44,456 bases of DNA from Flavobacteriales bacterium (GTDB lineage: Bacteria; Bacteroidota; Bacteroidia; Flavobacteriales_F; PHOS-HE28): the NCBI GenBank assembly GCA_019638075.1, contig JAHBUM010000002.1, positions 1 through 44,456 on the forward strand, written 5' to 3'. This document shows positions 1 through 44,456 of the stretch, piece by piece. Each line of letters opens with the position of its first letter. Within the stretch, counting starts at the first letter, position 1. The notes below the pieces were generated by a model. It did no database searches, was not told where the DNA came from, and worked only from the letters and a program-made list of their open reading frames with translations. The position numbers were made by a program, and so were the translations under genes.

Positions 1-434
1 GGGCCGAAGTGTTTCGCGGCCGCACCTGTCAGCACCTTCAGGTCTTCGCCATCAACGGCCAATGCCTGCAAGGCTTTCACCGCTTCGGGCTTGGGTGCTT
101 CGGCCAGCAGCACGGCATGTACGTGTTTGCCTTCGGCCTTCTTCGGGAAGGGATCATGCTTCACCACGGCATCCCATTCCGCCACCGTGGGAACGAAGAT
201 GGGCCGCTCGTAGTTGAACTTCTTCCGGCAGATCTCCGCCACCTTCGCGTGTGTCTCCTCCCGCGAAAGCGCGCTCCGCACCAGCGCGTTGCCGCTGTTG
301 ATGTAGGTGGTGGTATCCTTGAAACCGGCCTTGGTGAGCGCTGCGCGCAGTTCGGCCACGGGCAGTTGCACGGGGCCTCCCACGCCACGGAAGAGGAGGA
401 GGTAGGTGGTGAGGCCGGAGCTGGTGGGTGGCAT
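1..434 (-). CDS. DUF1697 family protein (C-terminal part lies outside the window)
   Basis: Absent from the ORF track because it runs off the left edge. Manual minus-strand translation from the ATG at 434 gives MPPTSSGLTTYLLLFRGVGGPVQLPVAELRAALTKAGFKDTTTYINSGNALVRSALSREETHAKVAEICRKKFNYERPIFVPTVAEWDAVV... This matches the DUF1697 pattern (LLRG-x-GG...L..al...Gf..v.TYi.SGN.vf). Confidence 0.7.
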   Translation of the reverse strand, partial: MPPTSSGLTTYLLLFRGVGGPVQLPVAELRAALTKAGFKDTTTYINSGNALVRSALSREETHAKVAEICRKKFNYERPIFVPTVAEWDAVVKHDPFPKKAEGKHVHAVLLAEAPKPEAVKALQALAVDGEDLKVLTGAAAKHFG

Positions 435-610
435 GAGCGGATGGGTCGTTGTTGGGACGGACAAAGGTCGCCATCGGGTAGGCGGTGGCCGTAGCGGAGC
501 TTTCATAGGGCAAAGTCCCCGGCCCAAGCACCGCCCGGAATGCCACATCGCCCCACCCGCACCGCCTCCCAACCGCTCATCCCATTTATTCCCACTACAA
601 AATGATCGTA

Positions 611-653
611 TTCTGCAACCTTTTATATATTTGCCCCGTTGCAAAACGCAACT
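611..653 (+). promoter_or_regulatory. Promoter -7 box TATATTTG (626-633) flanked by TGCAAC / GTTGCA..GCAAC repeats (candidate MarR operator)
   Basis: Perfect Bacteroidota -7 consensus TAnnTTTG lies 26 nt upstream of the ATG at 660. TGCAAC at 614-619 and the inverted repeat GTTGC-aaaac-GCAAC at 638-652 bracket it, as expected for an autoregulated MarR promoter. Confidence 0.5.
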
Positions 654-659
654 ATTGAC

Positions 660-1103
660 ATGAGCGCATCAACCGACGAGCTGGCCCGGGTACTTCCCAT
701 CATGTTCCGCAGCGTGGTCCGCCTGATGGCCGTGGACCTCGACGCCACCGACACGGGCCTGCGGCTGCCCCAATTCGGCATCCTCGACTTCCTCCTCACC
801 AACAGCGAGGCCGTGCAGACCGACCTGGCCAACCACTTCGCCAAGGACAAGAGCGCGATGCTCCGGCAGCTCGATGAGATGGAGAAGGTCGGCTGGATCG
901 AGCGGCAGATGGACCCCAACGACCGGCGCCGCAAGAACCTGGTGGTGACCAAGAGCGGCCTGGAGACCTACAAGAAGGTATCGAAGATCCGGGCCAGGGT
1001 CTTCGCCCGCGTGCTCGAAGGGGTGAGCGAGAAGGACGTTTCCACCTGCCTGGCCGTATTGAACACCATGAACGACAAAGCCAACAGCGGCGACGCGAAA
1101 TGA
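660..1103 (+). CDS. MarR family transcriptional regulator
   Basis: Tracked ORF 639..1103 starts at TTG inside the promoter/operator, so ATG 660 (MSASTDELARVL...) is more plausible. Winged-helix MarR pattern: LRLPQFGILDFLL...VQTDLANHFAKDKSAMLRQLDEMEKVGWIERQMDPNDRRRKNLVVTKSG. The stop overlaps the tolC start (ATGA). Confidence 0.85.
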   Translation: MSASTDELARVLPIMFRSVVRLMAVDLDATDTGLRLPQFGILDFLLTNSEAVQTDLANHFAKDKSAMLRQLDEMEKVGWIERQMDPNDRRRKNLVVTKSGLETYKKVSKIRARVFARVLEGVSEKDVSTCLAVLNTMNDKANSGDAK

Positions 1104-2422
1104 AACGCCTTCTTCCCTTCATCGCTGTGCTGGCGGCCGTCAACGCCCACGCGCAGCAGGCGTTCACCCTGCGCCAGGCCATCGACTATGGCCGCAGCCA
1201 CAGCCCGCAGATGGCCATTGCCGCCAACGATCAGCGCAAGGCCGATGCCATGGCGCAGGAAGCTGTTGCTGGCTACCTGCCACAGGTCAATGGCAGCGGA
1301 CAGCTGGACGACAACCTGAAGCGGCAGACGACGATCCTGCCCGCCGGTACGTTCGGTCCCGAGCCCGTGGCCGTGCAGTTCGGCACACAGTTCATCACCA
1401 CGTTGAACGTGCAGGCCGAACAAACGCTGATCGACGTGGCGCAACTCAACGGCATCCAGGCCAACAAGCCGAACCTCGCCATGGCCGGTATCAAGGTGAA
1501 GCAGGCCGAGGAGCAGGTGGTGTACGATGTGGCCAAGGCCTACGCGCAGGCGCAGACCTACCATGCGCAGGTGCTGCTGCTGGAGGAGAACCTGAAGCAG
1601 TACGATGAGCTGGTGCCCATCCTGAAGCTCCGCTTGGAGAAAGGCGTGGCGCAGCAACTGGACCTCGACCGCGTGGAGGTGACGCAACGCAACATCCGCT
1701 CGCAGCTCACGGTGGCGCAGGCCAACCACGAGGTGGCGGTGGCGCAGCTGAAACGCGCGATGGGCATGCCGATGCAGGAAGGGCTGGTCGTGGCCGATCG
1801 GGTGCGTCCGGCCGATGACATGCGCCAGCCCAGCGCCACGCCCTTCGCATTGAGCAACCTGCTCGGCTTCAAATACAACGAGCAATCGGTGCTGCTGTAC
1901 GGCATCGACGTGAAGCGCAAACGCAACGCGTGGCTGCCCACATTGAGCGCCTACGGCCGCTACGGTGCCATGGCGCAGGGCAACGACCTCGGCCACAGCT
2001 ACGACAACTGGTTCGACTACGCGGCCATCGGCCTGAAGCTGAACGTGCCCCTGTTCAGTGGGCTGCGGCGCAGCAGCCAGCTCAAACAGAGCGAGATCGC
2101 GCTGGACAATCTGCGCGAGCAGCAGCGCAGCGCGAACCTCGGTTTCGAGCTGGACTACCGCAGCGCCGACACCCGCCTGCTCGCCAGCACCAGCACCGTG
2201 GCGAACGATGAAGGCAACCTGAAGCTGGCCGAGCGCGTGTTCGCCAACACCAATCTGCAATACCAGCAGGGCACCGCCACGCTGAGCGACCTGCTCAACG
2301 CCGATTACCAACTGAAGGAGGCCCGGAACAACTGGACCACTTCAGTGCTGAACCGCTCGGTGGCCGTGCTGGACGTGGAGAAGGCCAAGGGCACCCTGCT
2401 CGATTACGTGAACACGCTCTGA
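1100..2422 (+). CDS. TolC family outer-membrane efflux protein
   Basis: 440 aa. Signal peptide MKRLLPFIAVLAAVNAHAQQ and two internally repeated coiled-coil/beta halves typical of OEP/TolC (LTLRQAIDYGRSHSPQM..., LNVPLFSGLRRSSQLKQSEIALDN...). Positioned between MarR and the MFP gene. Confidence 0.9.
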   Translation: MKRLLPFIAVLAAVNAHAQQAFTLRQAIDYGRSHSPQMAIAANDQRKADAMAQEAVAGYLPQVNGSGQLDDNLKRQTTILPAGTFGPEPVAVQFGTQFITTLNVQAEQTLIDVAQLNGIQANKPNLAMAGIKVKQAEEQVVYDVAKAYAQAQTYHAQVLLLEENLKQYDELVPILKLRLEKGVAQQLDLDRVEVTQRNIRSQLTVAQANHEVAVAQLKRAMGMPMQEGLVVADRVRPADDMRQPSATPFALSNLLGFKYNEQSVLLYGIDVKRKRNAWLPTLSAYGRYGAMAQGNDLGHSYDNWFDYAAIGLKLNVPLFSGLRRSSQLKQSEIALDNLREQQRSANLGFELDYRSADTRLLASTSTVANDEGNLKLAERVFANTNLQYQQGTATLSDLLNADYQLKEARNNWTTSVLNRSVAVLDVEKAKGTLLDYVNTL

Positions 2423-2458
2423 CCGCAACAAGAACAAGACGCTACTGCGATACTGCTT

Positions 2459-3547
2459 ATGAAACGCAACTGGATCCTGCCCATCGTACTGGTCGTACTG
2501 GCCCTCGGCATCGGCCTGCGGCTGGCCGGCAACAAGAAGAAGCTCGATGCGGCGAAACAGCCCATCGACCGCAGCGGCTTCGCCATTCCCGTGAACGTGA
2601 TCGTCGCGGCCATCGCGCCGGTGGAAGGCGGCTTCTCCGTGCCCGGCACACTGGAGCCGTACGACCACGCCAAGGTGATGGTGCAATCGCAGGGCAAGCT
2701 CGCCAGCCTGCACGTGGACCTCGGCTCGCGCGTGGCGAAGGGGCAGGTGCTGGGCAGCCTCGATGTGGCACAGAAGCAATTGGAACTACAGGCCGCCGAG
2801 CTTTCGTTGGAGAAGCTGCGCAAGGACGAGCAGCGCTACCGCGAGCTGGTGGCGGGCAAGGCCGCGCCCGAGGCCAACTACGATGATGTGCGCTTCAACT
2901 TCGAGACGCAGCAGGTGAAGGTGGACCAGATCCGCCAGCAGCTCCGCGATGCACAGGTGATCAGTCCGGTGGGCGGCACCGTGGTGGCGAAGAACGTGGA
3001 GGTGGGCGAATACGTGGGCGCCAACACCGCCGTGGTGGAAGTGGTGGACGTGAGCCGCCTGAAGGCGCGGGTGCAGGTGAGCGAGCATGATGCCTACCGC
3101 CTGAAGGAGGGCGATGCCGTGGCGATCACCAGCGCAGTGTTCCCCGGCGAGACCTTCGATGGCCGCGTGACCTTCGTGAGCCCGCGCGGCGATGCCAGCC
3201 ACAACTACCTCGTGGAAGTGGCGTTGCAGAACGATAGAACGCATCCGCTGAAGAGCGGCACCTTCATCAACGCGCGGTTCGACACGGGATCCGGCGTGCC
3301 CATGCTCACGATCCCCAAGAACGCGCTGGCCGAAGGCATGAAGGAACCCTACGTGTACGTGGTGCAGGGCGCCGGCGATGATGCGCGCGCGCAACGCCGC
3401 GAGCTGGTGCTGGGCCGCGAGGCCGGGGAGCGCGTGGAAGTGCTGAAAGGTCTGGCGCCGGATGAGACCGTGGTGGTGAGCGGTCAGTTGAATCTGGTGG
3501 AGGGAAGCAGGGTACGGGTGAATGCGGGCGATCAGACAATTAGATGA
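2459..3547 (+). CDS. Efflux RND transporter periplasmic adaptor (MFP/HlyD family)
   Basis: 362 aa. N-terminal TM anchor, then lipoyl / alpha-hairpin / beta-barrel pattern (GTLEPYDHAKVMVQSQGKLASLHVDLGSRVAKGQVLGSLD ... VISPVGGTVVAKNVEVGEYV). Confidence 0.9.
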   Translation: MKRNWILPIVLVVLALGIGLRLAGNKKKLDAAKQPIDRSGFAIPVNVIVAAIAPVEGGFSVPGTLEPYDHAKVMVQSQGKLASLHVDLGSRVAKGQVLGSLDVAQKQLELQAAELSLEKLRKDEQRYRELVAGKAAPEANYDDVRFNFETQQVKVDQIRQQLRDAQVISPVGGTVVAKNVEVGEYVGANTAVVEVVDVSRLKARVQVSEHDAYRLKEGDAVAITSAVFPGETFDGRVTFVSPRGDASHNYLVEVALQNDRTHPLKSGTFINARFDTGSGVPMLTIPKNALAEGMKEPYVYVVQGAGDDARAQRRELVLGREAGERVEVLKGLAPDETVVVSGQLNLVEGSRVRVNAGDQTIR

Positions 3548-3574
3548 TCAGAAGATCAGACGATCAGATGATCC
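3530..3574 (+). repeat. Tandem octamer repeat GATCAGAN (about 5 copies) spanning the MFP stop codon
   Basis: GATCAGAcaatta-GATGATCAGAA-GATCAGAC-GATCAGAT-GATCC. The same word GATCAGAAG recurs at 4628-4636 and, reverse-complemented, twice at 33812-33828. Confidence 0.8.
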
Positions 3575-3628
3575 CCGGAACGAACACCCGCATTCGATCC
3601 GCCGTGGTGCGCAAGGCCCGGCCGCACA

Positions 3629-3636
3629 TACATTTA
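3629..3636 (+). promoter_or_regulatory. Candidate -7 promoter box TACATTTA just upstream of the riboswitch
   Basis: 7/8 match to TAnnTTTG, ending 5 nt before the first aptamer nucleotide, so a transcript would start at the aptamer 5' end. Confidence 0.4.
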
Positions 3637-3640
3637 CCGC

Positions 3641-3697
3641 ACAGGAAATGGGGTCTTCCTGAACCAACCGCCGCAGTGGCTGATGACTCCTGTTCAC
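3641..3697 (+). promoter_or_regulatory. Fluoride riboswitch (crcB motif RNA)
   Basis: ACAGGAAAUGGGGUCUUCCUGAACCAACCGCCGCAGUGGCUGAUGACUCCUGUUC. Local stem AGGAA/UUCCU (3643-3647 / 3656-3660) with loop AUGGGGUC. Conserved AACCGCC, a short second stem GCC..GGC and conserved GCUGAUGA. The 3' GACUCC (3685-3690) complements loop GGGGUC (3650-3655) to form the pseudoknot. By eye it aligns to the published Pseudomonas syringae and Bacillus cereus fluoride aptamers. It lies 17 nt upstream of crcB. Confidence 0.85.
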
Positions 3698-3713
3698 TTA
3701 AGGTCTATCGGCC

Positions 3714-4097
3714 ATGAACAGGATGTGGATCATAGTCGGCTTGGGCGGTTTCATCGGCGGCGCTGCGCGTCACTTCTGGATGACTTGGGGCACGCGCCTT
3801 TCCATCGGTGCGTTCCCGTGGGCGCTGATGGGCCTGAACGTGCTGGGCAGCCTCGCGATCGGCGCGGTGTTCGGCCTGTCGCAGCGGTACCAATGGTTCA
3901 CGCCCGAATGGAGGCTCTTACTCGGCGCGGGCGTGTGCGGCGGCTTCACCACGTTCTCCGCCTTCAGCCTTGAAACGGTGCAGTTGCTGCAACGCGGCGA
4001 GACCATGCAGGCCGCGCTCTTCGCGCTGGGCAGCGTGGCGCTGTGCGTCATCGGCACGGGCATCGGGCTTTACCTCACTTCAACACATCCGGCATGA
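3714..4097 (+). CDS. crcB: Fluoride ion channel CrcB/FluC
   Basis: 127 aa, 4 TM. Family signatures GGFIGGAARH, LGLNVLGSLAIG, CGGFTTFSAFSLE. Confidence 0.95.
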   Translation: MNRMWIIVGLGGFIGGAARHFWMTWGTRLSIGAFPWALMGLNVLGSLAIGAVFGLSQRYQWFTPEWRLLLGAGVCGGFTTFSAFSLETVQLLQRGETMQAALFALGSVALCVIGTGIGLYLTSTHPA

Positions 4098-4651
4098 AAC
4101 ATCCATGGCACCACGTGGCGACGGGCGAACGAGCGCCGGAGCGCGTACACGCGATCATCGAGATCCCCAAGGGGAGCCAAGGCAAGTACGAACTGCACAA
4201 GGAAAGCGGCCTGCTGATGCTGGACCGCGTGCTCTTCAGCGCGGTGCATTACCCGGCCAATTACGGCTTCATCCCGCGCACCTATTGCGACGACAACGAC
4301 CCGTTGGACATCATGGTGCTCACGAGCCTTACGCTGCCGCATCTCTGTCTGGTGGAGGCCACGGTGATCGGCGTGATGCGCATGGTGGACCAAGGCGAGG
4401 CCGACGACAAGATCATCGCCGTGGCGACGCATGATGAGAGCGTGAACCACATCACGGACATCGCCCAGCTGCCCGCCCACACCACGTTGCAGATGCGCCG
4501 CTTCTTCGAGGATTACAAGAAGCTGGAGCACAAGGAGGTGGTGGTGGAGCATTTCCTCGGCCGTGAAGAGGCACTGCAGATCGTGAAGGAGAGCATGGAG
4601 TTGTACGAGACGGTGTTCGGAGGGGAGGATCAGAAGGACAGAAGTGAATAG
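4094..4651 (+). CDS. ppa: Inorganic pyrophosphatase, family I
   Basis: Tracked ORF 4043..4651 trimmed to MKHPWHHV at 4094, whose ATG overlaps the crcB TGA (ATGA). Family I PPase pattern: VHAIIEIPKGSQGKYELHKESGLLMLDRVLFSAVHYPANYGFIPRTYCDDNDPLDIMVL...DDKIIAV. The last ~10 codons (GGEDQKDRSE) are encoded by a GATCAGA-type repeat. Confidence 0.92.
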   Translation: MKHPWHHVATGERAPERVHAIIEIPKGSQGKYELHKESGLLMLDRVLFSAVHYPANYGFIPRTYCDDNDPLDIMVLTSLTLPHLCLVEATVIGVMRMVDQGEADDKIIAVATHDESVNHITDIAQLPAHTTLQMRRFFEDYKKLEHKEVVVEHFLGREEALQIVKESMELYETVFGGEDQKDRSE

Positions 4652-4716
4652 CGAATGGTCATTGGCGAATGGGCGGCTCCGCATTCCCATTCACCACCTC
4701 CCATTCACCATTCACC
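4628..4716. repeat. Word-periodic hairpin element (GATCAGAAG words, then GAATG / CATTC heptamers)
   Basis: GATCAGAAG-GACAGAAG, then heptamers GTGAATA-GCGAATG-GTCATTG-GCGAATG (4644-4671). After a spacer come the complementary heptamers GCATTCC-CATTCAC-CACCTCC-CATTCAC-CATTCAC (4681-4715). GAATGGG 4667-4673 pairs with CCCATTC 4686-4692. Confidence 0.75.
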
Positions 4717-4732
4717 TAAAGGAACAACAACA

Positions 4733-7700
4733 ATGAGCATTACAGAAGTCGCCATCAAACGGCCGTTGCTGATCACGGTGATCTTCACCACATTGATCCT
4801 GTTCGGCTTCCTGAGCTACAAGCAGCTCAACTACAACCTGCTGCCGAAGTTCGAGGCGAACGTGCTGATGGTGCAGACCACGTACCGGGGCGCGTCGCCC
4901 GAGGAGGTGCAGAACACGCTGACGAAGCCGATGGAGGATGCGGTGAGCGCGATCGAGGGTGTGGACCAGATCGCGAGCACGAGCATGGAGGGCGTGTCGG
5001 CGATCACCGTTACGCTGAAGCAGGGCACGAAGGTGAACGATGCGCAGCGCGATGCCGAGCGCCGCATCGACATGATCCGCGCGACGCTGCCCGAGGATGC
5101 CGACGATCCGGTGGTGCGCCGTTTCAGCACGGACGAGATGCCGATCCTGCGCCTGAGCATCCGCAGCCACCTTTCGCCCGGCGACCTGTACGAGCTGCTG
5201 GACGACCGCGTGGCACCGATGGTGAGCAACGTGAGCGGCGTGGGCAGCGTGACGCTGATCGGCGCGCAGCAGCGCGAGATACACGTGACGATGGACAACG
5301 ACCGGCTGAAGGCCTACGGCATTAGCCCGGCGCAGGTGGCGCAGGCGGTGGCGGCGAACAGCAGCACGTTCCCGGCGGGCAATGTGGAGGGCGGCGCCGA
5401 CCGCCTTTCGATCAGCCTGGAGGCGCGCGCGGCCGATGTGGAGGCGCTGCGCCATACGGTGGTGCGCGAGAACAGCGACGGTTCGCGGATCCTGCTGAAG
5501 GATGTGGCGGGCGTGACGGACGGGCTGAGCGAGGCCACGACCTTCAGCCGGATCAACGGTCAGCCGGGGATCGGCATGCAGATCGTGAAGCAGACCGACG
5601 CCAACGCGGTGGAGGTGAGCAGGGGCGTGAAGGCGCGGCTGGCGCAGTTGAAGGAGGAGCTGGCGGACACCGGTTTCGACTACAGCATCGCGATCGACCA
5701 GAGCACGTACACGCTGAGCAGCGCCAACGCGGTGATGTTCGACCTGATGCTCGCGGTGCTGATCGTGGGCGGCGTGATGCTGCTGTTCCTGCACAGCCTG
5801 CGCAGCTCGTTCTTCGTGCTGGTGGCGCTGCCCAGCGCGATGATCCCCACGTTCATCCTCATGTACGCGCTCGGGTTCTCGCTGAACCTGATGACGCTGA
5901 TGGCGCTCTCGCTGGTGGTGGGCATCCTCGTGGACGACAGCATCGTGGTGCTCGAGAACATCTACCGCCACCTGGAGATGGGCAAGACGCGCTGGACGGC
6001 CGCGCTGGAAGGCCGGAACGAGATCGGCTTCACGGCCATGGCGATCACGCTGGTGGACGTGGTGGTGTTCCTGCCGCTGTCGATGGCGGGCGGGCTGATC
6101 GGGAACATCCTGCGCGAGTTCTCGCTGGTGGTGGTGATCAGCACGTTGATGAGCTTGGTGGTGGCCTTCACGCTGACGCCGCTGCTGGCCTCGCGCTGGG
6201 GCAAGTTGGAGCACCTGCGGAAGGATACGCTGTGGGGCCGCTTCGGGCTGGCCTTCGAGCGCGCGGTGGACACGTTGCAGGCGTGGTACGGGCGCGCGCT
6301 GGAGAAGGCGCTGCGCCGCAAGCGGTACGTGATCCTCGCGGTGATGGCGCTGATCATCGCGGCGTTCGCGCTGGTGCCCGCGGGCTTCATCGGGGCCACC
6401 TTCATGGCGCAGGGCGATCGCGGCGAGTTCCTCGTGCAGCTGGAGACCGCGCCGCAATCGTCGTTGGCCGTGACCGATCAACTGACGCAGCAGGCCGAGC
6501 GCATCATCCTCGCGCATCCCGAAGTGGTGGACGCCTTCACCAACGTGGGCACGCAGAGCGGGCAGATGGGCACCGGGTCGGCCAACGCGAACCTGAGCGA
6601 GATCAACGTGAAGCTGGCGCCGAAGAAGGAGCGCACCATCAGCTCGGAACAGTTCGGCACGTTGCTGCGCGACGAGCTGGGCGCGATCGCCGGGCTGAAG
6701 GTTTCGGTGACGCAGACGAACATAACCGGTAGCGCGCAGACGCCCATCCAGATCGCCGTGAAGGGCGTGGAGATGGACAGCCTGTGGAAGGCGGCGCGCA
6801 TGGTGAAGCGCATCACCGAGGGCACGCCCGGCACGGATTACGTGCAGTTCAGCACGAAGAGCCCGAAGCCCGAGGTGCGCGTGCGCTTGGATCAGGACCG
6901 CATGGGCGCGCTGGGCTTCACCAGCACCGATGTGGGCATGGCGGTGCAGACGGCCTTCCGTGGCAACGACCGCAACAAGTACAAGGAGGGCGGCGAGGAG
7001 TACCCGATCAACGTGCGGCTGGACCGCGCCGACCGTCAGGATGTGGAGAGCGTGCGCGGCCTGATGGTGACCAACGCGAAGGGCGCCACCGTACGCCTCG
7101 ATCAGCTCGCCGATGTGTACGAGACGGTGGCGAGCAGCGTGCTTCAGCGCACCGACCGGCTGAACAGCATAACGGTGAACAGCGCGGTGGTGGGCCGCCC
7201 GAGCGGCACGATCGTGGCGGAGATCCAAGCGGCGCTGGCGAAGGAGCGGATGCCTGCGGGCATCACGGTCCAATACCTCGGCGATGCGAAGAACCAAGGC
7301 GATGCGTTCGGTTCGCTGGGCATCGCGCTGGTGCTGGGTATCCTGCTGGTGTACCTGATCATGGTGGCGCTGTACGAGAACGCGCTGTATCCCTTCGTGG
7401 TGCTGTTCTCCATCCCGGTGTCGCTGGTGGGCGCGTTCCTCGCGCTGGCGCTGACGATGCAGCCCTTGAGCGTGTTCGCGATCGTGGGCCTGATCATGCT
7501 GCTGGGCCTCGTGAGCAAGAACGGCATCCTGATCGTGGACTTCGCGAACCACCTGCGCGCCGAGGGCATGGGGCTGGTGGAGGCGCTGGTGGAGGCGGGC
7601 CGCGAGCGTCTGCGCCCGATCCTGATGACGACTGTAGCGATGATCTTCGGCATGCTGCCCATCGCGCTGGCCAGCGGCGATGGTGCCGAGGTGAAGAACG

Positions 7701-7870
7701 GCATGGCGTGGGTGATCATCGGCGGGCTTACGAGCTCGCTGGTGCTGACGCTGTTCATCGTGCCGGTGATGTATTACATCATGACGCGGTTGATGGAGCG
7801 CGTGGGGGGCAAACGGTTCAGCAGGAAGCGGAAGTTGGTGGTCGCCGCCGCCCAAGGCTTCGGCGACTGA
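4733..7870 (+). CDS. RND efflux pump inner-membrane permease (AcrB/HAE1-like)
   Basis: Tracked ORF 4655..7870 trimmed to MSITEVAIKRPLLITVIFTTLILFG (ATG 4733); the upstream extension is repeat-encoded. About 1045 aa, 12-TM ACR_tran pattern throughout. Confidence 0.95.
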   Translation: MSITEVAIKRPLLITVIFTTLILFGFLSYKQLNYNLLPKFEANVLMVQTTYRGASPEEVQNTLTKPMEDAVSAIEGVDQIASTSMEGVSAITVTLKQGTKVNDAQRDAERRIDMIRATLPEDADDPVVRRFSTDEMPILRLSIRSHLSPGDLYELLDDRVAPMVSNVSGVGSVTLIGAQQREIHVTMDNDRLKAYGISPAQVAQAVAANSSTFPAGNVEGGADRLSISLEARAADVEALRHTVVRENSDGSRILLKDVAGVTDGLSEATTFSRINGQPGIGMQIVKQTDANAVEVSRGVKARLAQLKEELADTGFDYSIAIDQSTYTLSSANAVMFDLMLAVLIVGGVMLLFLHSLRSSFFVLVALPSAMIPTFILMYALGFSLNLMTLMALSLVVGILVDDSIVVLENIYRHLEMGKTRWTAALEGRNEIGFTAMAITLVDVVVFLPLSMAGGLIGNILREFSLVVVISTLMSLVVAFTLTPLLASRWGKLEHLRKDTLWGRFGLAFERAVDTLQAWYGRALEKALRRKRYVILAVMALIIAAFALVPAGFIGATFMAQGDRGEFLVQLETAPQSSLAVTDQLTQQAERIILAHPEVVDAFTNVGTQSGQMGTGSANANLSEINVKLAPKKERTISSEQFGTLLRDELGAIAGLKVSVTQTNITGSAQTPIQIAVKGVEMDSLWKAARMVKRITEGTPGTDYVQFSTKSPKPEVRVRLDQDRMGALGFTSTDVGMAVQTAFRGNDRNKYKEGGEEYPINVRLDRADRQDVESVRGLMVTNAKGATVRLDQLADVYETVASSVLQRTDRLNSITVNSAVVGRPSGTIVAEIQAALAKERMPAGITVQYLGDAKNQGDAFGSLGIALVLGILLVYLIMVALYENALYPFVVLFSIPVSLVGAFLALALTMQPLSVFAIVGLIMLLGLVSKNGILIVDFANHLRAEGMGLVEALVEAGRERLRPILMTTVAMIFGMLPIALASGDGAEVKNGMAWVIIGGLTSSLVLTLFIVPVMYYIMTRLMERVGGKRFSRKRKLVVAAAQGFGD

Positions 7871-7925
7871 AAAGCAGCGTATGCGAACTGGTATGCCAAC
7901 TGAAGGGTGATGTGCGTGAGCCCAC

Positions 7926-8225
7926 CTACTCCTCAACGAACCGCGCCACACGCCGCACCTCGTCTCCCTGCTGCACGAGCAGATAGGCGCCGGGTATGAG
8001 GGCATCGGTATCCACCACGTGGCTGCCCACGGCGGTGAAGCGGCCTTCGATCATCGTGCGGCCCTGCATGTCCACGATGCGCCATGGGGCGGCACCAGCA
8101 GGCAGCGGCACTTCGGGGCTGCCTGCTTGGATCTCCCTCTTGCCCCCTCGCATAGACCGCTTCCTCATCCCCCTCACCAAGCCCGCTCTCCGGCATCGTG
8201 GCAGAACCGTAGCTTTGGCTTCCAC
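7926..8225 (-). pseudogene. Possible remnant of a T9SS C-terminal sorting domain (Por_Secre_tail-like) with no protein body
   Basis: The C-terminal ~50 aa (WRIVDMQGRTMIEGRFTAVGSHVVDTDALIPGAYLLVQQGDEVRRVARFVEE) follow the T9SS CTD pattern (i.D..GR.v.......idts.L.pG.Yll.......r..k.v). There is no room for an upstream cargo domain before the divergent ALDH-like gene. Confidence 0.3.
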
Positions 8226-8260
8226 CGGTCCGGGTCCACGAGGCCCGGGTGGGAAGCACG

Positions 8261-9229
8261 ATGAGCAAGACCATAAGCAAGCCCTCCACGAAGATCGCCC
8301 TCAACGGCAACGGGCATGCCGCCCCGAACGCAGCGAAGGAGCGCCTGCCCGTGATGAAGACCTACAAGATCTTCATCGGCGGCAAGTTCCCGCGCACCGA
8401 GAGCGGCCGCTACTACCAGCCGGAGCTGCATGCCGTCGCTTCGGCGCAGGCCGGGGTGGCCAATGTGTGCCGCAGCAGCCGCAAGGATGTGCGCGATGCC
8501 GTGGTGGCCGCGCGTGGCGCCTTCGGTGGATGGGCCGGTCGCAGCGCCTTCAATCGCGGGCAGATCCTCTACCGCATCGGCGAGATGCTCGAAGGGCGCC
8601 GCGCACAGTTCGTGCATGAGATCATGCTGCATGGCGGCACGCGCGAACATGCCGAAGCCCGCGTATCACAGGCCATCGACCGCTGGCTGCACTACGCCGG
8701 TTGGTGCGACAAGTATCAGGCGCTCTTCAGCAGCGTGAACCCCACGAACAGCTCGCACTTCAACTTCAGCGTTTACGAGCCCACGGGTGTGGTGGGCGTG
8801 ATGGCACCGACAGGCAGTGCCCTGCTCGGCCTCGTGAGCGTGATCGCCCCGGTGATCGCGGGTGGCAACACCTGTGTGGTGGTGGCGAGCGAAAGCATGC
8901 CGCTGCCCGCCGTCACCTTCACCGAAGTGCTCGCCACCAGCGACCTGCCCGGCGGCGTGGTGAATCTGCTCACCGGCTTCCGCAAGGAGCTGCTGAAGCC
9001 CCTCGTGGCGCACATGGACATCAATGCCGTGGTGGTGGCCGATGCCACGCACGACGAACGCGTGATGCTCGATACCGAGGCCACATGCAACCTGAAGCGT
9101 GTGGTGTATCCTAAGGCCGACTGGACAAAGGAGGAGGGGCAGTCGCCTTATTTCATCCTCGATACGCAGGAGGTGAAGACCACTTGGCATCCCATTGAGC
9201 GCGGGCAGGGTGGGGGCGGGGGGTATTGA
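8261..9229 (+). CDS. Aldehyde dehydrogenase-like protein lacking the catalytic domain
   Basis: The tracked ORF starts at GTG 8249; the first ATG is 8261. ALDH N-terminal/cofactor-domain motifs are present (KIFIGGKFPRTESGRYY, YEPTGVVGVMAP, IAGGNTCVVVASE, LPGGVVNLLTG, NLKRVV). The protein ends about 50 aa later with no ELGG Glu or catalytic Cys region. Confidence 0.7.
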   Translation: MSKTISKPSTKIALNGNGHAAPNAAKERLPVMKTYKIFIGGKFPRTESGRYYQPELHAVASAQAGVANVCRSSRKDVRDAVVAARGAFGGWAGRSAFNRGQILYRIGEMLEGRRAQFVHEIMLHGGTREHAEARVSQAIDRWLHYAGWCDKYQALFSSVNPTNSSHFNFSVYEPTGVVGVMAPTGSALLGLVSVIAPVIAGGNTCVVVASESMPLPAVTFTEVLATSDLPGGVVNLLTGFRKELLKPLVAHMDINAVVVADATHDERVMLDTEATCNLKRVVYPKADWTKEEGQSPYFILDTQEVKTTWHPIERGQGGGGGY

Positions 9230-9235
9230 ACGGCC

Positions 9236-9769
9236 ATGCGCCTCCTTGCACGTTCCCTCCTTTTTCTGATCGGAACGCTGGTATTGATATGGCTGCTTCG
9301 TGGGCCGTTGTTCCGTGCTGTGGTACACTACCGCGTTGTGGGCACACGCGCTCCGGCGGTCGTGCCGAAGTCCGCAGGAGGCACGGTCGAGGATCTCGAA
9401 GCAGCTATCGGTGCCGCACTGGACACCACCGCTGCGCGCCTGCACTTCTCCACCGGAAGCGTGTCGAACGATCCCGCCCGGCTCGGTCCCGGAAGTCCCG
9501 CCAATTGCATTGGCTATGCGGCGTTGTTCGCTTCGCTACTCAAAGGGTATCTCGCTGCGATGGATAGTGAGGGTCGCTATGCAGTGGAGCCGATCGTGGG
9601 CCAGTTGCATATCGGTGGATGGAACTTGCACGATGTGTTCAGCGGTCCGTTCTGGAAGGATCATGACATCGTGCGCATCACCGACAGGGTGAGCGGTGCG
9701 CACACATACATCGACCCCACGCTGTATGATGCAGTGGGGATCGGCTGCGTGCGCGGACAGGGGCAATAA
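9236..9769 (+). CDS. Membrane-anchored transglutaminase-like (Cys-His-Asp core) protein
   Basis: 177 aa. N-terminal TM. ANCIGYAALFASLL (Cys motif), then WKDHDIV and YIDPT resemble the transglutaminase-like cysteine peptidase core. Confidence 0.5.
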   Translation: MRLLARSLLFLIGTLVLIWLLRGPLFRAVVHYRVVGTRAPAVVPKSAGGTVEDLEAAIGAALDTTAARLHFSTGSVSNDPARLGPGSPANCIGYAALFASLLKGYLAAMDSEGRYAVEPIVGQLHIGGWNLHDVFSGPFWKDHDIVRITDRVSGAHTYIDPTLYDAVGIGCVRGQGQ

Positions 9770-9834
9770 GGGCGTACACTCATCGGAGTTCTCGTAGGAT
9801 CACAATGTTCTGCACTGCGTGCGATCTTTACCCC

Positions 9835-10326
9835 ATGGCAACGATCCTCCGCTCAACCCTCATCGCGTTCGGTGTGTTCCTCGGCCTGCTGGCCCATGCC
9901 CAGTCCGACACCACCACCATCCACATCCTCCGCAAGGGCTGCGATGTCGCGCTCACCGTGGAACGCATACGCGCGCTCACCCCGCACGAAGCGGTCGTGA
10001 CGGAGCGCGATGGCAACACCGCCACCTATCAGGGCGCGTGGCTCAGCGATGTGCTCGATCTCGGCTGCGATACCACCACCCGCTTGGACAAGCACGGCAC
10101 GCTCCGCGCGGTGGTGAAGGCCACGGCGGCTGACGGCTTCGTGGCTGTGGTGGCGATGGCCGAGGCCGTCCACGACTTCAGCGAGCGCCCGGTGATGCTG
10201 GCATGGAGCCGCAACGGACAGCCCATGAGCGAGCGCCACGGACCGCTGCAACTGGTGGTGCCCGGCGATCGCAAGCCCGGCCGCAACGTGCGTCAGGTGA
10301 AGGTGCTGGAGGTGATCACGCCCTGA
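9835..10326 (+). CDS. Secreted molybdopterin-binding (Oxidored_molyb-like) domain protein
   Basis: Trimmed to MATILRSTLIAFGVFLGLLAHAQS (signal peptide). The C-terminal NGQPMSERHGPLQLVVPGDRKPGRNVRQVKVLEV matches the sulfite-oxidase/YedY-type Moco-domain signature (G.PlRlvvPg....k.vK.l..i.v). Confidence 0.55.
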   Translation: MATILRSTLIAFGVFLGLLAHAQSDTTTIHILRKGCDVALTVERIRALTPHEAVVTERDGNTATYQGAWLSDVLDLGCDTTTRLDKHGTLRAVVKATAADGFVAVVAMAEAVHDFSERPVMLAWSRNGQPMSERHGPLQLVVPGDRKPGRNVRQVKVLEVITP

Positions 10327-10434
10327 GCACCATCACTTTCCCATCGGTGCAGGACTTCATGCAATGACATCAAGCAGGGTGGGGGCATTTGCGCGATTCC
10401 GGCTCGTGGCCGGAATGACAATTCATGGCACGGT

Positions 10435-10470
10435 CGAATTGGGTGGCTTGCCGCCCAATTCGGCTTTTGT
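10435..10470 (+). terminator. Rho-independent terminator-like hairpin with U tract
   Basis: 12-bp stem CGAATTGGGTGG / CCGCCCAATTCG (10435-10446 / 10451-10462) with CTTG loop, followed by GCTTTTGT. It is flanked by two 8-bp hairpins: ATTCCGGC..GCCGGAAT (10396-10416) and ACTCCGGC..GCCGGAGT (10472-10492). Confidence 0.55.
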
Positions 10471-10557
10471 CACTCCGGCCATGAGCCGGAGTCGCGTGAT
10501 CTTCCGGTGCGAAGCTCCATCCATTCTGTTCACCTTCCTCCCATACACACCCTGAGC

Positions 10558-10893
10558 ATGGACACCATCACTTGGGCCGACTTCGAGATGGTCCACCTCT
10601 GCGTAGGCACCGTGCTTTCCGCAGAAGACCTCCCCCACGCGCGCAAGCCGGCCTACGTGCTCACCATCGACTTCGGACCGCACGGCATCAAACGCAGCAG
10701 CGCGCAGATCACCAAGCACTACACCAGAACGGAACTGATCGGCAGACAGGTGGTGGCGGTGATCAACTTCCCCGAAAAGCAGATCGGCACGGTGATGAGC
10801 CAGTGTCTCGTGACAGGCTTCGCGGATGCGAACGGTGACATCGTGATCACCACCGTGGAGCGGCAAGTGCCCAACGGGAGCCGGTTGATGTGA
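10558..10893 (+). CDS. tRNA-binding domain protein (CsaA/YgjH family)
   Basis: Trimmed to MDTITWADFEMVHLCVGTVLSAEDLPHARKPAYVLTIDFGPHGIKRSSAQITKHY...GRQVVAVINFPEKQIG. Classic CsaA/EMAP-like OB-fold pattern. Confidence 0.85.
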   Translation: MDTITWADFEMVHLCVGTVLSAEDLPHARKPAYVLTIDFGPHGIKRSSAQITKHYTRTELIGRQVVAVINFPEKQIGTVMSQCLVTGFADANGDIVITTVERQVPNGSRLM

Positions 10894-10959
10894 GGAAGCT
10901 GCTCGCGATACGGGCCGGGCGAGATGTGAACAGGCGACGTGCGCTTACCGATCATGTGT

Positions 10960-11059
10960 GGCAGTTGCCAGGAATGCCTCCGTCCGTGGCTGCGATGGAA
11001 CGGAAGCCTACACAGCAGCTCTCACCAAGGAGCCTGACAACTGGCAACTGACAACTGCC
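10960..11059. repeat. MITE-like element, copy A (GGCAGTTGCCAGG ... CCTGACAACTGGCAACTGACAACTGCC)
   Basis: About 70-95% identical by eye to 28244-28343. The right end CACCAAGGAGCCTGACAACTGGCAAC[T/C]GACAACTGCC is identical apart from one mismatch. The interior shares AATGCCT..TCCG..CGATGGAAC..GAAGC. It lies between convergent genes. Confidence 0.75.
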
Positions 11060-11069
11060 AGCCCCCCCC

Positions 11070-11570
11070 TCACCACGTCCCCAGTATCGCCAGCAGCGCT
11101 ATCATCGGGATGTCGCCTTGCACGTGCAGGATCGCGTCGGCCTTGTTGCAGAAGGGGCCTTCGCCGAGGTACACCGTGTTGCCATCGAGCACGAAGCCGC
11201 CATCGCCCTTGTTGCAGAACGCGCCATCGCCCCGGAAGATCTTCTGCTTCTCCACCAGCAGCACGCAGCTGCTCTTGGTGCAGAAGGCACCCGAGCAGCG
11301 GAACAGCTTGTCGCCCTCGGCGCGGAACATGCCGGTGCCGCGCTGGCCGAAGGCATCGGCGCTGCGGTACACGGCCTCATCATCGTACACGAACACGCAC
11401 GGGCCTTTGCTGCCGAACGGGCCGCAGGCTTGGTAGATGCGCCCTTTCTCCACCACGTAGGCCGCATCGCCGATGTTGCCGAACGGACCGTAGGCGAACC
11501 GCACCACGGCCTGTTGCGCGTTCAGTGCGAACGACAGCATCATCGACAGAAGGGGAAGCAGCTTCCTCAT
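11070..11570 (-). CDS. Secreted protein made of six tandem 22-residue repeats (G-[PA]-F-[GC] repeat), unknown function
   Basis: Signal peptide [20 protein letters not shown]. Then VRFAYGPFGNIGDAAYVVEKGR / IYQACGPFGSKGPCVFVYDDEA / VYRSADAFGQRGTGMFRAEGDK / LFRCSGAFCTKSSCVLLVEKQK / IFRGDGAFCNKGDGGFVLDGNT / VYLGEGPFCNKADAILHVQGDI, then a hydrophobic tail. The start overlaps the upstream stop (ATGA). Confidence 0.7.
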   Translation of the reverse strand: MRKLLPLLSMMLSFALNAQQAVVRFAYGPFGNIGDAAYVVEKGRIYQACGPFGSKGPCVFVYDDEAVYRSADAFGQRGTGMFRAEGDKLFRCSGAFCTKSSCVLLVEKQKIFRGDGAFCNKGDGGFVLDGNTVYLGEGPFCNKADAILHVQGDIPMIALLAILGTW

Positions 11571-12469
11571 CGGCGTTCGGTGGTGAAACGGATCACGTGG
11601 ATCACACCCATGGTGAGGTCCTTGGTAAGGCGGGCGGTGAGTTGCATGGTGTTCGCGTCGTACAGGTATTCATCGCGTTCCATCGCGCGGTCATCGTGCC
11701 AGAGCATGCCTTCCATCACGTTGCCTGCGGCATCATAACCCCATGTGCGTCTGGTGGTGTGCGGCCGGTCGAGGTCGGGCTGGTCGGTGCGCTCCGTCAG
11801 CCGGCCCTTTTCATCGTAGTTGAAGCTCACGCGCGATCGCCGGTTGCTGATGAGGTAGCGGTCCTCGATGCGCCTGACATAGCCGAGCTTGTCCGTGGTG
11901 GTCACCTGTTCGCGGAAGGGCAGGCCGTGGTTGTTGGTGAAGAGCTTCTTCACGGTGCTGTCGTTCACCTGTTCGTAGCGGAAGTGCTCGTCGCTGATCT
12001 CCGTGACCTGTCCGGGGATCAGGTCGTAGCGGTCGCTGCCGAGGTTCTCCACGCGGGTGTATGTCTCGCGGATGGCGCGCCCCCTGTCATCGAGCTCGAT
12101 GTCGTAGGCGAAGTGGCCGTTGAGGTCGTTGCGCAGGCGGCGGCGCACACGGCCTGCGGTGTCGTAGGTGTAGGTGGTGCTGGCGGTGTCACGCCCGGAT
12201 CCGGGGCGGCCGTAGCTGTTGTTGGCGTACACGGGCAGTCCGCTGGGGTTGAAGCGGTACAGGTACTTCTCGTTCTGCTCGCGCATGGGCTGCCCGTCGC
12301 GTTTCACCATGCGCTGGCCGGTGATGCTGGCGATGTTGTTGCGCTGGATGAAGAGCGGGTTGAAGTGCAGGTCGTGCGAGTTGTTCGCATCGGGCAGGAT
12401 CAGCAGGGCCTGCGCGGTGGCGGCGAAGCCTGCGAAGAGGAGGGCGGGGAGGAGCAGGAGGCGGTTCAT
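11567..12469 (-). CDS. Secreted YD/RHS-repeat-like protein
   Basis: Trimmed to [21 protein letters not shown] (ATG 12469, ATGA overlap with the upstream stop). Repeated YD-type motifs: [44 protein letters not shown]. Confidence 0.7.
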
Positions 12470-14505
12470 CGGATCTGCTGCACGGCGGCGTCCACCGTGT
12501 GTACGGGTAGCTGGCAGGCGTTCTCCACGCATACAAAGATCGTGCTTGCGGGAAGGATCCTGTCCTTCAGCAATGGCAATGTGCTGGTGGTGGTGCAGCC
12601 CGCGAAGAGGCGGTTGGGCAGGTAATGCGGCGCGAAACCGGCGCGGAGCCGCAGGGCATCGCTTCCGGTGATGGCGATCTCGTACAGCGGGAACGCGCGC
12701 ATCAGCAGGCCCTGCGCCCAATGCGAATGGCCGGTGGGGTGGCTGGTCATCCCGGCGGCGCCGTGGCCGATGGCGCGGTCGCTGAGGGCCATGTAGCGTT
12801 CGTCGCCGAGCAATGTGCCGAGGATGAACAGGCCGTTCGCCATGCTGCTGTTCGATGCCGGGATCACGTTGTCATGCAGTTCCATGGGCCGTGTGATCAG
12901 CGTCGGGTCGAGGTCGCTCGTGAAGTTGAACAGGCCGCTCTCCGCATCGTGGAAGTGGCGGATCGCATGCTCGGCGAGTGCCTGCGCTTCGGTGATCCAG
13001 CGTTCATCGAAGGTGATGCCGTACAGGGCGAGCAATGCTTCGATGGTGAAGCAGTAGTCTTCGAGGAAGCCGTTGATCGAAGCTTTTCCTCCCGGACCTT
13101 GATCCGGGATCTGCGATCTGTACAAGTGCCACAGCCCGCCATTGGTACGGCGGCATTTCGCGAGGATCAGTTCCATCGCGCGGATGGCGGAGGCTTTGTG
13201 CCGCTCCTCGCCGAACACCTCGAACGCATCGCACCAGCCGGTCACCATCAATGCGTTCCACGAGGTGAGCGATTTGTCGTCGAGGCCGGGCTTTTCGCGT
13301 TGCCCGCGCACACGTAACAGTTCCGCATTGATCGCGCGCGCACGATCCTTCACGTCGTTCAGCGGCATGCCGTGCTTCGCAGCGAAGGCTTCATCGTCCT
13401 GTTGGCGCAGGAGGATGTGCCGCCCATGCTCCCACGCGGTCTTCGCGCCGATGCCGTAATAGGCCCGTGCGAATTCGAGATCATCAACAACAAGCGCCTC
13501 CTTCAGTTCCGCATCGCTCCACACGTAGTAGCGGCCTTCCTCGCCCTCGGTATCGGCATCCAGCGCGCTGTAGAAAGCGCCTTCGGGCGAGGTCATCTCA
13601 CGGTCGATGAAGGCCAGCGTGCGCTCCACCGTCTCCTTGTACAGCGGCTTCTTGAACGCTTGGTACGCCTGGCTGTACAGCGAGACGAGCTGCGCGTTGT
13701 CGTACAGCATCTTCTCGAAGTGCGGCGCCTTCCAGGTGGCGTCGGTGCTGTATCGCGCGAAGCCTCCGCCCACCTGATCGAAGATGCCGCCGAGGGCCAT
13801 CTTGTCCAGCGTGAGCTGCACGTGCCGCTTCAGTGCATCGTCGTGGGTGAGCCATGCGTACCGCAGCAGGAAGCGGTAGTTGTCCGGCATGGGGAACTTG
13901 GGCACCTTGTCCGGCCCGCCGTCCATGTGGTCCAGCTGCTGGCGCCACCGCTCCACCATGGCGCGCAGCCGCTCGCGGTGATCGGCGGTAGCTTCCTGCG
14001 GTGGCGCTATCAGGCGTTGTGCGGCCACGCCCTCGTGCAGCCGCCCGGCGTATCCGGCCACGCGATCGGGATCCTGTGCGTACGTGTCGGCAAGCTGCTC
14101 CAGCACCTGCACCCATTGCGCCGGAGGGAAATAGGTGCCACCGTACACCGGCCTTCCATCGGGCAGGGTGAAACAGTTCAGGGGCCATCCGCCGCGCTGG
14201 GTCATCAGTTGCACGGCCAGCATGTACACCTGATCCACGTCGGGCCGCTCCTCGCGGTCCACCTTGATGCACACGAACCGCTCGTTCATCACGCGGGCCA
14301 CGTCCTCATCCTCGAAGCATTCGCGCTCCATCACGTGGCACCAGTGGCAGCTGCTGTACCCGATGCTCACCAGCACCAGCTTGTTCTCCGCACGGGCCTT
14401 CGCGAAGGCCTCATCGCCCCACGGGAACCAGTCCACCGGGTTGTGCGCGTGTTGCAGCAGGTAGGGGCTGCTTTCGTGCGCGAGGCGGTTGGTGTGTGCG
14501 GGCAT
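12466..14505 (-). CDS. Thioredoxin-domain protein, DUF255 / YyaL (SSP411-like, N-terminal thioredoxin fold + alpha/alpha-barrel)
   Basis: Trimmed to [66 protein letters not shown] (ATG 14505). This is the canonical DUF255 N-terminus with the CHWCH motif. About 679 aa. Confidence 0.9.
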
Positions 14506-14532
14506 GGGTTTTAGCTTCGGCGCGGCGATGCG

Positions 14533-15186
14533 ATGGCCGCTGCATGGTGCGGCCCCTGCGGCTCGCCGGAACGATACACTGCGCAGATCCCCGCGTCCAT
14601 GGCCCTTCAAAGGAACAGCGTGCCGCAGCGCTACCGGCCCTCCGGTGGCGTGCGGCATCAACAGCGCAACGTGGAAGCGCGGGTGCGCGACCAGTCATGG
14701 CCGGGCACCTTGATGGCGCTGGGCATCTTCGTGCTGCTGATCTCCTTCTGGGCTGCGGGCGGCCGCACGCTGGTGGGCTACATGGAACTGGCGCGTTGGT
14801 TCGCGCTGCTCGCCTTCGCGGGCGACCTGCTGCCGTACAAGCGCGTGGGCCTTCGGCTGGGCATGGAGCGGCTGGAGTGGTTCCTCTTCAACCTGCTGGC
14901 CGTGGGGCCGTTGATGCTGAGCCTGCTGTTGTGGGTGAACTTGCTGCTCCATGGCCCCGAGCGCTTCGCCGTTACGCCGTATGCGGGCGACATCATGGAG
15001 CTGCGCAGCTATTGGATGGCGCACGATGAGCTGCCACCATCCACGCCGATCGAAGCGCCATCAGCGGAAGCGTTGGAAAGCCCGCCACCCGGTCCCGTTG
15101 GCGGCCACCTGATCGGCACGGCGAAAGGGCTTTTCGGCTACGAGGTGATCACCACGTACGAAGAGATCGCTGTGGGGGGTGAGTGA
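14533..15186 (+). CDS. Hypothetical membrane protein (3-4 TM)
   Basis: TM segments [62 protein letters not shown] -7-like box at 14512-14519 sits 13 nt before ATG 14533. Alternative starts are at 14599 and 14713. Confidence 0.45.
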
Positions 15187-15189
15187 TGT

Positions 15190-15213
15190 CTAAGAGCCTG
15201 AACAGGCTCTTAG
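15190..15213. terminator. Bidirectional terminator hairpin between convergent genes
   Basis: 10-bp stem CTAAGAGCCT / AGGCTCTTAG with GAAC loop. It overlaps the stop codon of the minus-strand gene and lies 4 nt after the plus-strand stop. Confidence 0.6.
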
Positions 15214-15659
15214 TATTGAACGCGCTCCTCGAACTCGAACGGGAAGCGTTTGCGTAGCAGCCCCACACGGCCCACCACGGTGCCCTTGGCGGCCAGCTTC
15301 ATCTCGTTGCCGCCGAACACGCCGGAAAGCAGCACCATGAGCAATGCCCCGCCCTGCAGTTCGGCGCGCATCGGAACGGAGTAGACCTGCGTGCTCTTCT
15401 TCTGCAAGGTCAGCGCTGAATCCAGCACGCCCTTGCCCACGAACTTGCCGTTCACGTACAGGTCCACATCGGGGTCCTGCGCGTGGATCCGGTAGTTGTT
15501 CGGGTTATTCACCACGGCATCCACACGCACGGCGATGCCCTTCGCATCCATGCGCTCCACTTGGATGTTGGTGACGTCGATCAGTTCCACCTGCTTGTAG
15601 CTGAGGCAGGAGGAAAGCGAAATGCAAAGGAGCAGGAATAGGGGCAGGAGCAAGCGCAT
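15210..15659 (-). CDS. LEA type-2 (LEA_2/NDR1-HIN1-like) lipoprotein
   Basis: Trimmed to MRLLLPLFLLLCISLSSC (lipobox). IDVTNIQVERMDAKGIAVRVDAVVNNPNNYRIHAQDPDVDLYVNGKFVGKG is the LEA_2 fold pattern. Confidence 0.7.
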   Translation of the reverse strand: MRLLLPLFLLLCISLSSCLSYKQVELIDVTNIQVERMDAKGIAVRVDAVVNNPNNYRIHAQDPDVDLYVNGKFVGKGVLDSALTLQKKSTQVYSVPMRAELQGGALLMVLLSGVFGGNEMKLAAKGTVVGRVGLLRKRFPFEFEERVQY

Positions 15660-15678
15660 TGTCCCTGCTCCTTTTTCC

Positions 15679-17049
15679 TCACTTCCCCGAAGCCGCATAG
15701 TGCCGGAAGAACCTCGGGATGGTCTTGATCCCTTGGAAATAGTTGAACACACCGTACTTCTCGTTCGGGCTGTGGATGTTGTCGCTGTCCAAGCCGAAGC
15801 CGAACAGCACGGTCTTCAAACCGAGCTCGGCCTCGAACAGCGCCACGATGGGGATGCTGCCGCCGCCGCGCGTGGGGATGGGTTTCTTGCCGAAGGTCTC
15901 CTCCATGGCCTTGCTGGCGGCTTGGTACGCGGCGCTGTCGATGGGCGTCACGGCTGCTTCGCCACCGTGGTGGGGGCGCACTTCCACTTTCACCCCCGGC
16001 GGCGCGATCTTCACGAAGTGGTCTTGGAAGAGCTTGGTGATGGCATCGCTCTTCTGGTCGGGCACCAAGCGCATGCTGATCTTGGCGTAGGCCTTCGAGG
16101 GCAGCACCGTCTTGGCGCCTTCGCCGATGTAGCCGCCCCAGATGCCGTTCACGTCCAGCGTGGGCCGGATGCTGCTGCGTTCCTCGGTGGTGTAGCCCTT
16201 CTCGCCGCGCACGGCGTTGATGGCGAGGTCCTTCTTGTACTCCTCCTCGTTGAAGGGCGCCTCGGCGAGGGCATCGCGCTCGGCCTTGCTCAGTTCCTTC
16301 ACGGCCTCATAGAAGCCGGGGATGGTGATGCGCCGATCGGCATCGTGCAGGCTGGCGATCATCTCGCACAGGGCGTTGATGGGGTTGGCCACCGCGCCAC
16401 CGTACACGCCGCTGTGCAGGTCACGGTTGGGGCCGGTCACCTCCACCTCCAAGTAGCTGAGGCCGCGCAGGCCCGTGTTGATGCTGGGCACATCGTTGGC
16501 GATCATGCTGGTATCGCTGATCAGCACCACATCGGCGGCGAGCTTCTGCTTGTTGTTGGCTACGAAGATGCCGAGGTTGTCGCTGCCCACTTCCTCCTCG
16601 CCCTCGATCATCACCTTCACGTTGCAGGGCAGGCCGCCGTTCTTCATCATGGCTTCGATGGCCTTCACGTGCATGTAGAACTGGCCCTTGTCGTCGGCGC
16701 TGCCACGGGCGTAGATCATGCCCTCCTTGATCACCGGGTCGAAGGGGCCGCTGTCCCACAGCTCGAGCGGGTCGGGCGGCTGCACGTCGTAGTGGCCGTA
16801 TACGAGCACCGTGGGCTTCGCGGGGTCCACGATCTTCTCGCCGTACACGATGGGGTTGCCTGCTGTGGGGCACACCTCCACCTTCTCCAGCCCGGCTTCC
16901 TGCATGCGTTGCTTCACGGCATCGGCACAGCGGGCCACATCGGCCTTGTACTTCGGGTCGGCGCTTACGCTGGGGATGCGCAGCAGGTCGAGCAGTTCGT
17001 TGAGGAAACGGTCTTCGTTGGCCTTGATGTAGTTGTCGATGGCTTGCAC
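15679..17049 (-). CDS. M20 family dipeptidase (peptidase M20/M25/M40)
   Basis: LLRIPSVSADPKY, VLVYGHYDVQP, ARGSADDKGQ, MIEGEEEVGS motifs. A GTG at 17049 gives the family-typical N-terminus (M)QAIDNYIKANEDRFLNELLDLLRIPSVS. The longest ORF would start at ATG 17121. Confidence 0.88.
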   Translation of the reverse strand: MQAIDNYIKANEDRFLNELLDLLRIPSVSADPKYKADVARCADAVKQRMQEAGLEKVEVCPTAGNPIVYGEKIVDPAKPTVLVYGHYDVQPPDPLELWDSGPFDPVIKEGMIYARGSADDKGQFYMHVKAIEAMMKNGGLPCNVKVMIEGEEEVGSDNLGIFVANNKQKLAADVVLISDTSMIANDVPSINTGLRGLSYLEVEVTGPNRDLHSGVYGGAVANPINALCEMIASLHDADRRITIPGFYEAVKELSKAERDALAEAPFNEEEYKKDLAINAVRGEKGYTTEERSSIRPTLDVNGIWGGYIGEGAKTVLPSKAYAKISMRLVPDQKSDAITKLFQDHFVKIAPPGVKVEVRPHHGGEAAVTPIDSAAYQAASKAMEETFGKKPIPTRGGGSIPIVALFEAELGLKTVLFGFGLDSDNIHSPNEKYGVFNYFQGIKTIPRFFRHYAASGK

Positions 17050-17189
17050 GGTGTGTCGTGTATTGAGAGGAGGCCAAAGATAGCCGGATGGCCGTGTGGC
17101 ATGGATCGGCTTGGCGGGCAACCATTTGGCACGGGGAACGGTCAGATCCGCTGTGATCCGTTAAATTCACCACCCTACACCACATCGTC

Positions 17190-19955
17190 ATGCGCTCCAA
17201 GTTCCTCGCTCTATCCGTCCTGTACCTGTTGGCCGCCACGGGCCGGGGGCAATTGGTGGTGAACAGCAGTCTTACACCGGCGCAATTGGTGCAGGATGTG
17301 CTGCTGGGAACGGGCATCAGCGCGAGCAACATCACTTACAACGGGGTGGCAAGTCCGGCCGTGGCGCAGGCGGGGAGCGGGTCGTTCACGCAGACCGGCG
17401 CTCTGGGCTTGGAGGCGGGTGTGATCCTCTCCACGGGCTATGCGGCCTCGGCGGTGGGGCCGGAGGATGTGTACAACTCGGATGAGCTCGGGAACTTCGG
17501 CAACGACCCGGATCTGCGGGCACTGGTGGGCGGGTTGATCACCGACCACGCCATCTTGGAGTTCGATTTCGTGCCGATGGGCGATACGCTCCGGTTCAGG
17601 TACGTGTTCGCATCCAAGGAGTACCCCGATTGGAGCTGCTCGGAGTACAACGATGCCTTCGGGTTCTTCCTCAGCGGACCGGATATCGCGGGGCCGTATT
17701 CGCGTGGGGCGGTGAACATCGCCCTGCTGCCCGATGGGGCCACGACCGTGTCCATCAACAACGTGCATGCCAACGCCAGCGACCCGTTCTGCGATCCGGT
17801 GAACGCGCAGTACTACGTGGACAACATGGGCGGGCCTACCGTTTCCCACGGCGGATACACCACCGTGCTCACCGCCATGGCCGTGGTACAGTGCGGTGCA
17901 ACGTACCACATCAAGCTGGGTATCGCCGATGCCGGTGGCTTCTTCGGCGACGATATGGACTTCGATTCGGCAGTGTTCATCGAGGCGGGCAGTTTCATGA
18001 GCACAAGCTTCGTTCCCAGCCTCGTGCCGGGTCCGGGCATCGTGGGCAACACCATGTACGAGGGCTGCTTCCCCATGGCCATGTCGTTCCTGCGCATTGG
18101 CGATCTGGCCGAGCCGGACACCTTCCGCGTGAGTTATTCGGGCACCTTCACCAACGGGGTGGACATCGTGCCGCCGTTGCCTGCGGAGATCGTCTTCGGG
18201 CCGGGCGAAGGGGTGAGCACGTTCACCTTCAACGCGCCGGTGGATGCCGACGGCCCGGAGACCGTGGTGATCACGATCTCCACCTACTTGGAATGCGCGG
18301 GCGATACGATCCACAGCGTGTTCACCTTCGACATGGAGGAGGCGCCGGCGTTGGAAGTGAGCGCCGTGACGCACACGGTGCAGTGCGGCAGCGCGGTGGA
18401 GATAGCCCCGGCGATATCCGGTGGGTACGGGGCCTACATGCTGGATTGGGGCGCGCTGGGCACGGGATCGTCCATCACGGTGTCGCCGTTGGAGGATACC
18501 TCGTACTTGGTGATGGTCACGGACTCCTGCGGCCTCAGCGGGCAGACCTCCGTTCCTGTCACGGTGACGCCACGGCCCAACCCCTTCAACGTGGCGCTGG
18601 CTCCGGGGCCTTCGGTAACGGGCACTTCGGTGCAGGAGAGCTGCATCGAGGTGGCGTTCATCTTCTCGCGCACCGGTTCGCTGGCGCAGGCCGATACTGT
18701 GCTTCTGGAGATCGCCGGGCAGGCCACGCCGGGCGAGGACTACACCGCCCTGCCCGTGCAGGTGGTCTTCGCGGCGGGCGTGGCACAGGTGAGCGTACCG
18801 GTGACTTTCCCACAGGATCCCGATGGCACCGAGAGCCTGATCCTGCGGCTGGGCGCCGAGTCGGGCTGCGGTCCGGTGGCCTTCATCGAGCGCACCTTCC
18901 TCATCAACCAAGCCCCGGCCATCGTGCCCGTGGTGAGCCCCCGTGTGGCCCCCTGCGGCGGAACCATCACCCTGAGCGGTGCCGCGAACGGCGGGCGCGC
19001 GCCCTACACCTATACATGGCCCGATGGCTCGGTGCAGCCCACATACGATGTAAGCCCGCTGGCGCCCACCGGCTACGAGGTGCTGGTGACCGATGCCTGC
19101 GGCGACACGGCGCGCGCCACGATCAATGTGCAGCTACAGCCGCCACCGCCCATGACCATGCAGCTGCTGGGGCCGTCCACCGTCACCGAGGGATGCACCT
19201 CAACGAGCGCCAGAATCGATCGCCCCCAAGGCGTGGTGGGCGATCTGCTGATCAGCATTGCCATCGGTGGCAACGGCGTGGATGGTTCGGATATGGATGT
19301 CCCGCCTTCGCTCACCATCGCTGCCGGGCAACAGAACGTGGTGCTGGTGATGGAGGCGTTGGATGACGGCGTGCCCGACGATGGCGAGCAGATCACCATC
19401 ACGGCCACCTTCACCGATGCATGCGGCCGTGCGGTGAACGCATCGGTGACCGTCATGGTTGTGGATGCGCCGGTGATCGACGTGAGCGCCAGCGGTGATG
19501 TCACCGTTCCGTGCAGCGCGGACAGCATTCCGCTCATGGCCCTCGCCAGCGGTGGCTTCGGTACCCTGCACCTTGCGTGGAGCACCGGAGCCGAAGGTGC
19601 CGTTGCCTACGGACACGCCATCGCCACCCAGACGTATACCGTTACCGCCACCGACGATTGCGACCGCACCGCCACCGCCACCACCACCATCACCGTGGAT
19701 TGCGGTATCGTGGTGCCGAACGTGTTCACGCCCAACGGCGATGGCAGGAACGATCGGTTCGAGATCGAGGGCATCCTTCACACCACCAACACGCTGAAGG
19801 TGTTCAACCGCTGGGGGCAGGTGGTGTACGAAGCGAAGAACTACCGCAACACGTGGACGGCCATGGATGTGCCCGATGGCACGTACTACTACGAGGTCGT
19901 GGTGGATAGGCACGAGAAGCCCTATGCCGGGCATGTGACCATCCTGCGGAAGTAG
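17190..19955 (+). CDS. T9SS type-B sorting-domain surface protein (choice-of-anchor-L N-domain, three SprB-like repeats, CHU_C tail)
   Basis: 921 aa with a signal peptide. The N-domain motifs LTPAQLVQDVLLGTGI..., EFDFVPMGDTLRFRYVFASKEYPDWSCSEYNDAFGFFLSGP match choice-of-anchor L. Three ~60-aa repeats follow the pattern C...GG..(P)Y...W......Y.V.VTD.CG. C-terminal VPNVFTPNGDGRNDRFEIEGI...VFNRWGQVVYE...DGTYYYEV is the gliding-motility C-terminal (type B) sorting domain. Confidence 0.9.
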   Translation: MRSKFLALSVLYLLAATGRGQLVVNSSLTPAQLVQDVLLGTGISASNITYNGVASPAVAQAGSGSFTQTGALGLEAGVILSTGYAASAVGPEDVYNSDELGNFGNDPDLRALVGGLITDHAILEFDFVPMGDTLRFRYVFASKEYPDWSCSEYNDAFGFFLSGPDIAGPYSRGAVNIALLPDGATTVSINNVHANASDPFCDPVNAQYYVDNMGGPTVSHGGYTTVLTAMAVVQCGATYHIKLGIADAGGFFGDDMDFDSAVFIEAGSFMSTSFVPSLVPGPGIVGNTMYEGCFPMAMSFLRIGDLAEPDTFRVSYSGTFTNGVDIVPPLPAEIVFGPGEGVSTFTFNAPVDADGPETVVITISTYLECAGDTIHSVFTFDMEEAPALEVSAVTHTVQCGSAVEIAPAISGGYGAYMLDWGALGTGSSITVSPLEDTSYLVMVTDSCGLSGQTSVPVTVTPRPNPFNVALAPGPSVTGTSVQESCIEVAFIFSRTGSLAQADTVLLEIAGQATPGEDYTALPVQVVFAAGVAQVSVPVTFPQDPDGTESLILRLGAESGCGPVAFIERTFLINQAPAIVPVVSPRVAPCGGTITLSGAANGGRAPYTYTWPDGSVQPTYDVSPLAPTGYEVLVTDACGDTARATINVQLQPPPPMTMQLLGPSTVTEGCTSTSARIDRPQGVVGDLLISIAIGGNGVDGSDMDVPPSLTIAAGQQNVVLVMEALDDGVPDDGEQITITATFTDACGRAVNASVTVMVVDAPVIDVSASGDVTVPCSADSIPLMALASGGFGTLHLAWSTGAEGAVAYGHAIATQTYTVTATDDCDRTATATTTITVDCGIVVPNVFTPNGDGRNDRFEIEGILHTTNTLKVFNRWGQVVYEAKNYRNTWTAMDVPDGTYYYEVVVDRHEKPYAGHVTILRK

Positions 19956-20017
19956 ATCGGATCAAGCGGGCCGGTGAAGAAGCGGCGTCGGGGTGGTCGT
20001 TGTTTGGAAGAGTAGAG

Positions 20018-20142
20018 CTCCGTCCTAATTCGATCCAACCACGGATGAACTCTGATCGACACGGATCGATGGCTGCGGCATCTGTGTCCATCTGTGGTTC
20101 AAAAACCGTTGCTCCGCCACAGGCGGAGCAATTAGGACGGAG
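20018..20142. repeat. Structured ~125-nt element bounded by a 13-bp perfect inverted repeat (CTCCGTCCTAATT / AATTAGGACGGAG)
   Basis: The interior has CCACGGATGAAC...GACACGGAT on the left and ATCTGTGTC-CATCTGTGG on the right (nested imperfect hairpin), plus GCTCCGCC-aca-GGCGGAGC (20111-20129). The core 20056-20100 is about 80% identical by eye to 31993-32037. Confidence 0.7.
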
Positions 20143-20220
20143 GTCTAGTGCGAAAGTGAAGGGGAGCGAGGGATGCGGCTTTCACTCTCGCACTCCTGAC
20201 CGACCGTTTCTTTGTAGCGG

Positions 20221-21747
20221 TCAGCGTACCAGCAACGAGTTCCCCGTCATCTCGGCAGGCTTTTCCATGCCCATCAGGTCCAGGATCGTGGGTGCCACAT
20301 CGGCGAGGATGCCGCTGCGCAGGGTGAAGTTCCGCTCGTCCACCACGATCACCGGCACCGGGTTGGTGCTGTGGGCGGTGTTGGGCGTGCCATCGGGGTT
20401 CAGCGCCTTGTCCGCATTGCCGTGGTCGGCGATGATCACGAACGAGTAGCCGTGCGTGCGGCCGGTCTCCACCACCTGTCGCACACAGCGGTCGGTGGTC
20501 TGCACCGCCTTCACGATCGCGGAGAACACACCGGTATGCCCCACCATGTCGGGGTTGGCGAAGTTGAGCGCCACGAAGTCCACCTCGCCTTTGCGCAGTT
20601 CGGCGCAGATGGCGTCGGTGATGCCCTGCGCGCTCATTTCGGGCTGTAGGTCGTAAGTGGCCACCTTCGGCGAAGGGATCAGGATGCGCGATTCACCATC
20701 GAACGGTGCTTCGCGCCCACCGCTGAAGAAGAAGCTCACGTGCGGGTACTTCTCCGTTTCCGCGATGCGGATCTGCTTCTTCCCCGCATTGGAGACCACC
20801 TCGCCGATCGTCCACTTCAGGTCGTCCTTGCGGAAGAGCACGTGTACATCGCGGTAGGTGCTGTCGTACTCCGTCATGGTCACGTAATGCAGCGGCAGCG
20901 GCACCATGTGCAGCTCGGGGAACGCCTGCTGGGTAAGGGCCTGCGTGATCTCGCGGCAGCGGTCCGTGCGGAAGTTGAAGCAGAGCACCACGTCATCGGG
21001 GCGGATCGTTGCCAATGGTGCGCCGTTGGCATCCACCACCACATGGGGTTCGATGAACTCGTCGGTCTTCCCTTCGGCATAGCTCGTGCGGAAGGCGTCC
21101 AACGGATCGGCTACCGGGATGCCGCGTCCATGCACGAGGACATCGTAAGCCCGCACCACGCGCTCCCAGCGTTTGTCGCGGTCCATGGCGTAGTAGCGGC
21201 CGGTCACGCTGGCGATGCGCGCGCCGGTGCCTTCGATCCCGTGCAGGAAATTTTCCGCATAGCCCAGCCCGCTGCGCGGATCGGCGTCGCGGCCATCGGT
21301 GAAGGCATGCACGAACACCTCCTGCACGCCTGCGCGGTGGGCCATGTGGCATAGGGCTTCGGCATGTGTGCGCAGGGCATGCACACCGCCATCGGAGAGC
21401 AGGCCCATCAGGTGCAGGCGTCGGCCTTCCACGCGGGCCTGCGCAAAGGCGGCCTGCAGCACGGGATCCTTCTCCAAGGCTCCATCGGCGATGGCGTTGT
21501 TCACGCGCATCAGATCCTGGAACACCACGCGACCCGCGCCGATGTTCAGGTGCCCCACCTCGCTGTTGCCCATCTGGCCGGGCGGCAGGCCCACGTGGGT
21601 GCCGTCGGTAAGCAGGGTGGCGTGGGGCGCGGTGGCGAGGAGGCTGTCGATGAACGGTGTGTCGGCGGCGGCCACGGCATCGGTGCGGTCACCGGCGCCG
21701 ATGCCCCATCCGTCCATGATGATAAGAACGACCTTGTGGGGCTGCAT
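20221..21747 (-). CDS. gpmI: 2,3-bisphosphoglycerate-independent phosphoglycerate mutase
   Basis: 508 aa. VVLIIMDGWGIG, GNSEVGHLNIGAGR, ..ADHGNA.. motifs, full-length iPGM pattern. The start overlaps the upstream histidine-kinase stop (TGATG). Confidence 0.95.
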   Translation of the reverse strand: MQPHKVVLIIMDGWGIGAGDRTDAVAAADTPFIDSLLATAPHATLLTDGTHVGLPPGQMGNSEVGHLNIGAGRVVFQDLMRVNNAIADGALEKDPVLQAAFAQARVEGRRLHLMGLLSDGGVHALRTHAEALCHMAHRAGVQEVFVHAFTDGRDADPRSGLGYAENFLHGIEGTGARIASVTGRYYAMDRDKRWERVVRAYDVLVHGRGIPVADPLDAFRTSYAEGKTDEFIEPHVVVDANGAPLATIRPDDVVLCFNFRTDRCREITQALTQQAFPELHMVPLPLHYVTMTEYDSTYRDVHVLFRKDDLKWTIGEVVSNAGKKQIRIAETEKYPHVSFFFSGGREAPFDGESRILIPSPKVATYDLQPEMSAQGITDAICAELRKGEVDFVALNFANPDMVGHTGVFSAIVKAVQTTDRCVRQVVETGRTHGYSFVIIADHGNADKALNPDGTPNTAHSTNPVPVIVVDERNFTLRSGILADVAPTILDLMGMEKPAEMTGNSLLVR

Positions 21748-22697
21748 CAGCGATCGGGAAAGGAGGCCGCGAAGATAGCCCCCTTGGGAGCGGCCTTATC
21801 CACGCGCACTTCGCCCCCGAGCCGTTGCGCGAGGCGCTGCACGATGTACAGGCCGAGGCCCGTGCCCTTCGCCTTGCGCGTCTCCTCATCGCCGCCACGG
21901 TAGAAGCGCTCGAAGATGCGCGCTTGCTCCTCCATGGGAATGCCGGGGCCTTCGTCGGTCACGGTCATGCGCCAGCCTTCGGGCCCCTTCAGCACATCGA
22001 TGGTGATGCGCGTGCCTTCGGGCGCGTACTTCGCAGCGTTCTCTATCAGGTTGTCGGCGATGCTGCGCAGGGCTTGGGCATCGCTCTGTACCACGAAACG
22101 ATCCGGCCCGTTCAACGCGATGTGGTGCCGTGGCGCGATCTGCATCCGCGCGCGTTCCACCACATTGCGCAGCAGGGCCATCACATCCACCTCCTTCAGG
22201 TCCAATGTCAGGACCCCTTCCTCGGCGCTGGTGGCGAGCAGCACTTTGTCCGCCAGCGCGCTCAGGCGATCGGCCTCGGTGAGCGCCTGCTGGTGCAGCC
22301 CGTCGCGTTGCTCCTGTGTAAGTCCAGCACGCCGGAAGGTCTGCAACTGTAGCTTGATCGCGGCGATGGGCGTGCGCAGTTCGTGCGTCACCGCCATGAG
22401 GAAATTGCGTTGCGTGCGCGCCAAGGTGAGGTCCCTGCGGATGCCGCGGAAGGTGAGGAAGAGCATGCCCAACAGCAATGCGATGAAGACAGCGCCCTCG
22501 CCCACGATCATGCGCATGGCGCGCGAGGCGTCCAGCGGATGGTCCGTGGTGCCGCCGAGGGCTTTCACCTGTAGCGCCAGCTGTGCCATCTCCGCCTCCT
22601 TGCGCACCAGCAGCACGGCCCACCACAGGAATTGCAGCAGCACGTACAGGGTGAGGGCGCCGAAGAGCAGGTAGGTGCGGCGGGATGAACGGGGCAT
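21747..22697 (-). CDS. Sensor histidine kinase (2 TM, HisKA + HATPase_c), no adjacent response regulator
   Basis: H-box FLMAVTHELRTPIAAI; N/G boxes DNLIENAAKYAPEG, DEGPGIP, GTGLGLYIVQRLAQRLGG. There are two N-terminal TM helices with a short (~30 aa) external loop. Confidence 0.88.
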   Translation of the reverse strand: MPRSSRRTYLLFGALTLYVLLQFLWWAVLLVRKEAEMAQLALQVKALGGTTDHPLDASRAMRMIVGEGAVFIALLLGMLFLTFRGIRRDLTLARTQRNFLMAVTHELRTPIAAIKLQLQTFRRAGLTQEQRDGLHQQALTEADRLSALADKVLLATSAEEGVLTLDLKEVDVMALLRNVVERARMQIAPRHHIALNGPDRFVVQSDAQALRSIADNLIENAAKYAPEGTRITIDVLKGPEGWRMTVTDEGPGIPMEEQARIFERFYRGGDEETRKAKGTGLGLYIVQRLAQRLGGEVRVDKAAPKGAIFAASFPDR

Positions 22698-22707
22698 GGT
22701 GGAGCGT

Positions 22708-22715
22708 CAAATTTA
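22708..22715 (-). promoter_or_regulatory. -7 promoter box TAAATTTG for the histidine kinase-gpmI unit
   Basis: Perfect TAnnTTTG on the minus strand, 10 nt upstream of the ATG at 22697. Confidence 0.5.
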
Positions 22716-22753
22716 CCGGGCCGCTGCGAAAGGATCGTCCGGGGCTGTTCTGC

Positions 22754-22826
22754 GCAGCAGGCAAGTAGGCGGTCGGCAGCAAATACACTGGTCGGGTCCG
22801 CTGCCTGCTGCCGACTCGCCGACTGC
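22754..22826. repeat. Word-periodic hairpin element (GCAGCAG/GGTCGGCAGC ... GCTGCC..GCCGACTGC)
   Basis: Left GCAGCAGGCAAGTAGGCGGTCGGCAGC, spacer, right GCTGCCTGCTGCCGACTCGCCGACTGC. GGCGGTCGGCAGC pairs with GCTGCCGAC(T)CGCC. The right end GCCGACTGCATT matches 35897-35908. Confidence 0.65.
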
Positions 22827-22912
22827 ATTTTGCTTTCGCACTCTGCGCCCCTATGCCTCCACCTCCGTAGCGTGCCTTTCAACGCGGTCCGTATCTTGCC
22901 CGCTCTCCGCCC

Positions 22913-23500
22913 ATGGATCCACAGGCTGCACGAGCGTATATCCTGCGCAAGCTCCGCGACGAACTGCCGCAGGCGCGCACCTATCATTGCTTGGAACACA
23001 CGCTGGATGTCTACGCCAGCGTGGTGGACATCGCCGAGCAGGAGGGTGTCATCGGCGATGGCCTCACCCTGCTGAAGATCGCGGCGCTCTACCATGATTG
23101 CGGTTTCACCATCCAGGATCTGGAACACGAGAAGGCCGGGTGCGACCTGGTGCGCGAGAAGCTGCCGGGCTTCGGCTTCGCTCCCGATCAGATCGAACTG
23201 GTCTGCGACATGATCATGGCCACGCGCATACCGCAGGCTCCGCGCAACAAGCTGGCCCGCATCCTGTGCGATGCCGACCTGGACTACCTGGGCCGCGGCG
23301 ATTTCGCGCGCATCGGCAACACGCTCTTCGCCGAGATGAAGCACTACGGCGTGCTGAAGACCGAGCGCGAGTGGAACGAACTACAGGTGCGGTTCCTGGA
23401 GCGGCACCAGTACTTCACGGCCACCAACAAGCGCCTTCGCGAACCTGTGAAGCAGGGCCACCTGGCGGCGGTGAAGGAGTGGTTGGAGGGGAACCCGTAG
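22913..23500 (+). CDS. HD domain-containing phosphohydrolase
   Basis: 195 aa. YHCLEHTLDV ... AALYHDCGF ... ILCDADLDYLG is the H..H..HD..D pattern of the HD superfamily. Confidence 0.8.
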   Translation: MDPQAARAYILRKLRDELPQARTYHCLEHTLDVYASVVDIAEQEGVIGDGLTLLKIAALYHDCGFTIQDLEHEKAGCDLVREKLPGFGFAPDQIELVCDMIMATRIPQAPRNKLARILCDADLDYLGRGDFARIGNTLFAEMKHYGVLKTEREWNELQVRFLERHQYFTATNKRLREPVKQGHLAAVKEWLEGNP

Positions 23501-23507
23501 GAGGGGA

Positions 23508-23572
23508 GCGGGCAGTAGGCTCATCAGGGCATTGCTGCCTACTGCCTGCTGCGGACCGTCTGCTGTCTGCCC
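23508..23572. repeat. Word-periodic hairpin element (GGCAGTAGGC / GCCTACTGCC), related to 27902-27974
   Basis: 10-bp perfect stem 23511-23520 / 23537-23546. The loop TCATCAGGGCATTGCT matches the loop GGTCAGGGCATTTGCT of the 27.9-kb copy. Trailing CTGCTGC/CTGCTGTCTGCC words follow. It starts 8 nt after the HD gene stop. Confidence 0.7.
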
Positions 23573-23604
23573 TTCCCCTGCCTTGAGTACATTCACCGCT
23601 TCGG

Positions 23605-25008
23605 ATGCCACTGAACGTATCGGACATGAACAAACCGTGGGACCATTGGTCATTGCGGTATCTGCCACTGGCACTTTTGCTTATCCATATGTGCATGGCA
23701 TGGGTGTTCGCGCAGGAGCGCATCATGAACACGGATTGTTCGTTGCAGTTCTTCTCCTCGGTGAACGACGGCGCCTTCTTCTTCCAGGAATCCCGCTACG
23801 GTGTGTTCCCCACACAGGTGCCGCTCGTCCTCGGCATCCACCTGCAACTGCCCATGAAGTGGCTGGTGGCGATCTACTCGCTGAGCTTCCCCTTGGTCTA
23901 CGGCATCATCCTTTGGGTGGTGCAGTACCGGCTGCGCTCCATGGCGGCCGCATTGGCGCTTACCGCCACCTTGCTCATCGGCTGGGCGTCCACCTTTTTC
24001 CATTGCACCACCGAGACCCATCTGCTCCTGGCGGCCTCGGCATTGCTGTACGCCACGTACGAGGCGTTCGGGCGCGACACCGGGCACCTTGTGCGCCGGG
24101 CCGTGCCCTTCGTGGTGGTGGTCTGGTGCCTGACCATCCATCCCAATGCGCTCTTCACCGTGGGCTTCGTCACCGGGCTGGCGTGGATCAACGGGTTGGT
24201 GACGCTCCGTTCGGGGCTGGTCTCCCTGGGCATCGCGGCGGCATACACCCTCGCGGCGATGGGGATGGCGGAGAAGGGTTCCTACGACGCGAACCAGTAC
24301 GACACCCTGCTGGGCGGGTTGGACCGCATCACGCACATCGGAGACCTGGCTGCCGTGTGGTTCCTCAAGGAATGGATCGGTGGGCAGTACCTGGCACCGG
24401 CCGCCATGGCGGTGGCGGTGATCCTATTCAGCCGGAACTGGCGGTCGGCGGGGTTCATGGTAGTCTGCGTAGCGGGCTTCGTGCTGATCACCATACTGAC
24501 CTTCCCCAACGGCGACAGCCTCGCGATGATGGAGAAGAGCTACATGCCGGCCCTGTTCATGATCGTACTGGCCTTCTGCACCATGCTGCCCAGGGTGCGC
24601 TTTCCGGGCCTTGCGGCCGCCTTGGTATGCGCAGGCGCCATCCATTCCGTGTACAACATCCGCGAGGCGGGCCTTCCTTACTCCCAACGGCTGGACATGA
24701 TGCGCGCACTGCTTGACGGCCCCGGCGCGGACACCCAGAAGATGGCCATGCGGAAAACCCCGTTCGAGGGGACCCGGCTGGTGGAGAGCAACTGGGCGTT
24801 GAGCATGGATGCATTGATCATGAGCCGTTGCATGGGTCCCGTCGCGAAGACGATCTTCATGGATGATCAGGCTGAACGCATGATGGCCGAAATGCCGCCG
24901 GGCACACAGTTCCTGTACACCTCATGGAACCCGTATGGCATGGTGCTGAAGGACCGGGTCTATTTCGATCTGCCAGAAGGTCCGTACAGGTTGATGCCGG
25001 ATCCGTGA
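23605..25008 (+). CDS. Polytopic integral membrane protein, unknown function
   Basis: 467 aa with about 10 hydrophobic segments in the N-terminal 330 aa and a soluble C-terminal ~130 aa. I recognise no motif. An alternative start is at 23626 (MNKPWDHW). Confidence 0.6.
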   Translation: MPLNVSDMNKPWDHWSLRYLPLALLLIHMCMAWVFAQERIMNTDCSLQFFSSVNDGAFFFQESRYGVFPTQVPLVLGIHLQLPMKWLVAIYSLSFPLVYGIILWVVQYRLRSMAAALALTATLLIGWASTFFHCTTETHLLLAASALLYATYEAFGRDTGHLVRRAVPFVVVVWCLTIHPNALFTVGFVTGLAWINGLVTLRSGLVSLGIAAAYTLAAMGMAEKGSYDANQYDTLLGGLDRITHIGDLAAVWFLKEWIGGQYLAPAAMAVAVILFSRNWRSAGFMVVCVAGFVLITILTFPNGDSLAMMEKSYMPALFMIVLAFCTMLPRVRFPGLAAALVCAGAIHSVYNIREAGLPYSQRLDMMRALLDGPGADTQKMAMRKTPFEGTRLVESNWALSMDALIMSRCMGPVAKTIFMDDQAERMMAEMPPGTQFLYTSWNPYGMVLKDRVYFDLPEGPYRLMPDP

Positions 25009-25090
25009 TGGCCGGGCTTCTCCCCTGCGCAGGAAACCACACCCAATGCGCCTGTTCATCCATCCACGATGTGGATCCACCCGGAAATGC

Positions 25091-25119
25091 GAAGCCCCCG
25101 CCTCATCGGCAGGGGCTTC
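25091..25119. terminator. Terminator hairpin shared by the convergent membrane-protein gene and tRNA-Phe
   Basis: GAAGCCCC...GGGGCTTC 8-bp stem with inner GCC/GGC. On the minus strand it is followed by GCATTTCC, immediately 3' of the tRNA. Confidence 0.6.
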
Positions 25120-25125
25120 TTCCGG

Positions 25126-25198
25126 TGGTGCCTCCCAGAATCGAACTGGGGACACATGGATTTTCAATCCATTGCTCTACCAGCTGAGCTAAGGCACC
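25126..25198 (-). tRNA. tRNA-Phe (anticodon GAA)
   Basis: Reverse complement GGTGCCTTAGCTCAGCTGGTAGAGCAATGGATTGAAAATCCATGTGTCCCCAGTTCGATTCTGGGAGGCACCA folds into a canonical cloverleaf: 7-bp acceptor, D arm GCTC/GAGC, anticodon stem ATGGA/TCCAT with loop TTGAAAA, T arm CCCAG/CTGGG with TTCGATT. 73 nt; CCA is not encoded. Confidence 0.97.
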
Positions 25199-25244
25199 GA
25201 ACTTTGTCCACCACCGCTGGTACGGTATCCGGCGAACAGGGCGG

Positions 25245-25252
25245 CAAAGATA
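25245..25252 (-). promoter_or_regulatory. -7 promoter box TATCTTTG upstream of tRNA-Phe
   Basis: Perfect TAnnTTTG on the minus strand, 46 nt upstream of the mature tRNA 5' end. Confidence 0.4.
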
Positions 25253-25268
25253 GACAAGTGTTCGGACC

Positions 25269-26066
25269 ATGCCAGTAATGACCACGGATCTTGTGCTCGA
25301 TGTGGGGAATACCCGCACCAAGCTGGGTCTTTTCCCAGGCGGAAAGCTGCTGGAGCATGGCCATATCGCCAACGGCGACCTCGTTGCGCTGCGGGCTTTC
25401 GTGGCCGGTAGGAGGGTGGATGCGATCGTAACAGGCTCGACGGCCGCTGCGGATGCCCGCTTCATGGAGGCGTTGGGCACGATCGCCCCCACGGTGACCA
25501 TCACGGGTGCCTCGCCATCGCCCTTGCGCAACGCCTACGGCACGCAGCACACGCTGGGCGCCGATCGCCTGGCCAATGCGGTGGGCGCCCTGTGCCGCTT
25601 TCCCGGCCGTGCCGTGCTGGCCATCGACCTGGGCACCTGCCTTACCTACGACCTATGCCTGCCCGATGGCACCTATGCGGGCGGTGGCATATCGCCCGGC
25701 CTGCGCATGCGGGCGCAGGCCATGCACACGTACAGCGCGCGCCTGCCCTTGGTGGAACCCGGGGAGCGGCCTGCCTTGGTGGGCACCACTACCGAGGAAT
25801 CGCTCGCCGCCGGCATCCACTACGGCATCCTCGGCGAACTGGAAGGCCATGTCCGCCGCTTCCGCAATGAACATGCGCACCTGGCCGTTGTGCTCACCGG
25901 CGGAGATGCGCTGCGGTTCGTGCGCGGGTTGGAAAGTGGCATCTTTGCGCTCCCGCATCTGACCCTTGAGGGCTACCATGCACTGCTTCAACATCATCGT
26001 ACGCTGCACCGTGCTGCTGGCGCTGCTGGCTCCGGCGCGATCGGCGGGACAGGGGCAGCAGGGTAG
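25269..26066 (+). CDS. coaX: Type III pantothenate kinase
   Basis: LVLDVGNTRTKLGLF, GADRLANAVGA, AIDLGTCLTYD, GGGISPGLRMR, TGG motifs. The last ~30 codons (Ala/Gly-rich) overlap the next gene and may be a non-functional tail. Confidence 0.9.
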   Translation: MPVMTTDLVLDVGNTRTKLGLFPGGKLLEHGHIANGDLVALRAFVAGRRVDAIVTGSTAAADARFMEALGTIAPTVTITGASPSPLRNAYGTQHTLGADRLANAVGALCRFPGRAVLAIDLGTCLTYDLCLPDGTYAGGGISPGLRMRAQAMHTYSARLPLVEPGERPALVGTTTEESLAAGIHYGILGELEGHVRRFRNEHAHLAVVLTGGDALRFVRGLESGIFALPHLTLEGYHALLQHHRTLHRAAGAAGSGAIGGTGAAG

Positions 26067-27342
26067 TGGCTCGCCCTATTCGGCCTACGGGCTGGGCGAG
26101 TTCGTGGGTTCCACGCCGATGGCGCAGGCTGCGATGGGCGGTCTTGGCGCGGCCGTGGTGGACCCCGTGAGCACGGTACCCGCCAATCCGGCCTCCTATC
26201 CATCCCTGCTGCGCACCACGTTCGAGATGGGCCTTGGCGTACGTTCCAGTTCGCTGGTCTCCGCCACGGCGGAACGCAACGGGCGGCGTACCGACCTCAT
26301 GGGGCTGTCGCTCGGTGTGCCGTTCGGCAACGGGCGCTGGGGCATGGGCATCGTGGTGCGGCCCGTGAGCAAGGTGAACTATCTGCTTACCGAAACACGC
26401 GCCATTCCCGGTGCCACGGGCGATGCCACCTTCACCTATGCCGGTGATGGCGGCCTCAGTCAGGCATTGATCGGGGCGGGCCTGGTGGTGAGCCAGAAGC
26501 GCGATTCGCTGGCGAACGGCCACCGGCTTTCGGTGGGGGCCAACCTGGGCTACCTCTTCGGCCGCATCGAGTCGTTGCGCTCGGCGACCTTCCCATCGGG
26601 TCAGGGCCTTTACGCCACGCACATCTCCAGCACGCTCATCGTGCGCGATCCCACGGTGGACGTGGGGCTGCAGTACCAAGGTGATCTGCGGAAGCGGAAG
26701 CGGAGGGAGGACAAGGGCTGGTACTACCTGGCCGGTGTGGCCGCCGAGCTTCCGATGGAGCTGAGGGCGCGGCGAACGGAGGTGGCGAACACCTACGGCT
26801 TCACTTCGGGGGGCGTGGAGGTGCCGTTGGACACTGCGTTCTTCACGGAAGGGCGTTCGGGCCGCATCGGTCTGCCGCTGGGCCTCAGCGCGGGGTTCAC
26901 CGTCTTCAACGAACACTGGACCATCGGCGTGGAATACCGCCAGCGTGACTGGGCCACATTGTCGGTGAGCGATGCGGGCTACCGTCCTGCCGGGCAGCTG
27001 GCGAACAACACCACCTTCATCGTGGGCGCTTCCTACCGTGCCAGTACCGAAGCCATCGGCGACATCTGGAAGCGTGTGGTCTACCGCGCGGGGCTTCGCC
27101 TGAGCGATGATTATCTGAAGGTGGGTGATACCCAATTGCAGGACCGGGGTGTAAGCCTCGGGATCTCGCTGCCGCTCATGTCCGCCACCACCCGCAGCCG
27201 GTTGAACATCGGCGGCGAGTTCGGCGAACGGGGCACCACGGACAACGGCCTCATCCGCGAGCGCTATGCCACGCTGCTGGTGGGCGTCACCATCACGCCC
27301 GATCTGCGCGAAGGCTGGTTCAAGAAGCGCCGCATCGATTGA
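25978..27342 (+). CDS. Putative outer-membrane beta-barrel protein (FadL/porin-like)
   Basis: Trimmed to MHCFNIIVRCTVLLALLAPARSAGQ (signal peptide). Alternating beta-strand pattern, aromatic-rich strands, Gly-rich loops and C-terminal ...ATLLVGVTITP. It occupies the conserved position between coaX and lptC. Confidence 0.55.
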   Translation: MHCFNIIVRCTVLLALLAPARSAGQGQQGSGSPYSAYGLGEFVGSTPMAQAAMGGLGAAVVDPVSTVPANPASYPSLLRTTFEMGLGVRSSSLVSATAERNGRRTDLMGLSLGVPFGNGRWGMGIVVRPVSKVNYLLTETRAIPGATGDATFTYAGDGGLSQALIGAGLVVSQKRDSLANGHRLSVGANLGYLFGRIESLRSATFPSGQGLYATHISSTLIVRDPTVDVGLQYQGDLRKRKRREDKGWYYLAGVAAELPMELRARRTEVANTYGFTSGGVEVPLDTAFFTEGRSGRIGLPLGLSAGFTVFNEHWTIGVEYRQRDWATLSVSDAGYRPAGQLANNTTFIVGASYRASTEAIGDIWKRVVYRAGLRLSDDYLKVGDTQLQDRGVSLGISLPLMSATTRSRLNIGGEFGERGTTDNGLIRERYATLLVGVTITPDLREGWFKKRRID

Positions 27343-27348
27343 CGGCCC

Positions 27349-27930
27349 ATGGACAGGCCGCTCCGATCCATCCTCATCACGGTAAGCATCGCTTTTGCCG
27401 CCTGCCAGAACGATCTGGACAAGGTGGCCGCCGTTGAAGTGCAGCAGACCGCGCCGGACCGCATCACCACGCAGGCCGAATACCTGCAGAGCGACAGTGG
27501 CCGCGTGACGAACCGGCTGCGCGCGGGCCGCATCGCCCAATGGTCCACCGGCGACCGGGAGCGCACCGAGATGAGCGAGGGCGTGGAACTCGTCTTCTTC
27601 GATCGCGACGGCGAACAGCAGAGCCAGCTCACCGCGCGGCGCGGCCTCATCCTGCCGAAGGAGAAGCGCATGGAGGTGTACGAGCAGGTGGTGTTCGTGA
27701 ACCACAAGGGCGAGCGGCTGGAGACGGAACAGCTCACGTGGTACGAGGACAGCGCACGCGTGCGTACCGACAAGGCCGTGCGCGTGCAGCGCGGGCACGA
27801 CGTGATCCACGGCATGGGCCTCGATGCCGCCGAGGATTTCAGCAGCTATGTGATCCACAACATCACCGGGCAGTTGTATGTGCCGGATGAAGATACAAGT
27901 CGGCAGCAGGCAGTAGGCAGCGGGCAGTAG
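27349..27930 (+). CDS. lptC: LPS export ABC transporter periplasmic protein LptC
   Basis: 193 aa. Lipoprotein-like N-terminus (ITVSIAFAAC). The OstA/LptC beta-jellyroll pattern repeats (AEYLQSDSGRV...; MSEGVELVFFDRDGE...; VVFVNHKGERLETEQLTWYEDSARVRTDKAVRVQRG). The last 10 codons lie in a hairpin element. Confidence 0.8.
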   Translation: MDRPLRSILITVSIAFAACQNDLDKVAAVEVQQTAPDRITTQAEYLQSDSGRVTNRLRAGRIAQWSTGDRERTEMSEGVELVFFDRDGEQQSQLTARRGLILPKEKRMEVYEQVVFVNHKGERLETEQLTWYEDSARVRTDKAVRVQRGHDVIHGMGLDAAEDFSSYVIHNITGQLYVPDEDTSRQQAVGSGQ

Positions 27931-27974
27931 GCAGCAGGCCCGGTCAGGGCATTTGCTGCTGACTGCCTACTGCC
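27902..27974. repeat. Word-periodic hairpin element: five tandem heptamers GCAG[CT][AG]G, then GCTGCTGACTGCCTACTGCC
   Basis: Heptamers GCAGCAG-GCAGTAG-GCAGCGG-GCAGTAG-GCAGCAG at 27903-27937. A 15-bp stem (one bulge) pairs 27923-27937 with 27959-27974. It supplies the lptC stop codon. Confidence 0.8.
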
Positions 27975-28006
27975 AACTTGAGCTCCCCCCGCTACCTTCG
28001 TCGCCG

Positions 28007-28219
28007 ATGCGCAAGTTGAACAAGTTCATGGAGCACTTCTGGCTCGCCGTGGCCATCGGAACCGCGCTGGCCGCAGCGTGGGTCATCATCGCCGAAGGTT
28101 TCGAGGCCGGGAAGAACTGGCTGTGGTTCCCCGGCATCGCGCTGGCCATGTATTTCATGCGCCGCTTCATGCGTGGCAGGCTTGAGGCGCTGGACGACCG
28201 GCACAACGCGAAGGGGTAG
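28007..28219 (+). CDS. Small (70 aa) two-TM membrane protein
   Basis: Trimmed to MRKLNKFMEHFWLAVAIGTALAAAWVIIAEGFEAGKNWLWFPGIALAMYFMRRFMRGRLEALDDRHNAKG. A TACCTTCG -7-like box (27993-28000) sits 6 nt upstream. Confidence 0.55.
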   Translation: MRKLNKFMEHFWLAVAIGTALAAAWVIIAEGFEAGKNWLWFPGIALAMYFMRRFMRGRLEALDDRHNAKG

Positions 28220-28220
28220 G

Positions 28221-28343
28221 GTTCGTTGTCGGTTGTCGGTTTTCAGTTGTCAGGGAATGCCTTCTTCCGCAGCTTCGATGGAACACAGAAGCTGCCCGGC
28301 AGTGTCCACCAAGGAGCCTGACAACTGGCAACCGACAACTGCC
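28221..28343. repeat. MITE-like element, copy B (heptamers GTTGTCG-GTTGTCG-GTTTTCA-GTTGTCA ... TGACAAC-TGGCAAC-CGACAAC)
   Basis: 11-bp perfect pairing of 28244-28254 with 28317-28327, plus 9 bp of 28233-28241 with 28330-28338. The ~62-nt interior has its own hairpin GCAGCTTC..GAAGCTGC. It is homologous to 10960-11059. Confidence 0.8.
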
Positions 28344-28378
28344 CCCTACCTTCGCCAACAGCCCTTCCGCCACCCGCC

Positions 28379-29659
28379 TTGCCCTTCACCGGAACCGACC
28401 TGATCCTTCTGCTCGCCGCCATTGCCGTATCGGCGTTGTGTTCGGGGCTGGAGATCGCCTTCGTGAGCAGCAACAAGCTGTACATCGAGCTGGAGCGCAA
28501 CCGGGGCGCCATCTGGGCGCGGCTGGTATCGGGGCTGCTGAAGCGGCCCGCGCGCGTGATCGGCGCGCTGCTGGTGGGCAACAACCTGGCGCTGGTGCTT
28601 TACGGCCTTCTCATGGCGAAGCTGCTTCAGCCGTGGCTGGCGGGTCTTGGCTACGGCGCGGTGTTCGTGCTGGCGATGCAGACGGTGCTGAGCACCCTGT
28701 TGATCCTGGTGGTGGGCGAGTTCCTGCCGAAGACCGTGTTCCGCATCGACCCCAACACCAGTTTGAGCGTGTTCGCCCTGCCGTTGCGGATCCTCTTCAT
28801 CGTGCTTTGGCTGCCGATGATGGTGATGACCGGCCTGAGCGAGCTGATCCTCCGCCTGCTTGGAGTGCGCAGCAGGCCGGGCAGCATGGCCTTCGGGCGC
28901 GTGGACCTCGATGAGTTCCTGAAGGACGTGACCGCGAACCAGGCCAATGATGCGGACATGGACGCCGAGGTGGAGTACTTCCGCAACACCCTCGAACTGA
29001 GCAGCACCAAGGTGCGCGACCTGATGGTGCCGCGCGCAGAGATCGAAGCCATCGAGGTGGATGGGCCGGTGAGCGTGCTGCAACAGCGCTTCGTGGAGAG
29101 CGGCCTGAGCAAATTGCTCGTGTACCGGAAGAGCATCGATGATGTGATCGGTTATGTGCATGGCTACGAGCTCTTCAAGCGCCCGCGCACCATCCGGTCG
29201 GTGATGCGGCCGGTCAACTTCATCCCGGGCACCATGCCTGCCGATGAAGTGCTGCAGATGTTCATCAAGCAGCGCACGCACGTGGCGGTGGTGGTGGATG
29301 AGTATGGCGGCACGGCGGGCATGCTCACCATGGAGGACGTGGTGGAGACCATCGTGGGCGACATCGAGGACGAGCACGACGTGCCGGAAGAGGTGGAGGA
29401 ACGGTTGGGGCCGAACGAATTCCTGTTCAGTGCGCGCATGGAGGTGGCCCACCTGATCGGCGCGCACCGCCTCGCGCTGCCCGAAAGCGAAGCGTACGAC
29501 ACGCTGGCCGGTTACATCCTGCACAGCACGGGCGACATCCCCGAGCAGGGGCAGGTGATCGAGCTGCCACCGTTCCGCTTCACCATCGCACAGGTGATCC
29601 ACGGCCGGGTGGACCTTGTGCGCTTGGAGGTGACCGATCCGCAGAGCGGGTTCTTGTAG
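28379..29659 (+). CDS. CNNM/HlyC-CorC family transporter (DUF21 TM domain + CBS pair + CorC_HlyC), GldE-like
   Basis: 426 aa, apparent TTG start. SGLEIAFVSSNK..., GEFLPKT, the CBS pair region (VRDLMVPRAEIEAIEV..., VMRPVNFIPGTMPADEVLQMFIKQRTHVAVVVDEYGGTAGMLTMEDVVE) and a C-terminal transporter-associated domain. Confidence 0.88.
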   Translation: MPFTGTDLILLLAAIAVSALCSGLEIAFVSSNKLYIELERNRGAIWARLVSGLLKRPARVIGALLVGNNLALVLYGLLMAKLLQPWLAGLGYGAVFVLAMQTVLSTLLILVVGEFLPKTVFRIDPNTSLSVFALPLRILFIVLWLPMMVMTGLSELILRLLGVRSRPGSMAFGRVDLDEFLKDVTANQANDADMDAEVEYFRNTLELSSTKVRDLMVPRAEIEAIEVDGPVSVLQQRFVESGLSKLLVYRKSIDDVIGYVHGYELFKRPRTIRSVMRPVNFIPGTMPADEVLQMFIKQRTHVAVVVDEYGGTAGMLTMEDVVETIVGDIEDEHDVPEEVEERLGPNEFLFSARMEVAHLIGAHRLALPESEAYDTLAGYILHSTGDIPEQGQVIELPPFRFTIAQVIHGRVDLVRLEVTDPQSGFL

Positions 29660-29777
29660 GACAGGAGCATTGCCCCTGCCAACTGCTCCTGCCCTTCTTC
29701 CCCTCGCCGAAAAGATCATCGTTACCGCCTGAACATGAGCCGGAAACGAAGGCTTATCCCCGTACGGGACAGCCGCC

Positions 29778-29785
29778 TATATTTG
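29778..29785 (+). promoter_or_regulatory. -7 promoter box TATATTTG for the PpiD-like gene
   Basis: Perfect TAnnTTTG, 21 nt upstream of ATG 29807. It is preceded by the terminator-like hairpin CAGGAGCA..TGCTCCTG (29665-29694) downstream of the GldE-like gene. Confidence 0.55.
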
Positions 29786-29806
29786 CACCCCTATTCCTAA
29801 AAGGCA

Positions 29807-31897
29807 ATGGCAGTCATTGGCAAGATCCGCGAACGCGGAGGTCTGTTGGTCGGTATCACGCTCGTTTCGCTCGCGCTCTTCATCCTCGGCGATTGGCTGG
29901 CCGGGCGTGGGGGGGGCCAGCGCGATCCGGTCATCGGCACCGTGGATGGCGAGGAGGTCGGCATGAAGGAATTCGAGCGCCGCGTGAATGAGCAGGTGGA
30001 GCGTTATCGTGCGGGCGGCAACACGGTGAACAGCCAGCTGCAGGAGCAGATCCGCAACTCGGTTTGGACCGAGATCGTGCGTGAGAGCACCTTGAAGGCC
30101 CAGGCCGAAGAGGCCGGATTCGGCAGCGCCATCTGCCCCGAGGAACTGGAGGACATCCGCACCGGGAACAACATCTCTCCGATGTTCAAGAATGATCAGA
30201 GCCTGCGCGATCCCGCCACGGGCCAGCTCAACATCGAGAACCTGCGCCGGGGGCTGAAGAACCTGCAGGAGACCGATCCCATACGCTTCCGCGAGCTGAA
30301 CCGCAGCCTGTCCACCGAGCGCATCTACCAGAAGTACACCACCTTGGTGAAGAAGAGCGTGTACGTGAACAGCGCGCAGGCCAAGGATGATTACCTCACG
30401 AAGAACACCAAGGCTTCCTTCGCCTTCGTGGCCAAGCGCTACGACAGCGAACCCGACAGCCTGTACACCGTGGCCGACAAGGATCTGCGCCGCTATTACG
30501 ACCAGCACAAGAACGACCGCAAGTACCGCCAGCAGGCCGCGCGCAAGTTCGAGTACACGCTGTTCCCGGTAACGCCATCCGAAGCCGACCGCCAGGCGAC
30601 CATGGAGGAACTGGCCGAGTTGCGCCAGGGCCTGCTCACCAGCACGGACGACAGCTCGTACGTGGTGGCGAACAGCGATTCCCGCATGTACAACAAGACG
30701 CCGTACACCGAAGGCACGGCCGACAAGCTCAACGATTCGCTGATCGTACACGGGGCCGTGGGCACCGTGGTGGGCCCCTACCAGCAGGGCGACCAGTGGA
30801 AGCTGGTGAAGGTGACCGAGCTCGCCGATGTGCCCGAAGCGCGTGTGCGCCACATCCTCATAAGCACGCAGAACGGCAAGGCGGAGGACGTGCAGAAGAA
30901 GCTCGCGGACAGCCTGCTCACCGTGGTGAAGCGCGACCGCAGCAAGTTCACGGACATGGTGGTGAAATTCAGCGAGGATCCCGGTAGCAACACACAGGAG
31001 AAGGGCGGTGTGTACGAGTGGTTCGACAAGCAGCAGATGGTGCCGGAGTTCACCACCGCCAGCTTCGATGAGAAGGTGGGTGCCATCACCATCGCGAAGA
31101 CCAGCTATGGGTTCCACATCGTGGAAGTGCTGGGCCAGCGCAACCGTCAGGAGCGCCGCGTGGTGACGATCGAGCGCACGATGAAGCCCTCGCCCGCCAC
31201 CTTCAAGGAGGTGTACAGGAAGGCCAACGAGTTCAGCCTGCGCAACGCGGACCTCGCCAGCTTCAAGAAGGCGGCCGAAGAGCAGGGCCTGCAGGTGACG
31301 CCGGTGGACGAGCTGCGCAACGACCAACGCTATGTGCCCGGCCTGCAGGATGCCACCTCGGTGGTCACTTGGGTGAACCGTGCCGAAGTGGGCAAGCCGA
31401 GCGAACCCATCCAGAGCGGCGACAACTACGTGGTGGCCATCCTTACCGGTATCCGCAACGAAGGCGCACCGCAGTTGGATGATGTGCGCGAGATCTTCAC
31501 CAAGGAAGTGGTGAAGGAGAAGAAGGCCGAAGCGTGGACCGCCAAGATGCAGGGCAAGACCGACCTGAACGCGCTCGCGACCGAGCTCGGCACGGCCCAG
31601 CAGAACGCAACGGACCTCACGTACAGCGCCTTCAACCTCCCCGGCGGGTTCAGCGAATCCGAGGTGGTGGGCAAGGTGTTCGCCTTGGACAATGGCCAGA
31701 CCAGCGTGCCCCTGAAAGGCGAGACCGGCGTGTACGTGGTGAGCATGACCAACAAGACAGCCGCTCCCGAGCCGCAGGACCTGAACGTGGACCGGAAGGG
31801 CCTCGAACAGCGCGCCCAGTCCCGTGTTGATGGAGGCTTGTTCAACTCCCTGAAGGAAGCCGCCGGCGTGAAGGACGAGCGTTACAAGTACTACTGA
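29807..31897 (+). CDS. PpiD-like periplasmic chaperone / parvulin-type peptidyl-prolyl isomerase
   Basis: 696 aa. N-terminal MAVIGKIRERGGLLVGITLVSLALFILGD (PpiD-type anchor). SurA_N-like region. Parvulin domain ARVRHILIS...FSEDPGS...GGVYEWFDKQQMVPEFTTASF...KTSYGFHIVEVLG. Confidence 0.85.
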   Translation: MAVIGKIRERGGLLVGITLVSLALFILGDWLAGRGGGQRDPVIGTVDGEEVGMKEFERRVNEQVERYRAGGNTVNSQLQEQIRNSVWTEIVRESTLKAQAEEAGFGSAICPEELEDIRTGNNISPMFKNDQSLRDPATGQLNIENLRRGLKNLQETDPIRFRELNRSLSTERIYQKYTTLVKKSVYVNSAQAKDDYLTKNTKASFAFVAKRYDSEPDSLYTVADKDLRRYYDQHKNDRKYRQQAARKFEYTLFPVTPSEADRQATMEELAELRQGLLTSTDDSSYVVANSDSRMYNKTPYTEGTADKLNDSLIVHGAVGTVVGPYQQGDQWKLVKVTELADVPEARVRHILISTQNGKAEDVQKKLADSLLTVVKRDRSKFTDMVVKFSEDPGSNTQEKGGVYEWFDKQQMVPEFTTASFDEKVGAITIAKTSYGFHIVEVLGQRNRQERRVVTIERTMKPSPATFKEVYRKANEFSLRNADLASFKKAAEEQGLQVTPVDELRNDQRYVPGLQDATSVVTWVNRAEVGKPSEPIQSGDNYVVAILTGIRNEGAPQLDDVREIFTKEVVKEKKAEAWTAKMQGKTDLNALATELGTAQQNATDLTYSAFNLPGGFSESEVVGKVFALDNGQTSVPLKGETGVYVVSMTNKTAAPEPQDLNVDRKGLEQRAQSRVDGGLFNSLKEAAGVKDERYKYY

Positions 31898-31916
31898 GAT
31901 CCAGCATCCCTGAAGT

Positions 31917-31950
31917 GAAGAACGCCGGGCAACAGCCCGGCGTTCTTGTT
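31917..31950 (+). terminator. Intrinsic terminator of the PpiD-like gene
   Basis: AAGAAACGCCGGGC-aaca-GCCCGGCGTTCTT (10 bp + bulge + 3 bp) followed by GTT. It begins 20 nt after the stop codon. Confidence 0.65.
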
Positions 31951-31991
31951 CGGACCTCTTTCGCATTCGATCCCAAACCGCCGATGGTCAT

Positions 31992-32075
31992 GGTCGACAC
32001 GGATCACTGCCGTGCCATCCGTATTCATCCGTGGTCCGATCCGGGAAGGGAGTCGTCACGATCCTCTCCCTTCCA
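31992..32075. repeat. Partial copy of the CACGGAT/ATCCGTG-word element, plus hairpin GGAAGGGAG..CTCCCTTCC
   Basis: TCGACACGGATCACTGCCGTGCCATCCGTATTCATCCGTGGTCC aligns with 20056-20100 (TCGACACGGATCGATGGCTGCGGCATCTGTGTCCATCTGTGGTTC). A 9-bp hairpin lies at 32044-32074. Confidence 0.6.
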
Positions 32076-32129
32076 TCGTGCCCCTTGTGACAACACGTGG
32101 TTGCTTGCGCCGCCGTTATGAGCAGGGGA

Positions 32130-32534
32130 TCATCGGCCGGTCCGCTCGCCCCAGGCCACCCGGGCGCACAGTAGTGCTGTTACGGCCGTGATCGGCGCGA
32201 AGATCCACGCCTCTCTTGCATCCAGCGCGAACACGTTGCCCACGGTGTTCAACGCGAAGACGACCGTCATCGCCCAGAGACCCCAGCGTGCAAGGGAGCT
32301 CCACCGTGTACCGAACCGTCCGGCACGTGCCAGCGCGATCGCGATCATCGCCAAAAGGATGGAGAGGGAGACCAATGCACCCACTGTGCGCTCTTCAGCG
32401 TTCTTCAAGCGCCCGCCCCACACCATTTCCACGGGAATGAAACCGGCGAGCACGACCAGCTGGAAGAGTGCTGCGGCCACCAGCAGGCTCAGCAGGACCT
32501 TGGCAGCGGTAGGGAAGGAGAGCAACCTGCGCAT
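32130..32534 (-). CDS. Hypothetical 4-TM membrane protein
   Basis: 134 aa with four clear hydrophobic helices. Codon usage is consistent with the neighbours. No motif recognised. Confidence 0.55.
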   Translation of the reverse strand: MRRLLSFPTAAKVLLSLLVAAALFQLVVLAGFIPVEMVWGGRLKNAEERTVGALVSLSILLAMIAIALARAGRFGTRWSSLARWGLWAMTVVFALNTVGNVFALDAREAWIFAPITAVTALLCARVAWGERTGR

Positions 32535-32582
32535 GGCGCAAGATGTGCAAAGCTTGTTATCGTTGGGTTGCCGCCAGCGTAC

Positions 32583-33545
32583 TCAAGCCTTCATGGCCGC
32601 CTCCACCATGTTGCTGCTCCCGATGTACAGCGGTGTGCGTTGGTGCAGCTCGGTGGGCTTAAGGTCCAGGATGCGTGTGGTGCCGTCGGTGGCTTTCCCA
32701 CCGGCCTGTTCTGCAAGGAATGCGAGCGGGTTCGCCTCGTACAGCAGACGCAATTTGCCCTTGGGCGCTTTCTGTGTGCCGGGGTAGATGTAGATGCCGC
32801 CCTTGAGCAGGTTGCGGTGGAAGTCTGCCACGAGGCTGCCGATGTAGCGCGCGCTCATCTTCTTCTGCTTGCAGGCATCGATGTAGCTGCGCACGCCGTC
32901 GCTGAAGTCGAACCAGTTGCCCTCGTTGATCGAATAGATCTTGCCGTCGGCAGGCGTGGTCATGTTGGGGTGGCTCAGGCAGAAGGTGCCGATGCTGGGA
33001 TCCAGCGTGAAGCCGTTCACCCCGTGGCCTGTGCTGTACACCAGCATGGTGCTGCTGCCGTACACGATGTAGCCCGCCGCCACCTGCGCGCTGCCAGGCT
33101 GCAGGAAATCCTCCAACGTCGCCTTCGGCCCGGTGCTGATGCGCTTGTAGATGCTGAAGATGGTGCCGATGCTCACGTTCACATCGATGTTGCTGCTGCC
33201 ATCGAGCGGGTCCATCGCCACCACGTACTTGCCACCGTTGTCGAAGTGTACGATGTCGTCGTCCTCCTCGCTGGCCACGGCACATACGGCGCCCTGTGTC
33301 TTCATCATGCGGATGAAGAGGTCGTTGGCGTAGACATCGAGCTTCTGCTGTTGTTCGCCCTGCACGTTCTCGGTACCCTGTGCCCCGAGGATGTCGGCCA
33401 TCAGTCCGGCCTTGTTCACCTCGCGGTTCATGATCTTCCCGGCCAGCCGGAAGGCGGTGAGCAATGAGCTCAGGTCGCCGGACGCGCCGGTGAATTCGCT
33501 TTGGCGTTCAACGATGAATTCGGAAAGGGTCTTGATGTCGGCCAT
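32583..33545 (-). CDS. fbp: Class 1 fructose-1,6-bisphosphatase
   Basis: Trimmed to [18 protein letters not shown] (ATG 33545). FBPase signatures: [66 protein letters not shown]. Confidence 0.95.
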
Positions 33546-33579
33546 GGTGCAAAGATGCGGTGGTCTTTCCTTTGCGTGC

Positions 33580-34143
33580 ATGAACATCGTCATCCGCCGC
33601 GCCGAGCCCCGTGATGTGCCGCGCATGCTGGAACTGGTGAGGGAACTGGCCCTGCTCGAGCGCGCACCGGAAGAAGTGACCGTGACACCGGAACACATGC
33701 TGGACGCAGGCTTCGGGCCGGATCCGGTGTGGGTGGGGTGGGTGGCGGAAATGCGACCAGAGGATCAGAAAATGAGAAGATCGGAAAATGACCTCGAACG
33801 CGAGGCGCGATCTTCTGATCTTCTGATCCGCTCATTTTCTGATCGCATCGCAGGCATCGCCGTCTGCTACGAACGCTATTCTACGTGGAAGGGCCGGCGC
33901 CTCTATCTGGAAGACATCATCGTGACGGAAGCCGCGCGCGGGCAGCGCATCGGTGAAAAGCTCTTCAGGGCGTGCGCGGCCTACGCGGTGGAGCATGGCT
34001 ACAGCGGTATGACGTGGCAGGTGCTGGATTGGAACACCGATGCCATCCGGTTCTATGAGCGGTTCGGCACGACGCTGGACCCCGAGTGGGTGAACGGGTC
34101 GCTGGACAGGGAGCAGTTGACGGCGGTGGTGGCTGGCCAATGA
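33580..34143 (+). CDS. GNAT family N-acetyltransferase carrying a 32-codon repeat-element insertion
   Basis: Trimmed to [24 protein letters not shown] (ATG 33580). GNAT core [64 protein letters not shown]. See the repeat at 33751-33846. Confidence 0.85.
33751..33846. repeat. GATCAGA-word hairpin element inserted in frame in the GNAT gene (96 nt)
   Basis: 14-bp perfect inverted repeat GATCAGAAAATGAG (33763-33776) / CTCATTTTCTGATC (33831-33844). Inner AAGATCG (33777-33783) / CGATCTT (33808-33814). Two reverse-complement copies of GATCAGAAG at 33812-33828. It encodes [32 protein letters not shown] between the conserved VAE and IAGIAV. Confidence 0.8.
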
Positions 34144-34147
34144 CCGC

Positions 34148-34657
34148 TCAACGCGCAGCGGGCGCTTCCTTCGCCACCTTTTCGCGGGCTTTCAACACCT
34201 GATGCACAGCGTGGCCCTGCGGGAATTGTGCCGCCCACTCGGCGAGCTTCGCGCGGCCCAAGCGCCGGTCGGCCGAGATCAACACGGGTGTCAGGTCCAA
34301 GGCGTAGGTGATGCGCGGTCCATCTTTCCGGAAACCTTGATAGAAGAGGTCCACTTGTTCCTTCTCGAAGCGATGGGTGAGAAGGTCATCGACGGGCGTG
34401 TCGATATACGCGCGCAGCAGCCCGCTGATGTCCACCATGGCGGGCCACACGTGCGGCGTTTCCTGCTTCACGGGAAAATCGCCGGGGAAATGCCAGACCG
34501 TCTCGCCATCCAGTTTCAACGTATAGCGCGGTACCCGCACTTCGCTGTATTGCGTGCGGTGGGCATGCACGAAGCAATCCACGCGCAGGTCGAGGCCCGG
34601 TACGAACAGGGCTTCCACCTGCTTCTTCAATTTGGAGAACGGGCGCTGTTGTGGCAT
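34148..34657 (-). CDS. Uncharacterised conserved protein (169 aa)
   Basis: MPQQRPFSKLKKQVEALFVPGLDLRVDCFVHAHRTQY...ISADRRLGRAKL... Non-artefactual composition. It is convergent with the GNAT gene (4-nt gap). No catalytic motif recognised. Confidence 0.55.
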   Translation of the reverse strand: MPQQRPFSKLKKQVEALFVPGLDLRVDCFVHAHRTQYSEVRVPRYTLKLDGETVWHFPGDFPVKQETPHVWPAMVDISGLLRAYIDTPVDDLLTHRFEKEQVDLFYQGFRKDGPRITYALDLTPVLISADRRLGRAKLAEWAAQFPQGHAVHQVLKAREKVAKEAPAAR

Positions 34658-34706
34658 GCGATGCGAAGCTACGCTGAAGGCTATCTTCGGTGATCACGTC
34701 AACACC

Positions 34707-35024
34707 ATGGGTCTCTACTGCTCCGTTACCGTGCCTGTGCAGTGCCCGTATTGCGGCATCGTTGAAGCGCGCGAATGCCAGACCAAGGATCTGCGCGGTA
34801 TTTATGACTTCGAGGCATGGAAAGTAGGCGACAATATTCTTGCATCCTTTCCGGATGAGCTGCACTGCCGTGCTGGATGCACGCAGCTACCGACATGCGG
34901 AAGGCCTGAGACGTTCCCCAATGGAAATACATGGGTCCATGAACGCAGGTTCAGGGTCACGGTGAAGTTGAAGAACAGCCTCATCACTGGCGAACATGAG
35001 TCGTTCGAGGACCATGAGGGTTGA
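34707..35024 (+). CDS. Small Cys-rich protein (105 aa; CPYC...C...C..C....C, possible zinc ribbon)
   Basis: Trimmed to MGLYCSVTVPVQCPYCGIVEARECQTKDLRG... Visibly lower GC than the surroundings. Divergent from 34148..34657. Confidence 0.45.
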   Translation: MGLYCSVTVPVQCPYCGIVEARECQTKDLRGIYDFEAWKVGDNILASFPDELHCRAGCTQLPTCGRPETFPNGNTWVHERRFRVTVKLKNSLITGEHESFEDHEG

Positions 35025-35051
35025 TCCACTTCCAACGGAACCTTCACCACC

Positions 35052-35816
35052 ATGCTCCTCCAATACGCCAGCGACCTCCACCTCGAGTTCCCCGAGAACC
35101 GGGCGTGGCTGAAGGCGCATCCCATCGAGCCTGCCGCCGAGGTTCTGCTGCTGGCCGGTGATGTGCTGCCATCGCATCAGGTGGCAGGCGCACCCGGCCT
35201 GTTGAAGCGGTTGGCCAAAGGCTTCCGCGAGGTGATCTGGCTGCCCGGCAACCACGAGTACTATGGCGGGCGCATCGAGGACGCGGACCTGGACCTCGAC
35301 AGCCGCCCGTACCCGAACATCCGCGTGGTGAACAACCGCGCGGTGCATTACCCCGGCGTGCGAATCCTCTGCACCACCTTGTGGACGGCCATCGCGCAGA
35401 TGAACGAGGCCGCCATGCGCCACAACATGAACGACTACCACGTCATCCGCCACGGCCATGGTCTGTTGTTGCCCGCGCACACCACGCGCTTCCACGAACG
35501 CTGCCTTGCGTGGCTGAAGAGCGAGCTCGCCAAGCCCTTCGACGGTCGCACCGTGGTGGCCACGCACCATGTGCCCACGTTGCAACACTACCCGCCGGAG
35601 TACGCGGGCAGCGCGCTCAACCAAGCCTTCGCCGTGGAGCTTGATGAACTGATCGCCGACAGCGGGGCCGTGGCATGGATCTACGGCCATCATCACCGCA
35701 ACATCCCCGCGTTCACGATCGGCAGCACGCGCATGCTGACCAACCAGCTCGGCTATGTGGCCTCCGGCGAACACCGCAGCTTCGATCCGGGTGCCGTGCT
35801 CGATACCGATGCGTAG
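35052..35816 (+). CDS. Metallophosphoesterase (calcineurin-like)
   Basis: ASDLHLEF, LLLAGDV, LPGNHEYY, VATHH, IYGHHH are the ordered MPE metal-binding motifs. Confidence 0.85.
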   Translation: MLLQYASDLHLEFPENRAWLKAHPIEPAAEVLLLAGDVLPSHQVAGAPGLLKRLAKGFREVIWLPGNHEYYGGRIEDADLDLDSRPYPNIRVVNNRAVHYPGVRILCTTLWTAIAQMNEAAMRHNMNDYHVIRHGHGLLLPAHTTRFHERCLAWLKSELAKPFDGRTVVATHHVPTLQHYPPEYAGSALNQAFAVELDELIADSGAVAWIYGHHHRNIPAFTIGSTRMLTNQLGYVASGEHRSFDPGAVLDTDA

Positions 35817-35857
35817 CAGCGAAGTGAAGATGTGAGAGGGTCCGAGAGTTCAAGGGT

Positions 35858-35903
35858 GGTCGGCAGCAGGCGGTCGGCCATGCCCGATATGCCACTGCCG
35901 ACT
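35858..35903. repeat. Word-periodic hairpin element (GGTCGGCAG...CTGCCGACT)
   Basis: GGTCGGCAGCAGGCGGTCGGCC on the left. GTCGGCAG (35859-35866) pairs with CTGCCGAC (35895-35902). The right end CTGCCGACTTGCATT resembles 22815-22829. Confidence 0.6.
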
Positions 35904-35982
35904 TGCATTCCTCTCTTCCTCTCCCCGCACCGTATTCCGCAAGTCTTCCGCATCTTCGCGCCGCGAAAGCAAACGGGGGGGA

Positions 35983-37236
35983 ATGAAAGTCTTCAAGTTC
36001 GGGGGGGCCAGCGTGAAGGATGCCGCTGGGGTGCGCAACGTCGCCGAGGTGCTCAAGCACTTCGCATTGGATGATCTGCTGATCGTGGTGAGCGCCATGG
36101 GCAAGACCACCAACGCCTTGGAAGAGGTGGTGTGGGCTTATGCCGATGGGCGTGATGCGTTGCCGAAGGTGGCGGAGCTTGAGCAGCAGCACTTCGCGGT
36201 GCTGAAGGAAGTGGCGCCAGATGATGACACGGCGCGCGCTGCGTTGGAGGAGCAGTTCCACGCGCTGCGCTTCCAGCTTACGATCCCGGTCATTCTGGAC
36301 GTGGACCACTATTACGATCAATTCGTTGCGTTCGGGGAATTGTGGAGCACGATCATCGTGAGCGCATACCTGAACGCAGCAGGCATCGCGAACAAGTGGG
36401 TGGATGCGCGCAGGATCATCACCACGGACGACCGGCACCGGGCGGCCAACGTGAAATGGGACGCTCTCGAAGAGAACACCAACCTGCCTTCGTTCGATGA
36501 ACATCCGCACCGGATCCTCACACAGGGCTTCATCGGAAGCACGGAGGATGGGCATACCACCACGCTCGGCCGCGAAGGATCGGACTTCAGCGCAGCCATC
36601 TTCGCCTATATGCTGGATGCGGAAAGCGTCACCATCTGGAAGGACGTGCCCGGCATGTTCAACGCAGACCCCAATCGGTTCGCGGACACGAAACTGCTGG
36701 AACACATCAGCTACAAGGAGGCCATCGAGCTCAGCTACTTCGGTGCCAGTGTGATCCACCCGCGCACGCTGCAACCGCTGCAACGCAAGCACATCCCGCT
36801 CTATGTGCGCTCGTTCATCGACCTTGCCGCGCCGGGCAGCACCATCAGCGAAGCCACGGACCACGACACGCTGATCCCGTCGTTCATCGTGAAGCCCGGC
36901 CAGCTGCTCATCAGCATCACCCCGCGCGACCTCAGCTTCATTGTGGAGGAGAACCTTGGCGACATCTTCAAGCTCTTCGCGAAGCGCAACGTGCGCATCG
37001 ACCTGATGCAGAACAGCGCCGTGGCCTTCACCGTGGCCGTGGAGGATACGCCGCGCTCGCGCTCGCTGATCGAGGAACTGCGCAAGGAGTACGAAGTGCT
37101 CTACAACGAAGGCTGCGAGCTGCTCACCGTGCGCCATTTCGATGAGCCGACGCTGGCCCGGCTCACGGAAGGCAAGCGTATCCTGATCGAACAGCGGAGC
37201 CGCGCAACGGCCCGTTACGTGACCAAAGCATTGTAG
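35983..37236 (+). CDS. lysC: Aspartate kinase
   Basis: MKVFKFGGASVKDA...VVSAMGKTTNAL...GREGSDFSAAIFA...DVPGMFNADP, with C-terminal ACT-like repeats. 417 aa. Confidence 0.9.
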   Translation: MKVFKFGGASVKDAAGVRNVAEVLKHFALDDLLIVVSAMGKTTNALEEVVWAYADGRDALPKVAELEQQHFAVLKEVAPDDDTARAALEEQFHALRFQLTIPVILDVDHYYDQFVAFGELWSTIIVSAYLNAAGIANKWVDARRIITTDDRHRAANVKWDALEENTNLPSFDEHPHRILTQGFIGSTEDGHTTTLGREGSDFSAAIFAYMLDAESVTIWKDVPGMFNADPNRFADTKLLEHISYKEAIELSYFGASVIHPRTLQPLQRKHIPLYVRSFIDLAAPGSTISEATDHDTLIPSFIVKPGQLLISITPRDLSFIVEENLGDIFKLFAKRNVRIDLMQNSAVAFTVAVEDTPRSRSLIEELRKEYEVLYNEGCELLTVRHFDEPTLARLTEGKRILIEQRSRATARYVTKAL

Positions 37237-37256
37237 CCGGGGAGTAGCTTCGCGGC

Positions 37257-38297
37257 ATGCTTCCAGTTCGATCGCTCGCGCGGATCATCGTGCTTCTTAT
37301 CACTGTGGCGTTCGCGCGGTCGTGGTCGTTCGCGCAGGAAGCACCGGCCCCTGAAAGCCCGGCGGCGATCAAGGCTGCCATCGTACAGCACAAGGATGGC
37401 ATCGCGGCGGCGGACTCCGCCATGGACATCGCAGCGGCGATACGGCTCCGCATGGCGCTCGCCGCGCTGAGCAAGCCGAAGGAAGCGCAGGAACTGTACG
37501 AAGCCGTGGTGTACTTGGCGGATAGCACGGGCCGCGTGGAGGACGAACTGGCCGCGCGACGGGCTTTGGCGAGTACGCTGGCCGCACGTGGGCAGATGAA
37601 GCAGGCCTACGAGGAGGCGCTGCGTGTGGCCGATAGGGTAGGGGAGTGGTCGGCGGAGCGATCGGATTCATTGAATGCGGGTTGGGAACGTGCCCTGCGG
37701 ATCGCGGACCAGCAGCGCGACAGCCTTGGCGTTGCGGCGATGGCCTCGCGCAAGGCAGCGGAGCAGCGTGTGACCGGGGCGGAAGAGCGGGTGGAGTTCT
37801 GGATGTGGATGGCCGTACTGTCGATAGCCGTTGCTGTTCTCACCATCGCGCTGATGGCATGGATGAACAGCAAGGCGCTCCGCCGTCATCGCGAAGAGCT
37901 CGCCGCGTTGCGATCGGATGTGAATGTGTTGGCCGAACGTCACCAGAACCGCCTGCGCGATGCAGGGCCGTCCATATCGGAGAAGCCGGCCGTCGCCGAT
38001 CCCGTTGCCGGGCCGCCGGTGGTCGAGGCGCCTGCTGGAGAGGTCGACCCGATCGTCATGGGCATGTTCCGCAAGCAGGCGCCTGAGCGGCTGGCAACGT
38101 TGCGCGAAGCGCGTATGCGCGGTGATCACGGAAAGGTGCAGCGCGTGGTGCACACTTTGAAACCGCAATTGGTCAACTTCGATCCGGCATTTGCGGAGCT
38201 CTGTGCCCGCCTCGCGGATCCCGCAGCACCCCAAGGTGCGGCATGGAACGCCGATCTTGATGCGTTGGAGGCCCGCATCACGCGGATCCTCGGGTGA
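37257..38297 (+). CDS. Membrane-anchored protein with a helical periplasmic domain and a C-terminal HPt (histidine phosphotransfer) domain
   Basis: Signal/anchor MLPVRSLARIIVLLITVAFARSWSFAQE. Ala/Leu-rich helical region. TM FWMWMAVLSIAVAVLTIALMAW. C-terminal FRKQAPERLATLREARMRGDHGKVQRVVHTLKPQLVNF matches the HPt pattern (..aH.LKg..). Confidence 0.6.
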   Translation: MLPVRSLARIIVLLITVAFARSWSFAQEAPAPESPAAIKAAIVQHKDGIAAADSAMDIAAAIRLRMALAALSKPKEAQELYEAVVYLADSTGRVEDELAARRALASTLAARGQMKQAYEEALRVADRVGEWSAERSDSLNAGWERALRIADQQRDSLGVAAMASRKAAEQRVTGAEERVEFWMWMAVLSIAVAVLTIALMAWMNSKALRRHREELAALRSDVNVLAERHQNRLRDAGPSISEKPAVADPVAGPPVVEAPAGEVDPIVMGMFRKQAPERLATLREARMRGDHGKVQRVVHTLKPQLVNFDPAFAELCARLADPAAPQGAAWNADLDALEARITRILG

Positions 38298-38301
38298 TCG
38301 G

Positions 38302-39201
38302 TCACTCCCGGCTCTCCATCAGTTTGATCGCGCGGTCCGGGTAGTCGGTGATGATGCCGTCCACGCCGAGGTCGAGCATGCGGCGGATGTCGGCGGGTTC
38401 GTTCACCGTCCACACGATCAGTTCCATCTGCTTTTCGCGGATCGCATGCAGCAGCTTCTCATCCACCATGCTGAAGTGCGGGCTGAAGATGGCAGGCACG
38501 AAGGAGAGGCGGGCGAGGTGCTCGTTCAGCGATGCCTTGTCCTCCACGAGGAAGGCGAGGTGCAGGTCGTCGCGCTCGGCGTGGATCGCTTCCAAGATCG
38601 CGGGGTCGAAGGACTGGATCACGCAGCGGTCGGCGATGCCCAGCGCATCCACCTCGTCGATCACGGCCAGTGCGAATGCCTTCGGGTCGGGCTGGAATAT
38701 GCCGTACAGCTCCGGCTCGCTCTTCACCTCGATGTTGAATGAAGGCGCCGCCACGCCGCTCAGCATGGCATGCTCATCCACGGCGGCCACCACTTGGGCC
38801 AGTGTGGGTTTGTACGTGCTGCGCGTATCCTGATCCGCATACTCCTCATGCTCCAACGATCCGCAGTCGAACCGCTGGATCTCCGCCACGGTCATCGCGT
38901 ACAGGTTGAACGTGCGCTCTTCTTCCGCGCTGATGGGATCTCCTTCCGGGGTGGTGCAGATGTCTCCGCGCATCCACGGCTCGTGCGACACGATGAGCTG
39001 TCCATCCTTGCTCATCACCACATCCAGCTCGAGGTAGTCGCAGCCCAGCTCGGTCGCTTTCAGGAAGGCGGGCAGGCTGTTCTCGGGCAGCAGCCCACGG
39101 CAGCCCCGGTGGCCATGGATGTCGGGGTGCAGGTTCTTCTGGGGCATGCAGGCGGAGAGGATCAGGGCGCAGGCGATCGTGAGGGGCTCAGGTCGTGCCA
39201 T
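38302..39201 (-). CDS. Glycerophosphodiester phosphodiesterase (GDPD) lipoprotein
   Basis: Trimmed to MARPEPLTIACALILSAC (ATG 39201). HGHRGCRGLLPENSLPAF, ELDVVMSKDGQLIVSHE, and the C-terminal VWTVN / GVDGIITDYP motifs. Confidence 0.88.
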   Translation of the reverse strand: MARPEPLTIACALILSACMPQKNLHPDIHGHRGCRGLLPENSLPAFLKATELGCDYLELDVVMSKDGQLIVSHEPWMRGDICTTPEGDPISAEEERTFNLYAMTVAEIQRFDCGSLEHEEYADQDTRSTYKPTLAQVVAAVDEHAMLSGVAAPSFNIEVKSEPELYGIFQPDPKAFALAVIDEVDALGIADRCVIQSFDPAILEAIHAERDDLHLAFLVEDKASLNEHLARLSFVPAIFSPHFSMVDEKLLHAIREKQMELIVWTVNEPADIRRMLDLGVDGIITDYPDRAIKLMESRE

Positions 39202-40135
39202 TCGGGAAATGATGGAGGATCTTGGAGGCCAGCACATCGGCCATCTTGAATTTGCCTTCGTGCGTGACACCGGCGATGTGCGGAGTGAGCAGCACGCGGT
39301 CGTGGCGCAGCAGGCGGGCGTAGGTGTGTTGGTCCATTGTGGGATCGAGGCCGTCCAGTTCGGGCCGCTCGAACTCCAGCACGTCCAGCCCGGCGGCGAG
39401 CACACGGCCATCGTCGATCGCATCGAGCAATGCCTTCGTGTGTACCACGCCGCCGCGCGAGGTGTTGAGGAACCACACGGGCTTCTTCAGCCGCGCGAAG
39501 AAGGCGGCATCCGCATAATGCTTCGTTCCGTTGTTCAGCGGAAGATGCAGGCTGATCGCGTCGCTCTCGTCCAACACTTGGTCGAGCGTGCGTTCTTCGA
39601 TCCCTTCCGCACCGAAACCGCTCCTGTACTTGTCGTGGCCGATGATGCGCACGCCGAAGCCGCGCAGCTTCTCCGCGAACGAACTGCCCATCTGCCCATA
39701 GCCGATGATGCCCACCGTCTTTCCACGCAGGTCCGTTCCGCGCAGGGCTTCACGCGGCCACAGTCCGTTGCGCACGGCCGTGTTCGCAGGCACCAGCTTC
39801 TTCAGCAGCGCGAGCAGCAGCATCACGCAGCTTTCGCCCACGCCATCGCGGTTGCCTTCCGGTGAGTTGAGTACGAGGATGCCCTTCTGCCCGCAATGTT
39901 CCACGTCGATGTTCTCCAATCCCGCGCCCACACGCGCGATGAAACGCAGCCCCGGTGAGCGGTCGATCGCGGCGGCATCGAAGCGGCTGCTGCGCACCAC
40001 GATGCCATCCATGGTGGCGAGGGCCGCTTGCCGATCGGCATCCGGCAGGGCATGCACGAGCGTGCAGGCATGACCGGCCGCCTCCACCCGCTGCGCGATG
40101 ACCGGATGCACGGGATCCAGAATGCCGATGCGCAT
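39188..40135 (-). CDS. D-isomer-specific 2-hydroxyacid dehydrogenase (phosphoglycerate dehydrogenase-like)
   Basis: Trimmed to MRIGILDPVHPV (ATG 40135). GKTVGIIGYGQMGSSFA Rossmann motif, NTSRGGVV, LDVLEFE, TPHIAG catalytic His region. It overlaps the GDPD start by 14 nt. Confidence 0.85.
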   Translation of the reverse strand: MRIGILDPVHPVIAQRVEAAGHACTLVHALPDADRQAALATMDGIVVRSSRFDAAAIDRSPGLRFIARVGAGLENIDVEHCGQKGILVLNSPEGNRDGVGESCVMLLLALLKKLVPANTAVRNGLWPREALRGTDLRGKTVGIIGYGQMGSSFAEKLRGFGVRIIGHDKYRSGFGAEGIEERTLDQVLDESDAISLHLPLNNGTKHYADAAFFARLKKPVWFLNTSRGGVVHTKALLDAIDDGRVLAAGLDVLEFERPELDGLDPTMDQHTYARLLRHDRVLLTPHIAGVTHEGKFKMADVLASKILHHFPNGTT

Positions 40136-40137
40136 GG

Positions 40138-41505
40138 TCAGGAGAGCATGCCATACATCAGGTGCCCTACGGTGAAGTAGGTGAGCAGCCCGAAGATGTC
40201 GTTCAACGTGGTGACGAACGGCCCGGTGGCGAGGGCCGGATCCACCTTCAGGCGGTCCATCAACAGCGGTATCACCGTACCGAACATGGCGGCGGTGACG
40301 ATCACGGTGAAGAGCGCGATGCTGACGGTGTAGGTGAGCGCCTGCGATTGTTCCAGCGCGAAATTGATGGCGAAGATGACGGCGCCGCAGACCAGCGCGG
40401 TCAGCAGGGCCACGCGCAGTTCCTTCCACATCCGCGTGAACAGGTTCACGTTCGCCATGCTGCCGGAGGCGAGGCCCTGCACCACGATGGCCGAGGACTG
40501 CACCCCCACGTTCCCCGCCGTGGCCGCGATCAGTGGCATGAAGAACGCCATGGTGGGGTCGATGCGCAGCTGCCCTTCGTACTGCGCGATGATGCGTGAG
40601 GAGATGATGCCACCCGCAAGGCCGATCAGCAGCCACGGCAGCCGGGCGCGTACCTGCACGATGGGGCTGTCCGTGGCGTCCACGTCCTCGCTGATACCGC
40701 TGGCGAGCTGGTAGTCCTCGGTGGCCTCCTCGGTCATCACGTCCATCACGTCATCGAAGGTGATGCGGCCGATCAGGTGGTCATGGTCGTCCACCACGGG
40801 CAGTGCGGCCACGTCGTACTTCTTCATCAGCTTCACCACCTCCTCCACGTCGTCATCGGCCTTCACGCTCACGATGTCGGTGTCGCAGATGTGCTTGATC
40901 AGGGTGCGCGTGCTCTCGGCGGAGAAGAGCAGGTCCTTCAGCGGCAATATGCCCAGCAGGCAGCCGTCCTTGTCCACCACGTAGATGGTGGAGGCGTGTT
41001 CCACTTCCTGCGCCTGCCGCCGCATCTCCACGATGGCGCGCGCCACGGTCCAGTCGGAGCGCACTTGGATCAGCTCCTTCGCCATCAGCGCGCCCGCCGT
41101 GCCTTCGGGGTGTGCCAGCAGCTCTTGGATGTCCTCGCGATGCTCGTGGTCGTCGAGCAGGGCGATCACCTCGCGCTGCTTGTCCTCGGGCAGCTCGGCC
41201 ATCACGTCGGCCGCGTCGTCCGTGTCGATGTGCTCCAGCACGTCCTCGGCGATCTCGCGGCTGGTGAGCGAGTTCAGCAGGTCTTCGCGCAGGCCCTCGC
41301 GCAGTTCGAGCAGCACCTCGGCAGCCACCTCGCTTTCGAGCAGGCGGTACACGTACACGGCCTCGTCCAGCCCCAGCTGATCGAGGATGGCCCCGATGTC
41401 CGCCGGGTGCAGGTCCGCCAGCAGTGCTTGGATCACCGAATCGCGCCCCTGCGCCACATCGGTGCGGAGGGCATCCAGCTGGGGCCGGGTGAGTTCGAAG
41501 GACAT
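40138..41505 (-). CDS. mgtE: Magnesium transporter MgtE
   Basis: 455 aa. N-domain (DLHPADIGAILDQL), CBS pair, and C-terminal 5-TM domain with ...PLIAATAGNVGVQSS... and GPFVTTLNDIFGLL. Confidence 0.93.
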   Translation of the reverse strand: MSFELTRPQLDALRTDVAQGRDSVIQALLADLHPADIGAILDQLGLDEAVYVYRLLESEVAAEVLLELREGLREDLLNSLTSREIAEDVLEHIDTDDAADVMAELPEDKQREVIALLDDHEHREDIQELLAHPEGTAGALMAKELIQVRSDWTVARAIVEMRRQAQEVEHASTIYVVDKDGCLLGILPLKDLLFSAESTRTLIKHICDTDIVSVKADDDVEEVVKLMKKYDVAALPVVDDHDHLIGRITFDDVMDVMTEEATEDYQLASGISEDVDATDSPIVQVRARLPWLLIGLAGGIISSRIIAQYEGQLRIDPTMAFFMPLIAATAGNVGVQSSAIVVQGLASGSMANVNLFTRMWKELRVALLTALVCGAVIFAINFALEQSQALTYTVSIALFTVIVTAAMFGTVIPLLMDRLKVDPALATGPFVTTLNDIFGLLTYFTVGHLMYGMLS

Positions 41506-41557
41506 GGCGCGGAGCCCTTTGTTCAGGGCGGCGCGAAGCTACGAAGGGGGGGAGGTA

Positions 41558-41656
41558 GGTTACGTGTTGGCGTGTTGCGTGTTACGGGTTGGCTACCCGA
41601 ACCCGCAACACGTCAACACGTAACCCGCAAACACGCAACCCGTCAACCCGCAACGC
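41558..41656. repeat. Word-periodic hairpin element (GTTNCGK 7/8-mers vs CAACACG/CCGCAAC words) between rsmA and mgtE
   Basis: GGTTACGTGTTG (41558-41569) pairs perfectly with CAACACGTAACC (41614-41625). A G.U pair follows, then CGTGTTGCG (41571-41579) pairs with CGCAACACG (41604-41612). That gives a 22-bp near-continuous stem plus about 4 inner bp. Roughly four extra unpaired C-rich words extend to 41656. Confidence 0.8.
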
Positions 41657-41659
41657 ATT

Positions 41660-42427
41660 TCAAGCGCCCTCGCAAGCCAGCGTAAGCGCGATGAAATCCT
41701 GCACGGACAACTGTTCCGCGCGCTTTCCTGCGAATTCCGAAGGCACGCCCGATGGCAGCTCCGCAAAGCCCTTCAGCGCATTGCTCAGCGTCTTGCGCCG
41801 CTGGTTGAAGGCCGTCTTCACCACCTTCTTGAAGAGATCCTCGTCGCACGGCATGGCCGTTACGGCATTGCGCTTCATCCGCATCACGGCGCTGCGCACC
41901 TCGGGTGGCGGAATGAAGGCTTCGCGTTCCACGGTGAAGAGCATCTCCATATCGTACCACACCTGCGCCAGCACGCTGGTGATGCCGTAGGTGCGGCTGC
42001 CCGGGCCGGTGCAGATGCGGTCGGCCACCTCCTTCTGGAACATGCCCACCATCTCCGGGAACCGGTCGCGGTGCTGGAGGATCTTGAAGACGATCTGCGT
42101 GCTGATGTTGTATGGAAAATTGCCGATCACCGCCATGGGGCCGCTGGTCACCGAATCGGGATCCATGCGCAGGAAATCGCTTTCGCGCACCTCCATCCCG
42201 GGGTAGGCACGTTCAAGGTACGCCACCGATTCGCGATCCACTTCGTAGCACACCAGCTTCGTGTCCGGGCGATGCACAAGGTGCTTCGTGAGCGCCCCGG
42301 TGCCCGGCCCCACTTCGATCACATGCGTGTAACCGCCGTGCCCGGTCAGGCTTTCGGCGATGCGCTGCGCGATGGCATCCTCCTTCAGGAAGTGCTGGCC
42401 GAGGTGCTTTTTCGCGCGGACGTGCAT
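41660..42427 (-). CDS. rsmA: 16S rRNA (adenine1518/1519-N6)-dimethyltransferase RsmA/KsgA
   Basis: KKHLGQHFL, VIEVGPGTGALT, NFPYNISTQI, FIPPPEV, ...QRRKTL... motifs. Confidence 0.95.
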   Translation of the reverse strand: MHVRAKKHLGQHFLKEDAIAQRIAESLTGHGGYTHVIEVGPGTGALTKHLVHRPDTKLVCYEVDRESVAYLERAYPGMEVRESDFLRMDPDSVTSGPMAVIGNFPYNISTQIVFKILQHRDRFPEMVGMFQKEVADRICTGPGSRTYGITSVLAQVWYDMEMLFTVEREAFIPPPEVRSAVMRMKRNAVTAMPCDEDLFKKVVKTAFNQRRKTLSNALKGFAELPSGVPSEFAGKRAEQLSVQDFIALTLACEGA

Positions 42428-42474
42428 GGGGTGGCGGAATGGCTTGAAGAAGGCTGGAAATGGGTGTCCGTGGG

Positions 42475-42774
42475 TCAGCCACGCATGCGCGACGGATGCT
42501 GCTTGGTGTCGAAGAAGTCGGTGACCCGGATCTCGTTCTCATGCACGTAGTAGACGATCTTGTAACGGCCAGCCTGAAGACCGCGATGCCCTTTGCCCTT
42601 CCTGGCGAGCGTACGTTCGGGAGCGCCTCGTAGCGGATGCTCCAGGAGGGTGTCCACCTTGTCGAGCAGACCGGCGATCACCTTGTCGGCCCGTTCGATG
42701 GAAGAGTCCGCTGCGATGTAGTTCCTGATCTCGGCGATCCTGTCGCGCACGGGCTTGGTGTACACCAGCCTCAT
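42475..42774 (-). CDS. Type II toxin-antitoxin system RelE/ParE family toxin
   Basis: Trimmed to MRLVYTKPVRDRIAEIRNYIAADSSIERADKVIAGLLDKVDTLLEHPLRGAP...GRYKIVYYVHENEIRVTDFFDTKQ (ParE-like pattern). ATGA overlap with the upstream small gene. Confidence 0.8.
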   Translation of the reverse strand: MRLVYTKPVRDRIAEIRNYIAADSSIERADKVIAGLLDKVDTLLEHPLRGAPERTLARKGKGHRGLQAGRYKIVYYVHENEIRVTDFFDTKQHPSRMRG

Positions 42775-43001
42775 GCCTTGGGCCGTTGCTCCTTGAGCCA
42801 CTGTTCCACCTCGGCGCGGGTATACACCTCACCGCGCGCGATGGCGTCTTCGCTCAGGTCCACCATGCGTTCCATTTCGGCGGCCATGTCGTCCTGCTCC
42901 ACTTGGCGGAGCGCGAGCGTTCGCAGTGCATCCAGTACGCTCAGGTCGCGGATGCGGTCGATCAGGTCCTTCAGTTCCGAGCGCACTTCCAAGGCTGTCA
43001 T
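42771..43001 (-). CDS. Putative cognate antitoxin (76 aa, helical)
   Basis: MTALEVRSELKDLIDRIRDLSVLDALRTLALRQ... It lies immediately upstream of and is translationally coupled to the ParE-like toxin. Assignment is by position and size only. Confidence 0.6.
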   Translation of the reverse strand: MTALEVRSELKDLIDRIRDLSVLDALRTLALRQVEQDDMAAEMERMVDLSEDAIARGEVYTRAEVEQWLKEQRPKA

Positions 43002-43018
43002 GGTCGGTCGGCTTTCGT

Positions 43019-43026
43019 CAAAGGTA
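43019..43026 (-). promoter_or_regulatory. -7 promoter box TACCTTTG for the TA operon
   Basis: Perfect TAnnTTTG on the minus strand, 17 nt upstream of ATG 43001. Confidence 0.5.
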
Positions 43027-43142
43027 AGGCGGTGGAAGGCTCCTGTGCAGCGCACGATATCCTGAAGTAGCGCGCCATGCGCTCCACAAGGGCGGGTGCT
43101 GGACCGGTGGGGTTCGAGACGTTCCTGCACTTCCGCCGCCCC

Positions 43143-43514
43143 TCACTTCATCCCCCGCGCCAGCAGCTCCATCAACTGCTTGGTAAGTCCCTCCCAGCGC
43201 TCCTCGCTGCGCTGGAACATCCGCTCGATCACCTCCATCGGCACCGTATACTGATGCTCCACGTAGCCGTTCGTGGCGTGGTCGTTCATGGTGAAGCTCA
43301 CCGGCCCGCGCAGGCTGTAGAAATACTCCAAGCCCACCTTGTACAGTTCGGTGGCCTTCAGCACCACTTCGGAAGGCACCTGATGTACCTCGCGCTCATA
43401 GTCGCTGTACGTGCTGGGCTTCACGCCAAGCTCGATGGCCACATGCTCCTGTGTGTACCGCCGGTCTTCGCGTAGCTGCTTCAGCTTCCCGCCGATCTTG
43501 AAGACGTCCTCCAT
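43143..43514 (-). CDS. XRE family helix-turn-helix transcriptional regulator
   Basis: Trimmed to MEDVFKIGGKLKQLREDRRYTQEHVAIELGVKPSTYSDYEREVHQVPSEVVLKATELY (HTH_3 pattern), followed by a ~60-aa C-terminal domain. Confidence 0.8.
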   Translation of the reverse strand: MEDVFKIGGKLKQLREDRRYTQEHVAIELGVKPSTYSDYEREVHQVPSEVVLKATELYKVGLEYFYSLRGPVSFTMNDHATNGYVEHQYTVPMEVIERMFQRSEERWEGLTKQLMELLARGMK

Positions 43515-43532
43515 GTGCTGTGGTTTACGCAG

Positions 43533-43566
43533 CGAAGCTATCCGGAATATCCGGAAAAGTTCCGGG
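43533..43566 (-). promoter_or_regulatory. -7-like box TAGCTTCG plus three TCCGGA/TTCCGG half-sites (candidate XRE operator)
   Basis: On the plus strand: cgaagcta (43533-43540), TCCGGA (43541-43546), TCCGGA (43550-43555), and CCGGAAaagTTCCGG (43551-43565), a perfect 6-bp inverted repeat. The box ends 18 nt upstream of ATG 43514. Confidence 0.45.
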
Positions 43567-43642
43567 ATCTGCGGAACGGACGTGTGTGGGGCGGCTTGCA
43601 CCTTGCGCGGCCGGAACGTTTTCGGCCATCTGCTCCACTACC

Positions 43643-44456
43643 ATGCGCTCTTTTGCCTCTTATGCCTGCCTTTTCCTGACCGCCCCGGTACTGAATGCCC
43701 AAACCCCGTTCTGCCCGGAGGAGACTTTCGTGCCATGGGAGGGTATGCCGATCCACTGTAATGATCTGGTCGAATATGAGGGCAGCATTTATGGATTGGA
43801 CGCATACTTCACCCGAACCCTGTGGCGGTATGATCCAGCTACAGGGCAGACCACGGCGTTGAGTGGTCCTCCGGTGGCTCTTTGGGGTATATCCTTGGCG
43901 CAGGCGGGTGGGAGGTTGTACACGTTCGGTGGGTATCCCGGCCCAGGCATTGGCAACGGCCTGTCAGCACAAGCGCATGTCTACGACATTGCCACAGACA
44001 GTTGGTCGTCCTTGCCGAACCTGCCTTTCGGGTTGGTTACAACTTCGTCGGCTGTCGTAGGCGATGATATTTTCATCACCGGAAGTACGCATGGTGTCAC
44101 CGTGCGGTACTTTTTCCGCTACAGCATCGCATCGAACAGCTACACGGTATTGACCCCTCCTGATAGTGAAGCGTCCTGTAGGCTTATCGCATTCAATGGA
44201 ATGGTCTATTCAGTCGGGGGGGATCGCTACGCTCCGCCCTACGTTACCATGGACCACTTCCGCGTATATGATCCCTCCAGCGCCACATGGCAGGACCTGC
44301 CGAACATGCCGTTCGAACGCTCTGAAGTGGCGGCCTGTGTCTGGGGTGGCTATCTCCATGTTTTCGGAGGAGGGATGAAGTCCGGTGTGGGGGAGGCGTC
44401 TTTGTCCCATTATTACGAACACTTTGCCTACGACTTCGCTGCCGGGCAATGGCAGG
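43643..44456 (+). CDS. Secreted Kelch-repeat protein (C-terminus outside the window)
   Basis: Absent from the track (no stop in the window). Manual translation from ATG 43643: MRSFASYACLFLTAPVLNAQTPFCPEE...GRLYTFGGYPGPG...HVYDIATDSWSSLPNLPF...GMVYSVGGDRY...FRVYDPSSATWQDLPNMPFERS...GYLHVFGGG... This is the Kelch pattern (GG ... Y d ... W ... lp mp). Lower GC than the window average. Confidence 0.75.
   Translation, partial: MRSFASYACLFLTAPVLNAQTPFCPEETFVPWEGMPIHCNDLVEYEGSIYGLDAYFTRTLWRYDPATGQTTALSGPPVALWGISLAQAGGRLYTFGGYPGPGIGNGLSAQAHVYDIATDSWSSLPNLPFGLVTTSSAVVGDDIFITGSTHGVTVRYFFRYSIASNSYTVLTPPDSEASCRLIAFNGMVYSVGGDRYAPPYVTMDHFRVYDPSSATWQDLPNMPFERSEVAACVWGGYLHVFGGGMKSGVGEASLSHYYEHFAYDFAAGQWQ

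Follow-up and report, generated by a model that had tools for sequence, protein, structure and literature searches.

Short hairpins whose arms are built of tandem 7-8-nt words are scattered along a 44,456-nt stretch of DNA (the window) from an uncultured high-GC Flavobacteriales bacterium, and the word differs from locus to locus. Are these loci accidents of composition, products of local rearrangement, RNA signals at gene ends or mobile repeats? The window encodes Bacteroidota proteins (CHU_C/T9SS, GldE-like, LptC and PpiD), and the nearest genomes are MAGs labelled 'Flavobacteriales bacterium'; the host genome was sampled through these 44 kb and, in a second strain, a 7-kb contig.

Tandem word arrays and paired arms

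Period-7/8 arrays were reported by TRF at 3529-3573, 4626-4644, 4682-4716, 11034-11057, 27902-27939, 28225-28251, 33759-33844, 41559-41591 and 41595-41654. An ungapped lag detector found three period-7 and three period-8 arrays in the window, all of them at gene ends or between genes, against ~0.03 expected per period from dinucleotide shuffles, whereas every array of period 6, 9 or 12 lay within coding DNA. Taken as a whole, the intergenic DNA of the window has no lag-7 autocorrelation, which confines the periodicity to the elements (Table 1). Inverted arms occur at 41558/41600 (26 nt, 92%), 28232/28317 (23 nt, 91%), 33763/33818 (27 nt, 85%) and 27909/27956 (19 nt, 84%), and RNA folding relative to shuffles was strongest at six loci (A1, A2, C1, D, E and F2). 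Altogether, arrays, arms and fold scores bear out the common architecture with differing words that a sequence-only reading of the window had described, as well as, within the window, the enrichment over shuffled dinucleotides that it had proposed to check genome-wide. Its figure of at least 11 loci of one design holds for five strong ones (27891-27992, 28220-28346, 41546-41659, 4644-4716 and 33750-33849), whose arms are complementary tandem word arrays, but not for the rest, which are related hairpins of at most two words, partnerless arrays or non-tandem repeats, one locus folding no better than chance.

Could such loci be a by-product of composition or ordinary simple-sequence repeats, with no identity as elements? 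Heptamer repeats are the commonest long class in prokaryotes, according to passages of PMC4679880 and PMC4692102 that cite Mrazek (2007), period 7 is also modal in 1.35 Mb of other Bacteroidota, and the weakest loci (G2, C2 and B2) are not significant individually by fold z. The window, however, has 7 period-7/8 arrays in 44 kb, 5 of them with an inverted partner, compared with 2 in 68 kb of close relatives and 85 in 1348 kb of other Bacteroidota, where 13% are partnered; moreover, fold z-scores at the six loci run from −4.4 to −6.6, and the insertions have clear boundaries when set against relatives (see below). Shuffles and empty-site alignments refute a chance origin of the core loci, and we give this explanation almost no weight.

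Table 1. Features of the window, with the sequence and the support for each (z, RNA-fold z-score against shuffles)
Feature	Position	Strand	Description	Support
A1	27891-27992	+	~102-nt insertion at LptC stop codon; 5′ arm (GGCAGNN) ×5.4, 27902-27939; loop TCAGGGCATTTGC; 3′ arm ~3 words, 27953-27979; C-run 27984-27989	z −4.5
A2	23506-23582	+	Family of A1; GCGGGCAGTAGGC, loop TCAGGGCATTGC, GCCTACTGCC, C-rich tail	Sequence, alignment with A1, z −4.4
B1	22754-22833	+	GCAGCAG / GCAAGTAG / GCGGTCG / GCAGCA words versus CTGCC / GCCGACT words	z −2.8
B2	35855-35911	+	Hairpin GGTCGGCAGCAGGCGGTCGG / CACTGCCGAC, then pyrimidine-rich tail; between metallophosphoesterase and aspartokinase genes	z −2.2
C1	28220-28346	+	Word hairpin, then C-run; 5′ arm GTTGTCG GTTGTCG GTTTTCA GTTGTCA; 62-nt core (GGGAATGCC...CACCAAGGAGCC); 3′ arm TGACAAC TGGCAAC CGACAAC	TRF, inverted repeat, z −4.8
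C2	10960-11069	+	Truncated 5′ arm (GGCAGTTGCCAGG), conserved core, intact 3′ arm (CCTGACAACTGGCAACTGACAAC), C8 run adjoining stop of convergent gene at 11070	z −1.8
D	41546-41659	-	Plus strand (GTTNNNN) ×4.6 versus (NNNNAAC) ×8.3; 24-bp stem	z −4.7
E	4644-4716	+	GTGAATA GCGAATG GTCATTG GCGAATG versus CATTCC CATTCAC CACCTCC CATTCAC CATTCAC	TRF, z −5.2
F1	3530-3573	+	Direct array (GATCAGAN) ×5.6	TRF, detector score 21, z −2.7
Short F-like array	4627-4644	+	(GGATCAGAAGGACAGAAG)	TRF, 2.2 copies
F2	33750-33849	+	Octamer-word hairpin (GATCAGAN)n versus (NTCTGATC)n	Inverted repeat, z −6.6
GNAT acetyltransferase gene	33580-34143	+	Hosts F2	Pfam, PDB homologues, translations, alignment
TIR20013 composite	20013-20147	+	135 nt; 18-nt terminal inverted repeats (TAGAGCTCCGTCCTAATT / AATTAGGACGGAGGTCTA), 94%; contains G1 (20054-20100) and, on the minus strand, a canonical hairpin-plus-T-run (20131-20109, terminator scan)	z −7.4
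G2	31992-32037	+	GGTCGACACGGATC-N10-GCCATCCGTATTCATCCGTGGTCC	Pattern match to G1

Sequence families and their copies

Words differ between loci mainly because several families coexist, and not because a single element drifts, as the sequence-only reading had it: by nhmmer, the loci fall into ordinary sequence families. All but D and E are found at two or three window loci; since these two have one copy each in our data, calling them dispersed families is extrapolating. Other species carry copies of C and F as well.

In the A/B group, the C-terminal end of LptC now falls within A1, whose left arm TRF resolves as a 14-nt unit repeated three times. The stretch 23511-23546 (A2) indeed belongs to the family of A1, with which it had been paired through a common loop, but its arms hold at most two words (~1.5-2 each); A2 begins a few nucleotides past the stop of an HD-domain gene, and an ordinary terminator plus a tRNA take its place in relatives. 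A1 is also homologous to B1 (E = 6e-6), the centre of ~150 nt of inserted DNA flanked by two divergent −7 boxes, at 22708-22715 (minus strand) for a histidine kinase (HK) gene and at 22892-22899 for the HD gene, in a spacer of 215 nt versus 57-100 nt in relatives. In the B2 region of L102 and L103 the aspartokinase gene directly adjoins the GNAT gene. The tandem 7-8-nt periodicity once ascribed to 22754-22826 (B1) and 35858-35903 (B2) proved to be an irregular one of ~14 nt.

C1 is inserted downstream of the stop of a conserved 70-aa ORF and upstream of the −7 box of the GldE-like gene (28347-28354), a box that is itself conserved. With C2 it shares a core at ~80% column identity and an identical 3′ arm (E = 1e-12), so that 10960-11059 is homologous to C1 as proposed, although its left arm is truncated and its fold score low. 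A metagenome scan picked up family C copies in other Bacteroidota contigs, and outside this organism the family is represented in L085/L088, L091, L092 and L101; the right arm is one word longer in L085, and the 3′ arm of a GNAT-loop hairpin in L101 matches that of C1 at 21 of 23 positions.

F2 lies in frame in its GNAT gene, with GNAT homology on both sides, and codes for an enlarged loop (32 residues) after the conserved GWVAE motif; orthologues without an insert have 156-159 aa, and L103 represents the empty site. An enlarged loop is present in 38 of 113 orthologues (34%), with at least six insert types, the insert lengths (102, 102, 117, 93 and 75 nt) all being divisible by 3, and the same codon position carries the F type in some species and family C in another. 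Hairpins of L099 and L100 are homologous to F2 (E = 9e-15 and 1e-11), that of L100 being longer by three words. Between species, the F2 3′ arm is 79-83% identical versus 69-74% for flanking codons (third positions 48-55%), which in these alignments hints at a constraint on the element itself. F1 overlaps the stop codon of an HlyD-type gene (3545-3547), upstream of a fluoride riboswitch, and has F1-like counterparts at L100 2696-2733 and L101 1031-1066, whereas the short F-like array codes for the final residues of a pyrophosphatase, with E directly 3′. Both loci (3530-3574 and 4628-4644) had been taken for paired hairpins, yet they are direct arrays with no complementary partner, and F1 has no real hairpin.

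On its sense (minus) strand, D follows the KsgA stop and terminates in CCTACCTCCCCCCC ahead of the MgtE promoter region; the stop codon of the pyrophosphatase (4649-4651) lies within E, whose end falls just before an AcrB-type gene. Finally, the TIR20013 composite, between convergent CHU_C-domain and iPGM genes, is homologous to 31960-32039, which holds G2 (E = 4e-3). The proposed kinship of 20038-20100 and 31992-32037 therefore stands, but not their word structure, the repeats being 11 or 21 nt apart; those of G2, 11 nt apart, are not tandem heptamers. At G2, downstream of the normal PpiD terminator (31920-31945), there is no significant hairpin, the fold of 31985-32045 being no stronger than that of shuffles (z −0.14).

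Empty sites in relatives and local origin

The presence/absence comparison that the sequence-only reading had called for gave the same answer at all seven sites compared (CHU|iPGM, HK|HD, LptC|small ORF, small ORF|GldE, HD downstream, MgtE|KsgA and the GNAT loop): the elements are absent from the relatives. Five of these sites, in GldE-anchored loci, are empty even in relatives at 84-91% GldE identity, so the elements are recent insertions of ~85-150 nt. The A1 site, for instance, reads GGATGA|TACCTTAG in L093/L094/L096/L097, and the C1 site is empty in L093/L096/L097; the CHU|iPGM spacer measures 265 nt in the window versus ~1-40 nt in relatives, and the MgtE|KsgA spacer 154 nt versus 39-49 nt in L101/L103, with the native CTTCGTAGCTTCGCGC kept downstream of D. 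No obvious target-site duplication was seen at the insertions compared with empty sites. A strain with 99.6% identity (L081) carries the elements in unaltered form, apart from a 1-nt indel in the A1 C-run, and comparison of the 44 kb with the 7-kb contig showed no insertion polymorphism between the strains.

Slippage has probably reshaped the arms, a process that the sequence-only reading had listed within one of its explanations: the differences between arms, and between orthologous copies, amount to whole words or multiples of them (A1 left arm, L100 versus F2, L085 right arm), a stepwise change that fits this process. Whole elements could then be imagined to arise in place, slippage expanding a word that template switching within the same molecule (quasipalindrome correction or fold-back synthesis) copies into an inverted partner, so that each locus acquires its own word. 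Orthologous sites with different words by species (mreB-mreC spacer, GNAT loop), whole-word indels limited to one arm and partnerless arrays that may be intermediates (F1, the two F1-like arrays of L100 and L101, and the L102 GNAT loop) agree with such an origin, as does the replacement, 3′ of C1, of the native GCGCCTATCTTCG by GCCCCCTACCTTCG, which pairs better with the native CGAAGGGGTAGGG upstream. Nevertheless, non-repetitive cores and exact arm word order are common to distant loci and species (C1/C2/L092/L101, the A1/A2 loop, F2/L099/L100), which independent origin cannot yield and which contradicts local generation of whole elements. The inserted DNA, moreover, does not resemble the native flanks at empty sites, and A1 and C1, 230 nt apart, arose in the same recent interval, which a transposition burst fits better. 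We therefore hold an origin in place to be decidedly unlikely.

Gene-end signals or selfish repeats

Many elements do sit where the sequence-only reading had placed them, at stop codons, convergent ends or upstream of promoter boxes, and in seven (A1, C1, A2, D, E, F1 and C2) one end is 0-10 nt away from a stop codon; exceptions are F2, inside a gene, and B1, between divergent promoters and not after a gene. Such positions would suit RNA elements selected for structure, either U-tract-independent or Rho-assisting terminators, operon attenuators or 3′ stabilisers, in which selection keeps a gene-end hairpin while its sequence turns over and the C-rich, G-poor 3′ arm with its C-run acts as a Rho-loading-like tract. 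In this line, A1, C1, C2 and D, read on the sense strand, have a C-run 3′ of the hairpin, a position taken in A2 and B2 by a C-rich or pyrimidine-rich tail, and 3′ arms are strongly biased (18 C to 1 G in E, 28 to 8 in D, 18 to 2 in L091-1). Furthermore, a strong hairpin with no T-run directly follows the mreB stop in the mreB-mreC spacer of all nine genomes examined among the relatives; four have differing word sets and the others are plain GC palindromes, which looks like selection for structure at a fixed site.

Several observations nonetheless make this explanation, and with it the U-tract-independent terminators of the sequence-only reading, unlikely. The element hairpins of the window lack T-runs, and one is placed between divergent promoters, which sets them apart from ordinary terminators; normal hairpin-plus-T-run terminators are used in the window (the PpiD one and 25091-25119) and in relatives. 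The same operons of close relatives (84-91% identity) manage with junctions lacking any hairpin, often overlapping or 18-48 nt apart. F2 and the L101 family C copy lie inside the GNAT ORF, with the frame kept across species, where a strong terminator would abolish the gene. Lastly, convergent structural selection does not predict family-level homology across unrelated loci.

We conclude that the loci are probably copies of families A/B, C, D, E, F and G, small non-autonomous palindromic insertion elements of ~50-135 nt that spread recently in one species of this uncultured lineage. They recall REP, MITE and RPE palindromic repeats, and their arms are probably slippage-built: replication slippage, in steps of 7/8 nt (or multiples of 14/16/21 nt), would build and remodel arms in hairpin-prone sequence, while the opposite arm would either come down from the parent copy or be partly re-matched. 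Mobilisation may occur in trans, through an enzyme of the HUH/Y1 kind that recognises single-stranded hairpins (RAYT or IS200/IS605-like); this type is preferred because no target duplication was seen, and the lack of a transposase gene in the 44 kb of the window fits a mobiliser acting in trans. Selfish spread alone does not explain the uniform polarity of the word-type hairpins, which are G-first in 16 of 16 cases (non-word hairpins are not), with a G/T-rich 5′ arm and a C/A-rich 3′ arm, nor the orientation of the C-run, frequently terminal as read along the sense strand of the neighbouring genes. Copies persist immediately behind stop codons, shortly before −7 boxes and, in frame, in a tolerant protein loop; this placement would stem from purifying selection acting on a compact genome and not from terminator function. 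On the best reading, the elements behave as selfish palindromic repeats and not as transcription terminators, with possible side effects on transcript processing or stability.

Hairpins with arms of tandem words

Hairpins whose arms are tandem words of 7-8 nt, dispersed over the window with one architecture and a different word at each locus, had been proposed from a sequence-only reading. The core loci proved to be real: TRF located period-7 and period-8 arrays at the places described and the inverted arms were confirmed, with an enrichment over shuffled dinucleotides that was also evident, as an ungapped lag detector found three period-7 and three period-8 arrays against about 0.03 per period in the shuffles (an earlier, stricter version of the detector returned two arrays only). 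All six of these arrays occur at gene ends or between genes, period-6, -9 and -12 arrays all lie within genes, and period-7/8 arrays as a whole are outside the core of coding regions with the exception of F2. No lag-7 signal was found in the intergenic DNA taken as a whole, and the periodicity therefore belongs to discrete elements. Among the six strong folders, five (A1, C1, D, E and F2) carry word arrays in both arms, with units detected by TRF of 14 nt (three copies) in A1 and of 15 and 21 nt in D and E. The inverted-repeat arms span 13-39 nt and are 74-94% complementary, which makes them terminal inverted repeats in the sense used for MITEs. The 44 kb of the window contain seven period-7/8 arrays, five of them with an inverted partner; two were counted in 68 kb of close relatives, both with a partner, and 85 in 1348 kb of other Bacteroidota, 13% with a partner. 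Rfam scans at gathering and E-value thresholds gave no family for any element, the sole match, to mir-449 at A1, being a chance one.

Other loci of the original proposal stood only in part. A2 folds well but has at most two words per arm, folding is weaker in the irregular elements B1 and B2, and C2 keeps only a small part of its left arm. Two supposed hairpins of octamers, F1 and a second site 1 kb further on, are direct arrays lacking a complementary partner. The loci with the word CACGGAT (family G) are indeed homologues, but in them the repeats recur at distances of 11 or 21 nt, and G2 folds no better than chance. As for the idea of one design with drifting words, the architecture is shared, but the words differ between loci because several sequence families, lettered here A to G, coexist.

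Positions and folding of the elements and of neighbouring features (window positions unless a related contig is named; fold z against shuffles)
Feature	Positions	Nature	Fold z
A1	27891-27992	family A hairpin	-4.5
Poly-C tract of A1	27984-27989	3' end of A1
A2	23506-23582	family A hairpin	-4.4
B1	22754-22833	family B hairpin	-2.8
B2	35855-35911	family B hairpin	-2.2
C1	28220-28346	family C hairpin	-4.8
C2	10960-11069	family C hairpin	-1.8
D	41546-41659	word hairpin	-4.7
E	4644-4716	word hairpin	-5.2
F1	3530-3573	family F direct array
Second F array	4627-4644	family F direct array
F2	33750-33849	family F hairpin in GNAT gene 33580-34143 (+)	-6.6
TIR20013	20013-20147	composite element
G1	20054-20100	family G copy within TIR20013
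Inner hairpin of TIR20013	20131-20109	minus strand, hairpin plus T-run
G2	31992-32037	family G locus	-0.14
Nested palindrome	10391-10496	hairpin without words	-11
Hairpin after GldE stop	29660-29709	hairpin plus C-rich tail
Terminator after PpiD	31920-31945	hairpin plus T-run
Terminator before tRNA	25091-25119	hairpin plus T-run
Fluoride riboswitch upstream of crcB	3635-4097	Rfam RF01734, 51 bits
Partial aldehyde dehydrogenase ORF and flanking stretches without convincing gene	7871-8248, 8249-9804	stretches of 378 and 575 nt
ORF of 467 aa	23605-25008	no Pfam match
ParE-family toxin gene and small upstream ORF	42475-43130	toxin module
L091 word hairpin	1219-1304 of L091	(NNGGGTA)x5 / (TACCCNN)x5
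L002 mreB-mreC hairpin	18180-18272 of L002	word-type
L007 mreB-mreC hairpin	16773-16856 of L007	word-type
L094 mreB-mreC hairpin	19073-19156 of L094	plain GC palindrome

A second common trait is polarity. Every word-type element is G-first (9/9 in the window and 7/7 in related contigs), with a GC skew of +0.2 to +0.67 in the 5' arm and a C-rich 3' arm, and no such bias exists in hairpins without words (TIR20013, the nested palindrome and the canonical terminators). We considered this polarity as a signal of the direction of transcription and ruled it out: a palindrome reads alike on both strands, so that G-first polarity is uninformative in this regard. Cues for orientation are a run of 5-8 C or a C-rich tail past the 3' arm, and the unequal number of words between the arms. 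In A1, C1, C2 and D, the C-run shares the sense strand with the flanking genes, and the C-rich tails of A2 and B2 are likewise placed. A stop codon lies 0-10 nt from the start or the end of seven elements, and conserved TAnnTTnG boxes, which we take to be the -7 element of Bacteroidetes promoters, follow closely after A1, C1 and B1; a sigma-70 promoter scan of the window was uninformative for Bacteroidota.

Two further hairpins deserve a mention. Directly after the GldE stop, a 9-bp hairpin (CAGGAGCA...TGCTCCTG) followed by the C-rich tail CCCTTCTTCCCCTCGCC has the layout of the word elements without tandem words, and is not conserved in relatives. Between two co-directional genes, and missing from the initial description, there is a near-perfect nested palindrome of 106 nt, with 30-nt arms that are 90% complementary, a TTCCGGC...GCCGGAA palindrome in each arm and an inner hairpin GGTCGAATTGGGTGGC/GCCGCCCAATTCGGC; it has no tandem words and no copy elsewhere in the data.

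Filled and empty sites, families and a protein loop

The window has a G+C content of 63%, and this value together with the heptamers gave rise to an initial guess of a xanthomonad with its GGGAATC family, which was ruled out by Pfam and by the nearest genomes, both pointing to Bacteroidota. The encoded proteins are typical of this phylum: a CHU_C/type IX secretion-signal protein, a GldE-like CNNM/CBS/CorC protein, LptC, a PpiD-like protein, iPGM, FBPase, MgtE, KsgA, an AcrB/HlyD/OEP efflux set and CrcB behind its fluoride riboswitch. A partial aldehyde dehydrogenase ORF, matching only profile positions 17-232 of 461, is flanked by stretches without a convincing gene that may be pseudogene remnants, and a ParE-family toxin gene is preceded by a small ORF, likely its antitoxin. 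The nearest genomes in a one-genome-per-species collection are uncultured 'Flavobacteriales bacterium' MAGs (L001-L007, GldE identity 61-77%); a protein search gave closer relatives (L093-L098, 84-91%) and a second strain of the same species, L081, 99.6% identical over 7.2 kb. The order CHU_C gene-iPGM-HK-HD-tRNA-pantothenate kinase-LptC-70-aa ORF-GldE-PpiD is kept in relatives, and a second set of loci conserves FBPase, GNAT, aspartokinase, GDPD, 2-hydroxyacid dehydrogenase, MgtE and KsgA.

Comparison of orthologous sites, suggested from the outset as a check, revealed relatives without the element at every comparable position. At the empty site of A1 (L093, with 91% GldE identity, L094, L096 and L097) the LptC gene overlaps a small ORF at the junction GGATGA|TACCTTAG, exactly where about 102 nt are inserted in the window, so that LptC terminates inside the hairpin. 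C1 lies between the stop of the small ORF (GGGGTAG|) and a conserved TAyCTTCG box, where relatives have only 10-40 nt; upstream of C1 the -7 box recurs in inverted form, but this copy was discarded as a part of the element, the sequence GCGAAGGGGTAG being native in L093. B1 is the centre of some 150 extra nt between divergent -7-type boxes of the histidine kinase (HK) and HD genes, a spacer of 215 nt in the window versus 57-100 nt in relatives. In the same way, the CHU|iPGM spacer measures 265 nt versus about 1-40 nt, and the MgtE|KsgA spacer with D 154 nt versus 39-49 nt in L101 and L103; the C-run of D belongs to the insert, because the native CTTCGTAGCTTCGCGC is retained downstream. No target-site duplication was seen in alignments of empty and filled sites at the four resolvable junctions (A1, C1, D and the GNAT loop), those of HK|HD and CHU|iPGM being too diverged for this purpose. 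Between the window and L081, which share A1, C1 and G2 over 7.2 kb, there was no variation in word copy number. The elements postdate the split from the relatives at 91% GldE identity and are not hypervariable.

The three elements are identical in both strains except for a single C in the 3'-terminal poly-C tract of A1, and as this is the sole indel in 7.2 kb, the tract may be slippage-prone. Close to A2, an ORF of 467 aa without a Pfam match stands between the HD gene and a conserved tRNA with its preceding terminator; all relatives have these two right after the HD gene, which makes the ORF and A2 lineage-specific inserted DNA. TIR20013 is a composite element of 135 nt, with 18-nt terminal inverted repeats and a family G copy inside. 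Its inner hairpin is the only canonical hairpin-plus-T-run downstream of iPGM, and the element may have brought this terminator along with itself.

Each family has one to three copies in the 44 kb. A1 and A2 have in common GCGGGCAGTAGGC, the loop TCAGGGCATT(T)GC and CTGCCTACTGCC, and A1 is also related to B1 (nhmmer, E = 6e-6). C1 and C2 share a non-repetitive core about 80% identical and an identical 3' arm (E = 1e-12), and when metagenomes were scanned with 19 nt of this core, true family C copies came up in other Bacteroidota contigs: L085/L088, L092 and L091, the latter encoding GldB/GldC. The arms of these copies read (GTTNNNN)3-4 ... (NNNNAAC)3-4, a scheme also matched by D, and the right arm in L085 has one extra word. 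At 1.1 kb from its C copy, L091 carries a hairpin of another word family with a stem of about 34 bp, adjoined by a hydrolase gene and engB; with two word sets in this second organism, the pattern of one design with another word recurs outside the organism of the window. The family F octamer GATCAGAN is found at three places in the window, including F1, about 60 nt upstream of the fluoride aptamer, and also in L099, L100 and L101. The family C pattern was absent from viral contigs, and the family F pattern matched there only unrelated octamer arrays of variable copy number. One such locus, with 4-5 or 8-9 tandem GATCAGAG, occurs in four unrelated IMG/VR contigs (L110, L111, L114 and L115; 67-69% GC), and its octamer is the family F word, presumably through convergence.

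F2 had been regarded as intergenic, but it sits within a GNAT acetyltransferase gene, with GNAT homology on both sides of the hairpin; FBPase, on the minus strand, has its true start at 33545. In the protein, the hairpin gives rise to a loop that is enlarged and follows the conserved motif GWVAE: (GATCAGAN)3 is translated as DQKIRRS and the 3' arm as 12 residues, and F2 stays in frame because three octamers make 24 nt. Most GNAT orthologues have 156-159 aa and a loop of 7 residues, and the loop reaches 9-40 residues in 38 of 113 (34%), with at least six unrelated peptide types. Homologous F hairpins occupy the loop in the window and L099 (102 nt each) and in L100 (117 nt), whose left arm has three words more than F2. 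At the same codon position, L101 carries a family C hairpin of 93 nt with a 3' arm identical to that of C1 at 21 of 23 positions. The insert of L102 consists of 75 nt of direct GGAGTCN repeats, and L103 has none. The inserts of all five species are thus multiples of three. Moreover, the 3' arm of F2 is 79-83% identical across three species, compared with 69-74% for flanking codons and 48-55% for third positions. In the GNAT protein tree, poorly resolved for such a short protein, F-type inserts are scattered among insert-free orthologues and adjoin C-type ones. This scatter suggests, without proving it, that insertion took place repeatedly at this single site.

Several of the short enlarged loops among orthologues P0121-P0240 look like decayed F-type inserts, for example EDRSGDPIDRSSGRIV. 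In L100, ParE/ParD and PemK modules adjoin the FBPase-GNAT locus.

A possible role in RNA and the proposed origin of the elements

One of the initial proposals was selection for terminators independent of a U-tract. The position in sense orientation at a gene 3' end fits this role in A1, A2, C1, C2, D and E, and is violated by B1, between divergent promoters, and by F2, in an ORF whose frame is kept. The terminator scan reported no T-run after the word-type hairpins, whose tails are C-rich, and the inner hairpin of TIR20013 was the only qualifier among the elements. Ordinary terminators with a T-run exist elsewhere in the window, after PpiD and before the tRNA, as well as after the HD gene in relatives, and the genes corresponding to those flanking the elements overlap in relatives without hairpins. 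The missing T-run, the ordinary terminators, the placement of B1 and F2 and the lack of an Rfam match together make a dedicated terminator role unlikely. A role of the hairpins at the RNA level is kept alive by one observation, namely that in 9/9 relatives examined the mreB-mreC spacer has a strong hairpin without T-run after the mreB stop. This hairpin is a plain GC palindrome of up to 23 bp in L001, L003, L004 and L094, and a word-type one with differing words (GAGTGGN, GCGGCAA, GCCNNCC) in L002, L007, L005 and L096/L097, the 3' arm often being one or two words longer. Two readings could account for it: a structure may be selected for at this fixed position, or elements may have landed there repeatedly because the site is safe.

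Insertion, the existence of families, changes by whole words, placement and polarity were thus all demonstrated, and from them we infer that the elements would be non-autonomous palindromic repeats moved in trans. Hairpins that leave the resolvable target sites unduplicated suggest a single-strand mechanism of the HUH/Y1 type (RAYT or IS200/IS605-like), and the putative mobiliser would be such an enzyme acting on single-stranded DNA; a Pfam scan detected no transposase, including RAYT, among the roughly 40 ORFs of the 44-kb window. The arms would then lengthen or shorten through replication slippage by units of 7/8 nt or their multiples, and the present distribution would mark where a compact genome tolerates 100 extra nt, that is, right after stop codons and in one permissive protein loop. 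The shared cores and the common word order of the arms contradict an origin of entire elements by local de novo generation, which is left as a minority possibility for words found in a single copy. We regard as improbable, but worth stating, that a process indifferent to sequence and specific for structure or period installs or builds G-first word hairpins in certain favoured places (stop codons, the mreB-mreC junction and one GNAT loop), either through a hairpin-recognising enzyme of the HUH type tolerant to the word or through slippage plus fold-back synthesis. If so, a single mechanism would have yielded each of the different words at one orthologous site independently, and would also have left the puzzling excess of heptamer repeats seen in prokaryotes.

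Kinship with known repeats

In the way they work, the elements come closest to REP/BIME, MITEs and Rickettsia palindromic elements (RPE), without being filed as members of any of them. REP/BIME occur in many copies of one consensus, start with a conserved tetranucleotide (GTAG or CGTC) and are moved by RAYT, a Y1 HUH enzyme whose gene the REPs typically flank; they include GTAG-tagged palindromes such as the SMAG of Stenotrophomonas (work ascribed to Nunvar in 2010, Ton-Hoang in 2012 and Di Nocera in 2013). Shared traits are the short imperfect palindromes, mostly extragenic near gene 3' ends, the several families per genome, the lack of target-site duplication and the lineage-specific bursts. 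GTAG itself occurs in the arms of A1, A2 and B1 and beside C1, D and TIR20013, and is absent from C, E and F proper. The copy beside C1 is native sequence, about eight GTAG would by estimate be expected by chance in some 1.2 kb of both strands, and there is no consistent GTAG head. Other differences from REP/BIME are the length (50-135 nt versus about 35 nt), arms made of degenerate 7/8-nt word arrays of variable copy number, one copy in frame in a gene and no RAYT in the 44 kb.

RPE, said to have been described by Ogata and colleagues in 2000, form several families of palindromes some 100 nt long, intergenic or in frame, which add a surface peptide and leave the ORF intact. The likeness, one of behaviour, lies in F2 and the L101 copy of family C, both in frame in the GNAT loop, where the ORF is kept in the five species with inserts. 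RPE belong to another phylum with a different GC content, for which reason homology to the RPE-1..10 consensus sequences would not be expected; their arms are not tandem heptamers, and in the present lineage a single loop is hit repeatedly by different families. With MITEs, the elements share the small non-coding format, terminal inverted repeats, multiple copies, absence from orthologous sites of relatives and nested or composite copies (G1 in TIR20013). They differ in that no target-site duplication was seen at four junctions, and in that the arms, which would serve as TIRs, are not the same from copy to copy in sequence or number of words, something that a TIR-binding DDE transposase would tolerate poorly. 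MITEs also have a parent autonomous IS with matching termini, and the window itself holds no transposase gene.

Intergenic tandem heptamers are also known from the cyanobacterial STRR, reportedly described by Mazel in 1990, and from TAACTGA-type repeats. The latter, together with other heptamer direct repeats, have a patchy distribution in Beggiatoaceae, cyanobacteria and some Flavobacteriia (MacGregor 2015, PMC4679880), where Gramella, Aequorivita and Elizabethkingia show 'larger assemblages of heptamer repeats' in spacers whose counterparts in close relatives are short and free of repeats. They change by indels in 7-nt steps, include only one indirect repeat in BOGUAY and often lie just upstream of start codons, for which a translational role was proposed with origin and function left unsettled (PMC4679880). 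The 3' arm words CAACTGG and GAACTGA of C and D resemble TAACTGA at 5-6 of 7 positions, but the elements of the window are defined by a complementary second arm and placed at stop codons. In Xanthomonas, tandem GGGAATC heptamers of about four units lie between genes, on average 28 nt past the upstream ORF, with 70-75 cases per genome of convergent plus/minus-strand pairs capable of forming a stem-loop (Rehm et al. 2015, PMC4692102). Their length and sequence vary between related species, and the study, which ended without a function, interpreted this single word family (GGGNATC) as G-quadruplex-forming (PMC4692102). The Bacteroidota host described here has at least six unrelated words, most of them unable to form G4, and unlike Xanthomonas offers direct insertion evidence, conserved non-repeat cores and a copy in a coding region.

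What is new is the presence in one genome of unrelated word families with one G-first architecture, together with insertion demonstrated with conserved cores, same-family copies in other species and an in-frame hot spot. For genome annotation there is a warning, as C-termini are rewritten (LptC, a pyrophosphatase and an HlyD-type protein) and sequence just upstream of -7 boxes is displaced. The genome offers a tractable case in which to seek the putative mobilising enzyme and to measure the remodelling of arms by slippage: the burst is recent, the empty sites are clean and insertions recur at one hot spot in a small GNAT gene. Heptamers are the commonest long simple-sequence repeat in prokaryotes according to a 2007 survey, as cited in PMC4679880 and PMC4692102, and the arrays of the window, with a head-to-tail unit of 7/8 nt in at least three copies and a non-coding bias, are repeats of this class. 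Here, heptamer and octamer arrays are the arms of discrete, recently inserted palindromic elements, which links the heptamer puzzle to mobile-element biology.

Follow-up and report, generated by a model that had tools for sequence, protein, structure and literature searches.

We identified a 96-nt in-frame insertion in a GNAT acetyltransferase gene within a 44,456-nt stretch of DNA from a Flavobacteriales bacterium (GCA_019638075.1 JAHBUM010000002.1:1-44456), hereafter referred to as the window. The insertion is probably a member of a family of non-autonomous palindromic repeats carried on the chromosomes of a clade of uncultured, ~60 % GC Flavobacteriales. It is an in-frame palindrome resembling Rickettsia palindromic elements (RPEs) and REPINs, with a novel word-array architecture in Bacteroidota. 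In-frame palindromes as such are already known; the new features are recurrence at hot spots, the coexistence of several word families and constraint at the nucleic acid level inside a coding region. The features of the locus are as follows.

33580–34143, plus strand: GNAT (SSAT/thialysine-acetyltransferase-like) gene, host of the insert (Pfam, PDB sequence matches, AlphaFold model)
33751–33846, plus strand: in-frame palindromic word-array element, 96 nt, 32 codons (repeat search, folding, orthologue comparison)
33759–33791, plus strand: left arm, AGAGGATC AGAAAATG AGAAGATC GGAAAATG (repeat search; TRF period 16)
33792–33805, plus strand: central mini-hairpin and loop, CCTCG-AACG-CGAGG (RNA fold; alignment of orthologous inserts)
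33808–33848, plus strand: right arm of inverted words, GATCTTCT GATCTTCT GATCCGCT CATTTTCT GATCGCAT (repeat search; frame analysis)
32583–33545, minus strand: fructose-1,6-bisphosphatase gene (fbp), divergent neighbour used as phylogenetic marker (Pfam FBPase 4e-76; NJ tree)
33546–33579, no strand assigned: divergent fbp–GNAT spacer in its minimal form, 34 nt (comparison with related species)

The host ORF runs from an ATG at 33580 to 34143 and encodes 187 aa matching Pfam Acetyltransf_1 (PF00583; 4.7e-17). A search of PDB sequences returned spermidine/spermine and thialysine acetyltransferases as the closest solved structures (SSAT2 2bei, 1.3e-21; 2fe7, 3e-19), and the AlphaFold model matched the SSAT fold in Foldseek (3bj7/2bei, TM ~0.8). 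The protein is therefore predicted from sequence and model to adopt the GNAT fold with its acetyl-CoA-binding core, to belong to the SSAT subfamily and to be a putative acetyltransferase. Its ORF reads exactly as proposed in the initial annotation, with 32 insert-encoded residues standing between the ...WVGWVAE and I-x-G-x-A-V-C-Y strands, where they take the place of a D-G turn (a four-residue turn in orthologues) at the tip of a beta-hairpin. The same annotation had held that related acetyltransferases possess only a short turn at this position. This was the case for 81 of the best 120 protein relatives (60–98 % identity), which displayed E-x-[DE]-G-x-I only, short-turn relatives being 156–159 aa long. 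At the DNA level, 46 of 61 species-representative loci from uncultured Flavobacteriales had exactly 21 nt between W-x-G-W-V-A and G-x-x-x-C-Y, again encoding E-x-[DE]-G-x-I only, and lacked the insert. Alignment of orthologues indicated that the 32 residues are lineage-specific and that distant orthologues do not carry the segment, which is therefore not an ancestral loop. Human SSAT2 has 12 residues at the corresponding loop in the PDB sequence comparison, indicating that the position tolerates varied length. The AlphaFold (AF2) model was confident for the GNAT/SSAT core, while residues 65–86, located between strands 51–58 and 90–101, had pLDDT below 50. As modelled, the 32 residues form a hydrophilic, disordered surface-loop extension that the GNAT fold tolerates, a surface loop being what the initial annotation had proposed to look for, and the insert would be translated as such a floppy loop.

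The insert has a GC content of 0.49 compared with 0.645 for the rest of the GNAT gene and 0.634 for the window, in agreement with its original description as AT-rich. The perfect 14-nt inverted repeat of that description, GATCAGAAAATGAG / CTCATTTTCTGATC at 33763–33776 / 33831–33844, was also present, enclosed by longer imperfect arms at 33751–33789 / 33810–33848. The RNA fold of 33745–33852 had a free energy of −50.2 kcal/mol (z = −6.6, with none of 200 shuffles as good) and the DNA fold of the same segment −29.7 kcal/mol (z = −6.0, again with no shuffle as good). What the initial annotation had not recognized is that the insert consists of 8-nt words arrayed in inverted orientation, the left arm being made of GATCAGAN and the right arm of NTCTGATC, and is no conventional MITE. 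The left arm alternates GATCAGAN words with the variant word AATGAGA, the right arm closes with GATC after GATCTTCT GATCTTCT GATCCGCT CATTTTCT, and orthologous inserts differ most in the central mini-hairpin. The element proper probably extends from CGAcCAGA to TCTGAT, at 33754–33843, and seven GATC sites occur within the 96 nt. The word GATCAGAAG, reported both inside the insert and at 3546 and 4628, was confirmed at the latter two positions but is absent from the plus strand of the insert, which instead carries its reverse complement CTTCTGATC twice (33812 and 33820) and GATCAGAA at 33763.

Also as first described, the insert is a multiple of three and free of stops in the GNAT frame, which is one of two stop-free frames among the six. 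Its 96 nt correspond to 32 codons and to 12 words of 8 nt, and a shuffled sequence of the same composition leaves a given frame open 18 % of the time. Perfect arrays of GATCAGAA contain no stop in any frame, whilst perfect arrays of TTCTGATC run into a TGA in each frame after at most three words. The insert escapes the in-frame TGA of a perfect (TTCTGATC)3 through the degeneracy of its third right-arm word (GATCCGCT). The gene thus stays open through a length divisible by both 8 and 3, the use of a stop-free frame and this degenerate third word.

GATCAGA-type inserts occupied the GNAT site in nine further assemblies from NCBI, ENA and Logan; in five of these the insert is also 96 nt long, and this length was kept in six of ten lineages. 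Homologous inserts with the same junctions were found in L081, L082, L084 and L086–L090, the common left junction being E-x-[CG]GATCAGA... and the common right junction ...TCTGATCG[CG]-ATC. The family is not confined to this site. In a metagenome scan, 120 stretches matched the composite motif GATCAGANNATGAGNNGATC. Many were chance matches in low-GC DNA, and ~25–30 contigs of 53–65 % GC carried the full element architecture at unrelated flanks. The metagenome copies have the termini GATCAGA...TCTGATC, three to four words per arm including the variant AATGAGA/TCTCATT, and AATGG / CCATT beside a variable core, with a total length of 83–117 nt in most copies. A typical element of ~85–115 nt comprises a left arm of three to four GATCAGAN octamers, a short variable core and the inverted words NTCTGATC. 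Most copies were intergenic, situated in short spacers where they adjoin a start codon (CAT, then the array) or a stop codon, and most metagenome copies were closed in all frames. One copy was in frame in mfd, whose identity was confirmed by the Pfam domains TRCF, DEAD, UvrB_inter and CarD_TRCF_RID. The Mfd insert (L137/L183) encodes FRSDDQKISRSE...RSSDRPIISSSDQ, in full FRSDDQKISRSEIGNAERSSDRPIISSSDQ, a peptide similar in type to that of the GNAT insert. Two scans of viral contigs for phage carriage yielded chance matches and simple direct GATCAGAG arrays, and no hairpin elements. The 1.25 Mb of related loci plus the window contained 59 arrays of period 7–8, seven of them in the window. Across the 1.25 Mb around orthologous GNAT loci, GATCAGA arrays were seen at the fbp–GNAT locus only, an observation that could point to a local origin.

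Further word repeats were identified elsewhere in the window.

3529–3573, plus strand: direct array of 5.6 GATCAGA-type words with no inverted arm, across the stop codon of a membrane-fusion-protein (MFP) gene
4626–4716, plus strand: composite of a GATCAGA-word remnant (4626–4644) and then a GCGAATGG/CCATTCAC-word hairpin (4640–4716), at the 3' end of a pyrophosphatase (PPase) gene
10962–11060, plus strand: GACAAC-word element with decayed left arm, ~85 % identical to the copy at 28243–28340
23507–23550, plus strand: GGCAGTAG/CTACTGCC-word hairpin (GGCAGNA family), just after a stop codon (z = −3.5)
27898–27974, plus strand: GGCAGNA-word hairpin overlapping the 3' end of an LptC-like gene (z = −4.2)
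28225–28340, plus strand: GTTGTC/GACAAC-word hairpin with a 65-nt core starting GGAATGCCTTCTTCCG (z = −5.2)
41558–41654, plus strand: GTGTTGCG/CGCAACAC-word hairpin in the ksgA–mgtE spacer (z = −4.7)

Four of these hairpins, all built of other words, had z-scores from −3.5 to −5.2, while the GCGAATGG element (z = −1.4) and the decayed GACAAC copy at 10962–11060 (z = −0.9) were weak alone. The words of the insert also encode the C-terminal tails of MFP and PPase. The two GACAAC elements, 17 kb apart, are ~85 % identical over ~95 nt, a region that includes the non-repetitive 65-nt core. The first 16 nt of that core, GGAATGCCTTCTTCCG, also form the core of several metagenome GATCAGA-type elements, with six matches found inside word arrays against approximately one expected by chance (2 Mb searched). 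The GTGTTGCG hairpin of the ksgA–mgtE spacer was present in this genome only and absent from the 50 relatives examined, the closest included. The GACAAC copies, the common 16-mer core and the genome-specific GTGTTGCG hairpin are together indicative of a proliferating repeat family and not of one odd locus. The 44-kb window held no second full-length GATCAGA-type hairpin, only the word-level matches at 3529–3573 and 4626–4644. A Pfam scan of its 34 ORFs found no transposase or RAYT gene, and an Rfam scan of the window at gathering thresholds matched a tRNA and a fluoride riboswitch only, leaving the insert unmatched.

Comparison across species revealed a feature that goes beyond the initial annotation, namely that unrelated hairpin families occupy the same GNAT codon position in other species. 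The site carries GACAAC words in five loci (L028, L030, L035, L049 and L059), GCGAAT words in L014, 9-nt GAGTC words in L010 and L031, and GGCAAG/GCCAGT words in L046 and L051. In L002 it is chimeric, combining GATCAGA in the left arm with CCTCTCAC in the right. Unrelated word families at one site are not expected under a simple transposon model. The pattern extends to two further orthologous positions, so that the word family differs from species to species at three sites in all (GNAT, one mfd loop and the fbp 5'UTR). In approximately half of the related species a word array, situated 170 nt upstream of the GNAT site, separates the fbp start codon from its promoter. These 5'UTR arrays represent at least three word families, and the spacer of the window is the minimal one of 34 nt. 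At the mfd loop, five loci show a basal form of 20 aa and the others carry hairpins of four different families. A preference of new elements for inserting within or beside older ones would account for one family taking the place of another at a single site, and the chimeras agree with this.

The history of the GNAT site was examined with an NJ tree of FBPase, the GNAT-only tree being too short and noisy for use. Filled and empty taxa were interleaved in the FBPase tree, the window grouping with L012 (bootstrap 72) and L082 with L048 (bootstrap 100). One ancient insertion followed by precise losses was rejected on account of this interleaving and of the filled alleles, which lack the D-G codons, so that seamless reversion to the empty state is impossible. 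Spread of the filled allele by recombination was not supported, as filled flanks were no closer to the window than empty flanks, in a comparison where the sequences are near saturation. No target-site duplication was evident between filled alleles and their sister empty alleles (window/L012 and L082/L048) or in the flanks of 19 family members, noting that a 4-nt GATC duplication would be indistinguishable from the terminal words.

The inverted word arms allow single-strand DNA or RNA of the element to fold into a long hairpin, and under the reading we favour a copy landed at the GNAT beta-hairpin tip, replacing the D-G turn. The absence of a target-site duplication, together with the hairpin being the conserved feature, suggests that copies spread by a single-strand, hairpin-based process. 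Candidate routes are template switching or the action in trans of an HUH enzyme of the REP/RAYT or IS200/IS605 type. Either selection for the hairpin or correction of the palindrome within a strand may preserve the complementarity of the arms. It is the distribution of the element that suggests its mobility.

A hairpin that grew in place is an unlikely alternative. Slippage of 8-nt units combined with intra- or inter-strand template switching could have extended a native ...nnG ATC... (GATC) seed at the Ile codon, perhaps by copying a GATCAGA array of the fbp 5'UTR ~170 nt upstream. Tandem-word structure is typical of slippage, and there is no target-site duplication. Empty sites carry GATC or CTGATC at the right junction, relatives possess GATCAGA arrays in the adjacent spacer and at no other locus of the 1.25 Mb flanks, and the same three sites have been struck repeatedly. 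The window genome, however, has no upstream array to copy. Growth in place also does not account for the same order of words (GATCAGA - AATGAGA - GATC.. - AATGG - core - inverted words) at ~25–30 unrelated loci and in mfd, for a 16-nt core motif common to different word families, or for the paired GACAAC copies of the window with their shared non-repetitive core. These observations favour a dispersed family over local growth.

Codon-position differences were analysed in five sequences with such an insert. Pairwise differences at codon positions 1/2/3 were 0.37/0.44/0.45 within the insert, compared with 0.16/0.13/0.45 and 0.22/0.17/0.45 in the flanking coding sequence. Substitutions in the insert are thus spread evenly over codon positions, indicating that the peptide sequence is without selection and free to drift. 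Divergence per site was 0.24 in stem columns at all three codon positions and 0.47 in non-stem columns, a contrast somewhat inflated by the use of one set of sequences both to derive the stem and to measure its conservation. Pairing was seen in 87 % of the stem cells of the consensus hairpin, against 26–45 % when partners were slid by one to three columns, and both sides had changed in 7 of 22 stem pairs, a count reached by 1 of 500 shuffles. The single difference between L081 and the window within the insert, a C-to-T change, closes a stem mismatch and adds a base pair. With stems evolving at half the non-stem rate and some changes compensatory, constraint acts on the nucleic acid. The hairpin arms are constrained at the nucleotide level independent of codon position, and the peptide is not.

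Such constraint could also mean that the structure is now kept by selection for a role in the host at the RNA or DNA level, for instance in slowing ribosomes, as an RNase III or protein-binding site tuning GNAT or fbp expression, or as a cluster of GATC methylation sites. We consider this exaptation improbable as the main explanation, on a par with growth in place. Beyond the slow, codon-position-independent and partly compensatory evolution of the stems, it would fit the retention of the 96-nt length in most of the ten lineages, the occurrence of similar arrays directly upstream of start codons, and the mfd hairpins of L004 and L019, which are 92.5 % identical while flanking third positions are 60–74 % identical. 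Three quarters of orthologues nevertheless lack the insert, unrelated sequences occupy the same site, no Rfam family matches, and palindrome correction or conversion from other copies can keep arms complementary without function.

That the 32 residues were selected as an interaction or regulatory extension, with the DNA palindrome incidental, is very improbable. The loop at this site is longer in eukaryotic SSATs and inserts have been retained in many lineages, but substitutions accumulate evenly over codon positions at close to the synonymous rate, the AF2 model has a confidence below 50 here, the peptides of other species at the site are unrelated in sequence, and the same peptide type recurs in Mfd and at the C-terminal ends of unrelated proteins. 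Assembly can go wrong at palindromes, for example through chimeric or fold-back reads, yet the chance of an artefact is negligible here: the same insert is present in an independent Logan assembly (L081; SRR17732044) with 98.9 % DNA identity over 1100 nt, and at least nine other assemblies (NCBI, ENA, Logan) contain homologous inserts.

In-frame selfish palindromes are best known from Rickettsia. The same behaviour is now apparent in free-living, uncultured Flavobacteriales with a structurally different element, and the comparison drawn in the initial annotation, that of RPE-like behaviour by a different element, is upheld by a dispersed family that also lies in frame in a second gene, mfd. 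RPEs are palindromic repeats dispersed in frame in unrelated genes (Ogata et al. 2000, summarised in review PMC10969869) and end in CGTC (Di Nocera 2013, PMC3733652). The present family shares with them a size of ~100–150 nt, chromosomal dispersal, repeated in-frame occurrence in unrelated housekeeping genes and a similar hydrophilic peptide encoded at positions compatible with the fold (here the GNAT and Mfd loops). It differs in its host group (Bacteroidota in place of Alphaproteobacteria), in its GATCAGA/TCTGATC ends, in arms composed of tandem 8-nt words and in having most copies intergenic and few in frame. The insert contains no CGTC, GACG, GTAG or CTAC and is set apart from RPEs by the absence of their terminal tag. 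The element is accordingly RPE-like in behaviour but no member of the RPEs or REPs, there being neither a target-site duplication nor a GTAG/CGTC tag.

REPs and REPINs offer a second parallel, as inverted pairs that form a hairpin of ~100 nt, leave no target-site duplication and occur in multiple copies near gene ends (PMC3733652; Bertels & Rainey 2011, PMC3116915). Like them, the present elements consist of two inverted units, are multi-copy and mostly extragenic, persist for long periods at orthologous positions and occasionally lie inside ORFs. Intragenic REPs include insertions in repair genes, with different REPs at about the same recB site (Di Nocera et al. 2013, PMC3733652). In contrast to REPs, which are imperfect palindromes of 20–40 nt, the arms here are octamer arrays; GTAG/CGTC is absent from the insert and from 19 aligned family members, and the window has no associated RAYT gene.

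The short words themselves recall the heptamer repeats (STRR; TAACTGA of Beggiatoaceae, Cyanobacteria and some Bacteroidetes), which are likewise 7–8-nt words containing CTGA (MacGregor 2015, PMC4679880). In both cases the arrays lie against start codons or across stop codons, are sometimes in frame and in one orientation meet stops in every frame (PMC4679880), and both display a patchy distribution with no known mechanism (MacGregor 2015, PMC4679880). Arrays of period 7–8 were abundant in our data and many adjoined start codons. The differences are that the insert is an inverted pair of period 8, that arrays here are inverted around a core as hairpins, and that several word families occur per genome. 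MITEs such as Correia, ERIC and BOX (review PMC10969869) are similarly small and non-coding, with terminal inverted repeats and in-frame fusion to host ORFs. Inverted termini are present here, but they are internally repetitive, no recognisable parent IS is associated and no duplication was seen at the GNAT insert or 19 other copies. We found no description of the element in the open literature, the nearest being general papers on REPs, RPEs and heptamer repeats.

Filled and empty orthologous sites can be compared here over dozens of species, in which the peptide drifts neutrally and the hairpin is conserved. The three orthologous hot spots with family replacement make both site choice and the question of parasite versus regulator testable. 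Inserts of this kind inflate protein-length variation and can lead to errors when metagenome-assembled genomes are annotated and their proteins are aligned or submitted to structure prediction. A broader reading, which we regard as doubtful though slightly less so than growth in place or exaptation, is that the word-array hairpins (GATCAGAN, GACAACNN, GGCAGNA, GCGAATGG, GTGTTGCG and others) constitute one undescribed class of self-propagating DNA in Bacteroidota. If so, a hairpin- or site-directed mechanism would create or target elements, overwrite earlier ones and keep arms complementary, repeatedly striking a few permissive positions such as loop tips, 5'UTRs beside ATG and stop codons, and the class would be a new source of protein loop insertions and UTR structure. 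Many of the Flavobacteriales assemblies are labelled as originating from activated sludge, freshwater or soil.

In-frame insertion of word hairpins was also found in mfd, where the loop between the GFRKVFW and VDFQxRPQP motifs constitutes a second hot spot. Comparison of minus-strand mfd loci from L001, L004, L007, L008, L010, L012, L019, L025, L031, L036, L037, L047, L052, L055, L137 and L183 (contigs of related Flavobacteriales or metagenomes) revealed hairpins of 93-192 nt standing in place of a 20-aa basal segment. No fewer than four families of words were represented among these hairpins (GGCCA, GAGCC, GTGAATGG and GATCAGA). The hairpins of L004 (17379-17471) and L019 (15180-15272), both on the minus strand and from distantly related species, displayed 92.5 % identity, whereas flanking third codon positions were just 60-74 % identical. 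This disparity indicates either strong nucleotide-level constraint or a recent common origin of the element.

The third hot spot was the 5' UTR of fbp (fructose-1,6-bisphosphatase), the divergent neighbour of the GNAT gene; in L004-L066 this site precedes the GNAT start by approximately 30-125 nt. In around half of species a word array directly adjoined the fbp start codon, comprising GATCAGAN, GCTGATNN/GCGAATNN or GGGAATGTG words; the fbp-GNAT spacer in the window was minimal at 34 nt. At the GNAT site itself, the L002 insert (881-973) was chimeric, with a left arm of four GATCAGAA words ending AAAATGAG and CCTCTCAC-type words in place of the right arm, and no hairpin was present in this insert (dG -15). 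Its chimeric composition suggests that elements are replaced by, or nested in, one another.

ORFs are also extended or terminated by repeat arrays, since GATCAGA words encode the C-terminal tails of a membrane-fusion protein (window 3529-3547, ending AGDQTIR before the stop) and of inorganic pyrophosphatase (4626-4651, ending GGEDQKDRSE before the stop). Further word elements and RNA features of the window were as follows.

41558-41654: GTGTTGCG-word hairpin of approximately 100 nt, directly 3' of the ksgA stop codon
10962-11060 and 28243-28340: two copies of a GACAAC-word element, approximately 85 % identical, with a 65-nt core
3635-3699, plus strand: fluoride riboswitch, scoring 51 bits against Rfam RF01734 and preceding crcB (3714-4097)
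25126-25198, minus strand: tRNA gene (Rfam RF00005, 71 bits)

The ksgA-side hairpin was found in the window genome only; in the 50 relatives examined, either the spacer measured 33-90 nt or its sequence was different. The core of the GACAAC-word element opens with GGAATGCCTTCTTCCG, a motif also present in the cores of GATCAGA-type elements on metagenome contigs L129, L186, L201 and L205.

The octamer arrays of the clade are able to expand far past the hairpin form, as evidenced by long pure direct arrays of 30 copies of CCTCTTCA in L035 (18176-18418) and 13 copies of CTTCACTT in L032 (8884-8985). Separately, the related viral contigs L216, L217, L220 and L221, of high GC content (67-69 %), shared a single locus with direct GATCAGAG arrays, not hairpins, whose copy number varied from 5 to 9.
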